The position numbers and the translations under genes were made by a program. The notes under the pieces were generated by a model. That model was not told where the DNA came from, searched no databases, and saw only the letters and a program-made list of their open reading frames with translations. From an uncultured Actinomycetota bacterium (GTDB taxonomy: Bacteria; Actinomycetota; Actinomycetes; Propionibacteriales; Nocardioidaceae): DNA of 64,000 bases. Of the stretch, positions 1 to 64,000 are shown one piece after another (the stretch's first letter is position 1; each line of letters starts with the position of its first letter). Location of the stretch: NCBI GenBank assembly GCA_963781545.1, contig CAWAGN010000016.1, forward strand, positions 30,666 to 94,665. Reading direction: 5' to 3'.

Positions 1-325
1 GGTGGGCCTCGACGTCGACGGCGCCGCCGGGCGTCACGAACGCCGCCACATCGGCGATGGCGTAGTGGACGACGTAGCCGTCACCGTCGCGGGCCAGGAA
101 CATCGCCTGGTCCAGGTCCATCGCCGACGCGGGGTCGAGGGTGACGAACGCGAGGTCGGTCAGGTCCTTCTCGGGCAGCCGCGGCTGTGACGCCGCCTCG
201 GCCGCCGCGTGCTCCACGGCCTTCGGAAACCCCGGGCTGACCTTCTGCTCCTGCTGGATCGTGGTGATCCCCTTGCGGAGCTCGTCGTTGGCGCTGTCGC
301 GCACCCACAGGACACGCGCCGCCAT
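1..325 (-). CDS. RNB-domain (RNase II/R family) exoribonuclease, N-terminal part, truncated by window edge
   Basis: Manual translation from ATG at 325: MAARVLWVRDSANDELRKGITTIQQEQKVSPGFP...DLTDLAFVTLDPASAMDLDQAMFLARDGDGYVVHYAIADV. It contains the RNB catalytic motif DPxxAxDLDQA. Not in the ORF track because no stop lies inside the window. Confidence 0.85.
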   Translation of the reverse strand, partial: MAARVLWVRDSANDELRKGITTIQQEQKVSPGFPKAVEHAAAEAASQPRLPEKDLTDLAFVTLDPASAMDLDQAMFLARDGDGYVVHYAIADVAAFVTPGGAVDVEAH

Positions 326-391
326 CAGCTGGCTCCCGAGCTCGTCATGCCCGCCACGCTAGCGGGGGACCATGCGTCCTACGCTGGCGCG

Positions 392-1168
392 GTGCTGATC
401 CTGCTCCCGCCCTCCGAGGGCAAGACGGCTCCGGTGCGCGGCAACCGGCTGGACCTCGACCGGCTCTCGTTCTCCCGTCTGACCGGCGCGCGTCGGCAGC
501 TCCTCGATGCCCTCGTGCGCACCTGCACGGAGGACCCGGACGCGCTCCGGGTGCTCGGCCTGCCTCCCGGACTGGCGGCCGAGGTGGCCCGCAACGCGGC
601 GCTGCCCAGCGCGCGGACGGCTCGGGCCGACAAGGTCTACAGCGGCGTGCTCTACGAGGCCCTCGACCTCTCCTCGCTGGACGCTGCCGCGCGGCGGAGG
701 GCGACGCGCTGGCTGGCGGTGACCTCGTCGGTGTTCGGGCTGGTGCGGCCCGGAGATCCGATCCCCGCCTACCGGCTGGCCGGTGACGTGAGCCTGCCCG
801 GCCTCGGTGGGGTCGCGGCGCACTGGCGCACGCACCTCGACCCCGTGGTGCGCGAGGCGCTCGGCAGCCGGCTGCTGGTCGACCTGCGGTCCTCGACCTA
901 CGCCGCGTTCTGGCGTCCGCCGGCTGACCTGGCGAGCCGGGTCGCCACGGTGCGGGTGCTGCACGAGGTGGACGGCCGGCGCCAGGTGGTGAGCCACTTC
1001 AACAAGGCCACCAAGGGCCGGTTGGTGCGCGCCCTGCTGGAGGACGGTACGGCGCCGCGCACGCCGGCGGGTCTCGCCGATCACCTCGGCTCGCTCGGCT
1101 GGAAGGTCGAGGCCGGGACGTCGAGCGCCCGGGGCACCCCGCTCGACGTGGTCGTCGCGGAGGTCTGA
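392..1168 (+). CDS. yaaA: Peroxide stress protein YaaA (UPF0246)
   Basis: MLILLPPSEGK N-terminus, YSGVLY, SSVFGLVRPGDPIPAYRL and HFNKATKG motifs. GTG at 392 lies 6 nt after a TACGCT -10 box (leaderless). Confidence 0.9.
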   Translation: MLILLPPSEGKTAPVRGNRLDLDRLSFSRLTGARRQLLDALVRTCTEDPDALRVLGLPPGLAAEVARNAALPSARTARADKVYSGVLYEALDLSSLDAAARRRATRWLAVTSSVFGLVRPGDPIPAYRLAGDVSLPGLGGVAAHWRTHLDPVVREALGSRLLVDLRSSTYAAFWRPPADLASRVATVRVLHEVDGRRQVVSHFNKATKGRLVRALLEDGTAPRTPAGLADHLGSLGWKVEAGTSSARGTPLDVVVAEV

Positions 1169-1170
1169 GC

Positions 1171-2283
1171 TCAGCGCTCCAGGAACGGCACCTCGGTCGG
1201 ACGTGCGTTGAACAGCCGCAGCGACGCCATCGCCGGTCGGCCCTCGGGCGTGGCCGGGTAGTAGCTGAGCACGCTCACCGAGGCCGGCGAGAGCTCCAGT
1301 CGGTACAACGACTCCAGCGGTGCCCCGACGGCGTCGGCGACGAGCGTCTTGATCGGGGTGACGTGGCTGACCAGGAGCACCGTCCGCCCGTCGTACTCCT
1401 CCAGCAGCCGGTCGCGGCCGGCGAACACCCGCTCCTGCACCGCGCGGAGCGACTCGCCGCCGCCCGGAGCGTGGTCGAGGCTGCCCAGCCAGGCGCGCAC
1501 CTCGTCGGGGAACCGGTCGCGCACCTCGAGGTAGGTCAGGCCGTCCCAGCTGCCGAACTCCATCTCCGCCAGCCCCTCCTCGACCCCGATCCCGAGGCCG
1601 AGCACCTCGCCGAGGATCTCGGCCGACTCACGGGTGCGGCGCACCGGCGAGCAGACGATCGCGTCGATCCCCTCGGCGATCGGCGCCAGCCACTGTGCGG
1701 TGACCCGCACCTGGGCACGGCCCTCGTCGTTGAGACCCGGGTTGGAGCTGGCCAGTCCGCCGGAGAAGCGTTTGGCGAGCGTGTGGTCGGTGACCCCGTG
1801 ACGCACCAGCAGGAACGTGGTCGGCGCGCTGACCACGTGCTCCGCGCTGGAGGTCGGGCCGGTCGAGCCGGTCGGGGCCCCGTCGAGGGCTTCGTTGGCG
1901 AGCCGGTCGGCGTGCTTGTTGCGCTCGCGCGGCACCCAGGTGAACGAGGTGCCGTCCGGCGTCAGGCCACGGGCCTGCAGCGCCAGCGGCTTCAGGTCGG
2001 GATGCTTGACCTTCCAGCTGCCCGACATCTGCTCGACCACGAGCCTGGAGTCCATCCGCACCTCGAGGGCGGCGTCCGGAGTGTGCCGGCGGTGGAGCTC
2101 GAGGCCGGCGATCAGGCCGCGGTACTCCGCGACGTTGTTGGTCGCCACCCCGATCGTCTCGCCGCGCTCGGCGATCGTCTCGCCGGTGGCCGCGTCCTTG
2201 AGCACGGCGCCGTACGCCGAGGGGCCGGGGTTGCCACGGGAGCCTCCGTCCGCCTCGATCACGACCGAGGACGGCGAGCTCAC
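1171..2283 (-). CDS. Bifunctional RNase H / acid phosphatase (histidine phosphatase); Rv2228c-like
   Basis: N-terminal EADGGSRGNPG...TNNVAEYRGL...MDSRLVVEQM RNase HI domain followed by LLVRHG...SP..R...E..FG.WDG...LVSH..PI histidine phosphatase domain. GTG at 2283 overlaps the upstream stop (GTGA). Confidence 0.92.
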   Translation of the reverse strand: MSSPSSVVIEADGGSRGNPGPSAYGAVLKDAATGETIAERGETIGVATNNVAEYRGLIAGLELHRRHTPDAALEVRMDSRLVVEQMSGSWKVKHPDLKPLALQARGLTPDGTSFTWVPRERNKHADRLANEALDGAPTGSTGPTSSAEHVVSAPTTFLLVRHGVTDHTLAKRFSGGLASSNPGLNDEGRAQVRVTAQWLAPIAEGIDAIVCSPVRRTRESAEILGEVLGLGIGVEEGLAEMEFGSWDGLTYLEVRDRFPDEVRAWLGSLDHAPGGGESLRAVQERVFAGRDRLLEEYDGRTVLLVSHVTPIKTLVADAVGAPLESLYRLELSPASVSVLSYYPATPEGRPAMASLRLFNARPTEVPFLER

Positions 2284-3023
2284 AAGCCGGACTCCGCGGT
2301 GCGCACCAGGATCCGCTGGCACTCCTCGCAGCGGATCACCTCGTCGGACGGCGCCGCGGCCATCGCCCGCAGGTCGGCGGCGTTCATGGAGAGCCGGCAA
2401 CCGCCGCACTCCCCGCGTCGGAGCTCGGCGGCTCCGACGCCGCCCTTCTGCTCGCGGAGCCGCTGGTAGAGCGCGGCCAGGTCGGGCGGCAGGTCGGCGG
2501 CAGCGGCGGCGCGCTCGCGCTCCACGGCGGTGATCTCGTCGCGGATCGCGGCCGACTTCTGGTCCCGGGCGGCGGTGAGTGACATCGTCCGCTCCTCGAA
2601 GCCGCCCAGCTCGCCGGTCACCTTCTCCAGCTCCGTCTGCGTCTCCTCCAGCCGCTCCATGACCTCCAGCTCGGTGTCCTCGAGCGAGGTGATCCGGCGC
2701 TCCAGGGACTCGAGCTCGTGGCCCATCCGCTCGAGGTCCTTGGGGTTGGTGATCAGGCCCTGGTCCATCCGGCTGCGGTCGCGCTCGCGGCGGGTCTTGA
2801 CCTGCTCGACGTCGGCGTCGGCCTTGCGCTGCTCGGACGTGAGGTCGTCGACGGCGACCCGCAGGTCACGGGCACGGTCGTCGAGCTGTCGGCGCTGGGT
2901 CTCGTTGTCCGCGAGCTGCGCGATCTCCGGCATCGTCCGCAGCTGGTGGGAGAGGCCGTCGAGACGGGAGTCGAGCTCCTGGACGTCGAGCAGCTTCAGC
3001 TGGGCGAACGGGTCGGCTTTCAG
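2280..3023 (-). CDS. Coiled-coil protein with C-terminal C4 zinc ribbon (Rv2229c-like); probable CTG start
   Basis: KADPFAQLKLLDVQELD, long coiled coil, then CGGCRL...RCEECQRILVR. GAGGAG RBS precedes a CTG at 3023 that overlaps the Nif3 stop (CTGA). Confidence 0.88.
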   Translation of the reverse strand: MKADPFAQLKLLDVQELDSRLDGLSHQLRTMPEIAQLADNETQRRQLDDRARDLRVAVDDLTSEQRKADADVEQVKTRRERDRSRMDQGLITNPKDLERMGHELESLERRITSLEDTELEVMERLEETQTELEKVTGELGGFEERTMSLTAARDQKSAAIRDEITAVERERAAAAADLPPDLAALYQRLREQKGGVGAAELRRGECGGCRLSMNAADLRAMAAAPSDEVIRCEECQRILVRTAESGL

Positions 3024-4174
3024 GGGGTGCTCCTCTGGTTCTCCACGCGGAAGGTCCACGGGTCGGTGGGTGTCGTGCTCACGCGGATCTCCACCGTATC
3101 GCCCAGTGCGTCTGCCAGCTTCCGCTCCAGGACCGGCAGCCAGGTCCACTCGGCGGCCCAGTGCGCGACGTCGACGAGCGCCGGACCGGTGCGCTGGGCG
3201 GCGTGCTCGCGGAACTCGCTGGCGGGGTGGTGCCGCAGGTCGGAGGTCAGGTAGACGTCCGCGTCCGTGCGGCGCACCCGGTCGAGCAGGAAGTCGCCGG
3301 CGCCGCCGCACAGGGCGACCGTGCGCACGGCGGCATCGGGGTCGCCGGCGACCCGCACCCCGTGGGCGGTGGCCGGGAGCACCTCGGCGACGTGCTCCGC
3401 GAACGCCCGCAGCGTCATCGGTTCGGCCAGGGTGCCGATCCGACCCTGCCCCCGGGCTGGTTCGTCGGTGGCCGCCAGCTCGACCACGTCGTACGCCGGC
3501 TCCTCGTAGGAATGGGCCGCGCGCAACGCAGCGACCACCGCCGCCCGACGGCTCCGGGGCGCGACCACCTCGACCCGCACCTCGTCGACCACCTCGAGCT
3601 CGCCCACGGTGCCGATGGCGGGTCGGGCGCCGTCCAGCGGACGGAACCGGCCCTCCCCCTGCGACGTGAACGACGCCGAGTCGTAGGCACCGACCTGCCC
3701 CGCTCCCGCGTCGGTGAGGGCGCGCCGTACGGCGTCGGCGTCGGCGACCGGGACGAACACGACGACCTTGTCGCGCGGCTCGGTGGGGGCGGGCTCGAGG
3801 GGCGTCGCGTCCCGGAGGCCCAGCGCGAGCGCCAGCGACTCGGAGACGCCGTCCGTGGGCGCGTCCGCGTTGGTGTGCGCGGAGTAGAGCGCACAGCCCC
3901 CGGTGACCAGGTCGTGCACGAGGCGGCCCTTGGTGCTGGTCGTGGCGACGCTGTGCACGCCGCGGAGCAGCAGCGGGTGGTGCGTGACCAGCAGCTGCGC
4001 CTGCGCCTCGATCGCCTCCGAGACGGTCAGGCTGACCGGGTCGACCGCGAGCAGCACCCGCCGGACCTCGTCGTCCGGGTCCCCGCAGACCAGCCCGACC
4101 GCGTCCCAGTCCTCGGCCCAGCGGGTCGGGTACCACTCCTCCAGCAGGTCGATCACGTCACGCAGCGAGGGCAT
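3020..4174 (-). CDS. Nif3-like dinuclear metal-centre hexameric protein (YbgI/YqfO family) with PII-like insert
   Basis: AEDWDAVGL, LLVTHHPLL, YSAHTNAD, AHSYEEPAYD, YLTSDLRHH and VAHWAAEW motifs. ATG at 4174 lies 7 nt after TAGATT. Confidence 0.92.
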   Translation of the reverse strand: MPSLRDVIDLLEEWYPTRWAEDWDAVGLVCGDPDDEVRRVLLAVDPVSLTVSEAIEAQAQLLVTHHPLLLRGVHSVATTSTKGRLVHDLVTGGCALYSAHTNADAPTDGVSESLALALGLRDATPLEPAPTEPRDKVVVFVPVADADAVRRALTDAGAGQVGAYDSASFTSQGEGRFRPLDGARPAIGTVGELEVVDEVRVEVVAPRSRRAAVVAALRAAHSYEEPAYDVVELAATDEPARGQGRIGTLAEPMTLRAFAEHVAEVLPATAHGVRVAGDPDAAVRTVALCGGAGDFLLDRVRRTDADVYLTSDLRHHPASEFREHAAQRTGPALVDVAHWAAEWTWLPVLERKLADALGDTVEIRVSTTPTDPWTFRVENQRSTP

Positions 4175-4256
4175 GGGCGCGAATCTAGCGCCCGGGACGC
4201 GACCCGGGTGCCGTCGGGCCGGGACGCGACCGCGGCTTGTAACGCGGGGTTGTGGT

Positions 4257-4288
4257 CGCTGCACACGGCGACTCAGGGGTGTGCAGCG
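4257..4288. terminator. GC-rich hairpin downstream of the acyl-CoA synthetase (REP-like or terminator)
   Basis: CGCTGCACAC (4257-4266) and GTGTGCAGCG (4279-4288) form a perfect 10-bp inverted repeat. Confidence 0.55.
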
Positions 4289-4329
4289 TCCACACGCGGT
4301 GGGCAGTGGCGCCATCCGCCGACGAGCGC

Positions 4330-5859
4330 CTAGTTCACCTGGCGGTCGCGCCCCTCCCAGTACTGCTGGCGCAGCTTGAACTTCTGGAGCTTGCCGGTCG
4401 CCGTGCGGGCGAGCTCCTCACGGAACTCCACCGACGACGGCGCCTTGAACCGGGCCACCTTCGACTTCACGTAGTCGATCAGCTCCTGCTCGGTCAGCGA
4501 CGAGCCCTCCGCCTTGACCACGAGCGCCTTGATCGTCTCGCCCCACTTCTCGTCGGGTACGCCGATCACGGCGACCTCGGCCACGTCCGGGTGCGAGAAG
4601 ATCACGTCCTCGACCTCGATCGATGACACGTTCTCGCCTCCGGTGATGATCACGTCCTTCTTGCGGTCCTGGATGGTCAGGTAGCCGTCGTCGCCGATGA
4701 CGCCGCCGTCGCCGGTGTGGAACCAGCCGTTCCTCAACGCCCGCTCGGTCTCCTCCGGCTGCTCCCAGTAGCCCTCGAGGATCACGTTGCTGCGCGCGAG
4801 CACCTCGCCCTGGTCGTCGATCTTGAGCGTGACACCGAGCGCGGGCTGGCCGGCCCGCACCAGCTTCTGGGCGCGCTCCTCCGGGTCGAGGTCGTCCCAC
4901 TCCGCGCGGCGACGGTTGACCGTGAGCAGCGGTGAGGTCTCGGTCAGGCCGTAGATCTGCACGAACTCCCAGCCCAGCTCGGCCTCGACCCGGGCCACGG
5001 TCTTGGTGGGCGGAGGCGCGCCGGCCACGATGATCCGGGTGCGGTCGCGGCCCGGGATCTCGCCGTCCCAGTCCGGGGCCGCGTCCAGTACGGCGGCCAC
5101 GACCGCGGGCGCGGCGCACATGACCGTCACGCCGTACTTCTCGACGCGCCGGAGGATCTCGGTGCCGTCGATCTTGCGCAGCGCCACCTGGGGCACGCCG
5201 CAGCCGGTCATCGCGAACGGCATCCCCCAGCCGTTGGCGTGGAACATCGGCAGCGTGTGGAGGTAGACGTCCCGGTCCGTCACGCCGGCGTGGAGCGCGA
5301 ACGTCAGCGCGTTCGTCCAGATGTTGCGGTGCGTGATCTGCACGCCCTTGGGTCGCGCCGTGGTGCCGGAGGTGTAGTTGATCGTCGCGGTCGCGTTCTC
5401 GTCGGGCTCCCACGGCCTGGGGTCGACGCCCTCGACGAACAGGTCTTCGTCCTCGCCGAGGACGAAGACGTGCTCGGCCTTCACGTCGGCCAGCGAGTCC
5501 TTGAGCTCCGGGTCGAGGTAGACCACCCGCGCCCCGGAGTGCTCGACGATGTAGCCGACCTCCTCCGGCGAGAGCCGGAAGTTGACCGGGACCAGAACCC
5601 GGCCGAAGCCGCAGACGCCGAAGAACGCGGTGTAGAGCCGGGCGCTGTTGTGCGAGACGAACGCGACCCGGTCGCCCACGTCGAGCCCGAGCTGGTCGTG
5701 CTTGGCAGCCATCGCCCTCGCCAGCTCGCCGACGCGCTCGTAGCTCAGGTCGCCGAGCGAGTCGGCCGGCTGGTTCGGCTCGTCGTGGATCCCGGTGCGC
5801 TCGCCGTACACGGCTCGGGCGCGGGCGAGGAAGTCGTTGGCGCTGAACGGGACGATCAT
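4330..5859 (-). CDS. AMP-binding acyl-CoA synthetase / long-chain fatty acid-CoA ligase
   Basis: YTSGTTARPKG P-loop, QIYGLTET, WFHTGDGG, DRKKDVIITGGENV and TGKLQK motifs. Start MIVPFSANDFL at 5859 with GGAGG RBS. Confidence 0.92.
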   Translation of the reverse strand: MIVPFSANDFLARARAVYGERTGIHDEPNQPADSLGDLSYERVGELARAMAAKHDQLGLDVGDRVAFVSHNSARLYTAFFGVCGFGRVLVPVNFRLSPEEVGYIVEHSGARVVYLDPELKDSLADVKAEHVFVLGEDEDLFVEGVDPRPWEPDENATATINYTSGTTARPKGVQITHRNIWTNALTFALHAGVTDRDVYLHTLPMFHANGWGMPFAMTGCGVPQVALRKIDGTEILRRVEKYGVTVMCAAPAVVAAVLDAAPDWDGEIPGRDRTRIIVAGAPPPTKTVARVEAELGWEFVQIYGLTETSPLLTVNRRRAEWDDLDPEERAQKLVRAGQPALGVTLKIDDQGEVLARSNVILEGYWEQPEETERALRNGWFHTGDGGVIGDDGYLTIQDRKKDVIITGGENVSSIEVEDVIFSHPDVAEVAVIGVPDEKWGETIKALVVKAEGSSLTEQELIDYVKSKVARFKAPSSVEFREELARTATGKLQKFKLRQQYWEGRDRQVN

Positions 5860-5990
5860 CCGGGTGCCTCCTGGCAAGACGCGTGCGACGCCCACCACTC
5901 TAGTGAGACCCACGTTGGCCGAAGGTTGCCCTCGGATCCGGTCGGGCTGACGCCTTGATCGCTGCGGTGGCAGGACCGGGCGTCCACGAG

Positions 5991-6062
5991 TGGGCGTAGC
6001 AGGGATCGAACCTGCGACATCTGCCTTGTAAGGGCAGCGCTCTACCGCTGAGCTATACGCCC
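5991..6062 (-). tRNA. tRNA-Val(TAC); CCA not encoded
   Basis: Reverse complement GGGCGTATAGCTCAGCGGTAGAGCGCTGCCCTTACAAGGCAGATGTCGCAGGTTCGATCCCTGCTACGCCCA folds as a cloverleaf with a TTCGA T-loop and anticodon TAC. TAGTCT -10 box at 6091-6096. Confidence 0.97.
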
Positions 6063-6113
6063 GAGCCGAGTGCGGGACCGGCCGGCGCACAGACTACGGG
6101 AGCATCAGAGGGC

Positions 6114-6162
6114 AATAAAAAAGTCACGACCGCTGGCGTCTCGGGTCACCAGCGGTCGTAAC
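6114..6162 (-). terminator. Intrinsic terminator between the peroxiredoxin gene and tRNA-Val
   Basis: Minus strand GTTACGACCGCTGG-12 nt loop-CCAGCGGTCGTGAC (14-bp stem, one G-U) followed by TTTTTTATT. Confidence 0.8.
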
Positions 6163-6273
6163 AAGATCAATCATGACCGACGCGGGCCCGCGGTTCCAGC
6201 GGATGGGCCGATCCGGGCCGAAAATGGCCCGAAATGACTAGACGTGTGTGACCGGGGACACCCGAAAAGGGCC

Positions 6274-6738
6274 CTACGACACCAGGGATTTGACAGCCGA
6301 GGCGTGCGCGTCAAGGTCCCGGGCCTGACCGCGGTCGTTGTGGACCGACCACCGCACCACGCCGTCCTTGTCGATCAGGAACGAGGAACGGCTCGGCGAG
6401 CCCGTCACCTCGTCGAAGACGCCGAAGGCCGAGGCCACCTCGCCGTGCGGCCAGTAGTCGGAGAGCAGCGGGAAGAACAGGCCGTCGCGGTCAGCGAAGG
6501 CACGCTGGGTGAAGACCGGGTCGCAGGAGATCGTCATCAGCGTCGCGTCGTCGGTCTCGAAGTCCCCGAGGCGGTCGCGCAGGCCGCTGAGCTCACCGGT
6601 GCACACGCCGCTGAACGCGAACGGGTAGAAGACCAGCATCACGGCCTTGTCGCCCAGGTACGACGAGAGCCGGAACTCCTGCCGGTGCTGGTCGGAGAGC
6701 TCGAAGTCGGGGGCCCGGTCGCCCACCTGGATCGCCAC
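6274..6738 (-). CDS. 1-Cys peroxiredoxin, AhpE-like
   Basis: VGDRAPDFEL...LVFYPFAFSGVCTGEL...ISCD...LLSDYWPHG...RSSFLIDKDGVVRW. The start could also be ATG at 6780. Confidence 0.9.
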   Translation of the reverse strand: MAIQVGDRAPDFELSDQHRQEFRLSSYLGDKAVMLVFYPFAFSGVCTGELSGLRDRLGDFETDDATLMTISCDPVFTQRAFADRDGLFFPLLSDYWPHGEVASAFGVFDEVTGSPSRSSFLIDKDGVVRWSVHNDRGQARDLDAHASAVKSLVS

Positions 6739-6841
6739 GCCTGCTCCCGTCGCTGTCGAAGGTCTGTCGAAGGTCTGCATTGTGACAGGCGGGACCCCCG
6801 GCCGCGCCACACCCCGGGGGACGACGGGCGCGGTGGCGGGA

Positions 6842-8497
6842 TCAGTCCTCGTCGTCGACCAGCTCGCGCTTGAGGATCTTGCCGGTGGCGTTGCGGGGCA
6901 GCTCGTCGAGGAAGACGAAGTCGCGCGGCACCTTGTAGCGAGCCAGGTTGTCCTTGACGTGGGCCTTGAGGGTCTCGGTCATCGAGTCCGGGTCGTCCGG
7001 CTCGCCGCCGTCGAGGACCACGAACGCGCGCAGCCGCTTCCCGAACTCGTCGTCGTCGACCCCGATCGCGGCCACCTCCTGGACCTGGTCGTGGCGGGAG
7101 AGCACGTCCTCGACCTCCTTGGGGAAGACGTTCTCCCCCCCGGAGACGATCATCTCGTCGTCACGGCCCTCGACGAACAGCCGACCCTCGTCGTCGAACC
7201 GGCCGATGTCGCCGGAGCTCATCAGGCCGTCGATGCTCTCCTTGTCGCCGCCGCCGGTGTAGCCCTCGAAGAGCATCGAGTTGCCGACGAAGATCCGTCC
7301 CGGCTCCCCCGTCGGCACCTCGTTGCCGTCGTCGTCGTACAGCTTCACGACGGTGTTCACGGGCGGCTTGCCGGCGGTGGTGGGCTCGGCCCGCATGTCG
7401 GCGGGCTGGGCGATCGAGACCCAGGCGACCTCGGTCGAGCCGTAGATGTTGTAGAGGTTGTCGCCGAACTGGTCCATCCAGTCCGTGGCCAGGCTGCCGG
7501 ACAGCGCCGAGCCGGACGCGGCGACCACCTCCAGCGAGGACAGGTCGTAGGAGTCCAGCGTGTCCTGCGGGAGCTTGAGAATCCGCTGCAGCATCACCGG
7601 GATCACCACCAGCGACTCGCACTGGTTGTCCTGCACCGTCTTCAGGCAGGTCTCCGGGTCGAACTTGCGGGTGAGCACGCAGGTGCTGCCGAGCAGCATC
7701 GCCATGCTCAGGTGCGCCCAGCCCCAGGTGTGGAACAGGGGTGCGGCGATGTGGGTCCTCCAACCGGACCTCAGCGGCATCCGCGAGAGCAGCGCGACCG
7801 CCGCGCTCAGGTTGCCGCCCCCGCGCGGCGCGCCCTTGGGGGTGCCGGTGGTGCCGGAGGTCAGGATCACCGCCCGCGCCTCCTTGGCCGGTGCCTTGCG
7901 CGCCCTCGGCTCCCCCTTCTCGATCAGGGACTCCAGGGTGTCGAGGTCGCCGGCGTCGTCGTCGACCCAGGCCAGGATCCGCCGCTGCTCGACCCCGGCC
8001 TTGTCGATCAGCTCCGTGAACTCCTGGTCGTGGATGATCACGCTCGGCTTCTCACGCTCGCAGACCTCACCGAGCTGGGGGGCGGCGAAGGCCGTGTTGA
8101 GGTAGAGCATGTCGGCGCCGAGCTTTGCCGCCGCGAGCGAGGCGTCGAGGAAGCCGCGGTGGTTGCGGATCAGGATCGCCACCCCGTCGCCCTCGCCCAC
8201 ACCGAGCCCGGACAGCGAGTCGGCCAGCGCGTTGCTGCGCCGCTCGATCTCGCCGAAGGTCAGCTCGCCGAGCTCGTCGATCACCCCGACCCGGTCGGGG
8301 AAGCGCAGGGCCACGGACTTGAAGCCGCCGGCCACGCCCATGCCCCACTGCCGCAGCGCCACGACCACGCCACCGAGAGCGACAGGTGAGTGCGGACGGA
8401 TGACGCCGGACTCGGTGAGCACCTTCAGCGCCATCGCAGGCGTCAGCGCCTTGTCCAGGATGCTCTTGGCCACCCCGGGACCGAGAAGGGTCGCCAC
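6842..8497 (-). CDS. Acyl-CoA synthetase (FadD2/FadD12-like); start uncertain (8497, 8473 or 8433)
   Basis: LTSGTTGTPKGA, NIYGSTEV, SSGDIG, GRDDEMIVSGGENV and NATGKILK motifs. GTG at 8497 overlaps the DUF3052 stop (TAGTG). Confidence 0.88.
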   Translation of the reverse strand: MATLLGPGVAKSILDKALTPAMALKVLTESGVIRPHSPVALGGVVVALRQWGMGVAGGFKSVALRFPDRVGVIDELGELTFGEIERRSNALADSLSGLGVGEGDGVAILIRNHRGFLDASLAAAKLGADMLYLNTAFAAPQLGEVCEREKPSVIIHDQEFTELIDKAGVEQRRILAWVDDDAGDLDTLESLIEKGEPRARKAPAKEARAVILTSGTTGTPKGAPRGGGNLSAAVALLSRMPLRSGWRTHIAAPLFHTWGWAHLSMAMLLGSTCVLTRKFDPETCLKTVQDNQCESLVVIPVMLQRILKLPQDTLDSYDLSSLEVVAASGSALSGSLATDWMDQFGDNLYNIYGSTEVAWVSIAQPADMRAEPTTAGKPPVNTVVKLYDDDGNEVPTGEPGRIFVGNSMLFEGYTGGGDKESIDGLMSSGDIGRFDDEGRLFVEGRDDEMIVSGGENVFPKEVEDVLSRHDQVQEVAAIGVDDDEFGKRLRAFVVLDGGEPDDPDSMTETLKAHVKDNLARYKVPRDFVFLDELPRNATGKILKRELVDDED

Positions 8498-8916
8498 TAG
8501 CGCGACTTCGGTGCGACCAGCTTGGTCGCCGACCAGTCCTTGCTGACCGAGACGGTGGTGGTGGTGGAGAGCCCGGCGATCGGGGCTCCCTCGGCCACGT
8601 CGGAGGCGTCGACCGCGTTGGGCCGTCCGACCTTCGGGGTCATCAGCCAGATCGCGCCGCCACCGACCAGGTCGGTCAGGGAGTCGACCAGCGCGTCCAC
8701 GAGGTCGCCGTCGTCCTTGCGCCACCAGAGGACCACCGCGTCGACCACGTCGCCGTGGTCACCGTCGACCATGTCACTGTCGATCGCGTCCTCGATCTGG
8801 ACGCGCACGTCGTCGTCGACGTCCTCGTCCCAGCCCAGCTCCTGGACAACCATCCCGGGCTTGAAACCCAGCCGTTCACCGGCATGCAGGTCCGCACCGC
8901 CCGCGGTCGCGCTCAC
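8497..8916 (-). CDS. DUF3052 family protein
   Basis: RLGFKPGMVVQELGWDEDVDD...DAVVLWWR..DGDLVDALVD...IWLMTPKVGR; usual syntenic position divergent from aceE. Confidence 0.88.
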   Translation of the reverse strand: MSATAGGADLHAGERLGFKPGMVVQELGWDEDVDDDVRVQIEDAIDSDMVDGDHGDVVDAVVLWWRKDDGDLVDALVDSLTDLVGGGAIWLMTPKVGRPNAVDASDVAEGAPIAGLSTTTTVSVSKDWSATKLVAPKSR

Positions 8917-9104
8917 GTGACTGCCTCCACTTCAGGTCCATCGGTCCGCCACTGGTCGTCGCGGATCGTGGTGGTAGTCCACCGGAGTCCAGCCCCGGAC
9001 GCAACCCTGGTCCGCTCAGACGTGGGGGGTTTGCGCGGAAGTGTCGATCTCCGGCTACCCCAGGGTAGATTTCGTGGGCGCGGCGGAAGTGCAACGATGA
9101 GTGG

Positions 9105-11924
9105 GTGAGTGACACCTCTGACCCGACGCCCGAGGTTCCCGTGAGACCGGTGACCCCGGTCATCCACGAGGGCCTGCCGACCCAGCTGCCGGACATCGAC
9201 CCCGAGGAGACCGGCGAGTGGGTCGACTCGTTCGACGAGCTGATCGAGCAGCGCGGGCGGGAGCGTGCGCGCTACGTGATGCTCCGGCTTCTCGAGCGCG
9301 CGCGCGAGAAGCAGGTCGGCGTACCCGCGCTGAGGAGCACCGACTACATCAACACGATCCCCCCCGAGCGCGAGCCCTGGTTCCCCGGTGACGAGGAGAT
9401 CGAGCGCCGGATCCGGGCCTTCATCCGCTGGAACGCCGCGGTCACCGTCTCCGACGCCAACCGCAAGGGCCTCGAGGTCGGCGGACACATCGCGACCTAC
9501 CAGTCGAGCGCTTCGCTCTACGAGGTCGGCTTCAACCACTTCTTCCGCGGCAAGGACCACGAGGGCGGCGGCGACCAGATCTACATCCAGGGCCACGGCT
9601 CCCCCGGGATCTACGCGCGCGCCTTCCTCGAGGGGCGGCTGACCGAGGAGCAGCTGCGGCACTTCCGCCAGGAGGTGCAGCACGGACCCGGCAAGGGGCT
9701 CCCGTCCTACCCGCACCCGCGGCTGATGCCGGACTTCTGGGAGTTCCCGACCGTCTCGATGGGCCTGACGGCGCTGAACTCGATCTACCAGGCCCGGTTC
9801 AACCGCTACCTGCAGAACCGCGGGATCAAGGACACCAGCCAGCAGCACGTCTGGGCGTTCCTCGGCGACGGCGAGATGGGCGAGCCGGAGTCGCTCGGCG
9901 CGATCGGTCTGGCCGCGCGCGAGGAGCTCGACAACCTCACCTTCGTCGTGAACTGCAACCTGCAGCAGCTCGACGGGCCGGTCCGCGGCAACGGCAAGAT
10001 CATCCAGGAGCTGGAGTCGTACTTCCGCGGCGCCGGCTGGAACGTGATCAAGGTGGTCTGGGGCCGCGAGTGGGACCAGCTGCTGGCGCGTGACGTCGAC
10101 GGTGTCCTGGTCAACCAGATGAACTCCACGCCCGACGGGCAGTACCAGACGTACTCCAACGAGGACGGCGGCTACATCCGGGACCACTTCTTCGGGTCCG
10201 ACCCGCGGCTGCGCAAGATGGTCGAGCAGATGAGCGACGAGCAGATCGTGAAGCTGCCGCGCGGTGGCCACGACTACCGCAAGGTGTACGCCGCGTTCAA
10301 GGCGGCCAGCGAGCACGTCGGGCAGCCGACGGTGATCCTCGCGAAGACGATCAAGGGCTGGACGATCGAGGGGCTGGAGGGCAAGAACGCCGCCCACCAG
10401 ATGAAGAAGCTGACGCCGAAGGACCTCAAGACCTTCCGCGACCGGCTCTACCTGCCGATCAGCAACAAGGAGCTCGACGACCACTACGAGCGCACCGGCA
10501 TGGCGCCGTTCTTCCACCCCGGCAAGGACGCACCGGAGATCGAGTACATGCTCGAGCGCCGGCGCCAGCTCGGTGGGTCGCTGCCGCGCCGGGTGGTGCG
10601 CGCGAAGCCGCTGAAGCTGCCCGGCGACGAGGTCTACGCCGAGCTGAAGAAAGGCGGCGGCAAGAACAAGATCGCCACCACGATGGCGGCGGTCCGGCTG
10701 CTCCGCGACTGGATCAAGGACCCCGAGATCGGTGCCCGGGTGGTGCCGATCGCGCCCGACGAGTACCGCACGTTCGGCATGGACTCGATGTTCCCGAACG
10801 CGAAGGTCTACAACCCGGGCGGCCAGCAGTACGAGTCGGTCGACCGCAAGCTGCTCCTGGCCTACAAGGAGTCCGAGAAGGGCCAGATGCTCCACGAGGG
10901 CATCTCCGAGGCGGGGGCGGTGGCCTCGGCGACGGCCGCCGGGTCGACGTACTCGACGCACGGCGAGCACATGATCCCGTTCTACATCTTCTACTCGATG
11001 TTCGGCTTCCAGCGCACCGGCGACTCGATCTGGGCGATGGCCGACCAGCTCGCGCGCGGCTTCCTGATCGGTGCCACCGCCGGGCGGACCACCCTGACCG
11101 GTGAGGGTCTCCAGCACGCCGACGGGCACTCGCCGCTGCTGGCGGCGACGAACCCGGCCGTCGTGCACTACGACCCGGCGTTCGCCTACGAGGTCGGCCA
11201 CGTGATGCAGGAGGGCCTGCGCCGGATGTACGGCGTGACCGACGAGCACCCGCACGGCGAGGACGTCATCTTCTACATGACGGTCTACAACGAGCCGGTC
11301 GACCAGCCGGCCGAGCCGGACGACGTCGACACCGAGGGGATCCTGCGCGGCATGCACCACGTCGCCGTGCCCCCGAGCATCGAGGGTCACCGGGAGAACG
11401 GCGACCACCCGCCCCACGTGCAGCTGCTGGCGTCCGGCGTCGGCTTCCCCTGGATCGCGAAGGCCCAGCGGCTGCTGGCCGAGGACTGGGGCGTGGCCGC
11501 GGACACCTGGTCGGTCACGTCGTGGAACGAGCTGGCGCGCGACGCGATCGAGACCGAGGAGTGGGCGCTGATGCACCCCTCGGAGGAGCCGCGGATGCCG
11601 TTCGTGACCGACAAGCTGAAGGACGTCGCCGGTCCCGTGATCGCGGTCAGCGACTACATGCGCGCCGTACCCCTGCAGATCAACCGCTGGGTGCCCACGG
11701 ACTACCACGTGCTCGGCACCGACGGGTTCGGCTTCGCCGACACCCGGCCGGCTGCGCGACGGTTCTTCCACGTCGACGCCGAGTCGGTCGTGGTCCAGGC
11801 GTTGCAGGCGCTGGCCCAGCGCGGTGAGGTGAAGGCGGAGACCGTGCAGGAGGCCTTCGACCGTTACCGGATCGACGACCCGACCGCGGTCTCCGACGTT
11901 AGGCAGGAGGGCGGGGACGCCTGA
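9105..11924 (+). CDS. aceE: Pyruvate dehydrogenase E1 component (homodimeric)
   Basis: 939 aa; [40 protein letters not shown]-binding motif, GEGLQH and [12 protein letters not shown]. Confidence 0.97.
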
Positions 11925-12142
11925 TGGACGTCCCGGCAGCCGCGGAGGCGGGCTACCGGAGGGCGGCGGTCTTCCTGGTGGCCGGCGTGCTGCTGGTCGG
12001 TGCCTCGTTCGTGGTCGGGGAGGCAACGCGCAATCTGGTCCGCCCGCTCGGCTACATCGCCCTGGCGCTGAGCGTCATCTTCGCCGGCATCGGGCTCTGG
12101 CTGCACCACATGCCGGGCGCACCGGCGGACGACGACCGGTAG
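11924..12142 (+). CDS. Small two-TM membrane protein, coupled to aceE (TGATG)
   Basis: 72 aa with two hydrophobic segments; start overlaps the aceE stop; GGAGG upstream. Confidence 0.6.
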   Translation: MDVPAAAEAGYRRAAVFLVAGVLLVGASFVVGEATRNLVRPLGYIALALSVIFAGIGLWLHHMPGAPADDDR

Positions 12143-12152
12143 GTCGCGACCC

Positions 12153-13142
12153 TCAGGCCGAGCGGGTACGACGCCGTGACAGCCGGGTGACGGGCCGCAA
12201 CGGACGCTCCCCGGCGAGCTCGCGCACGGCGGGGTGGTCCGGGCCGTTCGTGAGCATCTCCCGCCAGTCGGACCGGTCGTGGGAGGCCGGCTCGGTGGTG
12301 CGCACGAAGTCGTTGAGCAGCTTCACGAACCGCTCCGGGTGGTCCTTGTGCACGAAGTGGCCGGCGTTGTCGACGATCTCGATGTCGGCGCCGGGCGCGA
12401 TGCCCGCCGCGATGTCGGCGTGGGACACCGGGATCACCGAGTCCTGCTTGCCCCAGATCACGCACATCGGCATCGCCGCCGCGAGGTAGGCGCGGTCGGC
12501 CATCGTGATGATCTGGCCCTTCCAGTCCACGCAGGCGCGCACCACGTGGGCGATCGCGGCACGGGCAGCGGGGTCCTTGAACGACTCGTAGATGTCGGCC
12601 ACCTCGTCCAGGTCGCGGACCCGGGAGATGCCGGTGCGCGAGAGGGCGCGGAGCGTGGCGGCGCTGACGTGCCGGATGCCGGGCAGCGTCGCGATCCCCA
12701 TCAGCTGCTGGAAGAGCGGCAGCGTGACCGCGCGGATCGCCCTGGTCACGTCGGGGCCGATGCCACCGGGGGCCACCAGCACCATCCGCTCGGTGCGCTC
12801 GGGGAACTGGTAGGCGAACTGCATCGCCACCCCGCCGCCCAGGCTGTGCCCGACCACGGTCACCGTCTCGATGCCGAGCACGGTGAGCAGGTCGCGCATT
12901 GCGTTGGCGTAGCCGCCGATGGAGTAGTCCGCGCGAGGCTTGGCGGAGGCGCCGTGCCCGAGCAGGTCGGGCGCGATGACGGTGTAGCGCCGCGCCAGCG
13001 AGTCGATGACCGGGTCCCAGGTGGTGTGGTCGCAGCCGAGACCGTGCAGGAGCAGCAGAGCCGGCCCGGAGCCGATCTTCACGAACGCACGCTCGTGCCC
13101 GTGGATGACCACCTTCTGCACCCGATGCGCCATGTGTGTCAC
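12153..13142 (-). CDS. Alpha/beta hydrolase
   Basis: LLLLHGLG, APDLLGHGAS, GHSLGG nucleophile elbow, WGKQD and GHFVH. Confidence 0.9.
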   Translation of the reverse strand: MTHMAHRVQKVVIHGHERAFVKIGSGPALLLLHGLGCDHTTWDPVIDSLARRYTVIAPDLLGHGASAKPRADYSIGGYANAMRDLLTVLGIETVTVVGHSLGGGVAMQFAYQFPERTERMVLVAPGGIGPDVTRAIRAVTLPLFQQLMGIATLPGIRHVSAATLRALSRTGISRVRDLDEVADIYESFKDPAARAAIAHVVRACVDWKGQIITMADRAYLAAAMPMCVIWGKQDSVIPVSHADIAAGIAPGADIEIVDNAGHFVHKDHPERFVKLLNDFVRTTEPASHDRSDWREMLTNGPDHPAVRELAGERPLRPVTRLSRRRTRSA

Positions 13143-13294
13143 CCGTCTTCGAGAGGGAGGGACCAGCGAAGTTAACCAGAACGTGTCCCATCGTCGCGCA
13201 CGAACCCCTTGCGGGGTTGGGATGGCGTCGAGCGGGGGTGCGGTGACGCTCGACGCCGGACGCGCGGGTCGACCGCCCGCAATAGAGTCGCGAC

Positions 13295-14470
13295 GTGACC
13301 ACGACCCAGCCGAGCAGCCGCGCCGAGATCGCGCAGCGGCTCGAGCAGTCCGTGGGCCGGCTGAGCACGACCGCGCTGCAACGCATGGAGCGCGAGATGA
13401 CGTGGTTCCGCGACCTGTCGGCCCAGGAGCGCTCCTGGATCGGCCTGATCGTGCAGGCCGGTATCGCGGCCTTCGTGGACTGGTACCGCGACCCGCACCC
13501 CACCGCCGCGCTCCGCGCCGAGGTGTTCGGGGCGGCGCCGCGCGCGTTCGCGGGCCGGATCAGCCTGCAGCGCACCGTGGCCATGGTCCGGCTCTCGATC
13601 GAGGTGGTGGAGGAGAACGTCGTGGACGTGCTCGGCGAGGCCGACGCGCAGTCCGTGATCGAGGGGATCACCCGCTACGGCCGCGAGGTCGCCTTCGCCA
13701 CGGCCGAGATCTACGCCCGCGCCGCCGAGATGCGGGGCGCCTGGGACGCACGGCTGGAGGCGCTGGTCGTCGACTCCGTGCTCCGAGGCGACAGCGACGG
13801 CACCGTCGAGTCGCGGGCCAGCGCCCTCGGCTGGGAGGACGAGGGCCGGGTGATGACGCTGGTCGGCCCGATGTCCGGGGTGTCCGGCCACGACGCCACG
13901 GACGACGTACGTCGGATCGCGCACGACGCCGGACTCCGCGCCCTGTGTGCCGTTCAGGGTGACCGGCTGGTCGTGATCGTCGGCGGCCCGGGAGCGGGCG
14001 ACGCGTCCCTGACCGACCTCGCGGAGGTGTTCGGCGAGGGACCGGTGGTGGTCGGACCGCTGGTCGACGACCTGGTCGACGTCCCCCGCAGTGCGGCCGC
14101 CGCGTTCGCCGGCTACCGGGTCGCCGGCGGCTGGGTCGACGCACCCCGACCGGTGAACGCCGACGACCTGCTGCCCGAGCGCGCGCTCGGGGGCGACGAG
14201 CAGGCACTCGACCACCTGGTCAGCGAGATCCACACCCCTCTGGCCGAGGCCGGCGCGGTGGTGCTGGACACGCTGCAGGCCTACCTCGACCGGGGCAGCT
14301 CCCTGGAGGCGACGGCCCGTGCGCTCTTCGTGCACGCCAACACCGTGCGCTACCGGTTGCGGCGCGCCCACGAGGTCACGGGACTCAACCCGTCCGACCC
14401 GCGGGACGCCTACACGCTGCAGGTGGCGCTGACCACTGGCCGTCTCCGGGGCCGCGGGTCTAACTTGTAG
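13295..14470 (+). CDS. fasR: PucR/CdaR-family activator of fatty-acid synthesis (FasR/MabR-like)
   Basis: C-terminal HTH LEATARALFVHANTVRYRLRR; directly upstream of fabD; GTG lies 6 nt after TAGAGT. Confidence 0.88.
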   Translation: MTTTQPSSRAEIAQRLEQSVGRLSTTALQRMEREMTWFRDLSAQERSWIGLIVQAGIAAFVDWYRDPHPTAALRAEVFGAAPRAFAGRISLQRTVAMVRLSIEVVEENVVDVLGEADAQSVIEGITRYGREVAFATAEIYARAAEMRGAWDARLEALVVDSVLRGDSDGTVESRASALGWEDEGRVMTLVGPMSGVSGHDATDDVRRIAHDAGLRALCAVQGDRLVVIVGGPGAGDASLTDLAEVFGEGPVVVGPLVDDLVDVPRSAAAAFAGYRVAGGWVDAPRPVNADDLLPERALGGDEQALDHLVSEIHTPLAEAGAVVLDTLQAYLDRGSSLEATARALFVHANTVRYRLRRAHEVTGLNPSDPRDAYTLQVALTTGRLRGRGSNL

Positions 14471-14481
14471 GAACCCTACAA
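14465..14481. promoter_or_regulatory. Putative FasR/MabR operator, TTGT-N9-ACAA palindrome
   Basis: TTGTAGG-AAC-CCTACAA is a perfect 7-3-7 palindrome overlapping the fasR stop, about 70 bp upstream of fabD. It matches the core of the mycobacterial MabR site. Confidence 0.75.
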
Positions 14482-14549
14482 ATCTCGGTCGGGCGTTTTC
14501 GTACGTGCCGGATGCGCGTCACCGCGCCCGACTTCGCAAGGATGGATTC

Positions 14550-15737
14550 GTGCTGATCATCGTCGCTCCCGGCCAGGGTGCCCAGAGCCCCGGTTTCCTC
14601 TCCCCGTGGCTGGAGGACCCCGCCTTCGCGGAGCGGCTGGACTGGCTGAGCGCGGTGGCCGGACTCGACCTGGCGCACTACGGCACCGAGGCCGACGCCG
14701 ACACGATCCGCGACACCTCGATCGCGCAGCCGCTCCTGGTCGGCGCCGGCCTGGTCGCCGCGCTGTCCCTCTTCCCGCACCCGTCCGACGCGTTCGACCG
14801 GGTCAGCGCGGTCGCCGGCCACAGCGTCGGCGAGCTGACCGCCGCGGCAGGTGCCCGGGCGATCACCGCCGAGCAGGCGATGGTGCTGGTGCGCGAGCGC
14901 GGCAAGGCGATGGCCGACGCTGCCGACGTCACCCCCACCGGCATGACCGCGGTGCTCGGCGGTGACGCCGAGGAGGTGCTGGCCGCTCTCGACAAGCACG
15001 GGCTCACACCCGCCAACGTCAACGGCCCCGGCCAGGTGGTCGCGGCCGGCACCCTGGAGCAGCTCCAGGCGCTCGCCGACGCGCCGCCGGAGAAGGCCCG
15101 ACTGATGCCGCTCTCGGTCGCGGGCGCGTTCCACACCGAGCACATGGCCCCGGCCGTACAGGTGATGGGCAAGCTGGCCCGCGGTGTCTCCACCCACGAC
15201 CCGCGCTTCGCGCTGATCTCCAACGCCGACGGTCAGGTGGTCCACGACGGCCGCGAGGTCGTACGCCGGATCGTGAAGCAGGTCGCCAACCCGGTGCGCT
15301 GGGACCTCTGCCTCGAGACCATGAGCGACCTCGGTGTCTCCGGCATCCTGGAGATCCCGCCGGCCGGCACCCTGACCGGGATCGCCAAGCGGGCGCTCAA
15401 GGGTGTGGAGACGTTCGCGCTGAAGACCCCCGACCAGCTCGACGACGCCCGCGACTTCTGCGACAAGCACGGCTCGCACTCCCAGATGGACACCTCCCCC
15501 ACCTGGCGGATGCTGGTGTCCCCCGCGAAGGGCACCTTCGTCCGTGACGAGGTGGCCGGTGACGCGACCTCGCTCACCCCGGGCAGCCCGATCGGCACCG
15601 TCCGCAGCCTGCGCGACGAGACGCCGGTGGTGGCCCCCCACGGCGGCACGGTCGTGGAGTGGCTGGTCGAGGACGGCGACCTGGTCTCCCCCGGCCAGCC
15701 GCTGGTCCGCCTGCACCCCGAAGGAGTCGCCCAGTGA
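14550..15737 (+). CDS. fabD: Malonyl-CoA:ACP transacylase FabD with fused C-terminal biotinyl/lipoyl-like domain
   Basis: APGQGAQ, GHSVGE, AFHT and QVANPVRW motifs, plus about 75 extra C-terminal aa with a BCCP-like pattern (APHGGTVVEWLVEDGDLVSPGQPL). Confidence 0.92.
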   Translation: MLIIVAPGQGAQSPGFLSPWLEDPAFAERLDWLSAVAGLDLAHYGTEADADTIRDTSIAQPLLVGAGLVAALSLFPHPSDAFDRVSAVAGHSVGELTAAAGARAITAEQAMVLVRERGKAMADAADVTPTGMTAVLGGDAEEVLAALDKHGLTPANVNGPGQVVAAGTLEQLQALADAPPEKARLMPLSVAGAFHTEHMAPAVQVMGKLARGVSTHDPRFALISNADGQVVHDGREVVRRIVKQVANPVRWDLCLETMSDLGVSGILEIPPAGTLTGIAKRALKGVETFALKTPDQLDDARDFCDKHGSHSQMDTSPTWRMLVSPAKGTFVRDEVAGDATSLTPGSPIGTVRSLRDETPVVAPHGGTVVEWLVEDGDLVSPGQPLVRLHPEGVAQ

Positions 15738-16735
15738 CCGCTCTCAAGGTCTCCGAGACCATCCACCACACAGCCGTCCTCGGGATCGGCGCCTACCGGC
15801 CCAGCCGGGTCATCCCCAACGCCGACATCGTCGGTGCGATCGACTCCAGCGACGAGTGGATCCAGCAACGCTCCGGCATCGTCGAGCGGCGCTGGTGCAA
15901 CGACGACGAGACCGTGCAGTCGATGTCGGTGTCCTCGGCGCGTGACGCGCTGGCCTACGCCGGCGTCGAGGCCGCCCAGATCGACTGCGTGGTCGTGGCG
16001 ACGGTCTCCCACATGCTGCAGACCCCGGCCATCGCGACCGCGATCGCCCACGAGCTCGGCACCGACAAGGCCGCCGCGTTCGACATCTCCGCCGCCTGCG
16101 CCGGCTTCTGCCACGGCGTCGCGATGGCCTCCGACTTCGTGCGCTCCGGCACCGCGAAGTACGCGCTGGTGATCGGCGTCGAGCGGCTCTCCGACATCAC
16201 CGACCCCGACGACCGCGGCTCCGCGTTCATCTTCGCCGACGGCGCGGGTGCGGTCGTGATCGGCCCGTCCGACGAGCCCGGCATCGGCCCGGTCGTGTGG
16301 GGCAGCGACGGTGAGCACTACGACCACATCCGGCAGCGCGAGGACTGGCGCGACGTGGTCGCCTCCGAGTCCCCCCGGATGCCGCACCTGACCATGAAGG
16401 GCAACGAGGTCTTCCGCTGGGCGACGTACGAGATGGCGAAGGTGGCCCGCGAGACGCTCGACCGCACCGGCGTCACCGTCGACGACCTCGACGTCTTCGT
16501 CCCCCACCAGGCCAACATGCGCATCGTCGACGCGATGGCCCGGGCGCTCAAGCTCCCGCCGCACGTGAAGATCGCGCGTGACATTGCCTATCAGGGCAAC
16601 ACCTCGGCTGCTTCCGTACCGCTGGCGCTCAATGCCATGGTGGAGAGCGGCGAGGCGAAACCCGGTGACACGGCGTTGCTGATCGCGTTCGGTGCCGGCC
16701 TGGCGTACGCCGCGCAGGTGATCACCGTTCCCTGA
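15734..16735 (+). CDS. fabH: Beta-ketoacyl-ACP synthase III
   Basis: DISAACAGF (catalytic Cys), PHQAN, GNTSAAS and FGAGL; GTGA overlap with fabD. Confidence 0.95.
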   Translation: MTALKVSETIHHTAVLGIGAYRPSRVIPNADIVGAIDSSDEWIQQRSGIVERRWCNDDETVQSMSVSSARDALAYAGVEAAQIDCVVVATVSHMLQTPAIATAIAHELGTDKAAAFDISAACAGFCHGVAMASDFVRSGTAKYALVIGVERLSDITDPDDRGSAFIFADGAGAVVIGPSDEPGIGPVVWGSDGEHYDHIRQREDWRDVVASESPRMPHLTMKGNEVFRWATYEMAKVARETLDRTGVTVDDLDVFVPHQANMRIVDAMARALKLPPHVKIARDIAYQGNTSAASVPLALNAMVESGEAKPGDTALLIAFGAGLAYAAQVITVP

Positions 16736-16809
16736 CGCACCATCCGAGTTCTGCACCACTGCACCACCCCGATGGAAGCTCAACCAACCAACCGAAAGAG
16801 GAAGCCAAC

Positions 16810-17055
16810 ATGGCCACCACCGAGGAGATCCGCGCCGGCCTGGCCGAGCTCGTCAACGAGGTCACCGGTATCGACGGCGACGACGTCCAGCTCGACAAGT
16901 CGTTCACGGAGGACCTCGACGTCGACTCGCTGTCGATGGTCGAGATCGTGGTCGCCGCCGAGGAGAAGTTCGGCGTCACCATCCCCGACGACGAGGTGAA
17001 GAACCTCAAGACCGTCGGCGACGCCGTCGGGTACATCGAGAAGCAGCAGTCCTGA
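16810..17055 (+). CDS. acpP: Acyl carrier protein
   Basis: DLDVDSLSMVE phosphopantetheine site; acidic 81 aa; AGAGGA RBS. Confidence 0.96.
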   Translation: MATTEEIRAGLAELVNEVTGIDGDDVQLDKSFTEDLDVDSLSMVEIVVAAEEKFGVTIPDDEVKNLKTVGDAVGYIEKQQS

Positions 17056-17075
17056 CCCCCTGTCGTTCGTGAGCA

Positions 17076-17116
17076 GTCGGCGGTCCGGCCCCCTGCGGGA
17101 CGGCCGGGCCGCCGAC
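17076..17116 (+). terminator. Strong intra-operon hairpin between acpP and fabF
   Basis: GTCGGCGGTCCGGCC-11 nt-GGCCGGGCCGCCGAC, a 15-bp stem with one G-U pair. Confidence 0.7.
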
Positions 17117-17135
17117 AGCCCGAAGTGAGGAACCG

Positions 17136-18386
17136 ATGAGTCGAACCAGAGTCGTAGTGACCGGTATGGGCACGACCAGCCCCGTCGGCGGTGACGTCGC
17201 CAGCACCTGGGACGCGCTGCTCGCCGGCACCTCCGGCGTCCGCCACCTCACCGAGGAGTGGGCCCAGGAGATGCCGGTGAAGATCGCCGGGCGCGTCAAG
17301 GTCGAACCGACCGAGGTGCTGGAGCGGGTCAAGGCACGTCGCCTGGACCGTTCCTCGCAGCTCGCGATGGTGGCGGCGATGGAGGCCTGGGCCGACTCCG
17401 GGCTGGCCGACGCCGACATCGACCAGGACCGGCTGGGCGTCGCGTGCGCCTCCGGCATCGGCGGCGTCACGACGCTGCTGGACAACTACGACGCACTGAA
17501 GGAGAAGGGCCCCCGCCGGGTGTCCCCGCTCGCGGTACCGATGCTGATGCCCAACGCGCCGGCGGCGCAGATCAGCCTGTACGTCGGCGCGCGCGCCGCC
17601 GTGAACACCCCCGTCTCCGCCTGCGCCTCCGGCAACGAGGGCATCTCCCTCGCACTCGACCAGATCCGGCTCGGCCGGGCCGACATCGTCCTCGCCGGCG
17701 GCACCGAGGCGGCGATCCACCCGCTCCCGATGGCCGCCTTCGCGAACATGATGGCGCTCTCCAAGACCGGCAGCGAGGAGGGCGGCGACCCGACCACGGT
17801 GTCCCGGCCCTGGGACACCGGACGCGACGGGTTCGTGCTCGGTGAGGGCGCCGGGATCCTGGTTCTCGAGTCGCTCGAGCACGCCCTGGCCCGCGGCGCG
17901 AAGATCTACGCCGAAGTGCTCGGGGCCGGGATCACCGCCGACTCCCACGACATCGCCCAGCCCGACCCCGAGGGTCGCGGTGGCACCCGCGCGATCAAGC
18001 GAGCGCTCGAGGAGGCCGACATCAGCGCCGGCGACGTGGTCCACGTCAACGCCCACGCGACCTCCACGCCGCAGGGAGACATCGCCGAGGGCCTGATGAT
18101 CCACGCGACGCTCGGCAAGCACGCCGACGACGTCGTGGTGACCTCCACCAAGTCGATGACCGGTCACCTGCTCGGTGGCGCCGGCGCCCTCGAGTCGATC
18201 GCGACCGTGCTCGCCATCCATCACCGGGTGGCGCCGCCGACGATCAACCTGGACAACCTCGACCCGGCGGTCGAGCTCGACATCCCGACCTCCGCCCGCA
18301 AGCTGCCCGACGGCGACATCGCCGCCCTCAACAACAGCTTCGGCTTCGGCGGCGCCAACGTCGCGGTGGCATTCGGGAGCTACTGA
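17136..18386 (+). CDS. fabF: Beta-ketoacyl-ACP synthase II
   Basis: PVSACASG, HVNAHATST, KSMTGHLLG and NNSFGFGG motifs. Confidence 0.96.
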   Translation: MSRTRVVVTGMGTTSPVGGDVASTWDALLAGTSGVRHLTEEWAQEMPVKIAGRVKVEPTEVLERVKARRLDRSSQLAMVAAMEAWADSGLADADIDQDRLGVACASGIGGVTTLLDNYDALKEKGPRRVSPLAVPMLMPNAPAAQISLYVGARAAVNTPVSACASGNEGISLALDQIRLGRADIVLAGGTEAAIHPLPMAAFANMMALSKTGSEEGGDPTTVSRPWDTGRDGFVLGEGAGILVLESLEHALARGAKIYAEVLGAGITADSHDIAQPDPEGRGGTRAIKRALEEADISAGDVVHVNAHATSTPQGDIAEGLMIHATLGKHADDVVVTSTKSMTGHLLGGAGALESIATVLAIHHRVAPPTINLDNLDPAVELDIPTSARKLPDGDIAALNNSFGFGGANVAVAFGSY

Positions 18387-18387
18387 G

Positions 18388-19815
18388 ATGACCCAGGCTC
18401 CGGCTCGCCCCGCAGCCACGAAGCCTCCGCGTGAGGAGGACCCGCGCTATCCGCTCAACCGGCTCGGCGCGCTCCTCGACGAGGGCACCCTGGAGACGAT
18501 CACCCCGGTCGACGACTCCGGCATGCTCGCGGTGTTCGGCCGGGTGCAGGGCAAGAGCGTGGTCGCGTTCTGCTCCGACCCGACGATCATGGGCGGCGCG
18601 ATGGGCGTCGACGGCTGCAAGGTCGTGGTCGCGGCCTACCAGCGCGCGCTGACCGACCGGGTGCCGATCATCGGGCTCTGGCACTCCGGCGGCGCCCGGC
18701 TGGCCGAGGGCGTGCTGTCCCTGCACGCCGTGGGCCAGATCTTCCACGCGATGACCCACGCCTCCGGCGTGATCCCCCAGGTCTCGGTCGTGCTCGGCCC
18801 GGCGGCCGGCGGGGCGGCGTACGGTCCGGCGCTGACCGACGTGGTGGTCCTCGGCCCCGAGGGACGGATCTTCGTGACCGGTCCCGACGTGGTGCGCTCG
18901 GTGACCGGCGAGGACGTCGACATGCTCCGGCTCGGCGGCCCCGAGCCCCACGGCCGGCGCTCAGGCGTCGTGCACGTGCTCACCGAGACCGAGGCCGAGG
19001 CGCTGGAGAAGGCCCGCGTCATCGCGTTCCTGCTGGGCGCCCAGGGCACGCTCGACGTGGACGCCGTCGAGGACCGGGACCTCGCAGAGCTGCTGCCGGA
19101 GAACGCCAAGCGTGCCTACGACGTGCACCCGCTGGTCGACGCCGTGCTCGACGAGGGCTCGATGCAGGAGCTCCACGCCAGGTGGGCGCCCAACATCGTG
19201 ACCGCGCTGGGTCGCTTCGGTGGTCGCACCACCGGCGTGATCGCCAACAACCCGCTCCGGCTCGGTGGCTGCCTGGACTCCGCGTCGGCGGAGAAGGCGT
19301 CGCGGTTCGTGCGCATGTGCGACGCCTTCGGGGTTCCGCTGATCGTGCTGGTCGACGTCCCCGGCTACCTGCCCGGCGTGGGTCAGGAGTGGGACGGCGT
19401 CGTACGACGGGGGGCGAAGCTGCTGCACGCGTTCTCCGAGGCCGTCGTGCCCGCCGTCACCGTGGTCACCCGCAAGACCTACGGCGGCGCCTACATCGCG
19501 ATGAACGCCCGCTCGCTGGGAGCCACCAAGGTGTTCGCCTGGCCGGGCGCCGAGGTCGCCGTGATGGGTGCCGTGGCCGCGATCCGGATCCTGCACCGGC
19601 GCAAGCTGGCCGAGGTCGCTCCCGACGTCCGCCCCCAGGTCGAGGCCGAGCTCGCCGAGGAGCACACCCGGATCGCCGGGGGCATCGACACGGCCGTCGA
19701 GATCGGCGTCGTCGACGAGGTCGTCTCGCCCGCCGCCACCCGCAGCGCGATCGCGAAGGCGATCGCCGGCGCCGGCCTGGTCACCCGCGGCGCCCACGGC
19801 AACATCCCCCTCTGA
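18388..19815 (+). CDS. accD: Acyl-CoA carboxylase carboxyltransferase (beta) subunit, AccD6-like
   Basis: SGGARLAEG, GPAAGGAAY, FVTGPDVV, DVPGYLPG and RKTYGGAYIAM motifs. Confidence 0.92.
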   Translation: MTQAPARPAATKPPREEDPRYPLNRLGALLDEGTLETITPVDDSGMLAVFGRVQGKSVVAFCSDPTIMGGAMGVDGCKVVVAAYQRALTDRVPIIGLWHSGGARLAEGVLSLHAVGQIFHAMTHASGVIPQVSVVLGPAAGGAAYGPALTDVVVLGPEGRIFVTGPDVVRSVTGEDVDMLRLGGPEPHGRRSGVVHVLTETEAEALEKARVIAFLLGAQGTLDVDAVEDRDLAELLPENAKRAYDVHPLVDAVLDEGSMQELHARWAPNIVTALGRFGGRTTGVIANNPLRLGGCLDSASAEKASRFVRMCDAFGVPLIVLVDVPGYLPGVGQEWDGVVRRGAKLLHAFSEAVVPAVTVVTRKTYGGAYIAMNARSLGATKVFAWPGAEVAVMGAVAAIRILHRRKLAEVAPDVRPQVEAELAEEHTRIAGGIDTAVEIGVVDEVVSPAATRSAIAKAIAGAGLVTRGAHGNIPL

Positions 19816-19825
19816 GACCCCCCTC

Positions 19826-19945
19826 GTCGAGATGCGCCTCCGGCGCCGTTCAGATGCGCCTCCGGCGCGGTCGAGAGGTGCCTCCGGCACGGCCGCATCG
19901 GGCCGCACGCGCATCTCAACGGGGCGCGGGGCGCATCTCAACGGG
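19826..19945. repeat. Composite 22-bp-period direct and inverted repeat (REP-like hairpin) after accD
   Basis: AGATGCGCCTCCGGCGC at 19830 and 19852, degenerate AGAGGTGCCTCCGGCAC at 19874, then inverted GCGCATCTCAAC at 19909 and 19931. Confidence 0.8.
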
Positions 19946-20179
19946 CATGGCGCTCAGCCGCGGTCTCGACGCCGCCGGCCGCCACGATCCACGCGTGAGA
20001 CGGGTCCGGTCCGTTCCCGGGCGCGTCGGGCGCGCTCGGCGCCGTCGGAGTACGCCGCCGCCCAGGCCGACACGTCGGGAGGCTCGCGGAACAGGTCCGC
20101 GACCGCCGCATGCCGTGCGCGGTGGCGGGGACGGGGTGCGAGCAGGGTGAGACCGGTCGCCTCGGGGGCCGGGTTCACC

Positions 20180-20683
20180 TCAGACGACCTGGTGGAGCCA
20201 GCGCACCGCGGCACCGTCACCGGCGTGCCGGAACGTCTCCAGCTCGTCGTCCCACGGCTTGCCGAGGAGCTTGTCGATCTCCAGCAGCAGCGTGGTGTCG
20301 CCGAGGGCGGCCTTCACCACCGCGGCCTTGAGCCGGTCCTCGGGGATCATGATGTCGCCGTGCAGGCCGGTCACGGCGTGGAAGATGCCGAGGTCGGGCG
20401 TGTAGGAGAACCGCGCCCCCTCGGTGCCACCGGTCGGCTCCTCGGTGATCTCGAAGCGCAGGTGGTTCCAGCCGCGCAGGGCGGAGGCGATGGCGGACGC
20501 GGTGCCGCTCTCCCCGACCCACGAGTACTCGGCGCGATGCGTCGCCGTCTGGGCCGGCTGCGCGGTCCAGTCGAAGCTCACGGACGTGCCGAGCACGCCA
20601 CCGACGGCCCACTCCACGTGCGGGCACAGCGCAGAGGGCGCCGAGTGGACGTACATGACTCCACGGGTCGCTGGACGCGTCAC
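20180..20683 (-). CDS. DUF3145 family protein
   Basis: GVMYVHSAPSALCPHVEWAVG...LRFEITEEP...G.RFSYTPDLGIF...W D.ELETFR; AGGAGG RBS; typical position next to the fab cluster. Confidence 0.9.
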   Translation of the reverse strand: MTRPATRGVMYVHSAPSALCPHVEWAVGGVLGTSVSFDWTAQPAQTATHRAEYSWVGESGTASAIASALRGWNHLRFEITEEPTGGTEGARFSYTPDLGIFHAVTGLHGDIMIPEDRLKAAVVKAALGDTTLLLEIDKLLGKPWDDELETFRHAGDGAAVRWLHQVV

Positions 20684-20879
20684 GATGACCTCCTGATATC
20701 TCCGGCGTCGAGGAACGCCTTCCCCAGCGGTCTCGATCGGGAGAGATCAGGTCACGTGTGACGGGTGTGCACTTGTGTGGTCCATTGTGGGGTACGACGT
20801 GCGCTCGCGCCAGCCCGACACCCGGATCCGTTTCCGCCGCGCCCGGGAGCGACGCCGACCTGCCGGCTCATCCGCTCGG

Positions 20880-21686
20880 TCACGCCGAGGCGCTGTGGCG
20901 TACGGCGGTGGGGTCGACGATGTTCGCCGGATCCCGTACGGCGCCGAGCAGCAGACCGTCGGCGACGACGGCAGGCCCGTCGACGACCGTGCCGAGCACG
21001 CAGGTGATGTTGTCGCGGCCGCCCCCGGCGAGCGCGGCGTCGAGCAGCCGGTCGACCGCGTCGTCGTCGTGGTGGCGGGACAGGATCTGCTCGATCCCAT
21101 CCTCGCTGACCAGGTCGGTCAGGCCGTCGCTGCAGATCAGCACCCGGTCGTCGAGCCGCAGCGCGAGCGGCAGCACGTCGGCACCCGTGGGGTCGTCGGC
21201 GTTGATCGTGCGCATCACGACGTTGCGCCACGGGTGCACCTGGGCCTCGGCCTCGGTGATCCGGCCCTCGTCGCGCATCTCCTGCACCCAGGTGTGGTCG
21301 GTGCTGAGCCGGGTCAGTCCGCCGTCACGGAACAGGTAGGCCCGGGAGTCACCGATGTGCGCCAGCGCGAACCGCTGGCCATCGGTCAGCAGGGCGGTCA
21401 GCGTGGTCGACATGCCCGTGAGCGACGGGTCGCGCAGCACACCTCGACGCACCTGGCGCTGGCTCTCGCCGACGGCCATGCCGAGCACGCTCGCCGGGCG
21501 CAGACCCACGCGGGCCAGCGCCGAGGCCGAGACGACGTAGGCGGTCGTGGCCGAGGCGACCTCGCCGGCCGCGTTGCCGCCGACCCCGTCGGCGACGAGC
21601 AGCAGGGTCGGCCCGACGAAACCGGAGTCCTCATTGCCGCTGCGGACCAGTCCGACGTGCGTGCGACCCGTGGCCGAGAAACGCAT
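20880..21686 (-). CDS. PP2C-family Ser/Thr protein phosphatase
   Basis: HVGLVRSGNEDS, VADGVGG, HIGDSRAY, CSDGL and GGRDNIT motifs; GGAGG RBS. Confidence 0.93.
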   Translation of the reverse strand: MRFSATGRTHVGLVRSGNEDSGFVGPTLLLVADGVGGNAAGEVASATTAYVVSASALARVGLRPASVLGMAVGESQRQVRRGVLRDPSLTGMSTTLTALLTDGQRFALAHIGDSRAYLFRDGGLTRLSTDHTWVQEMRDEGRITEAEAQVHPWRNVVMRTINADDPTGADVLPLALRLDDRVLICSDGLTDLVSEDGIEQILSRHHDDDAVDRLLDAALAGGGRDNITCVLGTVVDGPAVVADGLLLGAVRDPANIVDPTAVRHSASA

Positions 21687-21852
21687 CACGTGCACCACCT
21701 CCGTGGTCGTACCGGTGCCTGGTCGTCCTGTGTCTGTGTGCCCTGTCGAACGGCCGGACGGGGTGGGTTGGTTCCCCGATCCCGAGGTGCACCACCTTCC
21801 CACAGGACACCGACAGGAAGACAGACCTTGGTCGTCCGACACAATGGCGGAC

Positions 21853-23226
21853 ATGGAGTGGGTGCTGCTGGGCGTCTCGGTCGCCCTGATGCTCACGTGC
21901 GGGGTGTTCGGCGCGGCCGAGTACTCCCTCGTGACCGTCGACCGGGCGGCCGTCGAGCGCGCGGTGGCCGAGGGTGACCGCTCCGCCGAGGGCGTGCGGA
22001 TCGCGCTCAAGTCGCTCTCCACGCAGCTCTCCGGCGCCCAGGTCGGGGTCACCCTGACCAACCTGATCATCGGCTTCCTGGCCGAGCCGGCCATCGCGGA
22101 GCTGATCGACGGCCCGCTGGGCTCGACCGGCCTGCCCGGGCAGTGGGTGCCCGGCGTCGCGGTCGCGATCGGCCTGGTGCTGGCCACGATCGCCACCATG
22201 CTGTTCGGCGAGCTGGTGCCCAAGAAGATCGCCCTCGCCTCTCCCCTGTCCACCGCGCGCGCCACCCAACGCTTCCAGCGCACCTTCACCACCGTGATGA
22301 AGCTGCCGATCAAGGTGCTCAACGGCTCCGCCAACGCCGTCGTCAGGGCACTCGGCATCGAGCCGCAGGAGGAGCTCCGCTCGGCCCGCTCCTCCGACGA
22401 GCTGGCCTCCCTGGCGGGTCGATCGGCCTCGGAGGGCAAGCTCGACAGCGAGACCGCCCACCTGGTGCAGCGCTCGGTCGCGTTCGGGCCGCGCACCGCC
22501 GGGGAGATCATGACGCCGCGGGTGCAGATGGCCTGCGTCGACTCCTCCGACCCGGTCTCCGAGGTGATCGAGCTGTCCTCGGCCACCGGCTACTCGAAGT
22601 TCCCGGTGATCAAGGGCTCGACCGACCACATCGTCGGCTCGGTGCACGTCAAGCAGGCGGTCGCGGTCCCGCGTTCCGAGCGCGGCTCGACGCAGGTCCG
22701 TGAGGTGATGGTCGACGCGACCGTGGTGCCCGAGTCGCTCCGCCTCGACCCGCTGCTGCAGCTGCTGCGCGCCGAGGGCTTCCAGCTCGCGATCGTGTCC
22801 GACGAGTACGGCGGCACGGCCGGCGTGGTCACCCTCGAGGACGTGGTCGAGGAGATCGTGGGCGACATCGCCGACGAGCACGACCGCTACGGGTCCCGAC
22901 TGCGGCAACGTCCCGACGGCAGCTGGATCGTCTCCGGGCTGCTCCGGCCCGACGAGGTGCGCGACGCGACCGGTGTGGCCCTGCCGGAGCACGAGGACTA
23001 CGACACGGTGGCCGGACTGCTGGTGCGGGCGCTCGCCCGGATCCCCGAGCGGGGCGACCAGGTGGCCGTGCCGCTGCCGGTCGTGATCCCCGACGACGAC
23101 GACGAGGAGCCGGTGCAGGAGTTCGCGCAGCTCCGCGTGGTCCGCATGGACGGCCTCCGGGTCGATCGGCTGACGATCCGCAAGGTCGACGCCGACGCCA
23201 TCGCCCAGGCAGGGGACCCCGCATGA
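21853..23226 (+). CDS. CNNM/DUF21-CBS-CorC (hemolysin-family) Mg/Co transport protein 1
   Basis: FGAAEYSL, GAQVGVT, FGELVPK, CBS pair (YSKFPV; DEYGGTAGVVTLED..EEIVG) and CorC_HlyC tail; ATG lies 7 nt after CACAAT. Confidence 0.92.
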   Translation: MEWVLLGVSVALMLTCGVFGAAEYSLVTVDRAAVERAVAEGDRSAEGVRIALKSLSTQLSGAQVGVTLTNLIIGFLAEPAIAELIDGPLGSTGLPGQWVPGVAVAIGLVLATIATMLFGELVPKKIALASPLSTARATQRFQRTFTTVMKLPIKVLNGSANAVVRALGIEPQEELRSARSSDELASLAGRSASEGKLDSETAHLVQRSVAFGPRTAGEIMTPRVQMACVDSSDPVSEVIELSSATGYSKFPVIKGSTDHIVGSVHVKQAVAVPRSERGSTQVREVMVDATVVPESLRLDPLLQLLRAEGFQLAIVSDEYGGTAGVVTLEDVVEEIVGDIADEHDRYGSRLRQRPDGSWIVSGLLRPDEVRDATGVALPEHEDYDTVAGLLVRALARIPERGDQVAVPLPVVIPDDDDEEPVQEFAQLRVVRMDGLRVDRLTIRKVDADAIAQAGDPA

Positions 23227-23386
23227 ACACCCCACGAACCCACTCGCTGCGCTCGCGCTTCCGCGGAGACCCCGACATGGACACCCCACGAAACCACTCG
23301 CTGCGCTCGCACTTCCGCGGGGACCCCGCATGAACACCCCACGAAACCACTCGCTGCGCTCGCGCTTCCGCGGGGACCCCGCATGA
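23223..23386 (+). repeat. Three tandem MIRU-like units (54+53+53 bp) encoding coupled mini-ORFs of 36 aa (23223-23333) and 18 aa (23330-23386)
   Basis: Unit ATGAACACCCCACGAAACCACTCGCTGCGCTCGCGCTTCCGCGGGGACCCCGC. Peptides [36 protein letters not shown] and [18 protein letters not shown], all joined by ATGA overlaps. Confidence 0.92.
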
Positions 23387-24430
23387 GCACCCAGACCGCG
23401 ATCCTGGTCGGCGTCCTGCTGCTTGCGACCAACGCGTTCTTCGTCGGCGGCGAGTTCGCGCTCGTCTCGGCGCGTCGTACCAAGATCGAGCCGAAGGCCG
23501 CCGCCGGTTCCCGGATCGCGCGGACCACGCTGCGAGCGATGGACAACGTGTCCCAGGTGATGGCTGCCGTGCAGCTCGGGATCACGGTGGCGTCGCTGGC
23601 GCTCGGCGCGATCGCCGAACCGGCACTGGCGCACGTGGTCGAGCCTGCGTTCGACGCGGCCAACGTCCCCGAGGGGCTGCTGCACCCGGTGTCGTTCGCG
23701 CTCGCGCTGGCGATCGTGGTCTACCTGCACGTGGTGCTCGGCGAGATGGTGCCGAAGAACATCGCGCTGGCCGGTCCCGAGCGGGCCGCCCTGGTGCTGG
23801 GCCCGCCGATGATGGGGTTCGTGACGATCTTCAAGCCGATCGTGATCATGCTCAACGGCGCGGCCGACGGCGTCGTCCGACTCCTCCGGCTGGAGCCCGC
23901 CAGCGCCGTGGCCTCGACGTTCACCCGGGAGGAGGTCGAGGCCCTGGTCGACGAGTCCCGCCACGAAGGCCTGCTCGAGGAGGGCGAGTACCAGCGCCTC
24001 TCCGGAGCGCTCGGCTTCACCTCGCGACTGGTGTCCTCCGTGCTGCTGCCGATCAGTGCCCTGCAGACCGTGCGTCGCGGCGCTCGGGTCGGCGACGTGG
24101 AGAAGGTGTGCGCGACAACCGGCTACTCACGTTTCCCGGTGACCGCCGAGGACGACGAGCTGGTCGGCTACCTGCACATCAAGGACGTCCTCGAGACCGA
24201 TCCGCACGGGCGCGCACGCGTGGTCGAGGACAAGTGGATCCGCTCGTTCGCCAACGTGCGTCCCGACCGACACCCTGCAGACCGCGCTCGCGGTGCTGCA
24301 GGCCAAGGGCGCCCACATGGCGCGCGTGGTCGACGACGAGGGCACCCTGCTCGGCATCGTCACCCTCGAGGACGTGATCGAGGAGCTCGTCGGCGAGATC
24401 CGCGACGCCGCCCACGCCGACGGCCACTGA
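23383..24430 (+). CDS. CNNM/DUF21-CBS protein 2 with a +1 frameshift at about 24268
   Basis: [17 protein letters not shown] and GYSRFPV motifs. Removing one C in CCCGACCGAC restores [43 protein letters not shown]...GH* ending at 24430. Confidence 0.85.
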
Positions 24431-24433
24431 CCG

Positions 24434-24979
24434 CTACCGGGCGCGCAGCACGTGGAAGCCGTTGGCGACCGCGCGCACCCGCGGCAGCACCGTGCCCGGG
24501 TCGCTGTCCGCGGCCGCGAAGGTGCTCAACGTGAAGTTGCGTTCGCGTCCCTTGACCGTGATCAGCACGAACCGGAGCCGGACACCCTTCTTCGTGGTGG
24601 CCCTACCGAAGCTGGTGACCGCGCGCCGACCGTCGACCTTCTGCTTCTGGACCCGGACCAGGTCCACGGTGCGGTACGTCGAGCCGATCTTGGCCAGGAC
24701 CGCGGTGTTGGTGCCGGCCGGCGAGCCGCCCTTCGTCGGCGAGATCGTGACCAGCACCGTGTGGGCAGTGTCCTCGACCCGGGTGACCTTGCCGGTCCGC
24801 TTCGCCTTCATGCCCTCGGGGACCCGGATCGAGTAGCCGCCGGTCTTGTTGACCAGCAGCGAGGTGTCGAGCTCGACCGGCCGGTCGTCGTCCTTCTGCA
24901 GGGTCAGCCAGAGCAGCCAGCCGGCGACGAGCAGGGCGACGGCACCGACGATCGCGGGCCCGCTGACCCGTGCAGCCAT
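24434..24979 (-). CDS. Membrane-anchored extracytoplasmic hypothetical protein (PsbP/DUF1795-like pattern)
   Basis: N-terminal TM AIVGAVALLVAGWLLWL, then GGYSIRVPEG and a beta-rich basic domain. Confidence 0.6.
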   Translation of the reverse strand: MAARVSGPAIVGAVALLVAGWLLWLTLQKDDDRPVELDTSLLVNKTGGYSIRVPEGMKAKRTGKVTRVEDTAHTVLVTISPTKGGSPAGTNTAVLAKIGSTYRTVDLVRVQKQKVDGRRAVTSFGRATTKKGVRLRFVLITVKGRERNFTLSTFAAADSDPGTVLPRVRAVANGFHVLRAR

Positions 24980-25026
24980 GCCACCGCCTTCCCCATCCGC
25001 CGTCGCGCCCGGTCGGGACGCCAGGG

Positions 25027-26328
25027 TCAGACTGTCATGCGTCGGCGGTCCCACGCCGTCGCCACGGCACCCAGGCCGAACAGCGCCAGCCCGATCCCGA
25101 GCAGCCCGGACCACACGCCGCCGGTGTTCGGCAGCACGCCGTCGTCCACCTGGGTCACCGGACGCGGGTGCGCGGGACTCGTCGGGTTGTCCGGGCTGTT
25201 CGGGTTGCTCGGCGGCAGCACGACCGCCTCGCCGCCGTCGTCGTGCACCAGCGTCTCGGTGTGCGCGAAGTTGGCGAGCAGGTTCTGGTCGAAACCCATC
25301 GCGTCGAGTGCGGTCTGCGAGGTGCCGACCACGTTGTCACCGAAGTAGGTCTCGCCCTGGTTGCCGAACACGCAGAGCAGCGTCGGCGGGGTGGTCGGGT
25401 GGGTGCAGTCGACCTCGCCGCCCGGGACCGGCTCCGGCACCGCGATCGCGAACGCGTCGTTGGGCGCACCCGCGGCGTTGCCGGCCAGCGAGAAGTTCAG
25501 CACCTGCGAGGAGCGGGAGGCACTGCCGTCGGAGTCGGAGTGACCGTAGGAGGAGATCGCGTCGGCCGTCACGGTGCAGGCGTCGCCCTCACGCTGCACG
25601 CAGACGTTGGCGAGGCCGCTCTGGGCGGTGCCCGTCGTACGGCCGGACTGCTGGTTGCGGTGCGCACTCGACCTGCTGGCCGCGAGGTCGACCGTGGCGC
25701 CGCCGTCGCACGTCTCTCCGGTGTTGTCGATGCCGCCGAGGCAGAGGTTGGCGAGCCCGCTCTGGCTCCTGGAGTCGGACGTGGTGCCGTTGTCGTCGGC
25801 CCAGGCGTCGGAGTAGAGCAGGTCGAGGCACAGGGCGCCGTCGCTCTGCTCGCACACGGGGATCTCCGGGGCGCCGCCGTGGCTGGACGTCGGGCCGCCG
25901 TCGGACTTCGCATGGGCACCGACGATCTCCTGGCCACCGACCGCGAGGAGCGTGGAGTCGGCCTCGGTCGAGTCGTCGTCCTTGACCGTCGCCTTGTCGC
26001 TGCCGACACCGAGGACGTCCTGGCCACCGACCGTGACGTGGCCGACCTGCGAGGACGCGTGGTCGGGCGAGGTGGGGTTCGTCGTCTCGTGGTTGGGCGA
26101 GTCGTCGTCGGAGACCGGCGGGTCGGGCGCGTCCTTGGACGGCACGGTCGTGCCGGCGCTCTTCTTGGCGGTCGCGTCCTGCACCGACTTCTTGACCTGG
26201 TTGACCACGTTGCCTAGCGGGTTGCCGAGCGGGTCGGTGCCGTCGGCATGTGCCGGCCCCGCCCCCATCAGCATCAGTCCGGTCACCGAAACGGCCGCGA
26301 ATCCGGCCCTCATCGAGCGTGTGCGCAT
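25027..26328 (-). CDS. Secreted Cys-rich protein with LPXTG sortase cell-wall anchor
   Basis: Signal peptide ending AHA-D; eight Cys; internal repeat QSGLANLCL / QSGLANVCV; C-terminal LPNTG, TM and RRR tail. Confidence 0.82.
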   Translation of the reverse strand: MRTRSMRAGFAAVSVTGLMLMGAGPAHADGTDPLGNPLGNVVNQVKKSVQDATAKKSAGTTVPSKDAPDPPVSDDDSPNHETTNPTSPDHASSQVGHVTVGGQDVLGVGSDKATVKDDDSTEADSTLLAVGGQEIVGAHAKSDGGPTSSHGGAPEIPVCEQSDGALCLDLLYSDAWADDNGTTSDSRSQSGLANLCLGGIDNTGETCDGGATVDLAASRSSAHRNQQSGRTTGTAQSGLANVCVQREGDACTVTADAISSYGHSDSDGSASRSSQVLNFSLAGNAAGAPNDAFAIAVPEPVPGGEVDCTHPTTPPTLLCVFGNQGETYFGDNVVGTSQTALDAMGFDQNLLANFAHTETLVHDDGGEAVVLPPSNPNSPDNPTSPAHPRPVTQVDDGVLPNTGGVWSGLLGIGLALFGLGAVATAWDRRRMTV

Positions 26329-26402
26329 CGTCGACTCACCTTCCCTCTCGTGATTACCAACGAGTAAGGACGAAAAGGGCTACGCGCCCTGGGAGAGGTA
26401 CT

Positions 26403-26648
26403 TCAGGCCCCGTGCCCGCGGTTGCCGAGGATCGCGGCGGTCGGCGGGATCAGGGCGGCAACCGCGCTCATCGCGACGGCAGCGGGCACGGACCAGAAGC
26501 GCACGACGTTCCAGGCGAGGACGATCAGCACCACGCACACCCCCATCAGCCAGAAGTAGACCCGCTTGCGGGTGCGCTGGTCGGGCTCGGACCGCCGTTC
26601 GTCGGGAGGGCGGAGGTCCGGCGGGAGCTGGTGCCTGCGCTCACGCAC
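26403..26648 (-). CDS. DUF3099-like small membrane protein
   Basis: RKRVYFWLMGVCVVLIVLAW...AALIPPTAAILGN pattern; start overlaps the upstream gene end. Confidence 0.7.
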   Translation of the reverse strand: MRERRHQLPPDLRPPDERRSEPDQRTRKRVYFWLMGVCVVLIVLAWNVVRFWSVPAAVAMSAVAALIPPTAAILGNRGHGA

Positions 26649-27150
26649 CGCGGTCGATCAGCCCCCGGAGGTACTGCGCCTGCCCGATGTGGCGCGCCGC
26701 GTCGTCGAGCACACTGACCAGCCGCACCCCGAGCGTGACCGGCGGGTCCCAGCGGTCGTCGACGATACGCTCGAGACCGGTCACGGTGGCGAGGTACGAC
26801 GCCGCCTGCTCCTGGACCGCACGGTGGTACGCCGCGAGCGCACCGACGTCGGCGAACCGGACCTTGGCGACCTGGGCGGCGTCGTGGCCATAACCCGTGT
26901 CGCCGGCGGGCAGGTCGAGACCGAGCCGCTCGTCGTACCCACCGGCGGTGAGGACCTGCTCCTCCCCCGTCAGCCCCGCGAGGTGGTCGTCGATCACGCG
27001 GGTCAGGTGCCAGACCAGCCATCCCACGGAGTTGGCCTCCGGGCCGGGGCGCCAGGCAGCCCGGTCCGTGTCCAGGCCGTCGAGGACGTCGGGCACGGAC
27101 TGCGCGATCCGGTCGAAGCCGTCCAGCAGGAGGTCGTTGGCAGCACCCAT
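26641..27150 (-). CDS. DinB/DUF664 family (putative mycothiol transferase)
   Basis: ANSVGWLVWHLTRVIDDH and TLGVRLVSVLDDAARHIGQAQY His-triad motifs; ATG lies 6 nt after TAACGT. Confidence 0.85.
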   Translation of the reverse strand: MGAANDLLLDGFDRIAQSVPDVLDGLDTDRAAWRPGPEANSVGWLVWHLTRVIDDHLAGLTGEEQVLTAGGYDERLGLDLPAGDTGYGHDAAQVAKVRFADVGALAAYHRAVQEQAASYLATVTGLERIVDDRWDPPVTLGVRLVSVLDDAARHIGQAQYLRGLIDRGA

Positions 27151-27184
27151 GCCCGAACGTTAACGCGCCCCGCCGACGTGTCGG

Positions 27185-27433
27185 CTACTTGCTGGGCTCG
27201 GGGACGTTGACGTTGCAGTCCTTGACCTTCGGGTTCAGGCCCACGTAGTTCAGCGGCCCGGCGATGATCGTCACGATGATCGTGCCGGTCTTCGCGCAGT
27301 TGTTGTCGCCACCGCTGAAGTAGTCGCGCTGGAACGCTGCGAGCGCCCCGATGAGCAGCCAGATCACCACGAGCAGGCCGATCAGGCGGGAGATGCCGCC
27401 TCCGCGGCGGCGGCGCACTTCGACGTCGGACAT
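27185..27433 (-). CDS. Small conserved membrane hypothetical protein
   Basis: LIGLLVVIWLLIGALAAFQRDYF...C...AGPLNYVGLNPKV.C; AGGA RBS. Confidence 0.7.
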   Translation of the reverse strand: MSDVEVRRRRGGGISRLIGLLVVIWLLIGALAAFQRDYFSGGDNNCAKTGTIIVTIIAGPLNYVGLNPKVKDCNVNVPEPSK

Positions 27434-27537
27434 GACCTCACATCCTTTCCCTCCGTGATCCGGAGGTGATCGGGATCAGGATGCCGTACGACGAGCCGGC
27501 CGCCTAGGCCCGAAGGGGTAGCCGATCCGTCGCCGGA

Positions 27538-28176
27538 TCACCAGTCCCGGTCGCCGCGCGCGACCCTGCTGGATCGCTTGACGAAGCCGTGGTCCACGCC
27601 CCACAGGACAGCGTGACTGCGTGAGTCCACCCCCATCTTGCGGTAGGCGGAGCGGATGTAGGACTTCACGGTGTTGATGCTCAGGTACAACCGCTCGGCG
27701 ATCTCCTCGTTGCGCATGCCCTGGGTGATCAGCGCGACGATCTCGGCCTCCCTCTCGGTGAGACCGATCGTCTGGGCGGGCCAGACGCCGGGCGACTCGG
27801 CGTTCGGGGGGCCTCCGACCATCAAGATCTCGCCGTCCCGGATCCGCTCCAGTGCGGCGACCAGCTCTTCGGAGATCAGCGCCTTCGAGAGCACTGCGTC
27901 GGCGCCGTTCGCCCGGGCGGCGGTCATGAACTCGTTGGAGGTGTGCGCCGTGTAGAGCACCAGGTGCTGGGCCTTCACGTCCGGCCCGAACGCAAGGTCG
28001 GTCGCGAAGGTGTCGTACAGCGCGATGTCAGCCGGTGCGCGACTGGGCCCTGAGGCGGTGAGCTCGACGATCCGGACCCGACCCTCGAACGGTTCGAGCA
28101 TCCGGGCGAGGCCCCGGACCACCACCTCGTAGTCGTTGACGAGGGCCAGGGTGACGGGCGACGGGTTGAGGGACAT
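27538..28176 (-). CDS. Orphan LuxR/NarL-family response regulator
   Basis: Receiver (ALVNDY, ALYDTF, LYT, LSK) plus HTH LTEREAEIVALITQGMRNEEIAERLYLSINTVKSY. Confidence 0.88.
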   Translation of the reverse strand: MSLNPSPVTLALVNDYEVVVRGLARMLEPFEGRVRIVELTASGPSRAPADIALYDTFATDLAFGPDVKAQHLVLYTAHTSNEFMTAARANGADAVLSKALISEELVAALERIRDGEILMVGGPPNAESPGVWPAQTIGLTEREAEIVALITQGMRNEEIAERLYLSINTVKSYIRSAYRKMGVDSRSHAVLWGVDHGFVKRSSRVARGDRDW

Positions 28177-28504
28177 CAGCTGAACTCCTTGTCTCGTGTG
28201 ACACCCGAGATGCTGGGAACGCTGGGAGGGACCTGGCCCCCGGTGGACCCCTGCGGCCCGGGTTCTGGAGACCCTCATGTCCTTCGCGACAGGGCTGGTA
28301 CCCGGGTGGTGAGCCGACGAAACACGCGGGACGCCACCTTTTTCCCACCCGCCGACCAGGGTCGGATCCGGGCTCGCGGACCGCCGCGCGGACAGGTGCC
28401 GACCGGGCGCGCCCGCCTGATGTAAATGTCCGATTTCGACCAGACAGGGCGAGACTCATCTACTGTCGTCGGACAGGGTTCTGACTACTTCCACGGGGGC
28501 AATC

Positions 28505-30801
28505 GTGTGTCTCGGACGCGCGCTACGAACGGCCACCGTCGGGTCGGTGGTGCTGTTCGCCGTCCTGCTGGTCTCGCCCGTTTCGATGGGGCCGGACTGG
28601 GTGCGGGACGTGGTCGTCGGCAACGTGGTCTACCTGCTGCCGGTGGCGGTCCTGGTGCACGAAGCGCGGACCCGGGAGGAAGGCCGTGGCTGGAGGCTGG
28701 TGATCGCGGCCGGCATGCTCGCGTTCTTCGCCGGCAACGTCATCTACCTCTACCAGAGCGCCGTGGGCGAAGCAGCCTTCCCCTCGTGGGCCGATGTCGG
28801 CTACCTCGGAATCTACCCCTGCTTGTTGGCCGGTCTTCTGCTGGCCCTGCGCCAGCACCTTCGGGGCTCCGGTCTGGTCGTGCTTCTCGACGGGGTCATC
28901 GGCATGGCCGCTGCGGCGGCCGTCGTGGCTGCCGCCATCAATCCCCTGGTGGTCAGGCTCTGGGACGGCAGTGCGGCGGCGGTCGTGAGCGTGGCCTACC
29001 CGGTGTGCGACGGCCTTCTGGTCGTGGCCTCGCTGAGCGCCCTGGGGTTGGTCGGACACGGAAGGGGGCGCGTGTTCGGGTTGTGGGCGATGGGCCTCCT
29101 GGTGTTCGCGGTCGCCGACATGTTCTACGCCTACCGCGTCGCGTTCGACACCTACCAGGTGGGCACCTGGCTCGATGCGTTGTGGGCTGCCGGGTTCGCG
29201 CTGGTGGCCCTGGGCGGCAGCAGCGCGGAGAATGCCGGTGACCGAGCAGGGATCCCCGGCCTCGCATCGTTGGTCGTCCTCGGCACGGGTGGCCTGGCGG
29301 CCACCGTGGTCCTCGCCGTGGCGTCGATCTGGCACGCCTCGCTCTTCTCCGTCGTCCTGGCGCTGGGGGCGCTGCTGGGATGTGGCCTCCGTGCGGTGCT
29401 GTCGTTCGTGAGGCTGCGCGACCTGGCCACGCTCCGACAGCAGGCCATGAGCGACGACCTCACCGGCATTGCCAACCGGCGGTCGCTGTACCAGTGTCTC
29501 GACGCCTACTTCGCCCAGTCCGCCGACCCGCACGGAGCCAGAGAACGGCACGCCGCTTTGATCCTGATCGACCTGGACCGTTTCAAGGAGGTCAACGACT
29601 CTTTCGGACACGCCGTCGGGGACGAGCTGCTGCGTTGCGTGGTGGAGCGGTTCGAGGCCAGCCTGGGCAGGCAGCGGACCACCCATCTGCTCGCCAGGCT
29701 GGGCGGGGACGAGTTCGCGCTCGTGCTGCCGGACTGCTCCGAGGAGCGCATCGCCTGCGGTGTGGCGCAGGCGTTGCAGGAGAGCCTGACCAGGCCGATG
29801 GACCTGTGCGGGATCACCCTGCACGTGAACGCGAGCATGGGCGTCGCCCTCGCTCCCTCGCACGGCACCAGCCGCAGCGACCTGCTCTTCGCCGCCGACT
29901 CCGCCATGTACGCAGCCAAGACGGTCGGTGACTCGGTCCAGGTGTACTCACCCGCCACCGGCGGTGACCAGCGTCGACGACTACAGCTGGCCGAAGACCT
30001 GTACGCCGCCCTGGAGCGCGACGAGCTCAACGTCGTCTACCAGCCGATCACCACGGTCGACCAGGACGTGGTCGGCGTCGAGGCGCTCGTGCGTTGGGAC
30101 CACCCCGTCTGGGGTCGGCTGGCCCCCATGGACTTCCTGGGAGTCGCCGAGCACTACCGGCTGACGCCGGCCGTGGCGAAGCGGGTGCTGGCGGTCGCGC
30201 TGCGCGACCTCGCAAGCTGGCGGGCGAGGGGCGCCGAACTGAGCGTGTCCGTCAACGTCTCTCCCTCGGACGTGCGCGACGAGGGACTCATCGACGCGGT
30301 GGCGACGGCTCTGATGGAGACCGGACTGCCGGGGCACGCGCTGACCATCGAGGTCACCGAGTCGGCGATCATGCAGGACCCGCAGCGTGCCCGTGCGGTC
30401 TTCGCCGGGCTGCGCGAGCTGGGCGTCCGGCTCGCCATCGACGACTACGGCACCGGCTACAGCAGCCTGGAGTACCTCTACCGGCTGCCCATCGACGAGC
30501 TCAAGCTCGACCGCACCTTCATCCAGGACCTGGTGACCGACAGGCGCGCGGCCGCCATCGTGGGATCCACGATCGAGCTGACCCATGCCCTCGGGCTTCG
30601 CATGGTGGCCGAGGGTGTCGAGGACGAGCCCACCCTTGCCGTGCTTCGCGATCTCGGAACCGACCTGGTGCAGGGTTGGCACGTCGGGCGCCCAGTTTCC
30701 CCGCCGACCTCGAGCGGCGTCTCGGGCTCCGCGACGAGCACCGCGGCAGCGAAGACGCGCTCGCTGTCGACGCGGGACTCGGCTCCGGCCCGGTTTCCTG
30801 A
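28505..30801 (+). CDS. Membrane-bound GGDEF-EAL diguanylate cyclase/phosphodiesterase; frameshift near 30700
   Basis: About 9-10 TM N-terminus, DDLTGIANRR, DLDRFKEVNDSFGHAVGDELL, RLGGDEF, VEALVRW, IDDYGTGYSS and AEGVE. After QGWHVGRPV the natural tail (PADLERRL...GPVS*) is in another frame ending at 30801; the uncorrected ORF runs to 30880. Confidence 0.88.
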
Positions 30802-30862
30802 CCCGCGCGATTCTTGCCTGGTGGGACGGACGAGGGCTTCACCGTCGACCGTCTCGAGAGCG

Positions 30863-31818
30863 TCATGGAGACGGAAGTGAGAATCTCTGGCGATAGGACG
30901 TGGGGGTGGTCGCGTAGGTCGCGACGAAGTTCTGGCGGAAGGTCACGACGCTGCCGAAGCCACAGGCGGCGGAGACGCGGTCGACGGACCAACTCGTCGC
31001 CTCGAGGAGGCGCCGTGCTTCGTCGAGGCGATGGGCCAGGATCCAGCGCGCGGGGGTGCTGCCCATGATCTCGGCGAACCGGCGGGTGAAGTTGCGCCGG
31101 CTCATGCGAGCATGGGCGGCGAGCTCATCGACCGCGAGCCGCTGGTCGAGGTGCGCGAGCGCCCAGTCGAGGATCGGTCCGAGGTGTCCCACGCCGCCGG
31201 GCTCGGGCATCGGGCGGACGACGTACTGGGCCTGGTCGCCCTCGCGGTGCGGCGCCACGACAAGGTGGCGAGCGACCGTCGCGGCCGCCGAAGAGCCCAG
31301 GTGGGAGCGGACGATGTGACAGGCAGGCGTCGATGGCGGATGCGGTGCCGGCTGAGGTGAGGACGTCGCCGTGGTCCAGGTAGAGCGCTGCGGCGTTGAC
31401 CGCCACGTCGGGACGCCGGCGGACGAGACTGGTCCACGGCGCCCCAGTGGGTCACGGCGTCGCGTCCGTCGAGCACTCCGCTGTCGACCACCGGGAAGGC
31501 GCCCAGGCACAGCCCGGCAATGCGGCTGCCACGCGCCTGGGCGGCGCGGAGACTGGTCGCCAGGACCTCGTCCGCGACTGGCAGGTCGGACGGCCAGGAC
31601 GGCAAGACCACGAGGTCGGCGTCCTCGACCGCGGTGGGGCCGGTGACGTCCTGGACCATCGGGCCTTCGGCGGTCCGGATGCCTCGACCGTCATCGGTCC
31701 AGACGATGGGATCCCAGCCCTCGGCCAAGCCCTGCCGACCGACCTCGCCGAACACCATCAGGGGGGCGGCGAGGTGGAACATGGTGATGCCGTCGAAGGC
31801 ATACACAGCGATCCGCAT
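30863..31818 (-). pseudogene. GlxA/FtrA-type AraC regulator (DJ-1 domain plus HTH) with two +1 frameshifts (31428, 31319)
   Basis: MRIAVYAFDG...GLCLGAF...THW, then AVNAAALYLDHGDVLTSAG..SAIDACL, then HIVRSHLG...MSRRNFTRRF...CGFGS.VTFRQNF, each in a successive frame. Probably intact in vivo. Confidence 0.8.
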
Positions 31819-31928
31819 TCTTGGCCCGATCTCATCGAAAGGTGTCATTCGTGCCACTCACGGTACCTCGGTCGGCTGGGCGAAGATGGACGCGATCCCG
31901 TTCGCCAGCCTCCCGAAGGAGAACAGCC

Positions 31929-32568
31929 ATGACAGAGCTGCGCCGAGCACTCATCGTCGTCGACGTCCAGCAGGAGTACTTCAAGGGGATCCTGCAGATC
32001 CAGGCTCCCGTCACGCGACAAGACGCTCGCCAACATCGTGGCCGCCCTCGAAGTCGCAGAGCGAGCAGGACCTGCCCGTGGTCGTCGTGCAGCACCAGCT
32101 GCCCGAAGGCGCGCCTGCCTTCGCGGTAGGCAGCGAGAGCTGGTCGCTGCACCCCGAGATCGAGCAGCGGCTGCAGCCCGCGTGGAAGCGCGTCACGAAG
32201 GACAAGGGCAGTGTCTTCGCCGGCACCGACGTCGCCGCGTGGCTGGCCGAGCAGGACGTCGACACCATCACGATCGTCGGCTACATGACCAACAACTGCG
32301 ACCTCGCCACCGCCGTCGAGCGCCGAGGAGCTCGGCCTCGCAGCCGAGATCCTCGTCTGACGCCAGTGGCGCCATCCACCTGGCCAACGAGGCTGGCAAG
32401 GTCTCCGCCGATCAGCTGCACGAGACGCTCCTCGTGCTCCTGCACTCCAACTTTGCCGCCGTCACCACGACCGAGGCCTGGACCAAGGCCGTCGCGAGTG
32501 GTGAAGCCCTTCCCAAGAGCGACCTCGGGACATCCGCGACGCAGGGGCGTGCCGCCTTCGCGGGCTGA
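31929..32568 (+). pseudogene. Cysteine hydrolase (isochorismatase family) with four +1 frameshifts
   Basis: ALIVVDVQQEYF, VVVVQHQ, KDKGSVFAGT, GYMTNNCDLAT and DASGAI segments. Insertions near 32005, 32063, 32320 and 32356; no premature in-frame stops after correction. Confidence 0.8.
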
Positions 32569-32756
32569 CTGACCGCGAGCGTTGGGCTCTCAGCCATGCG
32601 CAGGCACCCCGCCGTTCGCCGTTGTCGATCACTGCGCGACCGCGGCGACGACCAGGCTCCCGTCGGCCGACGGCGCGGACCGCCCGGACCGAGCCCGGCC
32701 GAGACCCCGTTCTGCCGTTCGTGCGGAGGCGACCTGCTTCCGACCCGCGGCCTGCC

Positions 32757-32833
32757 TGGTGGGGCGGGCGGGGCTCGAACCCACGACCCAGGGATTATGA
32801 GTCCCCTGCTCTGACCGACTGAGCTACCGCCCC
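32757..32833 (-). tRNA. tRNA with CAT anticodon, most likely tRNA-Ile2 (lysidine-modified)
   Basis: GGGGCGGTAGCTCAGTCGGTCAGAGCAGGGGACTCATAATCCCTGGGTCGTGGGTTCGAGCCCCGCCCGCCCCACCA. Cloverleaf with CCA encoded and a paired 1:72 position (not initiator). Ile2 versus elongator Met is an inference. Confidence 0.93.
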
Positions 32834-32881
32834 GCCGCAGAGACTAGTGGGAGCGCCCGGATCCCGAGCGTCCCAGCGTGC

Positions 32882-34597
32882 TCAGTGGTTCTTGTGCCGC
32901 GGCTTCTTGCCGGTGTGCGGGGAGGACGCGCCGTGCCGACGCGGAGGTCCCGAGGAGTGGCTGCGGGACGGGCCGCGGGACGGGCCGGCGTCGGGCTGCA
33001 GGTCGATCAGGACACCGGAGATCCGCGTCGTCGAGAGCGCGGACAGGGTCTGCTGCGACATGTCTGCGGGGAGCTCGACCAGGGAGAAGCCGGGCTTGAT
33101 GTCGATCCGGCCGAAGTCGCCGCGGCGCAGGCCGCCCTCGTTGGCGAGGGCACCGACGATCATCCGCGGCTCGACACGATGGCGCTTGCCGACCGCGATC
33201 CGGTACGTCGTCAGGCCGGAGCCGGGCTCTTTGCGCTCGCGCGACTCGCGTCGTACCGGCTCGGGGTCGTCCTCGAGGAAGAGGGGTGCGCCGTCCTGGG
33301 CGAGGACCGCGATGGCGGCGGCGATGTCGGAGGCGGGGACGTCGTGCTCCTGCTCGTAGGTCTCGACGAGCCCGCGGAACAGCGACAGCTGGGAGTCGCC
33401 GAGCGCCTTGGTGATTGCCTCGGTGAACTTGGCGACCCGGTTGGCGTTCACGTCGTCCACGCTGGGCTTCGGCATCTCCGTGATCGGCTGGCGGGTGGCC
33501 TTCTCGATCGATCGGAGCAGGTACTTCTCACGGGGCGTCACGAACGAGATCGCGTCGCCGCTGCGGCCGGCGCGGCCGGTGCGACCGATCCGGTGCACGT
33601 AGCCCTCGGCGTCGGTCGGGATGTCGTAGTTGATCACGTGGCTGATCCGCTCGACGTCGAGCCCACGGGCAGCCACGTCGGTGGCGACCAGGATGTCGAG
33701 CTTGCCCTTGCGCAGGGACTCGATGGTCCGCTCGCGCTGGTTCTGCACGACGTCCCCGTTGATCGCCACCGCGGAGAAGCCGCGTGCGCGCAGCCGCTCG
33801 GCCAGGTCCTCGGTGGCCTGCTTCGTGCGGACGAAGACGATCATCCCGTCGAAGTTCTCCACCTCGAGGATCCGGGTGAGCGCATCGACCTTCTGCTGGT
33901 GGGAGACGAACAGGTAGCGCTGGGCCACGTTGGCCGCCGTGCGGGTCTTGTTCTTGACGGTGATCTGGACCGCGTTCGGCGCGTACTTGGTGGCGATCCG
34001 GCGGATCTGCGGCGGCATCGTCGCGGAGAACAGCGCGACCTGCTTGTCGGGAGGCGTGGTCTTCAGGATCGTCTCGACGTCCTCGGCGAAGCCCATGTTG
34101 AGCATCTCGTCGGCCTCGTCGAGCACGACGTACTGCACCTGGGAGAGATCGAGCGTCCCCTTCTCCAGGTGGTCCATCACGCGGCCCGGTGTGCCGACCA
34201 CGACGTGCACTCCGCGACGCAGGGCGGAGAGCTGGACGCCGTAGCCCTGACCGCCGTAGACCGGCAGCACGTGGAGGCCCTTCACGTGGGTGGCGTACTT
34301 CCCGAACGCCTCGGCGACCTGGAGCGCGAGCTCGCGCGTCGGTGCCAGGACGAGCGCCTGCGGAGTCTTGGCCGAGGTGTCGATCCGGGACAGGATCGGG
34401 AGCGCGAACGCCGCGGTCTTGCCGGTGCCGGTCTGGGCCAGGCCGACCACGTGCTTGCCCTCGAGCAGGTGGGGGATGGTCTGCGCCTGGATCGGGGACG
34501 GCGACTCGTAGCCGACGTCGCGCAGCACCTTCAGGACGCGGTCGGAGAGACCGAGCTCGTCGAAGGTGATCGTCTGCTGCTGCTCATCGTCGGACAC
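32882..34597 (-). CDS. deaD: DEAD-box RNA helicase DeaD/CsdA with DbpA RNA-binding domain
   Basis: AQTGTGKT, PTRELA, LDEAD, SAT and HRIGRTGR motifs, plus C-terminal YRIAVGKRH..EP..IVGALANE; GTG lies 6 nt after TAGTCT. Confidence 0.95.
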   Translation of the reverse strand: MSDDEQQQTITFDELGLSDRVLKVLRDVGYESPSPIQAQTIPHLLEGKHVVGLAQTGTGKTAAFALPILSRIDTSAKTPQALVLAPTRELALQVAEAFGKYATHVKGLHVLPVYGGQGYGVQLSALRRGVHVVVGTPGRVMDHLEKGTLDLSQVQYVVLDEADEMLNMGFAEDVETILKTTPPDKQVALFSATMPPQIRRIATKYAPNAVQITVKNKTRTAANVAQRYLFVSHQQKVDALTRILEVENFDGMIVFVRTKQATEDLAERLRARGFSAVAINGDVVQNQRERTIESLRKGKLDILVATDVAARGLDVERISHVINYDIPTDAEGYVHRIGRTGRAGRSGDAISFVTPREKYLLRSIEKATRQPITEMPKPSVDDVNANRVAKFTEAITKALGDSQLSLFRGLVETYEQEHDVPASDIAAAIAVLAQDGAPLFLEDDPEPVRRESRERKEPGSGLTTYRIAVGKRHRVEPRMIVGALANEGGLRRGDFGRIDIKPGFSLVELPADMSQQTLSALSTTRISGVLIDLQPDAGPSRGPSRSHSSGPPRRHGASSPHTGKKPRHKNH

Positions 34598-34726
34598 CGG
34601 CCAAGACTAGTGCCCGCAGGCGCAACGGGCCCCATCGAAACCGCCTGCGCCCGTGTGAGTGCAGACACCGACCGTGGGCCCACCGGGCGGTCGTCTGCGC
34701 ACGCCCAGCCGACGTGGGAGGGATGC

Positions 34727-35737
34727 TCAGGTCGTCGCGGGACCGAGCAGCGGCGGGTCGGTCACCGTGGCCAGCCAGTCGCTGGCTGCGCTCCCCCAGT
34801 CGATCCGCTCCGCGGGTGACATCGACGGTGTCGCCCGCACCCAGGCCTCGTGTCGGCCCAACGTGGCCAACCGCAGCCCGTGTGGGAGCGCCGCCCGGAG
34901 CTCGCGGGTCGGCGCCACGTCGCTCCAGACCTCGACGAGGGCCTCGGCGACGTGCCCGAGCCGGGGATCGTCGGATGCGCAGTCGAGCTGGTCGGCCAGG
35001 ATGCGGAGCGGGATCAGCAGCACCCCCAGCGGATCCGTAAGCAGGGCGTCGCCGAGGTCGAAGAACCGCATCGCGTCGCCCGGAGGTGCGAAGACGTTGC
35101 CTCCGTGCAGGTCGTTGTGGTTGAGCGCCATGGGCAGGCCGAGGGCACCCACCGCGTCGACGGACCGCCGGAGCTCCGGGAGACCGGCCCGGATCGCGGG
35201 CACTGCCTCGTCGGGCAGCCGCCGCGGGTCGCCGGCGGGGAGCGCGTTGAGCGCCTCGGTGCGGTCGAGCACGAGCTCCTCGGAGTCCTCCGGGCGCATC
35301 GTGCCGACTCCGGCAGCGGTGAGCCGGTCGGTGTGTGGCAGGAGCAGCCGCTGGAGCTGCGCCCACTGCCGGACCACCTCGCTCCACGAGTCGAGGTCCG
35401 GGTGATCGGCGCCGAGCACGGGGCCCTCGTCCGGCATCAACAGCAGACCGCGCTCGCGGTCGACCGAGCGGAGCCGCACCACCCGGTCGGGCTCGAGCTG
35501 CCCGATCTCGTCGACGAGGGCTGCCTCGAACAGGTTGAGCAGGCAGTTCTGCTTGGCCCAGAACAGTCCGTCTGCGGCGTGGGCCCGGAGCACCGTCGCC
35601 CAGCCGCGCAGCTTGACCTGCTCGAGCCGCACCGGGCCCACCGCGTCCTCGACGAAGGCGCGCAGCTCGGCCTCGAAGTCCGGCCCCAGCCAGCGGTCCG
35701 TGCTGGACGGCGCATCGGGCGGGAGCGGGAAGCGCAT
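34727..35737 (-). CDS. Aminoglycoside-phosphotransferase/choline-kinase-like protein
   Basis: FWAK, LNHNDLHGGNV and FFDLGDA kinase-fold motifs. Confidence 0.8.
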   Translation of the reverse strand: MRFPLPPDAPSSTDRWLGPDFEAELRAFVEDAVGPVRLEQVKLRGWATVLRAHAADGLFWAKQNCLLNLFEAALVDEIGQLEPDRVVRLRSVDRERGLLLMPDEGPVLGADHPDLDSWSEVVRQWAQLQRLLLPHTDRLTAAGVGTMRPEDSEELVLDRTEALNALPAGDPRRLPDEAVPAIRAGLPELRRSVDAVGALGLPMALNHNDLHGGNVFAPPGDAMRFFDLGDALLTDPLGVLLIPLRILADQLDCASDDPRLGHVAEALVEVWSDVAPTRELRAALPHGLRLATLGRHEAWVRATPSMSPAERIDWGSAASDWLATVTDPPLLGPATT

Positions 35738-35789
35738 GAGCCGATGGTGGCCGGGTTCACACCGGTCCACCAGCGAATATGCTCAGGTC

Positions 35790-36542
35790 ATGTCGGAGAC
35801 GCCTGTGCCCGCACCGCTCGAGCCCCTCCGCGAGGACTGGGAGCGCATGCTCTGCGTCGTCGCACATCCCGACGACATGGAGTTCGGCGCCGCCGCCGCG
35901 GTCGCCCGCTGGACCCGGCAGGGCAAGTGGGTCGGTTACGTCATGGTCACCAGCGGCGAGGCCGGCATCGACGGCATGGAGCCGGACGAGTGCCGCGGGG
36001 TGCGCGAGGCCGAGGAGGTCGAGTCGGCACGGATCGTCGGGGTCGACACCGTCGACTTCCTGCAGGAGCCCGACGGCGTGCTCGAGTACGGCCTCCCCCT
36101 GCGCGAGGCGATCTGCGGCGCTGTCCGACGGCACCGTCCCGACATCGTGGTGACCGGCAACTTCCGCGACACCTGGGGCGGTCAGAACCTCAACCAAGCC
36201 GACCACATCGCCACCGGCCGCGCCGTCGTCGACGCGGTCCGCGACGCCGGCAACCGCTGGGTCTTCAACCACCAGCTCTCCGCCGATCTCGAGCCGTGGG
36301 GAGGCGTGAAGCAGGTCTGGGCCTTCGGGTCCCCGCAGTCGGCGCACGGCGTCGACACCACCGACACCTTCGACGCCGGGGTCGAGTCGTTGAAGGCGCA
36401 CGCGGCGTACATCCAGGGACTCGGGTGGGAGAACTGGGACGAACGCGAGTTCCTCGAGGGCATGGCCCGCGCCACCGGCCAGCGGATGGGCGTCGCGTTC
36501 GCCGCGCCGTTCGAGGTGTTCCCGATGGGCTGGGGCGACTAG
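35790..36542 (+). CDS. PIG-L/LmbE family deacetylase
   Basis: VVAHPDDMEFG, TSGEAG, R..E and NQADHIATG motifs; ATG lies 6 nt after TATGCT. Confidence 0.9.
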   Translation: MSETPVPAPLEPLREDWERMLCVVAHPDDMEFGAAAAVARWTRQGKWVGYVMVTSGEAGIDGMEPDECRGVREAEEVESARIVGVDTVDFLQEPDGVLEYGLPLREAICGAVRRHRPDIVVTGNFRDTWGGQNLNQADHIATGRAVVDAVRDAGNRWVFNHQLSADLEPWGGVKQVWAFGSPQSAHGVDTTDTFDAGVESLKAHAAYIQGLGWENWDEREFLEGMARATGQRMGVAFAAPFEVFPMGWGD

Positions 36543-36937
36543 CCGACCAGCTCCTCCACCAGGTGCGCCACGCGGCGCCGGATCTCGTCCCGGATCGGCC
36601 GCACCGCCTCGATCCCCTGCCCGGCGGGGTCGTCGAGCTCCCAGTCCTCGTAACGCGTGCCGGGGAAGAACGGGCAGGCGTCGCCGCAGCCCATGGTGAC
36701 CACCACGTCGGACGCACGTACGGCGCCCTCGGTGAGCACCTTCGGCGTGGCGGAGGCGATGTCGATGCCGACCTCCGCCATCGCAGCGACCGCCACCGGG
36801 TTCACCTCCGCGGCCGGCACGGACCCGGCCGAGAGCACCTCGACCCGGTCATCGGAGAGGCGCCGGAGGAAGCCGGCGGCCATCTGGGAGCGGCCCGCGT
36901 TGTGCACGCAGACGAAGAGCACGGTCGGACGCATCAC
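36539..36937 (-). CDS. arsC: Arsenate reductase, LMW-PTP family
   Basis: LFVCVHNAGRSQMA, TMGCGDACP and WELDDP motifs. Confidence 0.93.
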   Translation of the reverse strand: MMRPTVLFVCVHNAGRSQMAAGFLRRLSDDRVEVLSAGSVPAAEVNPVAVAAMAEVGIDIASATPKVLTEGAVRASDVVVTMGCGDACPFFPGTRYEDWELDDPAGQGIEAVRPIRDEIRRRVAHLVEELVG

Positions 36938-37599
36938 GGGACCCGCCTGGTCGGGAAGAGGAAGCCGACCAGCACGGCGGCACCGGCACCTGCGACAAGC
37001 TGCACGACCACGAAGAGGGGCACCGACGCCGGTGCGATTCCCGCGAACGTGTCCGAGAACATCCGGGCCACCGTCACTGCCGGGTTGGCGAAGCTGGTCG
37101 AGCTGGTGAACCAGTAGGCGGCCGTGATGTAGCCGCCCACCGCGAAGGCGACGGTCTGGATCCGGTCCTGCCGCAGGCTGCCGAAGACCACGACCACGAG
37201 CCCGGTCGTGGCGACCGCCTCAGCCAGCCAGAGGTCGCCCCCCGACCGCGCGTGCGAGGACCAGGACACGGCGGCGCCGCCGTACATCAGGTTCGCGAGC
37301 ACGGCGCCGAGCACCCCGCCGACGAGCTGCGCCGCCACCAGCAGCCCCGCCTCGGCCGTGCCGATCTGCCCGCGCAGCCGCTCGACCAGGGTGACGACCG
37401 GGTTGAACGACGCCGAGACGGGTTGCAGCGCGAGGATCAGGGCGACCAGTGCGGCTCCGGTCACGACGCTGTTCTCCAGGAGCTGGAGACCCGGCTGCCC
37501 CGGCGACAGGCGGGTCGCGGCGATGCCCGACCCGACCACCGCGGCGACCAGGAACGCGGTCCCCACCAGCTCTGCCGTCGACCTGCGGGCCAGGTTCAC
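36934..37599 (-). CDS. MIP/aquaglyceroporin associated with arsenic resistance (AqpS-like)
   Basis: AELVGTAFL, SFNPVVT and SFANPAVT motifs; six TMs; coupled to arsR and arsC by GTGA overlaps. Confidence 0.88.
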   Translation of the reverse strand: MNLARRSTAELVGTAFLVAAVVGSGIAATRLSPGQPGLQLLENSVVTGAALVALILALQPVSASFNPVVTLVERLRGQIGTAEAGLLVAAQLVGGVLGAVLANLMYGGAAVSWSSHARSGGDLWLAEAVATTGLVVVVFGSLRQDRIQTVAFAVGGYITAAYWFTSSTSFANPAVTVARMFSDTFAGIAPASVPLFVVVQLVAGAGAAVLVGFLFPTRRVP

Positions 37600-37955
37600 C
37601 GGGCGACCCCGCCGAGGAGCGCGCTGACGTTGCCCAGGGCGGTCGCGTCGACCCGGTAGAACACCCAGACGCCGCGCTTGGCGCGCTCGAGCAGGCCCGC
37701 ATCGTGCAGCACCTTCAGGTGGTGGCTGATCGTGGGTTGCGACAGGTCGAACGCGTCCTGCAGGTCGCACACGCAGGCCTCCCCGTCGGCGTGGGAGGCG
37801 ACCAGGGACAGCAGGCGCAGCCGGACCGGGTCAGCCAGCGCCTTGAGCAGCGTGGAGGCGCCCTCGGCGCTCTCTCGGCTCAACGGCTCCTTCGTCAGCG
37901 GCGAGCAGCAGGCCACTGTCTGGACCGGCGTCAGCTCCAGCAGAGACTTCGTCAT
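37596..37955 (-). CDS. arsR: ArsR/SmtB-family repressor
   Basis: N-terminal ACCSPL, KALADPVRLRLL, EACVCDL and SQPTISHHLKVL motifs. Confidence 0.92.
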   Translation of the reverse strand: MTKSLLELTPVQTVACCSPLTKEPLSRESAEGASTLLKALADPVRLRLLSLVASHADGEACVCDLQDAFDLSQPTISHHLKVLHDAGLLERAKRGVWVFYRVDATALGNVSALLGGVAR

Positions 37956-37963
37956 GCATCTAT

Positions 37964-38017
37964 ATTGACGGATGTCGATGTCCGTGGCAACCTCGAAGGA
38001 CATAGATCACCATCGAT
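37964..38017. promoter_or_regulatory. Two putative ArsR operators in the divergent ars promoter
   Basis: ATTGAC-ggat-GTCGAT (37964-37979) and ATAGAT-cacc-ATCGAT (38002-38017), both imperfect 6-4-6 inverted repeats. Confidence 0.6.
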
Positions 38018-38031
38018 ACCAGGAGCACACC

Positions 38032-38445
38032 ATGTCCCGCCTCCAACTCGCCCTCAACGTCGACGACCTCGGCAGCTCGATCGCCTTCTACAGCCGGCTC
38101 TTCGGCACCGAGCCGGCCAAGGTCCGCGAGGGCTACGCCAACTTCGCGGTCGCCGAGCCGCCGCTCAAGCTGGTCCTGATCGAGAACCCCGGTCAGGGCG
38201 GCAGCGTGAACCACCTCGGCGTCGAGGTCCCCGACGTCGACACCGTCGACGCCGAGCAGTCCCGGCTGGCCGCCGCCGGACTGGCGTCCGTCGACGAGCG
38301 GGACACCACCTGCTGCTACGCCAAGCAGGACAAGTTCTGGGTGCAGGGCACCCCGAACGGCGAGCAGTGGGAGATCTACACGGTGCTCGCCGACAGCGAG
38401 TCCTTCTCGGGCGGGAAGGATCAGGGCGCGGCCTGCTGCACCTGA
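38032..38445 (+). CDS. ArsI/CadI-family glyoxalase-like metalloenzyme
   Basis: SRLQLALNV, NHLGVEV, TTCCYAKQDKFWV and WEIYTV motifs; terminal CC; AGGAG RBS. Confidence 0.9.
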   Translation: MSRLQLALNVDDLGSSIAFYSRLFGTEPAKVREGYANFAVAEPPLKLVLIENPGQGGSVNHLGVEVPDVDTVDAEQSRLAAAGLASVDERDTTCCYAKQDKFWVQGTPNGEQWEIYTVLADSESFSGGKDQGAACCT

Positions 38446-38503
38446 GACGACCAGGACGTCACACGGGTCGGTCGCCGGGGCGACCAGCTCGTACGACGTC
38501 CGC

Positions 38504-38579
38504 TGGCTCCCCCGGTTGGACTCGAACCAACAACCCTCCGGTTAACAGCCGAATGCTCTGCCAATTGAGCTACAGGGGA
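38504..38579 (-). tRNA. tRNA-Asn(GTT)
   Basis: TCCCCTGTAGCTCAATTGGCAGAGCATTCGGCTGTTAACCGGAGGGTTGTTGGTTCGAGTCCAACCGGGGGAGCCA; CCA encoded. Confidence 0.97.
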
Positions 38580-38624
38580 TCGCTTCTCAGCGACGGACAC
38601 CATAGCAACCGGCGAGGTCCGGGG

Positions 38625-39140
38625 CTAAATCAGTTCGGACCGCGCCTGCGCGAGGGCGTGATCGGCCAGGTCGCGCACGGCGGGGTCGTCGGGGTCCACG
38701 CCCTCGTCGTACTCCACGAACCAGGCGACGTCACCTCCGGTCGGCGGTCGTCTGGCGATCACGTTGAACCCGCTGCGCCCGCGTACGACGGACCGCCGCT
38801 GGAGGACCACCGACGCGGTCACCCGCTCGCGCATCAGCTCCAGGAGCCGGCCCGGCTCGGCAAGCGTGAACCGGTGCACCGGCCGGGAGAGCCCCCACTC
38901 CCCCACCTCGGAGACCTCGAGCGTCGACTCGTCGCGCTCCCAGCTGGCCTGCGCGACCTGCTCCCAGGGAATGCGGCTGTGCTGGGCGTCGCCGACCACC
39001 ACGAAGGCCGAGCGGGTGCCCAGGAGCCAGACGCCGGCGCTCTCGGTCGACGCCAGCACCTTCTCCCCCCGAGCCAGCTCGGCGCGGGCCAGCACCGCGG
39101 CCGGGGGCGCCTCCGGTCGCGCCTGCGCCCCGAACCGCAT
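38625..39140 (-). CDS. Conserved actinobacterial hypothetical protein coupled to dnaG
   Basis: TGATG overlap with dnaG; IPWEQVAQASW...LMRERVTASVVLQ pattern (PH-like, inference). Confidence 0.7.
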   Translation of the reverse strand: MRFGAQARPEAPPAAVLARAELARGEKVLASTESAGVWLLGTRSAFVVVGDAQHSRIPWEQVAQASWERDESTLEVSEVGEWGLSRPVHRFTLAEPGRLLELMRERVTASVVLQRRSVVRGRSGFNVIARRPPTGGDVAWFVEYDEGVDPDDPAVRDLADHALAQARSELI

Positions 39141-41011
39141 CAGCTCCCGCCGACGGCGAGCTCACGCAGGTTGCGCCGGTGCTGCTCGAGGGCGACCAGC
39201 TCACCGAACATCCGGTTGTAGTCCGCGGCCTGCTCGACCGGGTTGGTGCGCTGCAGCCTGGACTTCAGGTCAGCGATCCGGCGGAGCGCCGTGAGCTCCT
39301 GGAGCCGGAAGAAGTGCACGGCCACGTAGCCCTCGTCGGGCTCCTTCGCGGTCAGCAGCGGTTCGACCGCGACCGCGCTGAGCAGTCCCTGGACGGTCGG
39401 GTCGTCGGAGGCCGCGCGCAGGTCGACGGGCCACTGTGCACCCGCGGCGCTCGGCCCACCACAGCGGACCACGGTCTCCCAGAGCGCGCGGTAGGCGGGG
39501 TGGGTGAAGTCGTCGGGCCCGACGTCCTTGGTGGCGACACCGGTCAGCCGTGGGTGCTGCACGACGAGCTTGAGCGTCTCGCGCTCGATGGTGAGCCGCG
39601 GGTCGCGAGCGTCGGGCATCGGCAGTCCTTGGCGCGCGGCGGACGTGCTCGGCGCGGCGGACGTGCCGGTGGCCGGGCTGGACGACTTCGCGGCGGCCCG
39701 TCGTACCTCCCGGCGGGCGTCGTCGACCTCGATCCCGAGCATGCCGGCCAGCTCGCGTGCGAACGCGTCGACCTTGGACCGGTCGCGGATCGAGGACACC
39801 AGCTTGGCCGCCTCGCGCAGCGCGTCGATCCGGCCGTCGGCGCGGTCGAGGTCGTAGCGGTGCACGACGTTGCCCAGCACGAAGCGGTACAGCGGCACCC
39901 GTCTCGCGACCAGCTCGCGCACGGCGGCGTCGCCCTTCTGCAGCCGGAGGTCGCACGGGTCGAGGCCGCCGGGCTCGATCGCGACGTAGGTCTGGGACAC
40001 GAACTGCTGATCGCCGCCGAACGCGCGCAGCGCCGCCTTCTGCCCCGCCTCGTCGCCGTCGAAGGTGAAGATCACCTCGCCGCGGAACTCCTCGTGGTCG
40101 TGCAGCAGCCGGCGTACGACGCGCGCGTGGTCGTCACCGAACGCCGTGCCACAGGTCGCGACGGCGGTCATCACGCCGGACAGGTGGCAGGCCATCACGT
40201 CGGTGTAGCCCTCGACCACCACGCAGTGCGACGACCGGGCGATGTCGCGCCGGGCCAGGTCGATGCCGTAGAGCACCTGGCTCTTCTTGTAGATCGGCGT
40301 CTCGGGGGTGTTGAGGTACTTCGCCTCGATCCGGTCGTCGTCGAAGATCCGTCGCGCACCGAACCCGATCGTGTCGCCGCTGGTGTCGCGGATCGGCCAC
40401 ATCAGCCGACCGCGGAACCTGTCGTAGTGGCCGCGGCCCTGACCGATCAGGCCGGACGCGACCAGCTCCTCGTCGCCGAACGAGCGCGCCTTGAGGTGTC
40501 GGTAGAGGTCCTCGCCCCCGCGCGGGGAGAAGCCGACCCCGAACGTCGCCGCCGCATCCTGGTCGAAGCCGCGCTGGTCGAGGAACTGCCGCGCGGCCAG
40601 CGCCTCGGGGGTGGCCAGCTGGTCGACGTAGTACGCCGCGGCGACCTTGTGCGCCTCGATCATCCGCGGCCGTTGCGGTCCACCGCTGGGCCGGGCCGGG
40701 CCGCCCTCCTCGTAGCGCAGCTGGACGCCGACCTTCTCGGCCAGCCGTTCCACGGTGTCGGCGAAGGTGAGGCCGTCGATCTTCATCAGGAAGGAGATGA
40801 CGTCGCCGCCCTCCTGGCAGCCGAAGCAGTGGTAGAACCCCCGGGACGGGTTGACGTTGAACGACGGCGACTTCTCGTCGTGGAACGGGCACAGGCCCTT
40901 GAAGGATCCGCCGCCGGCGCTGCGGAGCGTGACGTACTGGGAGACCACGTCGTCGATGCGCACCTTCTCGCGCACCTCGGCGATGTCCTCCTCGCGGATC
41001 CGGCCTGCCAC
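39140..41011 (-). CDS. dnaG: DNA primase
   Basis: CHC2 zinc finger CPFHDEKSPSF..HCFGC, KYLNTPET, VVEGYTD and FDGDEAG Toprim motifs. Confidence 0.97.
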   Translation of the reverse strand: MAGRIREEDIAEVREKVRIDDVVSQYVTLRSAGGGSFKGLCPFHDEKSPSFNVNPSRGFYHCFGCQEGGDVISFLMKIDGLTFADTVERLAEKVGVQLRYEEGGPARPSGGPQRPRMIEAHKVAAAYYVDQLATPEALAARQFLDQRGFDQDAAATFGVGFSPRGGEDLYRHLKARSFGDEELVASGLIGQGRGHYDRFRGRLMWPIRDTSGDTIGFGARRIFDDDRIEAKYLNTPETPIYKKSQVLYGIDLARRDIARSSHCVVVEGYTDVMACHLSGVMTAVATCGTAFGDDHARVVRRLLHDHEEFRGEVIFTFDGDEAGQKAALRAFGGDQQFVSQTYVAIEPGGLDPCDLRLQKGDAAVRELVARRVPLYRFVLGNVVHRYDLDRADGRIDALREAAKLVSSIRDRSKVDAFARELAGMLGIEVDDARREVRRAAAKSSSPATGTSAAPSTSAARQGLPMPDARDPRLTIERETLKLVVQHPRLTGVATKDVGPDDFTHPAYRALWETVVRCGGPSAAGAQWPVDLRAASDDPTVQGLLSAVAVEPLLTAKEPDEGYVAVHFFRLQELTALRRIADLKSRLQRTNPVEQAADYNRMFGELVALEQHRRNLRELAVGGS

Positions 41012-41079
41012 GCGGCGGAGTCTACGTGGACACGAGGACGTCCCCGATGGCTGTCGGCGGCTCCTCGTAACGTGGGCGC

Positions 41080-41649
41080 ATGGGCAAGGTGACCTACTAC
41101 ACCGCGGCGACCGTCGACGGCTTCATCGCCGATCCCGACGACTCGTTGCAGTGGCTGTTCGACGTGCCGCACATCTACGACGACGACGGCGGTGAGTGGG
41201 ATGCGTTCATCGGCCGGATCGGGGCGCTGGTGCTCGGGCGCACGACGTACGAGTGGGTGCTCGACCATGAGGACCTGCTCGCCCACCCGGAGCGCTGGCA
41301 CGGCATGTACGGCGACCGGCCGAGCTGGGTGTTCAGCCACCAGGACCTGCCACCGGTGCCCGGGTCGGACCTCCGGTTCGTGCAGGGCGAGGTCGCCGAG
41401 CACGCGGCCGGGATCGTGGCCTCGGCGGGCGACCGTGACGTCTGGGTCGTCGGCGGGGGCGACCTGGTCGGGCAGTTCGACGACGCCGGGCTGCTCGACG
41501 AGATCGTGGTGTCGGTGGTGCCGGTGTTCCTCGGCGCCGGCGCTCCCCTGCTCCCCCGCCGGCTGACCTCAGAGCGGGTCTCGCTGCGCGAGGTCACCAG
41601 GCACGGTCAGCGAGTCAGGCTGGACTACGACGTTCGCCGACCCCGCTGA
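41080..41649 (+). CDS. Dihydrofolate reductase-like (RibD C-terminal) protein
   Basis: TVDGFIAD, LGRTTYEW and WVVGGGDL..QF...GLLDE motifs. Confidence 0.87.
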   Translation: MGKVTYYTAATVDGFIADPDDSLQWLFDVPHIYDDDGGEWDAFIGRIGALVLGRTTYEWVLDHEDLLAHPERWHGMYGDRPSWVFSHQDLPPVPGSDLRFVQGEVAEHAAGIVASAGDRDVWVVGGGDLVGQFDDAGLLDEIVVSVVPVFLGAGAPLLPRRLTSERVSLREVTRHGQRVRLDYDVRRPR

Positions 41650-41703
41650 CCGACCGTCCCTTCGGGGGTGTCGGACTCCGCGCCCGGCTGCTTGTGTGGA
41701 GGG

Positions 41704-42021
41704 ATGAAGAAGCTTCCGCTGTTGATCGCCGCCGGGATCGGCTACGTGCTGGGCACGAAGGCCGGTCGCGAGCGCTACGACCAGATCCGCGACGCCGCGC
41801 TGAAGGTGCGCAACGACCCGCGCGTGCAGGAGAAGGCCCAGCAGGCCTCCGACCTGGCCCGCGAGCAGGCGCCCGTCATCAAGGACAAGGTGGCCGAGAG
41901 TGCGCACGCCGCGGCCGACAAGGTGAAGAGCGGCGCCGGCTCCAGCGACCCGGGTGACCAGCTCAACCCCGAGAGCACCCACTTCCAGAAGGACCCCTAC
42001 CCGCAGGGTGACCTCCCGTAG
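41704..42021 (+). CDS. Small membrane-anchored hypothetical protein (YtxH-like)
   Basis: MKKLPLLIAAGIGYVLGTKAGRERYDQI pattern; GGAGG upstream. Confidence 0.75.
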   Translation: MKKLPLLIAAGIGYVLGTKAGRERYDQIRDAALKVRNDPRVQEKAQQASDLAREQAPVIKDKVAESAHAAADKVKSGAGSSDPGDQLNPESTHFQKDPYPQGDLP

Positions 42022-42039
42022 CCCGGCACGGGTGACCGG

Positions 42040-43689
42040 TCAGGGCTTGAAGGCCTTGCCGTCCATCGCGTGCGTCGGCCGGATTCCCAGCTCCGAGAGG
42101 ATCGTCGGCAGGATGTCGACGGACCGCATCTTCGCGCCCGGCACGGCACCCTTGGCCACCCCCGGGCCGGCGAACACGATCGGGATCCGCTGCACGGACT
42201 CCTGAGCGCCGCCGTGGTCGCCCCTGACGCCGTAGCTGGTGCTGCTGTCGAGCAGACCGATCACGTCCGGCCCGTAGCTCGCCGCCGTGGTGTCCACGAG
42301 CTCCTGCGCGTGCTTCTTGAGCCACTTCCGCTCGCTCTTCGACGCGGGTGCCGACGGGCTCTGCCAGGCGCGCACGTAGTGGTCGCCCTCCCGGTAGTAC
42401 GACGCCACCACGCCGGGCAGCGTCGACATCACGTCAGCTGCCTCGGTCAGCCGCGCGGGCGAGGCGTCGTCCAGCCAGGTGCGGATCGCCGAGTCCTGCA
42501 TGCTGGACCGCACGTTGCCCCCGGTGCCGTCGATCAGCTGCTGGATGGCCGGCTGGGGGGAGAGGTAGGACTCGTCGGCGTCGGCGCCGTAGTACCAGTT
42601 GAAGTTGCCACGCCCGGCGCCGTCGACGCCGTAGAAGTGCGTGGCCGAGAGCTGGGCATGGTCGGTGGTGAGCACGACCAGCGTCCGGTCGTAGAGACCC
42701 TTCTCCTTCAGCTTGGCGACCACCTTGCCCACCTGCGCGTCGGCGGTCGCGACGGCCGCGTCACGGTGGGTGGCGGCGTCGGCGCCGGCCGGGTAGGGCG
42801 GGTCGTCGGTGATGCCGCCCCACATGTGGCCGGCCTTGTCGATGCCGCCGAGGGTGAGGAGCAGTCCGCTCCAGTTCTCGTGGTCCATGATCTTGGTCGC
42901 CACGTCGGCGGTCCACACGTCGCCGCCCTGGTGCGCGGGGTCGTTGCCGGGAATGTCCCGGTCACCCTCGAGCGGGTACATCCAGGCCGGCGAGGTGGTC
43001 GAGGTGCCGTAGTCCTTGGCCCTGGCGGCGTTGACGTAGAACCGGCCACAGGTGGGGCTGCTGATGTACGACGGGACACCGAAGCCGGTCGGCCCCCGCC
43101 AGTTGAGGCCGCCTCCGTCACAGTCGAAGGCGCGGCCACCGAAGGTGATCCGCATGTCGGACCTCGGTCCGCTCATGGTGTACATCGCGTAGTTCTTCTG
43201 GCCGACCGTCGCCACGATCCGATCGGGGTACCTCGCCTTCAGGTAGTCGGCCAGCTTCGGGTAGCCGCCGTGCGTGATCAACGCGTCGAACTGGGGGCCA
43301 CCCATCGAGCCCGTGACGTACATCTGGTCGGCGCCGGCACCGAGCACGTTGTCGGTGTCGCGGTACCACTCGTCGCTCCAGCCCATGTGCTTGGGCAGCA
43401 GTCCGCTGGTCATCACGTTGTGGCTGACCACGGTCTCGGAGGCGAGGTGTCCGAGGTAGGCGTTCTGGTAGCTGACACCGCGGCTCATCAGCGCCGTCAG
43501 GTTCGGCATCGCCGTCGGGGTGACGTACTCCGGCCGCAGCTGGTCCAGCACGATCATCACGACGTGGTCGGGACCGGCCGACCTGGCCGACGGAGCGGAG
43601 ACGGCGGGTGACGGACCGGCCGCGCCGAGCGGAAGTCCGACAGCCAGACCGAGGCCGATGGCGAGACCGAGACGGGGCAGACGCTTCAC
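42040..43689 (-). CDS. Secreted alkaline-phosphatase superfamily (nucleotide pyrophosphatase/phosphodiesterase) enzyme
   Basis: Signal peptide; IVLDQLR, ETVVSHNVMTSG, DKAGH, TTDH and GDHGG metal ligands. Confidence 0.87.
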   Translation of the reverse strand: MKRLPRLGLAIGLGLAVGLPLGAAGPSPAVSAPSARSAGPDHVVMIVLDQLRPEYVTPTAMPNLTALMSRGVSYQNAYLGHLASETVVSHNVMTSGLLPKHMGWSDEWYRDTDNVLGAGADQMYVTGSMGGPQFDALITHGGYPKLADYLKARYPDRIVATVGQKNYAMYTMSGPRSDMRITFGGRAFDCDGGGLNWRGPTGFGVPSYISSPTCGRFYVNAARAKDYGTSTTSPAWMYPLEGDRDIPGNDPAHQGGDVWTADVATKIMDHENWSGLLLTLGGIDKAGHMWGGITDDPPYPAGADAATHRDAAVATADAQVGKVVAKLKEKGLYDRTLVVLTTDHAQLSATHFYGVDGAGRGNFNWYYGADADESYLSPQPAIQQLIDGTGGNVRSSMQDSAIRTWLDDASPARLTEAADVMSTLPGVVASYYREGDHYVRAWQSPSAPASKSERKWLKKHAQELVDTTAASYGPDVIGLLDSSTSYGVRGDHGGAQESVQRIPIVFAGPGVAKGAVPGAKMRSVDILPTILSELGIRPTHAMDGKAFKP

Positions 43690-43766
43690 GGGGACCTCCG
43701 GGGGCAGGATCCGGCGAACCTAGGAGCCCCGCTGGTCGACGGTCAAGGTGGTCTCGTACCAGCAGC

Positions 43767-44693
43767 TCAGTAGTCGCCGGTCATCTGGTTCTCCAGCGGC
43801 TGACCGGCGGCGAAGCGCTCGAGCTGCTCGCGCACCAGTCGGTGGGCACGCGGCCACATGGCGCTGCTGGCGCCGCCGACGTGCGGGGAGACCAGCAGCC
43901 GGGGTGCCTTCCACAGGGGGTGCCCGGCCGGCAGCGGCTCCGGCTCCACGACGTCGATCGCGGCAGCGATCCGCTCCGAGGTGAGCTCCGCGAGGAGCGC
44001 GTCGGTGTCGACGACTGCCCCTCGGGCGACGTTGACCAGCAGGGCGTCGTCCTTCATCCGGGCCAGGAAGTCGGCGTCCACCAGGCCACGCGTCTGGTCG
44101 GTCAGGGGCACCACGAGCACCACCACGTCCGCGTCCGGCACCAGTCCGGGCAGGTCCTCGAAGGCGTGCACGCCGTCGCGGGCCCGCCGAGCCACCTTGA
44201 CGACGTCGACCTCGAACGGCAGCAGCCGGCGCTCGATCGCCTCCCCGATGGCGCCGTGGCCGACGATCAGCACGCGCTTGTCGGCGAGTGCCGGCAACGG
44301 ACGCTGGTGCCACTCCTCGCGGTCCTGCTCCCGGACGAACTGCGGGATGCCGCGCAGCGAGGCCAGGGTCAGGGCCAGCACCAGCTCGGCGGTGGACGTG
44401 TCATGGATCCCGCGGCCGTTGCAGAGCAGCACGCCGTCCGGGACGTGCGGCGCGATGTGCTCCACACCGGCGGTCAGGGTCTGGACGACCCGCAGCCGTG
44501 GCATGGCGGTCATCAGCTCGGCGGCTCCGCGGGCGAAGTTGTACGGCGGGACGTAGACCTCGACCTCGTCGATGGATGCGGGTCGCTGCCAGTCGTCCTC
44601 GGTCGGGTCGACGCACTCGTAGCGCAGACCACCGGGGGCCGGGTCGAGGCGATCGGCGTCGAAGGGCAGCCAGACGAGCGGGTCCGAGGTCAT
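43767..44693 (-). CDS. D-2-hydroxyacid dehydrogenase
   Basis: IVGHGAIG, VNVARG, DVVEPEPL and SPHVGG motifs. Confidence 0.92.
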   Translation of the reverse strand: MTSDPLVWLPFDADRLDPAPGGLRYECVDPTEDDWQRPASIDEVEVYVPPYNFARGAAELMTAMPRLRVVQTLTAGVEHIAPHVPDGVLLCNGRGIHDTSTAELVLALTLASLRGIPQFVREQDREEWHQRPLPALADKRVLIVGHGAIGEAIERRLLPFEVDVVKVARRARDGVHAFEDLPGLVPDADVVVLVVPLTDQTRGLVDADFLARMKDDALLVNVARGAVVDTDALLAELTSERIAAAIDVVEPEPLPAGHPLWKAPRLLVSPHVGGASSAMWPRAHRLVREQLERFAAGQPLENQMTGDY

Positions 44694-44745
44694 GTGGGGA
44701 GCCTAGGAGACGGGGCCGGCCGTTGTGGAGTGGGCGACGCTCCCC

Positions 44746-45993
44746 TCAGCGCGTCAGCCGTGCGTGCCAGCCGACGGCGGAGACGTCCGTGAGCGAGGCG
44801 ATCTGGTCCAGCAGCACCCGAGTCCGCGCGGCGTCGTCGGTCGCGGACTCGTGGTCCACCCGGAACGCCGGGTCGAGCAGCCCGGGCCCGCCCGAGCCGA
44901 GGGCCTCGAAGAGCTCGTGCACCAGCAGCCGCTGCCGCTCCATCACCTCGAAGTGGCCCGGCGCCTCCATCACGAACCGCGCCGCCACTCCCTTGAGCAC
45001 CCCGATCTCCACGGCGGTCTCCTGCGGGACGACCAGGTCGGCGTCATGGCGAACCAGCGGCCCGGTCCCGTGGACCGCCCGGGTCGCGTGCTGGACGCTG
45101 CCGCAGAAGATCCCGATCACGTCGGAGGTCAGGTTCTTCAGGGCCGCCGAGGCGGCACGGCTCCCGTCGTACGGCGCCGTCGGCCAGGCCTCGATCGCGG
45201 AGAGCCGGTGGTAGGCCGCATCCAGCTCGTCGTCGTCGCAGTCGGGGAGGTACCAGCTGCGGACCGTCGTCCAGACGTCGTGCCGCAGACCGGTGTCGGC
45301 CAGGCCGGTGAGGTCGACCAGTCCGGCGACGACGCCGTCCTCGATGTCGTGCACGGAGTACGCGACATCGTCGGCCAGGTCCATCACCTGCGCCTCGACG
45401 CACAGCCGGGGGCCGGTGACTCCCTCCCGCAGCCAGCCGAACACCGGCTCCTCGTCGGCGTAGACCCCGAACTTCGTGGGGTCAGGACCGGCGCCCCGCT
45501 GCCAGGGGTACTTGGTGCAGGCGTCGAGGGTGGCCCGGGTCAGGTTCAGCCCGATCGAGCGACCGTGGGCGTCGGTGGACTTGGCCTCCAGCCGGGTCAG
45601 TATCCGCAGCGTCTGGGCGTTGCCCTCGAACCCACCGCAGTCCGCCGCGAGCGCGTCCAGGACTCGCTCACCGTTGTGGCCGAACGGCGGGTGCCCGAGG
45701 TCGTGGGCAAGGGCGGCGGTCTCCGCGAGATCGGGGTGGCAGCCCAGCACGTGCGCGACGTCGCGGGCCACCTGCGCCACCTCCAGGCTGTGCGTGAGCC
45801 GGTTGCGGACGAAGTCGTCGGTGGCCGGTCCGACCACCTGGGTCTTGGCGGCGAGCCGGCGCAGCGCGGCCGAGTGCACGACGCGGGCGCGGTCACGCTC
45901 GAAGGGCGTGCGCTCCGGGGCCGGCACCCGCTTGGCCGGCTCGTCGACCCACCGTGCCCGGGAGGCGGCGTCGTAGAGGTCGTCCCAGGTCAC
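44746..45993 (-). CDS. dgt: Deoxyguanosinetriphosphate triphosphohydrolase (HD family)
   Basis: RLAAKTQV, RNRLTHSLEVAQ, AHDLGHPPFGHNGE and DDVAYSVHD motifs; GTG at 45993 lies 7 nt after TACGCT. Confidence 0.93.
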   Translation of the reverse strand: MTWDDLYDAASRARWVDEPAKRVPAPERTPFERDRARVVHSAALRRLAAKTQVVGPATDDFVRNRLTHSLEVAQVARDVAHVLGCHPDLAETAALAHDLGHPPFGHNGERVLDALAADCGGFEGNAQTLRILTRLEAKSTDAHGRSIGLNLTRATLDACTKYPWQRGAGPDPTKFGVYADEEPVFGWLREGVTGPRLCVEAQVMDLADDVAYSVHDIEDGVVAGLVDLTGLADTGLRHDVWTTVRSWYLPDCDDDELDAAYHRLSAIEAWPTAPYDGSRAASAALKNLTSDVIGIFCGSVQHATRAVHGTGPLVRHDADLVVPQETAVEIGVLKGVAARFVMEAPGHFEVMERQRLLVHELFEALGSGGPGLLDPAFRVDHESATDDAARTRVLLDQIASLTDVSAVGWHARLTR

Positions 45994-46097
45994 CGGGCCG
46001 AGCGTAGTGGGCACCGGCTACAGCCAGCCGTCGCCGTCCGCCGTCAGCCCGCGAGAACGCGCCGAGCGGCGGGATCTCGGCGTGGACCTGCGACCGG

Positions 46098-46859
46098 TCA
46101 GCGGACGGGGTGGCCGGAGGCGGCGAGGGCGGACTTCACGTCGGCGATCCCGAGCGTGCCGAAGTGGAAGACGGTGGCGGCGAGGACGGCGTCGGCGCCG
46201 GCGTCGACGGCGGGCGGGAAGTGCTCGACGGCCCCCGCTCCCCCGCTGGCGATCACCGGGATCGACACCTCGGCGCGGACCAGCCGGATCAGCTCGAGGT
46301 CGAAGCCGTCGGTGGTGCCGTCGGCGTCCATCGCGTTGAGCAGGATCTCGCCGGCACCCAGGTCGGTCGCCCGACGGGCCCACTCCACGGCGTCGAGCCC
46401 GGCGCTCCTGCGGCCTCCGTGGGTGGTCACCTCGAAGCCCGACTCGGTGTCACCGCCGCGACGGGCGTCGAGCGAGAGGACCAGCACCTGGTTGCCGAAC
46501 CGGTCGGCGATCTCCGCGACCAGCCCGGGTCGGTGGATGGCCGCCGTGTTGACCGCGATCTTGTCGGCTCCGGCGCGCAGCAGGGTGTCGACGTCATCCA
46601 CCGAGGAGATCCCACCGCCGACGGTCAGCGGGATGAACACCTGCTCCGCGGTCCGCGAGACGATCTCGAGCGTGGTCGCGCGGCCCTCGTGCGAGGCCGA
46701 GATGTCGAGGAAGGTCAGCTCGTCGGCGCCTTGGGCGTCGTAGAGCCGCGCGAGCTCGACCGGGTCGCCGGCATCGCGGAGCTCACGGAAGTTCACGCCC
46801 TTGACCACGCGTCCGGCGTCCACGTCCAGGCACGGGATGACGCGTACGGCGAGCGTCAT
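46098..46859 (-). CDS. hisF: Imidazole glycerol phosphate synthase cyclase subunit
   Basis: [27 protein letters not shown] and PVIASGGAG motifs. Confidence 0.97.
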
Positions 46860-46912
46860 GCGGGGTCCCCGCGGAAGCGCGAGCGAAGCGAGCGGTTCTC
46901 TGGGGCGATCAC
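46856..46912 (-). repeat. MIRU-like unit encoding an 18-aa coupled mini-ORF between priA and hisF
   Basis: GTGATCGCCCCAGAGAACCGCTCGCTTCGCTCGCGCTTCCGCGGGGACCCCGCATGA = (M)[21 protein letters not shown] and ATGA overlaps. Confidence 0.9.
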
Positions 46913-47643
46913 GGCCGGTCCGGCCAGGTGAGGGCGAGCGCGTCCTCGAGCGTGAACCGGCCCTCGTAGAGCGCGGTGCCGATGATCGCGCCCTCGACGC
47001 CTTCGTCGACGAGGTCCGTCAGCGCGGACAGGTCGGCGAGCTCGGTGATCCCGCCGGACGCCACCACCGGCGCCTCGGTGGCGGCGCAGACGTCGCGCAG
47101 CAGCTGGAGGTTGGGCCCCTGGAGCATGCCGTCCTTGTTGACGTCGGTGACCACGTAACGGGCGCACCCTTCGCTGTCGAGCCGGGCCAGCACCTCGTAG
47201 AGGTCACCGCCGTCACGGGTCCAGCCGCGCGCGGCGAGAGTGCGACCGCGGACGTCGAGGCCGATCGCGATCCGGTCACCGTGCTCGGCGATCGCGGCCG
47301 CGCACCACTCCGGCTGCTCGAGCGCCGCGGTGCCGATGTTGACCCGGCGGCAGCCCGTGGCCAGCGCCGCGCCGAGGGACTCGTCGTCGCGGATGCCCCC
47401 GCTCATCTCCACCCGGATGTCGAGGGCGCCGACGATGCGGGCCTGCAGGTCACGGTTGTCACCACGACCGAACGCCGCGTCCAGGTCGACCAGGTGCAGC
47501 CACTCCGCACCGGACTCCTGCCAGCGCAGCGCCGCCTCGACGGGGTCGCCGAAGTGCTTCTCCGAGCCCGCGACCCCCTGGACCAGCTGGACGGCCCGGC
47601 CGTCGGCGATGTCGACGGCGGGCAGTAGTTCGAGGTGGGACAT
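46909..47643 (-). CDS. priA: Phosphoribosyl isomerase A (HisA/TrpF bifunctional)
   Basis: [30 protein letters not shown] and SGGIRD motifs; actinobacterial PriA type. Confidence 0.93.
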
Positions 47644-47652
47644 GGGGTCCTC

Positions 47653-47976
47653 TCAGGCGATGAACACGACGAGCAGCGGGAGCAGCAGCAGAGTGACGGC
47701 GAAGGCGGCCAGCCGCGAGGGCCAGTCGTCGCGGAAGATCCAGACCAGCACCTGCACCAGCACCAGGGCCGAGACCAGCAGTCGCAGCCGGGTACGCCGA
47801 CGTTCGGCCAGGATGCCGGTCTGCCGGCCACCCGTGCGGCGGGGCAACCACCGGCCCAGCGCCTGCCTGCGCGCGCGGCTGCGCTCGGCGCGTTCCTGGG
47901 CCGCGGCGCGTGCTGCCTGCCTCACGGCGGCCTCGCGCTCCCGCTCGGCGCGACGGGAGGCGCGTTCCTTGCTCAT
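47653..47976 (-). CDS. Small basic membrane hypothetical protein inside the his operon
   Basis: MSKERASRRAERE coiled coil plus two C-terminal TMs. Confidence 0.7.
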   Translation of the reverse strand: MSKERASRRAEREREAAVRQAARAAAQERAERSRARRQALGRWLPRRTGGRQTGILAERRRTRLRLLVSALVLVQVLVWIFRDDWPSRLAAFAVTLLLLPLLVVFIA

Positions 47977-48029
47977 TCGGGGTCCACGGCCGAGCGCGAG
48001 CGCAGCGAGTGGTCGGTGGGGGTGTTCAC
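47973..48029 (-). repeat. MIRU-like unit encoding an 18-aa coupled mini-ORF after hisH
   Basis: GTGAACACCCCCACCGACCACTCGCTGCGCTCGCGCTCGGCCGTGGACCCCGAATGA = (M)[17 protein letters not shown]. Confidence 0.88.
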
Positions 48030-48670
48030 AGCGCCTCCACCCAGTTGCGGAGGAGCCGGGCACCCGCGTCGCCGGACTTCTCGGGGTGGAACTGGGTGGC
48101 GCAGAGCGGCCCGTTCTCGACCGCGGCCACGAACCTGTCGGTCCCGTTGCGTGGCCCGTGCTCGGTCCAGTGCACCAGCGGGGTCCGGGTCCTGCCGGTC
48201 GTGACCAGGTCCCAGCTCCGCACGCCGTAGGAGTGCACGAAGTAGAAGCGCTCCTGCTCGATGCCGGCGAAGAGCGTGCTCCCCGGCGCGACGTCGACGG
48301 TGTTCCACCCCATGTGAGGTACGACGGGCGCGCGCAACCGTTCCACCGTGCCCGGCCACTCGCCGCACCCCTCGGTGCTCACGCCGTGCTCGACCCCGTG
48401 GTCGAAGAGCACCTGCATCCCCACGCAGATCCCGAGCACCGGGCGTCCGCCCGCGAGCCGGCGGCCGATGATCTCCGCTCCGTGCACGGCCCGGAGCCCG
48501 TCCATGCAGGCCCGGTAGGCGCCGACACCGGGGACCACGAGTCCGTCACAGTCCTGGGCAGCCGCCCGGTCGGCGGTCAGCGTGACCTCGGCGCCGGCAC
48601 GTTCGAGGGCCCTGACGGCGGAGCGGACGTTGCCCGATCCGTAGTCCAGGACGGTGACCTGAGCGTTCAT
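48026..48670 (-). CDS. hisH: Imidazole glycerol phosphate synthase glutamine amidotransferase subunit
   Basis: [26 protein letters not shown] and TQFHPEKS motifs. Confidence 0.96.
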
Positions 48671-48735
48671 GCCTCTTCGGGGTCCCTGCGGGGGGATCGC
48701 GGAGCACCAGCGGAGCGATCCCGTGGGGTGATCAG
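48667..48735 (-). repeat. Divergent MIRU-like unit (65-bp period), 22-aa mini-ORF between hisB and hisH
   Basis: CTGATCACCCCACGGGATCGCTCCGCTGGTGCTCCGCGATCCCCCCGCAGGGACCCCGAAGAGGCATGA = (L/M)[25 protein letters not shown] and ATGA overlaps. Confidence 0.75.
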
Positions 48736-49331
48736 AGCGTGCCCTTGGTCGAGGGCACACCGGTCTCGCGCGGGTCGATGGCGACCGCGTCGCGCAGCGC
48801 CCGGGCGACCGCCTTGAACTGCGCCTCGACCAGGTGGTGCGGGTCACGCGACGACAGCACCCGCACGTGCAGTGCGATCTGGGCGTGGTGCGCGATCGTC
48901 TCGAAGACGTGCCGGGTCAGCGAGCCCAGGTAGGCGTCGCCGATCAGCACGAACTCCTGCCCCTCGGGCTCGCCGGTGTGCACGCAGTAGGGCCTGCCGG
49001 AGACGTCGACGGCGCACTGCACCAGCGCCTCGTCGAGCGGGACCAGGGAGTCCCCGAACCGGCGGATGCCGGCCTTGTCGCCGAGCGCCTCGCGCAGCGC
49101 CTCGCCGAGCACGATCGCGGTGTCCTCGACGGTGTGGTGCGCGTCGATGTGGGTGTCGCCCTCGGCCTGGACGGTCAGGTCGATCAGCGCGTGCCGACCG
49201 AAGGCGGTCAGCATGTGGTCGTAGAACCCCACGCCGGTGGAGACGTCGGTGCGCCCGGCGCCGTCGAGGTCGACCTCGACCAGCACCTTGGACTCCTTGG
49301 TCTGGCGCTCGATCCGTGCGGTGCGGCTCAT
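48732..49331 (-). CDS. hisB: Imidazoleglycerol-phosphate dehydratase
   Basis: [19 protein letters not shown] and [12 protein letters not shown] motifs. Confidence 0.97.
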
Positions 49332-50452
49332 GTCGCGACCCTTCCGTTCTCCTGTGCGTCGGTCACATTGTCCAGTGCCTGCCCGAATGCCGCCATCTCG
49401 TCGGCCGTGCCGACGGACACGCGCAGCCAGCCGTCGGGTCCGGTCTCCCGGATCAGCACCCCCCGGTCGAGCAGCGAGCGCCACACCGCGTGCCGGTCGG
49501 CGAACCGGCCGAACAGCACGAAGTTGGCGTCGGACTCGGCCACGTCGTAACCCCGCTCGCGCAGCCAGACGACCGTGCGGTCGCGCTCCAGGCGCAAGGT
49601 CTCGACGTTCGCGAGGAGCGCGTCGGCGTGCCGGAGCGCGGCGCTGGCGGTGGCCTGGGTGACCGCGGAGAGGTGGTAGGGCAGGCGGACGACCCGGAGC
49701 GCGTCGCAGATCGCCGGCGACGCGGCGAGGTAGCCGAGCCGCGCGCCGGCGAGCGCGAACGCCTTGCTCATGGTGCGCGTGACCACCAGCTGCGGGTGCT
49801 CGGCCAGCAGCTCCAGCGCGCTCGGGGTGCCGGTGCGCCGGAACTCCGCGTAGGCCTCGTCGATCACCACCACCCCGGTGTCACCGACCAGGTCGCAGAG
49901 AGCACCGACCACGTCGTGCGGCAGTGCGGTGCCGGTCGGGTTGTTCGGCGACGGCAGCAGCACCACGCTCGGCCGGTGCTCGGCGACCAGCTCACGGGCG
50001 TGCTCGAGGTCGAAGCCGAAGTCCTCCCGGCGGCGGCCGGCGACCCAGGCGGTCATCGCGTCCCGGGCGTACTCCGGGTACATCGAGTACGTCGGGGCGA
50101 ACGAGACCGCGGTGCGCCCCGGACCCCCGAAGGCCTGCAGGATCTGGAGCATCACCTCGTTGGACCCGTTGGCGGCCCAGATCTGCTCCGGCGAGAGTGC
50201 CACCCCGGACTCCGTGGCCAGGTAGCCCGCGAGCCCGGCGCGGAGCTCGGTGAACTCCCGGTCCGGGTAGCGGTTCAGGGAGGCGGCAGCGGTCATCACC
50301 GACCGGGCGATGTCCGCGACGCACTCCGCGCCCGGCGGGTAGGGGTTCTCGTTGACGTTGAGCTGCACCGGCACGTCGAGCTGCGGCGCGCCGTACGGCT
50401 CGATGCCGACCAGCTCGTTACGCAGCGGAGGGGTCCACTGCACCGAGGTCAC
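49328..50452 (-). CDS. hisC: Histidinol-phosphate aminotransferase
   Basis: [29 protein letters not shown] and [15 protein letters not shown] motifs; GTGA overlap with hisD. Confidence 0.96.
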
Positions 50453-51768
50453 CTGTCCTCGAGGCGCACCCGGACGGCGGCGCCGTGCCCGGGGAGGTCC
50501 TCGGCCTCGGCGAGCGCCACGACGTGGTGGGCCACCTGCTCGAGGGCGGCCCGGTCGTACTCGACCACGTGCACGGCCCGCAGGAACGAGCGGACCGACA
50601 GGCCCGAGGAGTGGCACGCGCAGCCACCGGTGGGCAGCACGTGGTTGGAGCCCGCGCAGTAGTCGCCGAGCGAGACCGGGGCGTAGGCGCCCACGAACAC
50701 GGCACCGCCGTTGCGCACCCGCTCCGCGTGACCACGAGCGTCGGCGGTGTGGATCTCGAGGTGCTCGGCGGCGTAGGCGTTGACCACGTCGAGACCCTGG
50801 TCCATGTCGTCGACCAGCACGATGCCGCTCTGGCTGCCACCGAGAGCGGTGCGGATCCGGTCGGTGTGCCGCGTGGCATGGACCTGCTTCTCCAGCTCGG
50901 CCTCCACGTCGTCGGCCAGCCGGAGCGAGTCGGTGACCAGCACCGAGGCGGCCATCGGGTCGTGCTCTGCCTGGCTGACCAGGTCGGCCGCCACGTACGC
51001 CGCGTCTGCGGTGTCGTCGGCGAGGATCGCGATCTCGGTCGGACCTGCCTCGGAGTCGATGCCGACGACCCCCTTGAGCAGCCGCTTCGCCGCGACCGTG
51101 TGGATCGCGCCGGGCCCGGTGACCAGGTCGACGGGGCGGCACTCCCCCGCGCCGTAGGCGAGCATCGCGATCGCCTGCGCACCGCCGACGGCGTACACCT
51201 CGTCGACGCCGAGCAGCTCGCAGGCGGCCAGGATCGTCGGGTGCGGCAGCCCGCTGCCCCACTCGCCGAACGCCGCCTTCTGCGGGGAGCTGGTCAGCGC
51301 GATCGAGCCGACGCCGGCGACCTGCGCAGGCACCACGTTCATCAGCACGCTGGAGACCAGCGGTGCGATCCCTCCGGGCACGTAGAGGCCCACCCGGTCG
51401 ACCGGGATCATCCGCTTGGTCACGCGGGCGCCCGGGCCCAGGTCGGTGGCGCCGTCGGCCTCGAGCTCGGCGGCGCAGGTCAGCCGCAACCGCCGGACCG
51501 ACTCCTCGAGCCCGGCCCGGATGACCGGGTCGAGTACGTCGAGGGCGGCGGTGAGCGCGCCGGCCGGCACCCGGATCTCGTCCTGGACGACGCCGTCGAA
51601 GCGTTCGGAGTACTCGCGGACCGCCTCGACCCCCCGGGTGCGCACGGCGTCGCAGATCGGGCGCACCACCTCCAGCGCGGCCTCCACGTCGACATCGGCG
51701 CGCGGCACCAGGGTGCGGTAGTCCGGGGAGTCGGCAGCGGCTCCACGCAGGTCGATCCGGCGAATCAT
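50449..51768 (-). CDS. hisD: Histidinol dehydrogenase
   Basis: [36 protein letters not shown] and [13 protein letters not shown] motifs; ATG lies 6 nt after TAGACT. Confidence 0.97.
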
Positions 51769-51803
51769 GGGGCCAGTCTAGGGAGCGGACTACGGTTGCC
51801 CCC

Positions 51804-51863
51804 GTGCCGACCACCCCACGAGAGCGCTCGCTGCGCTGCCGCTCCCGCGGGGACCTCGGATGA
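51804..51863 (+). repeat. MIRU-like unit forming an apparently leaderless 19-aa uORF coupled to the LON-domain gene
   Basis: GTGCCGACCACCCCACGAGAGCGCTCGCTGCGCTGCCGCTCCCGCGGGGACCTCGGATGA = (M)PTTPRERSLRCRSRGDLG*. GTG lies 7 nt after TACGGT; TGA overlaps ATG at 51860. Confidence 0.78.
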
Positions 51864-52528
51864 GCGTCCGGATGCCGATGTTCCCGCTGAACACGGTGCT
51901 GTTCCCCGGGGTGACCACGCCCCTCCACGTCTTCGAGGACCGCTACCGCGCGCTGGTGCACCACCTGCTGACCCAGGACGACCCGGCTGAGCGGCTGTTC
52001 GGGGTCACCGCGATCCGGGAGGGCTACGAGGTCGGCGACCGCGGCGTGCAGTCCCTGCACACCACCGGCACCGTGATGCAGCTGACCGAGGTCGAGCAGT
52101 ACCCCGACGGCCGCTTCGACATCGAGGTGGTCGGACGGCAGCGGCTGCGCCTGCACGAGCTCGAGACATCGGGGCCCTTCCCGGTCGGCATCGTCGACGT
52201 GCTCGAGGAGCCGGACCTGCCCGAGGCCGAGGCCGAGGCGGAGCGGACGGTGGCGACCTTCGACACCTACCGGCGCCGGCTCGGCGAGCTCCGCGGAGGA
52301 CCGGTGCTCGACGGCGACCTCCCCCGCGACCCGACGTACCTCTCCTGGTCACTGGCGACCACCTGCCTGCTGACCCTTCCGGAGCGTCAGTCCCTGCTCG
52401 AGGCACCCGACGCGGCGAGCCGGCTGGTGCTGCTGCGCCGGTCGCTGGTCTCGGAGCTGCGGGCCATGAAGGCGGTGCCGTCGCTTCCCGCGACCGAGGT
52501 CGCTCGCACCCGCTGGTCACCGAACTGA
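51860..52528 (+). CDS. LON peptidase substrate-binding (LON_N) domain protein
   Basis: MPMFPLNTVLFPG..TPLHVFEDRYRAL and GRQRL motifs. Confidence 0.9.
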   Translation: MSVRMPMFPLNTVLFPGVTTPLHVFEDRYRALVHHLLTQDDPAERLFGVTAIREGYEVGDRGVQSLHTTGTVMQLTEVEQYPDGRFDIEVVGRQRLRLHELETSGPFPVGIVDVLEEPDLPEAEAEAERTVATFDTYRRRLGELRGGPVLDGDLPRDPTYLSWSLATTCLLTLPERQSLLEAPDAASRLVLLRRSLVSELRAMKAVPSLPATEVARTRWSPN

Positions 52529-53016
52529 TGGCGAAGCGGACGACCATCGCCACGCCCGCCACGGCAACCCTGGAACGAGCCGGTGTCGAGTTCACCGTGC
52601 ACCCCTACGACCATGACTCCCGCCACGAGTCCTACGGGCTCGAGGCCGCCCGGTCGCTCGGGCTCGCACCGGAGCAGGTGTTCAAGACACTCCTGGCCGA
52701 GGTCGACGGCGAGCTGGTCGTCGCGGTCGTGCCGGTCAGCGGTCAGCTCGACCTGAAGGCACTCGCCTCCGTGCTCGGCGGCAAGCGTGCGGCGATGGCC
52801 GACCCGGCCGTCGCGGAGCGTACGACGGGCTACGTCGTGGGCGGCATCTCCCCGATCGGGCAGCGCAAGCGGCTTCGCACCGTCGTGGACGAGACCGCGC
52901 ACGCCCACGCGACGGTCTACGTCAGCGGCGGACGGCGCGGGGTCGACCTCGGTCTCGCCCCGACCGACCTGGTCCGCGTGCTCGACGCCCAGGTGGCCCG
53001 GATCGGCCGGGACTGA
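52528..53016 (+). CDS. ybaK: Cys-tRNA(Pro) deacylase
   Basis: TPATATL, FKTLLA, TTGYVVGGISPIGQRK and VSGGRRG motifs. Confidence 0.93.
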   Translation: MAKRTTIATPATATLERAGVEFTVHPYDHDSRHESYGLEAARSLGLAPEQVFKTLLAEVDGELVVAVVPVSGQLDLKALASVLGGKRAAMADPAVAERTTGYVVGGISPIGQRKRLRTVVDETAHAHATVYVSGGRRGVDLGLAPTDLVRVLDAQVARIGRD

Positions 53017-53060
53017 GTCCGGGTCGGCCCGGAATGCGTCCGGGTCGGCCGGGAATGCGT
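52998..53060. repeat. Three tandem 21-bp repeats spanning the ybaK stop
   Basis: CCGGATCGGCCGGGACTGAGT / CCGGGTCGGCCCGGAATGCGT / CCGGGTCGGCCGGGAATGCGT. Confidence 0.8.
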
Positions 53061-53069
53061 CGGGTCAGG

Positions 53070-54878
53070 TCAGTCCGTGGTCAGCTTGACCAGCAGGTGC
53101 GGGTCGCCACCCTCGACCCAGCTGGAGATGCCCAGAGCCTCGAGCGCCTCGGTGTTGTCGAGGAACTCCGACTTCTTGAAGAGGAACTCGCGGGGGCTGT
53201 CGGTCATCGTGTCGGCGATCGCCTGCCGCCACTTCGTGTTCAGGTCGACGTAGACCACCACCGCGGCCCTGTCTGCCTCGGGCACGACCTTCCGGAAGGT
53301 CTTGTCGTCGACCAGGGTGCCGTCGCCGAGCAGGTCCTCGGCGTAGGTCGCGTCGAACGAGAGAGTCACGCGGGCCGAGCCGGCCGCGACGGCCACGCCC
53401 TCGTCGGCGAGCGTCGTGCCCTGCTTCGCCTCGATCTTCGCGATCACGCCCTTGATCGCATCCGGGTCGCCCTTGACGGTCAGGGCCACGGGCATGTCCT
53501 CCGGCCCGTTCATGTCCCCGAGGTCGGCGGGCGGGGTGCCTCGCAGCGAGAGGGCGAGCCCTTCGCCGAGGAGGGTCTGCAGGTCCTCGGGGACGGTGAG
53601 CCCGAGCTGGTCCTCGATCAGCTGCCGGACGCCGACCTCGCCGCCGACGAACAGTCCGAGCCCGTCGAGCTGGGCGGTCAGCCTGTCGGCCCAGGCCGAT
53701 GGCGGCGAGATCCCGACGACGGCCGTGGTGTCCGCGGGCAGGTTCCCGATCACCTCGGTGACGGGGTGCTGGGCTGCGCCCGCTCTGCCACCCAGGCCAC
53801 CGACCACGTGGAGCTCGGCTCCCCCGTCGGCGAAGCGCAGCGTGCCCGCGGCGCCCTGGAAGTTCTTGAGCGCCTTGCGGGCCCTGGTGCGGGGGTCCTC
53901 GGCCCGGGTCCTCGGGGTGTACGCCGCGCCCGACGTGACCGTCTGGACGCTGCCAGGCTCGGCTGACGCCAGCTGGCTCGCCAGGTCCGAGGGGAGGGCG
54001 GACGCCAGCTCGCTGGGGAAGTCACTGGGCACGTCGCTGGGGAAGTCGCTGGGGAAGTCACTGGGGAAGTCACTGGGAAGGTCACCGGGGACGTCACTGC
54101 CCTCGCTCGGGAAGGCGTTCGCCTCCACGTCGTTCCCGAACCCGCCGAACATGCCCATACCGTCCGCGATCGCGCCGGCCGCCTGCTTGGCGAGGTAGAA
54201 GCTGAGGATGCCGCGGTCGCCGACCTTGTCCGTCCAGCCGAGGTAGGTCGGGTCGTCGCTGAGCGGACGCGCGGCGGCCTGCTCGGCCGCCTTGGTGGCG
54301 TGGGCCGTGGAGTCACTGACCAGCACGAAGTCGTCGTGGAAGGCGTAGCCCGCCTCGCCCGTGGCATCGTCGCAGTCGATCAGCGCGTCGAGCCCACGGG
54401 CGGCCTTGTCCTTGTCGGTGACGGCCAGCGCCACCAGCGGACTCACCGTGCCCTTCTCGAAGGACGCCGCTGCGACCGCGACGTTGTCACCGATCCAGGG
54501 CTCGATATCGTCCTCGTAGGTGAGCTTCTTGCAGTTCCCCCCGGTGAGCACCTCGTCGAAGAACTTCTTGCGCAGGTCGTCACCCGAGCTGAGCTCGAGC
54601 TCCTTCTTGAGCGCCGGGAACTTCTGCAGGGTCCGGATCGCCTCGATCTTCTGGCGGGCGGAGGGGTCGAGGTCCAGGCTGACCACCGCCAGCGTGCTCT
54701 CGGCGGGCAGCGCCTGCTCGGCGGCCGGCCCGCCGTCGAGGAGCTGGAACGCGGCGAACGCACCGGCTCCCACGATGGCCAGGGTGCCGGCGGTGATGCC
54801 GGCCACGGCGGCACCGCGGCGGCCGCCGGACGGCGACGTCGGACTCGGCGGCTCGGGCAGGATCGTGGTCTCGGACAT
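53070..54878 (-). CDS. DUF3352-like membrane-anchored extracytoplasmic protein
   Basis: N-terminal TM, LPAESTLAVVSLDLDPS..QK, DIEPWIG and acidic domains; internal PSDF repeat. Confidence 0.75.
   Translation of the reverse strand: MSETTILPEPPSPTSPSGGRRGAAVAGITAGTLAIVGAGAFAAFQLLDGGPAAEQALPAESTLAVVSLDLDPSARQKIEAIRTLQKFPALKKELELSSGDDLRKKFFDEVLTGGNCKKLTYEDDIEPWIGDNVAVAAASFEKGTVSPLVALAVTDKDKAARGLDALIDCDDATGEAGYAFHDDFVLVSDSTAHATKAAEQAAARPLSDDPTYLGWTDKVGDRGILSFYLAKQAAGAIADGMGMFGGFGNDVEANAFPSEGSDVPGDLPSDFPSDFPSDFPSDVPSDFPSELASALPSDLASQLASAEPGSVQTVTSGAAYTPRTRAEDPRTRARKALKNFQGAAGTLRFADGGAELHVVGGLGGRAGAAQHPVTEVIGNLPADTTAVVGISPPSAWADRLTAQLDGLGLFVGGEVGVRQLIEDQLGLTVPEDLQTLLGEGLALSLRGTPPADLGDMNGPEDMPVALTVKGDPDAIKGVIAKIEAKQGTTLADEGVAVAAGSARVTLSFDATYAEDLLGDGTLVDDKTFRKVVPEADRAAVVVYVDLNTKWRQAIADTMTDSPREFLFKKSEFLDNTEALEALGISSWVEGGDPHLLVKLTTD
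54012..54098 (-). repeat. In-frame 12-bp VNTR encoding (P-S-D-F/V/L)n
   Basis: Repeated CTGGGGAAGTC(A/G) giving SDVPGDLPSDFPSDFPSDFPSDVPSDFPSE. Confidence 0.85.
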
Positions 54879-54950
54879 GCGGTTCCCCCTCGCGGCGCCC
54901 CAGATGTCTGGGTTTGTGCAGGCGGTCAGAGTACTCGCCGGAGGCGGTGC

Positions 54951-55529
54951 TCAGGCCCGGTTCGATAACGGTTCGACGTCACGGGCGCCTGACCTGGTTC
55001 CCCAGATCACGCCCACGGACCCGATCAGGAACCCGATCGGCCAGGCAATCACCACCAGGTGCGAGATCACGCCGAGCGAGTCGGGGATGCGGTCACCGAC
55101 CGCGGCCCGGCGCAGCAGGGCCGCGACGTCCTGGTGGCCGAGCACCCCACCCAGCCACAGCGCGAGGGCGGCTGCCCCGAGGCTGGCGGCGTAGCCGACC
55201 AGCACCACGAGCATCGGGTGGTGGCGGCGCCACCGGGTGAGTGCCAGGCCGAGCAGGAGCCCCGCGACCAGTCCGATCACCACGAACCAGCCGTCGGCCT
55301 GCACCCGCTCGCCGAGCTCGCCCTGCAGCATCACGGCGTTGTCGGCGGTGCGCGTGTACGACGCCGTGGGGGCGACCCGCCACCACACGACACCCGCGGC
55401 GGCACCGGCGCCCGCGAAGAGTCCGAGCACCCACGCAAGGTCGACCAGGACGCCCGCGGAGAGGCGGCGGGCAGGCTCCTCCTGCGCGGCCTCGGCGGGC
55501 CAGATCGACTGTTCGGTCACGAGGTGCAT
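54951..55529 (-). CDS. Four-TM hypothetical membrane protein (DUF2567-like)
   Basis: Hydrophobic segments and a GVVWW...ADGWF pattern; downstream of dnaE. Confidence 0.65.
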   Translation of the reverse strand: MHLVTEQSIWPAEAAQEEPARRLSAGVLVDLAWVLGLFAGAGAAAGVVWWRVAPTASYTRTADNAVMLQGELGERVQADGWFVVIGLVAGLLLGLALTRWRRHHPMLVVLVGYAASLGAAALALWLGGVLGHQDVAALLRRAAVGDRIPDSLGVISHLVVIAWPIGFLIGSVGVIWGTRSGARDVEPLSNRA

Positions 55530-55554
55530 TCTGCGGGACGGGTGGTGACGCGGC

Positions 55555-58500
55555 TCATCCGAGGCAGCCCGGGCCCAGCAGGTGCTTGAGGTCGGCGTAC
55601 AGCGCAGGCGACGGGCTGACCCGCAGCCGGTCGTCGAGCCGGAGGACCGTGGTGCCGCCGCGGGCCATCAGCTTGAGCCGCACCTCGGTGGTGCCGGGGT
55701 GGGTGCGGAGCACGTCCTTGAGCTGCTCGACCACCGGCGGCGTGCAGCGGGTCGAGGGCAGCGTGATCGCCACCGGGCCGGCGGCCGCCGACTCCAGCGC
55801 CGGCTGCGTGACCTCGCGGCCGTGGATCTCGGGTTGGTCCTTGTCGCGGTTGAGGGTGCCCTTGACCACCACGATCGTGTCCTCGAGCAGGATCGTCGAG
55901 GCGAGCTGGTAGTTGCTCGGGAACAGCAGCACGTCGATCGCGCCCTCGAGGTCCTCGACGGTGATGATCGCCCAGGCGTCACCGCGCTTGGTGATCTTGC
56001 GCTGGACACCGGTGATCAGGCCGGCGATGGTCACCTGCTCCCGGTCGCGCCGGTTCTCGTCGGTGAGGAGCTGGCCGATGGTGCTGTCGGCGGCGTTGGC
56101 GAGCACGTGCTCGAGGCCCATCAGCGGGTGGTCGCTGACGTAGAGACCGAGCATCTCCCGCTCGTGGCCGAGCAGGGTCTGCTTGTCCCACTCGGGTATG
56201 TCGGGCACGGCGACGTTGATTCCCCAGCCGCCCTCGCCGTCGACCGTGTCCATCTCGGCGAAGAGGGAGTCCTGCCCGATCGCCTCGTTGCGCTTGATGT
56301 CGACGTACTGGTCGACCGCGGTCTCGTGGATCGCGACCAGCGCCCGGCGACCGTGGCCGAGCGAGTCGAACCCGCCCGCCTTCACCAGGGACTCGATCAG
56401 GCGCTTGTTGCACACCTGCGGTGGCACCTTGCCCATGAAGTCGGCGAAGTCGGCGAACCGGCCCTTCTCGCGGCGGCTCTCGATGATCTGGGCGACGACG
56501 TTCCAGCCGACGTTGCGGATCGCGGTCAGGCCGAACCGGATGTCCTTGCCGACCGGGGTGAAGTTGGCCTCGGACTCGTTGACGTCGGGCGGGAGCACCT
56601 GGATCTTCATCCGGCGGCACTCGTTGAGGTAGATCGCCATCTTGTCCTTGTCGTCCTTGACGGACGTCAGGAGCGCGGCCATGTACTCGGCCGGGTAGTT
56701 GGCCTTGAGGAAGGCGGTCCAGTAGGAGACCAGACCGTAGGCGGCGGAGTGCGCCTTGTTGAAGGCGTAGTCGGAGAACGGGACCAGGATCTCCCACAGC
56801 GTCTTGACCGCCGCAGCGCTGTAGCCGCGGTCGTTCATGCCGGCGGAGAAGCCGGCGAACTGCTTGTCGAGCTCCTCCTTCTTCTTCTTGCCCATCGCCC
56901 GCCGCAGGATGTCCGCCTGGCCCAGGCTGTAGCCGGCGAGCTGCTGCGCGATCGCCATCACCTGCTCCTGGTAGACGATCAGGCCGTAGGTCTCGCCCAG
57001 CACGTCCTCGAGTGCCTCGGCCAGCTCGGGATGGATCGGTACGACGGGCTCGCGCCCGGTCTTGCGGCGGGCGTACTTGTTGTGCGAGTCGGCGCCCATC
57101 GGACCCGGCCGGTAGAGCGCCCCCACCGCGGAGATGTCCTCGAACGTGTCGGGCTGCATGCTGCGCAGGAGCGCCCGCATCGGCCCGCCGTCGAGCTGGA
57201 AGACACCGAGCGTGTCGCCGCGCTGGAGCAGCGTGTAGGTGGCCGGGTCGGTGAGCTCGAGCTCCTCGAGCACGATCTTCTCGCCACGGTTGTTGGCGAT
57301 GTTGATCAGCGCGTCGTCGAGGACCGTCAGGTTGCGGAGCCCGAGGAAGTCCATCTTGATCAGGCCGAGCTTCTCGCAGGTCGGGTAGTCGAACTGCGTG
57401 ATGATCGCGCCGTCGGCCTCGCGCTTCATCACCGGGATGACGTCCATGATCGGCTCGCTGGACATGATCACGCCGGCCGCATGCACGCCCCACTGGCGCT
57501 TGAGGCCCTCGATCCCGATCGCGGTGTCGACGACGGTCTTGACGTCCTGGTCGGAGTCGTAGAGGGAACGGAACTCGCCGCCCTCCCCGAACCGCTTGTG
57601 CTCGGAGTCGAAGAGCTCCTTGAGCGGGATGTCCTTGCCCATCACCGCCGTCGGCATCGCCTTGGTGATCCGGTCACCCATGGCGAACGGGTAGCCGAGG
57701 ATGCGGGAGGAGTCCTTGACCGCCTGCTTGGCCTTGATCGTGCCGTAGGTGACGATCATCGAGACCCGGTCGTCGCCGTACTTCTCCGAGACGTAGCGGA
57801 TCACCTCACCGCGGCGACGCTCGTCGAAGTCGATGTCGAAGTCGGGCATCGAGACCCGGTCGGGGTTGAGGAAGCGCTCGAAGATCAGGCCGTGGTGCAG
57901 CGGGTCGAGGTCGGTGATCCGCATCGCGTAGGCGCACATCGAACCGGCGCCGGAGCCACGGCCCGGGCCGACCCGGATGCCGTTGTCCTTGGCCCAGTTG
58001 ATGAAGTCGGCCACCACCAGGAAGTAGCCGGGGAAGCCCATCCCGATGATCACGTCGGTCTCGAACACGGCCCGGGCACGCACGGCGTCGGGGATGCCGT
58101 CGGGGTAGCGGTAGCGCAGCCCCTTCTCGACCTCCTTGACGAACCAGGTGTCCTCGGTCTCCCCCTCCGGCACGGGGAAGCGGGGCATGTAGTTGGCGTC
58201 CTCGTTGAAGGTCACCTCGCACCGCTCGGCGACGAGCAGCGTGTTGTCGCAGGCCTCGGGAAGGTCGCGCCAGATCTCGCGCATCTCGGCCGGGGACTTG
58301 ATGTAGTAGCCGCCGCCGTCGAGCTTGAACCGCTTCGGGTCGGCCATCGTCGAGCCGGAGGACACGCACAGCAGGTGCTCGTGGGCGTCGGCGTCCTCGG
58401 GTCGCACGTAGTGGGAGTCGTTGGTGGCGATCACCGGGATGCCGAGGTCCTTGCTCAGCCGGAGCAGGCCCTCACGGACCCGGGACTCGAGGGAGAGCCC

Positions 58501-59085
58501 GTGGTCCATCAGCTCGATGAAGAAGTTGCCCCTGCCGAAGATGTCCTGGAAGTCGGCCGCGGCCTGGCGCGCCTTGTCGTACTGCCCGAGGCGGAGCCAG
58601 ACCTGCACCTCGCCCGAGGGACAGCCGGTGGTGCCGATCAGGCCCTGACCGAGCTCGGCGAGGAGCTCGCGGTCGATTCGCGGCTTGTAGAAGAAGCCCT
58701 CGAGCGAGGCCCGGCTGGAGAGCCGGAACAGGTTGTGCATGCCCTGGGTGTTCTCCGCCAGCAGCGTCATGTGCGTGTAGGCGCCCGACCCCGAGACGTC
58801 GTCGTCTCCCCCGTCGCCCCAGCGCACCCGCTTGCGCTCGCCGCGCGGGGTGTTGGGCGTGGCGTAGGCCTCCATGCCGATGATCGGCTTGATGCCGGCC
58901 GCGCGCGCCTTCGACCAGAACTCGTAGGCGCCGAAGACGTTGCCGTGGTCGGTCATCGCGATCGTGTCCATGCCGAGCTCGGCGGTGCGCTCGAACAGGT
59001 CGGTCAACCGGGCCGCGCCGTCGAGCATGGAGTACTCGGTGTGCACGTGGAGGTGTGCGAACCCGTCCCTGGAACCGGTCGACAT
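55555..59085 (-). CDS. dnaE: DNA polymerase III alpha subunit (DnaE1)
   Basis: PHP domain HLHVHTEYSMLDG and TDHG, GRGSGAGS, SMPDFDIDF, KMDFLGL, and a C-terminal OB fold; 1176 aa. Confidence 0.98.
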   Translation of the reverse strand: MSTGSRDGFAHLHVHTEYSMLDGAARLTDLFERTAELGMDTIAMTDHGNVFGAYEFWSKARAAGIKPIIGMEAYATPNTPRGERKRVRWGDGGDDDVSGSGAYTHMTLLAENTQGMHNLFRLSSRASLEGFFYKPRIDRELLAELGQGLIGTTGCPSGEVQVWLRLGQYDKARQAAADFQDIFGRGNFFIELMDHGLSLESRVREGLLRLSKDLGIPVIATNDSHYVRPEDADAHEHLLCVSSGSTMADPKRFKLDGGGYYIKSPAEMREIWRDLPEACDNTLLVAERCEVTFNEDANYMPRFPVPEGETEDTWFVKEVEKGLRYRYPDGIPDAVRARAVFETDVIIGMGFPGYFLVVADFINWAKDNGIRVGPGRGSGAGSMCAYAMRITDLDPLHHGLIFERFLNPDRVSMPDFDIDFDERRRGEVIRYVSEKYGDDRVSMIVTYGTIKAKQAVKDSSRILGYPFAMGDRITKAMPTAVMGKDIPLKELFDSEHKRFGEGGEFRSLYDSDQDVKTVVDTAIGIEGLKRQWGVHAAGVIMSSEPIMDVIPVMKREADGAIITQFDYPTCEKLGLIKMDFLGLRNLTVLDDALINIANNRGEKIVLEELELTDPATYTLLQRGDTLGVFQLDGGPMRALLRSMQPDTFEDISAVGALYRPGPMGADSHNKYARRKTGREPVVPIHPELAEALEDVLGETYGLIVYQEQVMAIAQQLAGYSLGQADILRRAMGKKKKEELDKQFAGFSAGMNDRGYSAAAVKTLWEILVPFSDYAFNKAHSAAYGLVSYWTAFLKANYPAEYMAALLTSVKDDKDKMAIYLNECRRMKIQVLPPDVNESEANFTPVGKDIRFGLTAIRNVGWNVVAQIIESRREKGRFADFADFMGKVPPQVCNKRLIESLVKAGGFDSLGHGRRALVAIHETAVDQYVDIKRNEAIGQDSLFAEMDTVDGEGGWGINVAVPDIPEWDKQTLLGHEREMLGLYVSDHPLMGLEHVLANAADSTIGQLLTDENRRDREQVTIAGLITGVQRKITKRGDAWAIITVEDLEGAIDVLLFPSNYQLASTILLEDTIVVVKGTLNRDKDQPEIHGREVTQPALESAAAGPVAITLPSTRCTPPVVEQLKDVLRTHPGTTEVRLKLMARGGTTVLRLDDRLRVSPSPALYADLKHLLGPGCLG

Positions 59086-59227
59086 GGGGGCCTTCTCAAC
59101 ACCTTCCCGGAGGGTCGTCTGTACGGTGCGGCGAACCGCTGGGGAGACGCGAAGCAGGCGCTCTCCCGGGGGAAGAGACGTCAGCCTACGTCAGTCTGGC
59201 AGGGCCTCCCGACAGGACACGGCGGGT

Positions 59228-59581
59228 TCAGCGCAGGGCGTCGATCAGCTGTTGCTTGGTCTTGCGGGAGAGGCCCTCGAGCCCGCGGGCACGCGCCTCC
59301 GCCCGGAGCCGGGCGACCGTCCAGGAGTCGTCGGGAGCGCCCTCCGCCGGCTCCACGGTCGGTGCCGGGGCGGCGTCGCGCCTGACCCTGGCCAGCCGCT
59401 TCTCCAGCTTGGCCACCCGCTTCTCCAGGGTGGCCACCCGCTTCTCGGCGCCGGCCGCGGCTGCGCGCGACTTCTGCGCCTTCGCCTTCCAGCGGTCGGC
59501 CCTGGCCTCTGCCTTCGCCAGCGCCGCGCGCTGCTTCTTCGACGTGGCGTCGGGCTTGCGGACGGACTTCTTCTTGGCCAT
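59228..59581 (-). CDS. Small basic coiled-coil protein with C-terminal Rho-N/HeH-like motif
   Basis: MAKKKSV, heptad repeat EKRVATLEKRVAKLEKRL, then WTVARLRAEARARGLEGLSRKTKQQLIDAL; GGAGG RBS. Confidence 0.75.
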   Translation of the reverse strand: MAKKKSVRKPDATSKKQRAALAKAEARADRWKAKAQKSRAAAAGAEKRVATLEKRVAKLEKRLARVRRDAAPAPTVEPAEGAPDDSWTVARLRAEARARGLEGLSRKTKQQLIDALR

Positions 59582-59644
59582 GGGACCTCCGTGGTGGGGG
59601 ATCGCCAGCATGCCCGACCGAGGTGAACGAGGGGGTGGGCGGTC

Positions 59645-60604
59645 TCAGAGCCAGTCGATCGAGTGCCCGTGACCGTGCGTCCACGCCACCGGGGAGCCGT
59701 CGCGCGCCAGCACGAACCGGGCGTCGGCGCGCGGCTCCGGCGTCTCGATCCCGGGCACCACTCCCGGGCTCTCGTTGGCGACCCAGTGGCAGCGTCCGGC
59801 GGCGACGTGGGTCCGCATCACGTCCGCGAACCGCCTCTGCTGGTCGTGGTCGAGGTAGGCCACGACCGCGCTGTGGTAGACCACCGGCGTGCCGTGCCGG
59901 GACGCCTCGTCGAGCAGTGCGGGCAGCTCGTCGAGCAGGTCGCCGCGCACCAGGTCGGGCGGGTCGCTGCGAGCCACCTCGATCGCCGACCGCAGCAGGT
60001 CGCGCCGGGCGTCCTGCTCCGGCCAGACCAGGATGGTCAGCCAGTCGGTGTCGTCCGCGTCGGTCACGTCCAGCGGGTGCAGGTCGACGCCGCCGCGCCA
60101 GGCGACCTCAGGGTGTCGGCTCGGCACGGGCAGGGCGCCGCGCGCCGCGCAGGTGAGGGTGGGGCCGCCGCTGCCGAGGAGCTCACCGTGCCGCGGCCAG
60201 CGGTAGTCGTAGCGGTCCGGGTACAGGCACAGACCCGCACTCGCACCGACCTCGACCAGCGCCAGTGGCCCCGCGAAGGCGGCCAGCACCGGGGTCAGCG
60301 TGGCCAGCCGACCGGCCTCGTTGGTCTGGGTCGACCGCGCCCGGATCGTGGCCTTGACGCCCTCGGTGCCGAGCAGCACCGTGCGCAGCGCGTCGTACGA
60401 CGCCGGGGCGGCAGCGCCGTGCCAGCGCGCGGCGGCGAACACCAGGTTGGGCTGCTGCTTGATCCGGGGCAGGTCCGCGAGCCAGGCCTGCACCTCGGCG
60501 TCCTGCGCCACCCCGAGCGCCCAGGCCTCGAAGCACGGGGAGTCCTCGCGCGCGAACGCCGCGAAGTCGCGGTAGCGCTCGGCGATCTCGCCGTACATCT
60601 CCAT
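59645..60604 (-). CDS. DUF2332 family protein
   Basis: QPNLVFAA, TQTNEAGR, LVEVGASAGLCLYPDRY, R.GVDLHP, VWPEQ..R and YHSAVVAYL motifs. Confidence 0.85.
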   Translation of the reverse strand: MEMYGEIAERYRDFAAFAREDSPCFEAWALGVAQDAEVQAWLADLPRIKQQPNLVFAAARWHGAAAPASYDALRTVLLGTEGVKATIRARSTQTNEAGRLATLTPVLAAFAGPLALVEVGASAGLCLYPDRYDYRWPRHGELLGSGGPTLTCAARGALPVPSRHPEVAWRGGVDLHPLDVTDADDTDWLTILVWPEQDARRDLLRSAIEVARSDPPDLVRGDLLDELPALLDEASRHGTPVVYHSAVVAYLDHDQQRRFADVMRTHVAAGRCHWVANESPGVVPGIETPEPRADARFVLARDGSPVAWTHGHGHSIDWL

Positions 60605-60605
60605 C

Positions 60606-60818
60606 TCAGCCTTCGGAGGCCCCGTCGGGCTCGTCGGCATCGCGCAGCCGCTGGTGGAGTCGTTCGCGGATCTCGTCCGGCGTGAGCTCCGCGCGCTGGC
60701 GCTGGTCCCGGGCGATGATGACCCCGGTGGCAGCGACCCCGGCCACGCCCGCAAGACCGAGTAGCTTCCAGGGCAGCTTCCAGGGCAGCTTCCTGGGCAG
60801 CTTCTTGGGCACCTTCAT
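60606..60818 (-). CDS. Small membrane-anchored conserved protein with N-terminal KLP repeats
   Basis: MKVPKKLPRKLPWKLPWKLLGLAGVAGVAATG...TPDEIRERLHQRL; AGGAGG RBS. Confidence 0.72.
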   Translation of the reverse strand: MKVPKKLPRKLPWKLPWKLLGLAGVAGVAATGVIIARDQRQRAELTPDEIRERLHQRLRDADEPDGASEG

Positions 60819-60833
60819 GGGAGGACCTCCTCG

Positions 60834-61442
60834 ATGGACACCAGCCTCAGTCTGGACGACGCCGTCGAGCTCACCCGCACGGGGGACCTGTGGCTGTTCC
60901 GTGGCAGGTCCGGGGCAGACCAGGCGATCCGGGTGCTCACCAACGCGCCGGTCAACCACGTCGGGATGGCCGTGGTCCTCGACGACATGCCGCCCCTGAT
61001 GTGGCACGCGGAGCTCGGCAAGGGGCTGCGCGACGTCTGGACGGACTCCCACCACCGGGGCGTCCAGCTGCACGACCTGCGGGAGGCGGTCGTGCAGTGG
61101 TGCGGGCGCTACGGGCAGCGGGCGTGGCTGCGCCAGCTCGACGCGCCGGTGACCGCGGAGCAGGAGAACGCGGTGCTGCGCACCATCGCCCGGCTCGACG
61201 GGACCCCGTTCCCGCCGACCGCAGCCCTGGCCGCCCGCTGGGCGCGCGGTCGCTTCGCCCACGACGCGGGTGCCGAGGTGACGTACTGCGCCGAGGTGGT
61301 CGCCGCGTCGTACACCGCGATGGGACTGCTCGACGCCGGACTGCCGACCAACTCCTACGACCCGGGCAGCTTCTGGTCGGGAGCCCGGCTCGACCTGCTC
61401 GCGGGAGCCCGACTGGGTGAGGAGATCGCGGTCCGGGTCTGA
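60834..61442 (+). CDS. Permuted papain-like NlpC/P60 (YiiX/YaeF-like) protein
   Basis: RTGDLWLFRG, NHVGM (His first) and later YCAEVVA (Cys): circularly permuted catalytic order. Confidence 0.75.
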   Translation: MDTSLSLDDAVELTRTGDLWLFRGRSGADQAIRVLTNAPVNHVGMAVVLDDMPPLMWHAELGKGLRDVWTDSHHRGVQLHDLREAVVQWCGRYGQRAWLRQLDAPVTAEQENAVLRTIARLDGTPFPPTAALAARWARGRFAHDAGAEVTYCAEVVAASYTAMGLLDAGLPTNSYDPGSFWSGARLDLLAGARLGEEIAVRV

Positions 61443-62614
61443 GCGGCGACCCCTCCCGCCGCGAGCATCCCGACCAGCACCAGGGCAGCGACCCCGCCGA
61501 CGAGGGCGGGCCAACCCCCACCGGACCAGGCGCCGCCGAGCACGGTGCCGAAGATGCTGGAGCCGGCGTAGTAGCCCGCGACGTACAGCGCGCTCGCTCG
61601 GGTGCCGTACGGCGCACCGACGACCGGAGCCCACCCGCTGGCGGTGGCGTGGGCCGCGAAGAAGCCGCCGGTGAAGACGACCAGCCCGACCACCACCCAG
61701 ACCAGCTGGTCGGGCAGCGTCATCGCGAGCCCGGCGGCCATCACCAGCACCGCGGCCAGGATCACCCGCGGTCGGCCCACCGCATCGGCGGCCCGACCGG
61801 CGACCGTCGAGCTGCCGGTGCCGGCCAGGTAGGCCAGGAACACCAGCCCCACCACGGCGACCGGCAGGTCGAACGGCGGCGCGACGAGCCGGTAGCTCAG
61901 GTAGTTGTAGACGGTGACGAAGCCGCCCATCAGCGTCACCGGCACGAGCAGCAGGAACAGCATCGCGGGGCGGCGCAGCAGCTCGCCGAACGCCCCTCCG
62001 GGCCCCGCGGGAGCCACGGAGTCGACGTCGCCGACGGGCGCCGGCAGCAGCCACCAGAACGCCAGCGTCGCGACCAGCGAGCCGGCGGCGACCGCAGCCA
62101 CGCCCCAGCGCCACGACGTGCCGTCGGCGACCAGCGACGCGAGCACCCGGCCACCGACGCCGCCCAGCGAGTTGCCGGCCACGTAGAGCCCCATGGCCGA
62201 GCCGAGCCCGCGTGGCTCGACCTCCGCCCCGACGTGCCCCATCGCGACCGCCACGACCCCGGCCAGCACGACGCCCGTCGCCGCGCGGAGCACCACCAGC
62301 GTCGGGAACGAGGGGGCGACCGCGGCCAGGGCGGTCAGCGCGACCGCGAGCAGCAGGCCGGCCCGCATCGAGCGCACCCGCCCGATGCGGACCGCGAGCG
62401 CCGCCAGCGGGAGCACCGCCAGCGCCAGCGCCCCGGTGGTCGCCGAGACGGTCAGGCTGGCCCGGCTCGGGCCCACGCCGTACTCGGTGCCGATCTGGGG
62501 CAGCAACGGCTGGGTGGCGTAGAGGATGCCGAACGCCGCCAGTCCGGCGAGCACCATCGCCAGGTTCAGGCGGCGGAAGCCCGCGGTCCCCGGCAGGTGC
62601 AGGTCGGCGCTCAC
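61355..62614 (-). CDS. MFS transporter (YnfM-like)
   Basis: GILYATQPLLP, AMGLYVAGNSLGG..GR, F.TVYNYLSYRL and ASALY..GYY.GSS motifs; 12 TMs. Confidence 0.9.
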   Translation of the reverse strand: MSADLHLPGTAGFRRLNLAMVLAGLAAFGILYATQPLLPQIGTEYGVGPSRASLTVSATTGALALAVLPLAALAVRIGRVRSMRAGLLLAVALTALAAVAPSFPTLVVLRAATGVVLAGVVAVAMGHVGAEVEPRGLGSAMGLYVAGNSLGGVGGRVLASLVADGTSWRWGVAAVAAGSLVATLAFWWLLPAPVGDVDSVAPAGPGGAFGELLRRPAMLFLLLVPVTLMGGFVTVYNYLSYRLVAPPFDLPVAVVGLVFLAYLAGTGSSTVAGRAADAVGRPRVILAAVLVMAAGLAMTLPDQLVWVVVGLVVFTGGFFAAHATASGWAPVVGAPYGTRASALYVAGYYAGSSIFGTVLGGAWSGGGWPALVGGVAALVLVGMLAAGGVAAQTRTAISSPSRAPASRSSRAPDQKLPGS

Positions 62615-62732
62615 CGTCCCCACGCTGGCACCGGTACCCGGGCCGGAGCACGGGGATGTGAGAAGCCCGACACGACGCCCGATGGCATGCTGGAGCCTCG
62701 GACGGGCTCGACCACGACCAGGAGGCCGACGC

Positions 62733-63515
62733 ATGACCTCGTCGCCGGACAGCAGCCGTCAGCGCTCACCCCGGGAGTCGTTCATCACCGTCTACGGGCG
62801 CAAGCCGGTGCAGGAGGTGCTGCTCGACAGCCGACTGACCGTCGACAAGCTGATCATCGCCGACAACGCCTCCCGCGCCGCCTTGCGCCACACCCTCCAG
62901 CTCGCGGAAGAGCGCTCGGTGCGCGTCGAGACCTCCTCCGCGCAGCGCGTGAAGTACCTCGCCGGCAACGGCAAGCACGACCAGGGCGTGGTCGCCGACG
63001 TCGTCGCGCCCGGCCTGCGCTCGCTCGAGGAGTTCGCGGCGACCTGCCCGGCCCACGCGAACGTGCTGCTGCTCGACGGCGTCAGCAACCCCGCCAACGT
63101 CGGCATGATCATCAGGACCGCGACCGCCGCCGGCCTGAACGCCGTGGTGCTGCCGAGTGCCGGGTCGCCCGGGCTCGGCCCGCTGGTGATCAAGGCGTCG
63201 GCGGGCATCGCGTTCCGGGCCACGATCGTCCGATGCCGCCGCCCCGGTGACGCGCTGCGGACGCTCGGCGCGGCCGGGTTCACGGCCTACGGTCTCGACG
63301 CATCGGCCACCACCACGTTGTACGACGCAGACCTCGGCGAGCGTAGCCTGTTCGTGCTCGGCAACGAGACCGACGGCCTCTCCGCGTCGAGCCTCGATCT
63401 GCTCGACACCAGGCTGTCGATCCCGATGGCCAACGGGGTCGAGTCCCTCAACGTGGCCAGTGCGGCCGCGGTGATCGCCTTCGAGGTGGCACGCAGGGCT
63501 GCTCGCCGACCCTGA
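62733..63515 (+). CDS. TrmH/SpoU family RNA methyltransferase
   Basis: VYGRKPV, HDQGVVA, LDGVSNPANVGMIIRT, LGNETDG and IPMANGVESLNVA motifs. Confidence 0.92.
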   Translation: MTSSPDSSRQRSPRESFITVYGRKPVQEVLLDSRLTVDKLIIADNASRAALRHTLQLAEERSVRVETSSAQRVKYLAGNGKHDQGVVADVVAPGLRSLEEFAATCPAHANVLLLDGVSNPANVGMIIRTATAAGLNAVVLPSAGSPGLGPLVIKASAGIAFRATIVRCRRPGDALRTLGAAGFTAYGLDASATTTLYDADLGERSLFVLGNETDGLSASSLDLLDTRLSIPMANGVESLNVASAAAVIAFEVARRAARRP

Positions 63516-63596
63516 TCGCTGCAGCAGCGGGTGCTTCGGGTCCGGGCATGCCTGTGGCCCCGCTCACCGGTGGGTGAGCGGGGTGGGGCGGTGTGT

Positions 63597-64000
63597 TCAG
63601 GTGTCGGGTGGCCGGACCGGTGGCCGGTCGTGTGTCTTGTCGTGGCTGACGTCGGTGGTGCCGCGGTGGTCGCGGAGGAACTGGTAGCCGTGGGGTGAGG
63701 TCCACAGGTAGGTGCCGGGTTCGAGGGCGGTGTAGCCCCACCCGGAGTGGTGGGTCTTGAGCCGGTGATGCCTGCGACACAGCGGCGCGAGGTTGTCGCT
63801 GCTGGTGGTGCCGCCCTCGGAGTAGGGGATGACGTGGTCGGTGTCGCAGTGGGCCGCGGGGCGGGTGCACCACGGGAACACACAGGTGAGGTCTCGCTCG
63901 GCGGTCTGGTCGGCGAGCCGGGTGGGGACCTCGTACTGGTCGACGTGGAGGTGCTCGGCCACGTCGACCACCGGCCGGATCACCACCTCGGTCAACGGGG
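63597..64000 (-). CDS. HNH endonuclease C-terminus of a DUF222/13E12-repeat family protein, truncated by window edge
   Basis: RDLTCVFPWC...CDTDHVIPY...NLAPLCRRHHRLKTH..W...WTSP.G motifs. Confidence 0.88.
   Translation of the reverse strand, partial: PLTEVVIRPVVDVAEHLHVDQYEVPTRLADQTAERDLTCVFPWCTRPAAHCDTDHVIPYSEGGTTSSDNLAPLCRRHHRLKTHHSGWGYTALEPGTYLWTSPHGYQFLRDHRGTTDVSHDKTHDRPPVRPPDT

Follow-up and report, generated by a model that had tools for sequence, protein, structure and literature searches.

A BCCP-like domain fused to FabD in Actinomycetia carries arginine at the biotinyl-lysine position and co-occurs with an AccD6-type carboxyltransferase

The analyzed DNA is a stretch of 64,000 nucleotides from an uncultured Actinomycetota bacterium (GCA_963781545.1, CAWAGN010000016.1:30666-94665), herein referred to as the window. 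All coordinates are counted from its first letter. The genes described here form a typical actinobacterial operon for fatty-acid synthesis (Table 1), in which a regulator gene is followed by genes for the malonyl-CoA:ACP transacylase FabD, for FabH, for the acyl carrier protein (ACP), for a β-ketoacyl-ACP synthase II and for the β subunit of a carboxyltransferase (CT). The GTG start codon of fabH overlaps the stop codon of fabD (GTGA). For comparison, FabD was located in 134 of the 141 sampled genomes of the class Actinomycetia, and about 13 kb around each of these genes was scored for the operon genes. A homologue of the PucR-type regulator was found approximately 2.1-2.2 kb upstream of the end of the FabD catalytic domain in nearly all of these 134 fab loci. 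The gene order fasR-fabD-fabH-acpP-fabF is common to the window and to the loci of the single-domain FabD (MCAT) proteins of known structure (PDB: 1nm2 and 2qc3).

Table 1. Coordinates of the operon genes, of the parts of FabD and of two selected codons in the window.
Feature	Coordinates	Strand	Details
PucR-type transcription regulator (FasR/MabR-like)	13295..14470	+	Pfam HTH_30 (1.9e-22) and GGDEF_2
fabD-pseudoBCCP fusion gene	14550..15737	+	395 aa and stop; GTG start; AAGGA 9 nt upstream
Malonyl-CoA:ACP transacylase catalytic domain	14550..15464	+	Residues 1-305; Acyl_transf_1, 6e-22
Short flexible linker	15471..15500	+	Residues 308-317; low AlphaFold confidence, variable sequence
BCCP-fold pseudo-carrier domain	15501..15725	+	Residues 318-392; Pfam/NCBIfam, AlphaFold, Foldseek
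Arg355 codon of FabD	15612..15614	+	CGC; biotinyl-Lys position at the hairpin tip; HMMER alignment to 1dcz/2d5d
fabH	15734..16735	+	NCBIfam beta-ketoacyl-ACP synthase III, 387.6 bits, above cut-off
acpP (acyl carrier protein)	16810..17055	+	NF002147, 131.9 bits, above cut-off
fabF/kasA-type beta-ketoacyl-ACP synthase II	17136..18386	+	TIGR03150, 497.2 bits, above cut-off
AccD6-type carboxyltransferase beta subunit	18388..19815	+	475 aa; M. tuberculosis AccD6 (4fb8); Pfam Carboxyl_trans
Arg181 codon of the carboxyltransferase	18928..18930	+	...VDMLR181LGGPEPHGRRSG; covaries with the FabD pseudo-carrier domain

FabD transfers malonate to the carrier protein of fatty-acid synthesis. Homologues of the window protein begin with MLIIVAPGQGAQ; therefore, the GTG codon at 14550, and not position 14505, was taken as the start of fabD, resulting in a protein of 395 aa. 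Its residues 1-305 match the Pfam family Acyl_transf_1 with 79 bits. This part is 58% identical to FabD of Streptomyces coelicolor (PDB: 1nm2; E 2.8e-103, TM 0.96, rmsd 1.4 Å) and 49% identical to that of Mycobacterium tuberculosis (PDB: 2qc3), with TM values of 0.95-0.96 for these two structures. The catalytic Ser-Arg-His set is common to all three proteins, and the 74 homologues compared show no variation in G90-H-S92-V-G, R117 or H195. The score against the NCBIfam equivalog TIGR00128 is 166 bits, below the cut-off of 260.9. Sequence identity with the solved FabDs of actinobacteria, together with the context of the operon, nevertheless supports the assignment, and residues 1-305 are annotated here as an intact malonyl-CoA:ACP transacylase. 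Close FabD homologues carry Nocardioidaceae names (Nocardioides, Marmoricola).

The single-domain FabDs 1nm2 and 2qc3 stop near residue 305-316, whereas the window FabD continues into an extra C-terminal domain, which a PDB search found in none of the solved FabD structures. In the AlphaFold model of the full-length protein (pLDDT 91.5, pTM 0.77), the linker that precedes this domain is the only internal stretch of low confidence, with a block mean pLDDT of 53 and values below 50 for residues 313-317. The pTM of 0.77 is close to the fraction of the protein that the large domain makes up, consistent with a tethered module without a fixed orientation.

Searches with this domain were done with the last 88 residues of FabD (15471-15734), herein referred to as the 88-mer. 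The isolated 88-mer matches Pfam Biotin_lipoyl (PF00364) marginally, with 23.0 bits (cut-off 22.1; E 6.9e-5). The score is 19.6 bits within the full FabD protein, and 21.9 bits, or 22.8 bits with neighbouring segments, in the genome scan. Additionally, the 88-mer is matched by the NCBIfam model PRK07051 'acetyl-CoA carboxylase' (E 1.9e-7) and by BCCP chains in the PDB (HMMER, E 3.5e-5). The AlphaFold model of the isolated domain, built on 69 class-wide sequences, has a pLDDT of 86, and its predicted structure is a flattened β-barrel with a protruding hairpin. In the full-length and isolated-domain models, residues 318-392 have pLDDT values of 87-95. The best 50 Foldseek matches of this model in the PDB are all biotinyl/BCCP domains, with target-normalised TM values of about 0.8 and an rmsd of 1.7-1.9 Å; they include the BCCP of Pyrococcus horikoshii, AccB of Escherichia coli, the E. 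coli BCCP in its complex with biotin carboxylase (BC; PDB: 4hr7) and the mycobacterial MCC/LCC α subunits. Thus, the preliminary description of this locus, in which the C-terminal ~75 aa were taken for a BCCP/biotinyl-like domain, agrees with the profile matches, the PDB matches and the predicted fold.

The fold is common to the FabD domain and to true BCCPs (E. coli AccB, PDB: 1bdo and 1a6x; P. horikoshii BCCP, PDB: 2evb; the BCCP of AccA3 in the LCC/MCC complexes of Mycobacterium smegmatis, PDB: 9yx0-9yx5), as is the AccB-like first strand 'SP.xGTF'. True BCCPs differ in having a long Pro/Ala swinging arm, whereas the FabD domain is attached by a short linker. Unlike them, the FabD domain also has its own signature, PxWR..VAP..G(T)F ... 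R(D/E) ... HGGxxVEWLVEDGDPVxPGQPLxRLHP, of which PxWR, EWLVEDGD and RLHP are the distinguishing elements.

The main difference between the FabD domain and a working carrier is found at the tip of the hairpin. HMMER aligned RSLRDETPVVAP of the FabD domain with EAMKMETEINAP of a real BCCP; in the HMMER alignment with the 1.3S transcarboxylase carrier, R-S-L-R-D-E-T falls on E-A-M-K-M-E-T. Arg355 of FabD (Arg48 of the 88-mer) therefore occupies the position of the biotinyl-lysine, in exact agreement with the earlier claim that an Arg encoded by CGC at 15612-15614 replaces this residue. In true BCCPs, the biotinyl-Lys is flanked by Met within the motif (A/V/S)MKM; in the FabD domain, SLRDE stands in place of AMKME, and the flanking Met residues are absent. 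The only Lys of the domain, K20 of the 88-mer, is located in the first strand, outside the hairpin. With Arg in place of Lys, the domain is predicted to be incapable of carrying biotin at the canonical site, as had been proposed for it.

The arginine is a conserved feature of the domain and not a product of decay. A hairpin-tip Arg was found in all of the 69 aligned class-wide sequences, at position 48 or 47: it is at the exact Lys-equivalent position in 59 of them and one residue earlier in the other 10 (e.g., SRGR, NRGK, TRTE). The MKM motif was found in none of these 69 sequences. Among the other positions of the 88-mer, E63, L65, D70 and G75 are invariant in the same sequences, and P10, W12, R13, P18, G59, W64, Q76, P77 and R80 are close to invariant; the domain's first half is variable in sequence. 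A rough NG86 estimate for family members gave dN/dS values of 0.29-0.70 for the domain and 0.20-0.36 for the catalytic domain. The class-wide conservation, the persistent hairpin Arg and the dN/dS below 1 together identify the domain, at the level of sequence, as a maintained functional module rather than a decayed carrier.

The C-terminal tail is common to 2934 protein clusters, nearly all of about 394 aa. In the family of the window, the genome scan matched the domain in 122 of 151 genomes at the E cut-off applied; about 115 of these matches are strong and located in frames of at least 395 aa, and the rest are weak and correspond to genuine BCCP domains. The phylogenetic profile proposed in the preliminary description was extended to the whole class: of the 401 Actinomycetia genomes sampled, 207 have the fusion, and they belong to several dozen families. 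No fusion was found in the other classes of a 301-genome sample of the phylum at E<=1e-9. Two families without the domain are Streptomycetaceae-like (f30) and Mycobacteriaceae-like (f48). On this distribution, the fusion is both old and common. Candidates for stand-alone versions of the domain were rejected: short library hits and the short frames in genomes G438 and G232 are fragments or frameshifted assemblies of the fusion operon.

The last gene of the operon encodes the CT. This protein matches AccD6 of M. tuberculosis (PDB: 4fb8) with 622 bits (E 3.7e-186) and PccB with only 390 bits. It is assigned here to the AccD6 type, its closest solved relative being AccD6 and not AccD5/PccB or AccD4. 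In ending with an AccD6 orthologue, the window operon is like the fabD-acpM-kasA-kasB-accD6 cluster of M. tuberculosis. The mycobacterial-type operons of the sample (family f48) differ from it in three respects: they have neither a FabD tail nor an operon fabH, both of which are present in the window, and they encode Ser or Thr at CT position 181, where the window CT has Arg.

No gene for a biotin carboxylase or BCCP was found in the fab operon of the window. Several BC-BCCP α subunits, with the motifs EAMKME or ESMKME, are encoded at other loci of the same genome. The preliminary description had pointed to an accD gene without BC or BCCP; this is true of the operon but carries little weight, and the absence of these genes was ruled out as an unusual trait, since canonical α subunits are encoded elsewhere in the genome. 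Mycobacterial AccD6 works with the α subunit AccA3, which is encoded elsewhere, and such an arrangement is thus common to the AccA3-AccD6 enzyme of M. tuberculosis and the carboxylase of the window.

The presence of the fusion is associated with the presence of the operon CT. A downstream CT gene was found in 75 of the 76 scorable loci with the fusion and in 23 of the 53 without it; the remaining loci are one with the fusion only (genome G206) and 30 with neither. Orthologues of the operon CT are 58-82% identical, and paralogues are 43-46% identical or less. By this measure, no AccD6 orthologue is encoded anywhere in the CT-less genomes G067 (a member of the window's family), G278, G300, G293 and G206, in which the best hit is 43-46% identical. 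In four families (f1, f13, f20 and f54), members without the domain are also without the CT. The reverse dependence was not found: 23 operons keep AccD6 without the domain (the Mycobacteriaceae-like f48 and families f40, f4 and f47), which means that the CT does not need the domain. Genome G206 has an intact domain and no AccD6 orthologue. AccD6 can thus be present without the domain, but the domain almost never without AccD6, as would be expected of a domain that acts through the CT.

This association has few independent events behind it. The FabD tree offers five well-supported independent contrasts between presence and absence of the fusion; in 2-4 of them the CT follows the domain, and in none does it change in the opposite direction (sign test, p 0.125-0.5). 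Since related genomes share traits and the independent events are few, the association falls short of significance, and it could largely reflect shared ancestry together with a few joint losses.

A second line of evidence comes from the CT itself. In total, 97 operon CTs were aligned (74 with the fusion in the operon, 23 without it), and the columns were screened for positions that are conserved where the family has the fusion and not where it lacks it. Among the 242 columns with conservation in at least 93% of fusion families, a single one is conspicuous, Arg181, which aligns with Ser177 of M. tuberculosis AccD6. Arg181 was found in 71 of the 74 fusion operons, including those of the divergent fusion families f35 and f49. 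At the same position, 22 of the 23 non-fusion operons encode Ser, Leu, Ala or Thr; these operons fall into about six separate clades of the CT tree, and the differing replacement residues point to separate substitutions. In family f49, Ser is found in the non-fusion genomes and Arg in the fusion-bearing ones. The single non-fusion CT with Arg181 belongs to G264, which represents the most recent loss and has a fusion-bearing sister on the tree. Column 181 also has the top discrimination score of all 475 columns (0.84 vs. 0.67 for the next one), and positions 176, 180, 189 and 190 of the same loop rank high as well. Thus, in the aligned operons, CT Arg181 tracks the presence of the FabD pseudo-carrier domain. 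In the CT tree, four independent pairs were available; Arg181 changes the same way in three and the opposite way in none (p 0.25). The mirror-tree comparison gave no positive partial correlation between the domain and AccD (partial r -0.25). The link to the acyl-CoA carboxylase that the preliminary description had drawn therefore has comparative grounds in the 75 of 76 loci with CT and in Arg181, while the contrasts are too few and the mirror-tree gives it no support.

The same comparisons bear on the possibility that the domain has a role inside FAS-II only, acting on FabD itself (as a lid, by auto-inhibition, or through dimerisation or stability) or recruiting ACP, FabH or FabF, without touching the carboxylase. 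The evolutionary distances of the domain show their strongest correlation with those of the FabD catalytic domain (r 0.73, partial r 0.48), a result that any two segments of a single polypeptide would be expected to give; in addition, fabD and fabH are translationally coupled by the GTGA overlap, and the short linker holds the domain close to FabD. Apparent fusion-specific residues of the FabD catalytic domain, W32 and the segment 72-82 ('LFPHPxDAF'), were rejected as such because they follow phylogeny: the divergent families f35 and f49 have the fusion but not these residues, and the genomes G067, G278 and G300 have the residues but no fusion. In the column analysis, no strong fusion-discriminating position was found in FabH, ACP or FabF, the maxima of these controls being weaker (0.42-0.53). 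A role confined to FAS-II also leaves unexplained the joint loss of the operon CT and the domain and the tracking by CT Arg181, and we consider it unlikely.

The explanation that we prefer, giving it an even chance, is that the pseudo-carrier serves as an adaptor, incapable of biotinylation, by which FabD docks onto the AccD6 carboxylase. According to this explanation, a BCCP domain would have been converted from a cofactor carrier to a protein-protein adaptor, with the fold and the protruding hairpin kept. The domain would dock FabD onto the acetyl-CoA carboxylase (AccA-AccD6) built around the operon CT, and the likely docking site would be the CT surface or groove that normally receives the BCCP of the α subunit, or a site nearby. 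The Arg hairpin may contribute to docking, and the invariant acidic patch (E63 and D70 in 'EWLVEDGD') may face the CT loop with Arg181. The consumer of malonyl-CoA would thus be held beside its producer, and the FabD tail probably ties the production of malonyl-CoA to its use. As the first choice for the effect, we propose a local hand-over of malonyl-CoA to ACP; as an alternative outcome of the same docking, the carboxylase would be throttled through occupied BCCP sites. Docking in the BCCP groove would block the catalytic site, which fits regulation better than channelling.

A more specific and doubtful version of the docking explanation is that the Arg-tipped pseudo-BCCP plugs the biotin groove of AccD6, resulting in a physical assembly from which malonyl-CoA would pass directly to FabD and ACP in about half of Actinomycetia. 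In such a plug, the guanidinium group of Arg may mimic the ureido ring of biotin, and the invariant acidic patch of the domain may be the partner of CT Arg181.

Precedents for docking in this region are found in the LCC complex of Mycobacterium smegmatis, in which AccD4 is bound by a BCCP domain in a rotated and static mode that serves as a tether, and the MSMEG_0435-0436 pair binds the BCCP/AccD5 site and lowers activity (PMC13012033). The same study gives no residue-level BCCP-CT contacts for the loop that corresponds to CT position 181 (PMC13012033). AccE and MSMEG_0435-0436 are non-catalytic proteins that dock on the CT/BCCP region and tune activity, as is proposed for the FabD domain; they differ from it in being unrelated in sequence and not fused to a FAS-II enzyme.

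A different target of the domain can also be considered. Plant BADC proteins, BCCP homologues without a biotin site, inhibit the plastid heteromeric acetyl-CoA carboxylase (10.1101/634550; PMC12706156). By the same logic, the dead BCCP domain of FabD would be a decoy that binds the BC part of the AccA α subunit and lowers carboxylase activity with the level of FabD, as a feedback from the consumer of malonyl-CoA to its producer. The BCCP-like fold, with the BC-bound E. coli BCCP (4hr7) among its Foldseek matches, and the several BC-BCCP α subunits of the genome are consistent with such a decoy. However, BC α subunits are expected in all these genomes and were seen in this one, yet the domain is found almost exclusively together with the operon CT (75 of 76 loci); the residue covarying with the domain is located in the CT, in a comparison that covered the columns of CT, FabH, ACP, FabF and the FabD catalytic domain; and BADC proteins are free-standing rather than FabD fusions. 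A decoy for BC is thus judged quite unlikely.

Two other explanations have little in their favor. The domain is very improbably an evolutionary relic, i.e., an ancestral BCCP fusion that lost its lysine and persists without function: the marginal Pfam score and the variable first half would fit decay, but the domain is conserved class-wide with invariant residues and an ever-present hairpin Arg, contains no stops or frameshifts in good assemblies, has dN/dS below 1 and, where absent, is cleanly deleted rather than decayed. It is hardly credible that the domain is still a carrier, shuttling a group from one active site to another on a Lys next to the Arg in some lineages, or on a modified Arg: a Lys beside the hairpin Arg was found in 6 of the 69 sequences (NRGK, NRDK, VRGK, TKRE, AKRE, RRKE), but the hairpin Lys is absent in the window protein and in 63 of the 69 relatives, the flanking Met residues are absent, and biotin and lipoate ligases acylate only the ε-amine of the hairpin-tip Lys.

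The docking explanation shares its general idea with the plant system. [quoted passage not shown] In plants, BADC stands on its own and associates with BC/BCCP, whereas the FabD domain is bacterial and fused; unlike BADC, it has a conserved hairpin-tip Arg and a genomic tie to an AccD6-type CT. The comparison made here is one of features and not of descent. Full-text literature searches found no description of a fusion between FabD and a pseudo-BCCP, and the preprint on fasII of Rhodococcus opacus does not mention it. The use of a dead carrier domain as an adaptor or regulator is already known from BADC; what is new relative to it is the attachment to FabD, the Arg conserved at the tip and the association with AccD6.

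Fatty-acid synthesis in bacteria begins with acetyl-CoA carboxylase and FabD, both of which are targets for drugs and for engineering in actinomycetes. For annotation, the finding concerns fusion proteins of about 394 aa that are filed as plain transacylases or acyltransferase-domain proteins ('ACP S-malonyltransferase' or 'acyltransferase domain-containing protein'). For the biology of these bacteria, a cofactor-less carrier domain of FabD tied to AccD6 would be a bacterial counterpart of the plant BADC idea. It provides a testable handle on whether the supply of malonyl-CoA is physically or regulatorily coupled to its consumption, with FabD Arg355, the acidic EWLVEDGD patch and CT Arg181 as candidate sites. 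If true, the plug version of docking would show a carrier domain employed in a new way, as a plug for docking, and would add a new level of control to lipid synthesis.

Arg181 of the AccD6-type carboxyltransferase, which is encoded at the end of the fab operon, is retained almost exclusively in operons whose FabD carries the C-terminal pseudo-BCCP domain (the FabD tail). This residue is a candidate contact site. Loop positions near Arg181 (loop residues 176-190) share a tendency to track the FabD tail.

Within FabD itself, Trp32 and the segment of residues 72-82 were considered as fusion-specific residues and rejected, their distribution following phylogeny instead of fusion. Both are hallmarks of a large actinobacterial FabD subgroup.

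In the window, the stop codon of fabD and the start codon of fabH share the sequence GTGA, and translational coupling of these two genes is therefore suggested. The accD gene starts at 18388, with a single base between it and the fabF stop codon.

Locations of the features discussed
Feature	Location	Remark
FabD W32	window 14643-14645	
FabD residues 72-82	window 14763-14795	'LFPHPxDAF' segment
fabD stop/fabH start overlap	window 15734-15737	GTGA
Arg181 of AccD6-type carboxyltransferase	window 18928-18930	Ser177 in Mtb AccD6
Open frame of ~1,830-1,897 aa	G000:C5:604000-610500	own genome, outside window; partly within L002
fab locus L046	G206:C61:63602-76774	

Related pseudo-BCCP domains were found in two proteins of the representative library, P0186 (219 aa) and P0164 (116 aa), with the pattern 'EWLVE..D..RPGQP..RLYP'. 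These domains lack the hairpin Arg, reading TNTLGxHE, and are located C-terminal to a TGS domain (PF02824, 2.6e-11); thus, dead carrier domains of this kind also have fusion partners other than FabD. Apparent stand-alone pseudo-BCCP genes in two genomes (G438 and G232) were rejected, being mimicked by fab operons (L174 and L175, respectively) split into many frames, probably by assembly indel errors.

The closest relative of the FabD tail in its own genome (41% identity, E 1.8e-5) is the BCCP domain (ESMKME) of a long open frame on contig C5, which encodes a single chain running from a biotin carboxylase and this BCCP domain through a long central region to a carboxyltransferase. Its product looks like a single-chain acyl-CoA carboxylase, either eukaryote-like or similar to the mycobacterial complex LCC. 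Similar frames of 1,730-1,970 aa were found in other genomes of the Nocardioidaceae.

Only one sampled genome, G206, has an intact FabD tail yet lacks an AccD6 orthologue both in the operon and in the rest of the genome. At its fab locus, an 884-aa ORF is located downstream of fabF in place of the AccD6 gene. This genome may serve as a natural test case for the FabD tail without AccD6.

Follow-up and report, generated by a model that had tools for sequence, protein, structure and literature searches.

Seven units at five loci

Short repeats sit between the genes of operons in this DNA, with one end on a stop codon and the other on the next start codon. The question is what these repeats are, and how genes tolerate them at such a position. 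The original prediction had described seven units at five loci in the window, i.e., the entire analyzed stretch of 64,000 nucleotides. All were found with the predicted positions, ends and spacings. A covariance model made from copies across the genome detects exactly these seven units in the window at E<0.01, with scores of 85 to 36 bits, and the next match has E=0.038. A repeat finder picks up the same family independently. An Rfam scan of positions 22000-53000 at E<=1 reported two tRNAs only and no family match for the units.

The first locus is a triple tandem array on the forward strand. The upstream host gene, CNNM-1 (CNNM + CBS + CorC_HlyC; 21547..23226), ends in a TGA (23224-23226) on which the ATG of unit 1 lies (23223..23276; 54 nt; 69.7 bits), and its last codons, GGGGACCCCGCATGA, are identical to the unit's 3′ end. 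Unit 1 has no stop of its own, and reading continues into unit 2 (23277..23329; 53 nt). As predicted, the 54-nt unit is fused in frame with its neighbor: units 1 and 2 form one ORF of 36 codons, whose 36-amino-acid translation was verified and whose TGA (23331-23333) lies on the ATG of unit 3 (23330..23386; 53 nt plus ATGA; 85.2 bits). The 18-codon ORF of unit 3 ends at 23384-23386 and overlaps the ATG (23383) of the downstream host gene, CNNM-2 (23383..24534).

Three further units occupy junctions of a reverse-strand operon segment, hisB-hisH-orf107-hisA-hisF (46098..49484). Unit 4 (46856..46912) lies between hisA/priA and hisF, where its GTGA (46909-46912) is the hisA stop and its ATGA (46856-46859) the hisF start. 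Unit 5 (47973..48029) similarly joins the hisH stop (GTGA) to the start (ATGA) of orf107, a conserved ORF of 107 amino acids. Unit 6 (48667..48735; 36.1 bits), a 65-nt variant between hisB and hisH, has an inner stem and loop unlike those of the other units. Its CTGA is the hisB stop and its ATGA the hisH start, and its short ORF (mini-ORF) would have to begin with CTG, a poor start codon.

Unit 7 (51804..51863, forward strand) is a leader copy with no gene upstream. Its ORF of 19 codons begins at a GTG (51804), and the stop lies on the ATG (51860) of a gene with a LON-substrate-binding domain (LON_substr_bdg; 51860..52528).

The start-to-start distances of the seven units are 54, 53, 53, 53, 53, 65 and 56. 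At 5/5 loci the 3′ end is ATGA, and its ATG opens a long ORF with high GC3 (CNNM-2, hisF, orf107, hisH and the LON-domain gene). At four loci the 5′ end is an NTGA on the upstream stop, which is ATGA only for CNNM-1.

Copies across the genome and beyond

The family is dispersed, as predicted. We found about 44 copies with nhmmer and 47 with the covariance model in the 3.6-Mb source genome, which is 90% complete. They share a core of 45-47 nt (CACCCCACGAAACCgCTCGCTGCGCTCgCGCTTCCGCGGGGACCCCG) and have periods of 53-65 nt, usually 53 nt. In addition to the triple array at 23223-23386, there is a double one at C5:720567, and arrays of three to four units occur in other genomes. The predicted siting at coupled junctions in gene orientation holds for 43 of the 44 copies, which adjoin the start of a long high-GC3 ORF in sense orientation. 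About 24 copies are perfect NTGA...ATGA relays, eight are leader-type copies with their own start, three are fused with the downstream ORF and one is fused with the upstream ORF.

A crude gene call (GC1>GC2 rule) gives a rough count of more than 1000 non-coding ATGA sites, and almost no copies occur there. If insertion required nothing beyond TGA or ATGA and selection accounted for the rest, neutral non-coding DNA should hold copies too; the preference for start codons goes beyond this. When occupied sites were compared with 511 bare junctions, no extended target motif emerged beyond NTGA and the usual G-rich Shine-Dalgarno (SD) region. At occupied sites, A is somewhat enriched over G before the TGA. 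A target duplication of fixed length was ruled out: the flanking repeat is mostly TGA or ATGA, yet 6-15 nt long in some copies. Three copies are nested within a resident hairpin, at the same fixed site.

Within the host's family, 16 of the 60 genera sampled have this repeat, as do six or more other families of actinobacteria. These copies overturned the idea of a genus-restricted family. Forty copies examined from other families likewise adjoin genes in gene orientation. In five families the consensus is nearly identical and shows compensatory changes only. Copy number ranges from 0 to 60 among species of one genus, and presence is polymorphic. Our literature search found no account of repeats of this kind in Nocardioides or allied genera, and a search with the 11-mer shared with mycobacterial repeats (see below) returned plasmid backbones only. 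The repeat, which Nocardioides shares with several other families of actinobacteria, has apparently not been described so far.

Filled and empty sites

Four of the loci were compared with empty sites in relatives. At hisA|hisF, where the window carries unit 4, more than 60 relatives have nothing but an (A/G)TGA. Where the window has unit 5, relatives have the empty hisH|orf107 site GTGAgcaagga, ctGTGAgcaaggaacg, and the three units between CNNM-1 and CNNM-2 correspond to an empty site (A/G)TGAgcacccag in 12 relatives. The LON-domain gene starts with GTGACG in the closest relative, L179, at an empty site (..ctacgttgggtcccGTGACGGTCCGG) with a leaderless-type start. In relatives, a TAnnnT box precedes this GTG by about 7 nt; after insertion, the mini-ORF owns that start. 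At hisB|hisH, longer unit variants occupy the same junction in L028, L044 and L058.

In all four comparisons, the window has gained a second TGA and one or more units, each of 53-56 nt, and a downstream GTG has turned into ATG. What a filled site has beyond an empty one is the element and a short direct repeat, which is TGA and often ATGA or longer. Judging by the aligned junctions, these are four real insertions, in agreement with the predicted spread of the element at junctions.

The element enters either an NTGA stop/start overlap or, at a first gene, its (A/G)TGA start, and insertion is always in gene orientation. After insertion, TGA flanks the unit on both sides. The former NTG start, with its old SD sequence or leaderless 5′ end, now opens an ORF of 17-22 codons that spans the unit. 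A new ATGA arises from the unit's final A and the second TGA, and the mini-ORF ends on the start of the displaced gene.

The spacing follows a predicted rule. The TGA-to-TGA distance, an unbiased measure, is 3n+2 in 59 of 65 copies, and this class is kept by 15 of 19 distinct geometries (combinations of 5′ spacer, core and 3′ spacer). Shuffling of the 3′ spacers gives an expectation of 14.8/40 compared with 34/40 observed, although such permutation figures overstate independence because the copies are related. Deletion derivatives of 23, 29 and 44 nt have 3n+2 intact. Copies that have lost 3n+2 persist solely as N- or C-terminal extensions that are in frame with an adjacent gene.

Proposed explanation

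We consider it quite probable that the units belong to a small non-autonomous mobile repeat that resides in stop/start overlaps or at starts, that keeps coupling through its mini-ORF, that is selfish or neutral, and that is mobilized in trans. From sequence, our verdict on the family is a start-codon-homing, coupling-preserving mobile repeat whose mini-ORF is predicted to be translated. The case for mobility is based on the filled and empty sites and on the patchy copy number; the searches described below found no transposase or autonomous partner.

The geometry suggests that ribosomes would read through the mini-ORF and start again at the ATGA. The neighboring genes would then remain coupled, and the insertion would be tolerated. 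A small ORF that overlaps both junction codons has been described for mycobacterial interspersed repetitive units, or MIRUs (Supply et al. 1997, as summarized in PMC12548453 and PMC3184786). By analogy to that description, the tiny open frame is probably kept so that ribosomes are still passed on. The element itself would be essentially selfish or neutral, and its putative mobilizing enzyme would act in trans. Its hairpin, which is stable on the antisense strand, could serve the element (recognition or mobilization) rather than the mRNA, and conserved A.C mismatches might hold the mRNA hairpin weak enough for translation.

Several points count against this explanation: the CTG start that unit 6 would need, the scarcity of copies at neutral non-coding ATGA sites, the lack of a transposase or autonomous partner in those searches, and the consensus, since plain junk would hardly stay as uniform across families. 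The near-identical consensus, the virtual absence of copies at neutral non-coding ATGA sites and the three nested copies fit a specific enzyme better than chance plus selection. We tentatively suggest, while regarding it as unlikely, that one trans-acting machinery is behind this family, mycobacterial MIRUs and other MIRU-like actinobacterial repeats. Such a machinery would be directed to start codons or to overlaps of a stop with a start, and would recognize the folded antisense strand and the (CGCT)N(CGCT) loop word.

Alternative explanations

The units might be true relatives of mycobacterial MIRUs by common descent, and not analogues. The units and MIRUs share a period of 53 nt, an NTGA at either end, an outer G+C stem and the central word (CGCT)N(CGCT), in which the same middle letter varies. 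We compared the family with MIRUs from three Mycobacterium-type genomes, which were identified by a sequence pattern and confirmed in the genomes themselves. Beyond an 11-mer, no sequence similarity was detected to these MIRUs, and with respect to the genes this 11-mer occupies opposite strands in the two. MIRUs also have a strong internal GAGGAGG and lack the long covarying hairpin, and the family model R1 has no match in the MIRU-rich genomes. Common descent is therefore unlikely in our view; the original prediction of MIRU-like logic without the mycobacterial MIRU sequence agrees with this comparison.

A second possibility, of which the original prediction had raised a form, is that the units are regulatory modules that benefit the host, setting the ratios of neighboring proteins or acting as sites of mRNA processing or stability. 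The almost unchanged consensus in five families, with compensatory changes only, would suit such a role, as would one operon with three occupied junctions and the related variants at hisB|hisH in four species. However, nearly all close relatives have the same junctions bare, copy number varies from 0 to 60 within a genus, and the functions of the host genes are unrelated.

The hairpin also bears on this possibility. Its stem of 13-14 bp covaries (46 compensatory cells versus 17 in shuffles), and the given register exceeds all slid registers. Three fixed pairs are A.C in 30/38, 25/38 and 15/38 copies, and become G.U on the opposite strand. The folding energy is −23.9 kcal/mol for the antisense strand versus −13.9 for the sense strand, and the strand antisense to the genes is the more stable one in 75 of 76 copies, by about 10 kcal/mol. 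The sense strand of the units folds no better than shuffled sequence, which argues further against a regulatory module. We regard such a module as rather improbable. The original prediction was correct that frame and hairpin are kept while the sequence diverges, as the covariation, the A.C pairs and the use of three frames indicate. It had also proposed that the hairpin buries the SD sequence, an effect that is at best weak because the hairpin is mainly a property of the antisense strand.

This asymmetry could instead point to an insulator, i.e., a hairpin that stops or pauses antisense transcripts entering operons, with the mini-ORF as the price of a location within operons. The greater antisense stability, the conserved A.C pairs that yield G.U on the antisense strand, and a UGUUCAU located 3′ of the stem on that strand are consistent with this function. 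However, there is no real U-tract, and an insulator leaves the exact siting at start codons and the 3n+2 phase unexplained. We view it as quite improbable.

Another candidate is a REP/RAYT-like or IS200/IS605-derived element that a Y1 (HUH) transposase would mobilize in single-stranded form. In its favor are the dozens of copies, the short conserved flanking letters (TCA/TGA) and a hairpin that is imperfect and strand-specific and contains wobble pairs. The Y1/RAYT transposase (PF01797), a possible partner raised in the original prediction, has no match in 27 genomes (the source genome and 26 others, both copy-rich and copy-free), whereas control genomes were positive. Orientation tracks genes rather than replication: 23/38 copies versus 54% of all genes, which is no bias (p=0.5). 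This origin is thus very unlikely. As for an autonomous element with both ends, a search of the 90%-complete source genome for end pairs 0.5-4 kb apart yielded only noise.

The original prediction had raised possible Arg-rich micropeptides. That the mini-ORFs are real genes for functional small proteins of this kind is extremely unlikely: most copies in the genome encode xxTPRxxSLRSRxRGDPx, the commonest peptide, but this pattern is what conserved DNA yields in its commonest phase, and many copies use the two other frames, which give HPTxPLAALxxPRGPR and PHDAARCARAAAGAPR. In the source genome and in other actinobacterial families alike, the core is read in each of the three frames, and the Arg-rich peptide is not conserved. 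What is conserved is the length class (3n+2) and an open frame; selection is on the frame, not the peptide.

Significance

The copies affect genome annotation. They create dozens of unannotated ORFs of 17-36 codons and displace true start codons. Some genes bear N- or C-terminal tails derived from the element, and gene callers will mis-start such genes.

How elements of the MIRU type locate start codons, and which agent mobilizes them, has been a standing question since 1997. For work on it, the present family is a richer source than MIRUs, with copies in the hundreds across many culturable, non-pathogenic genera, clean pairs of filled and empty sites, nested insertions, and a hairpin that covaries and is strand-specific. 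It also provides a natural series for the study of termination-reinitiation in translational coupling, with three frames, many spacer geometries and one captured leaderless start.

Comparison with known systems

Integron attC sites are similar by analogy only: they are imperfect palindromes that fold functionally on one strand and are co-oriented with genes. The Nocardioides-type family has no integron or integrase context, and its copies are scattered in core operons; we claim no membership in this class.

Bacterial MITEs (Correia, RUP and ERIC-type) are likewise small and non-autonomous, have foldable terminal inverted repeats and a short target duplication, and are sometimes co-transcribed or fused to ORFs. 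Unlike MITEs, the present family targets start codons or stop/start overlaps and conserves phase. In the 90%-complete source genome, no insertion sequence with the same ends turned up as a partner.

REP/RAYT and IS200/IS605 palindrome-associated elements share the short imperfect palindromes, the dozens of copies and a hairpin read on one strand. However, they depend on a Y1 transposase, for which the 27 genomes gave no match, are extragenic without a frame phase, and have a replication-linked orientation that the present family lacks.

The most extensive likeness is to MIRUs. Both have sizes of 40-100 nt with a main class of 53 nt, about 40-50 copies per genome and tandem arrays, and both lie inside operons in gene orientation. 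In each, a small ORF bridges the junction, overlapping the stop of the gene upstream and, at −4 (ATGA), the start of the gene downstream. Comparison of filled with empty sites reveals a short direct repeat in both cases, and neither has a known transposase. By contrast, MIRUs fold weakly on both strands and have a strong GAGGAGG before the ATG, whereas the Nocardioides-type family has a covarying hairpin of 13-14 bp that is stable on the antisense strand, and GGGGA only. Also unlike MIRUs, the family maintains one consensus over several actinobacterial families.

Units in the window and across the genome

A covariance model of the repeat gives exactly seven matches in the window (next-best E=0.038), the same seven units that had been proposed by eye, and a repeat finder run on the window also recovered the family. 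By our own crude gene calls, units 1-3 lie on the forward strand between two CNNM genes, and the start ATG of the array (23223) overlaps the TGA of the upstream CNNM/CBS/CorC gene, CNNM-1. Unit 1 is 54 nt long and stop-free. Translation of units 1 and 2 gives a single 36-codon ORF that stops on the ATG of unit 3, which itself terminates on the start ATG (23383) of the second CNNM gene, CNNM-2. Three units lie on the reverse strand in the his operon: one of 65 nt at hisB/hisH (CTGA...ATGA), and two of 53 nt at hisH/orf107 and hisA/hisF (both GTGA...ATGA). Unit 7 (56 nt) precedes a gene for a LON-substrate-binding-domain protein and has no upstream gene.

Some neighboring sequences resemble parts of the unit. 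The final CNNM-1 codons (23203-23226; GGGGACCCCGCATGA) are identical to the unit's 3′ end, while the matching end of CNNM-1 in the closest relative is GGTGACGTATGA. Either the end of CNNM-1 was converted by the array, or it is a look-alike that aided tandem growth. The orf107/hisA junction (47644-47652, reverse strand) reads TGAgaggaccccATG; this 9-nt spacer is similar to the unit's GGACCCC tail, perhaps as the leftover of a lost copy. The 107-aa orf107 (47653-47976, reverse strand), between hisH and hisA, has an Arg/Glu/Ala-rich N-terminus (MSKERASRRAEREREAA..), a hydrophobic end and no Pfam match. The same ORF start (GTGAGCAAGGA..) also comes after hisH in many relatives. A 58-nt inverted repeat at 19825-19943, with arms 74% complementary and 3 nt apart, is composed of direct repeats (..AGATGCGCCTCCGGCGC..) and bears no relation to the unit.

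The window (C16:30666-94665) belongs to a 3.6-Mb draft genome with 71% G+C, and the relatives of the window's hisA belong to Nocardioides and Marmoricola. Iterated nhmmer searches found 39-44 copies genome-wide and the covariance model 47. We oriented each copy and then recorded the adjacent ends and starts of long, high-GC3 ORFs. Almost all copies (43/44) adjoin a gene start in sense orientation, as expected of the predicted family dispersed at coupled junctions. About 24 copies form perfect relays, in which an NTGA covers the upstream stop and an ATGA the downstream start. Eight others supply their own ATG or GTG, the upstream stop being 7-13 nt off or the upstream gene missing.

The remaining arrangements are rarer. 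Three copies form an N-terminal extension of the downstream ORF (C5:213335, C6:54821 and C9:98813), one extends the upstream ORF at its C-terminus (C3:682475), and one is a truncated orphan (C5:210450). At C9:98813 the unit is joined to a lipoprotein signal peptide, seemingly through a 2-nt loss. The in-frame fusion product (C9:98813-98872) contains ..GIRRLLALAVVGGVLLAGCG, which has the form of a lipoprotein signal peptide, lipobox included, and the predicted protein would carry a 20-residue element-derived stretch ahead of it. Three short derivatives, with 29, 23 and 44 nt from one NTGA to the next (C1:189769, C3:534318 and C2:9112, all reverse strand), still have the CACCCCACG head and are still in 3n+2 phase. 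At C3:640574-640805, two opposite-strand units about 130 nt apart precede the two genes of a divergent pair, and the forward copy is followed by CCCGAGATGAT three times over.

Filled and empty sites

Four comparisons of filled and empty sites establish that the units are true insertions. At hisA/hisF, more than 60 relatives have a bare ATGA or GTGA, where the window has ggccGTGA[53 nt ...ccccgcaTGA]cgctcgcc. At hisH/orf107, relatives have ctGTGAgcaaggaacg and the window has ctGTGA[53 nt ...ccccgaaTGA]gcaaggaacg. At the CNNM junction, 12 relatives have (A/G)TGAgcacccag, one of them with a 95% identical protein. In the closest relative (92%), the LON gene begins ..ctacgttgggtcccGTGACGGTCCGG, with a TAnnnT box about 7 nt ahead of the GTG, a spacing that suggests leaderless-gene geometry. 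In the window, the old GTG of this gene now opens the mini-ORF.

These comparisons show that the element enters (A/G)TGA, leaving TGA on either side. The start of the downstream gene is thereby turned into ATG, its A coming from the element. The flanking repeat is mostly TGA or ATGA, with 6-15 nt in a few copies. We found no extra target motif: the flanks of occupied sites resemble those of the genome's 511 bare NTGA junctions.

Reading phase

Phase was measured, ignoring frame, as the distance between the TGAs that lie closest to the core on either side. In this genome and 17 others combined, 59 of 65 copies have a 3n+2 distance (53 nt in 29 copies, 56 in 22, 59 in seven and 65 in one), although the copies from other genomes were drawn from the best-scoring matches, a bias toward complete ATGA flanks. 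The spacers on the two sides of the core differ in length between copies (5′, 1-8 nt; 3′, 0-12 nt), as does the core itself (44-50 nt), yet the three lengths add up to 3n+2 in 15 of 19 distinct geometries. When the 3′ spacers of 40 non-founder copies were shuffled, 14.8 copies in phase were expected against 34 observed, and none of 20,000 shuffles reached 34. Because the copies are related, the shuffle overstates their independence, and the number of distinct geometries is the more cautious measure. By either measure the phase is kept, as originally predicted.

The peptide itself varies. Different copies use different frames of the core, all three being represented (..TPRxxSLRSRxRGDPx, ..HPTxPLAALxxPRGPR and ..PHDAARCARAAAGAPR), and therefore the peptide is not what selection acts on. 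The sequences instead indicate that the selected feature is the open frame, from the old start to a stop on the new start.

The hairpin

An alignment of 38 copies supports a 14-pair helix, with 46 cells of both-sided changes versus 17 in shuffles, and the given register outscores every slid register. The predicted conservation of the hairpin is thus upheld by covariation. The proposal that it masks the GGGGA before the ATG fares at most weakly, as single units fold no better on the sense strand than shuffled sequence does. A.C appears at three helix pairs in 30, 25 and 15 of the 38 copies, and G.U is rare in sense. Since A.C in sense corresponds to G.U on the opposite strand, the antisense strand folds better. 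It is the more stable strand in 75 of 76 copies (mean -23.9 kcal/mol versus -13.9 in sense, as RNA), and again with DNA folding parameters. Two mismatches of the hairpin are retained in other families.

These folding calculations suggest that the relevant fold is the antisense one, which probably serves recognition of the element, while the mismatches may keep the mRNA translatable.

Distribution in actinobacteria

About 640 genomes were scanned in all. At the genus level, the element has a copy number of 0-60 in 22 of 24 species. At the family level it is present in 58 of 201 genomes, covering 16 of 60 genera, and at the class level in 75 of 401 genomes, covering 37 of 175 genera. Carriers include the families coded f21, f24, f38, f48, f59 and more, with scores that match those of the window's own copies, and no copy was found in four other families of the window's own order. 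Forty copies from carrier families outside the window's own likewise have the NTGA...ATGA layout. Differences between family consensuses are almost all compensatory changes in the inner stem, and one copy of the window's genome matches an f21 copy at 46 of 47 positions. This patchy spread with one consensus would fit horizontal transfer, strong constraint imposed by the mobilizing machinery, or both.

Longer variants of 72-83 nt (loci L028 2377-2459, L044 2446-2528 and L058 2461-2543; L125, L127, L129 and L132) share the unit's ends (TGAnCACCCC ... GGGGACCCCG) and have a longer stem, with CGCTTCGCTCC as the loop. Three Nocardioides species carry them at hisB/hisH, and they are also present in f56 genomes. 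Four loci of a 10-Mb f52 genome (L130, L136, L139 and L140) have a different repeat, the perfect hairpin CCTGCGGAATCGGCTTCGCCGATTCCGCAGG, which then carries the unit's GGGACCCCG tail and may represent a further related family.

Mobilization

The suggested RAYT/IS200-like partner did not materialize: Y1/RAYT transposases are absent from 27 genomes. Nor did we find a long element bordered by the unit's ends, or a replication-strand bias of the copies.

Two observations call for more than a TGA target followed by selection. By a rough gene call there are at least 1000 non-coding ATGA sites, yet copies are almost never at them. Moreover, three independent nested copies in two families (C3:670313-670420, and L173 1979-2084 and L177 1976-2082, both reverse strand, in an f21 genome) have a complete inner unit of the GAGATCG...CGATCC subtype within the outer unit's 3′ arm. 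The insertion point is identical in all three, and no TGA stands there. The 3n+2 phase survives in two composites (110 and 107 nt) and is lost in the third (106 nt).

Comparison with mycobacterial MIRUs

The original observation is confirmed, and its main interpretation, an element spreading at coupled junctions, is supported. The unit has no Rfam match, and our literature search found no description of such repeats in Nocardioides and related genera. Two papers describe MIRUs as repeats of 40-100 nt, numbering about 40-50 copies and lying within operons, whose small ORFs overlap both neighbors, whose empty and filled sites differ with a tetranucleotide repeat, and which are thought to enter at start codons, with a -4 coupled ORF (PMC3184786; PMC12548453; both cite Supply et al. 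1997). The gene-junction layout of the present family is the same.

A 22-mer of MIRU sequence has exact, repeated matches in genomes of one genus (f51/g114) and no others, and this identified the g114 repeats as MIRUs. Twenty loci from three g114 genomes (L153-L172) served for comparison. In gene sense, these MIRUs read NTGA-cc-CGCGCCGGCGACGATGCAGAGCGCAGCGATGAGGAGGAGCGGCGC-n-ATGA, mostly with 53 nt between NTGAs, a spacing common to both families, and L169 has a 4-unit array with TTGA junctions. MIRUs carry an outer stem of 6-7 bp and a strong internal GAGGAGG, but, unlike the present family, no strand-biased long hairpin. The two families have only one string in common, (AGCG)N(AGCG), and the present family has it on the other strand. 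In GAGCG[C/A/G]AGCGA the central letter is variable, and so is its counterpart in the present unit. R1, our sequence model of the repeat, has no match in the g114 genomes. Given the same layout but one shared string and no R1 match, the element is of the MIRU kind, with no detectable membership of the MIRU sequence family, in agreement with the original reading of MIRU-like logic in a sequence not recognized as the mycobacterial MIRU. To the MIRU kind it adds a strand-asymmetric hairpin, the use of all three frames and a spread across families.
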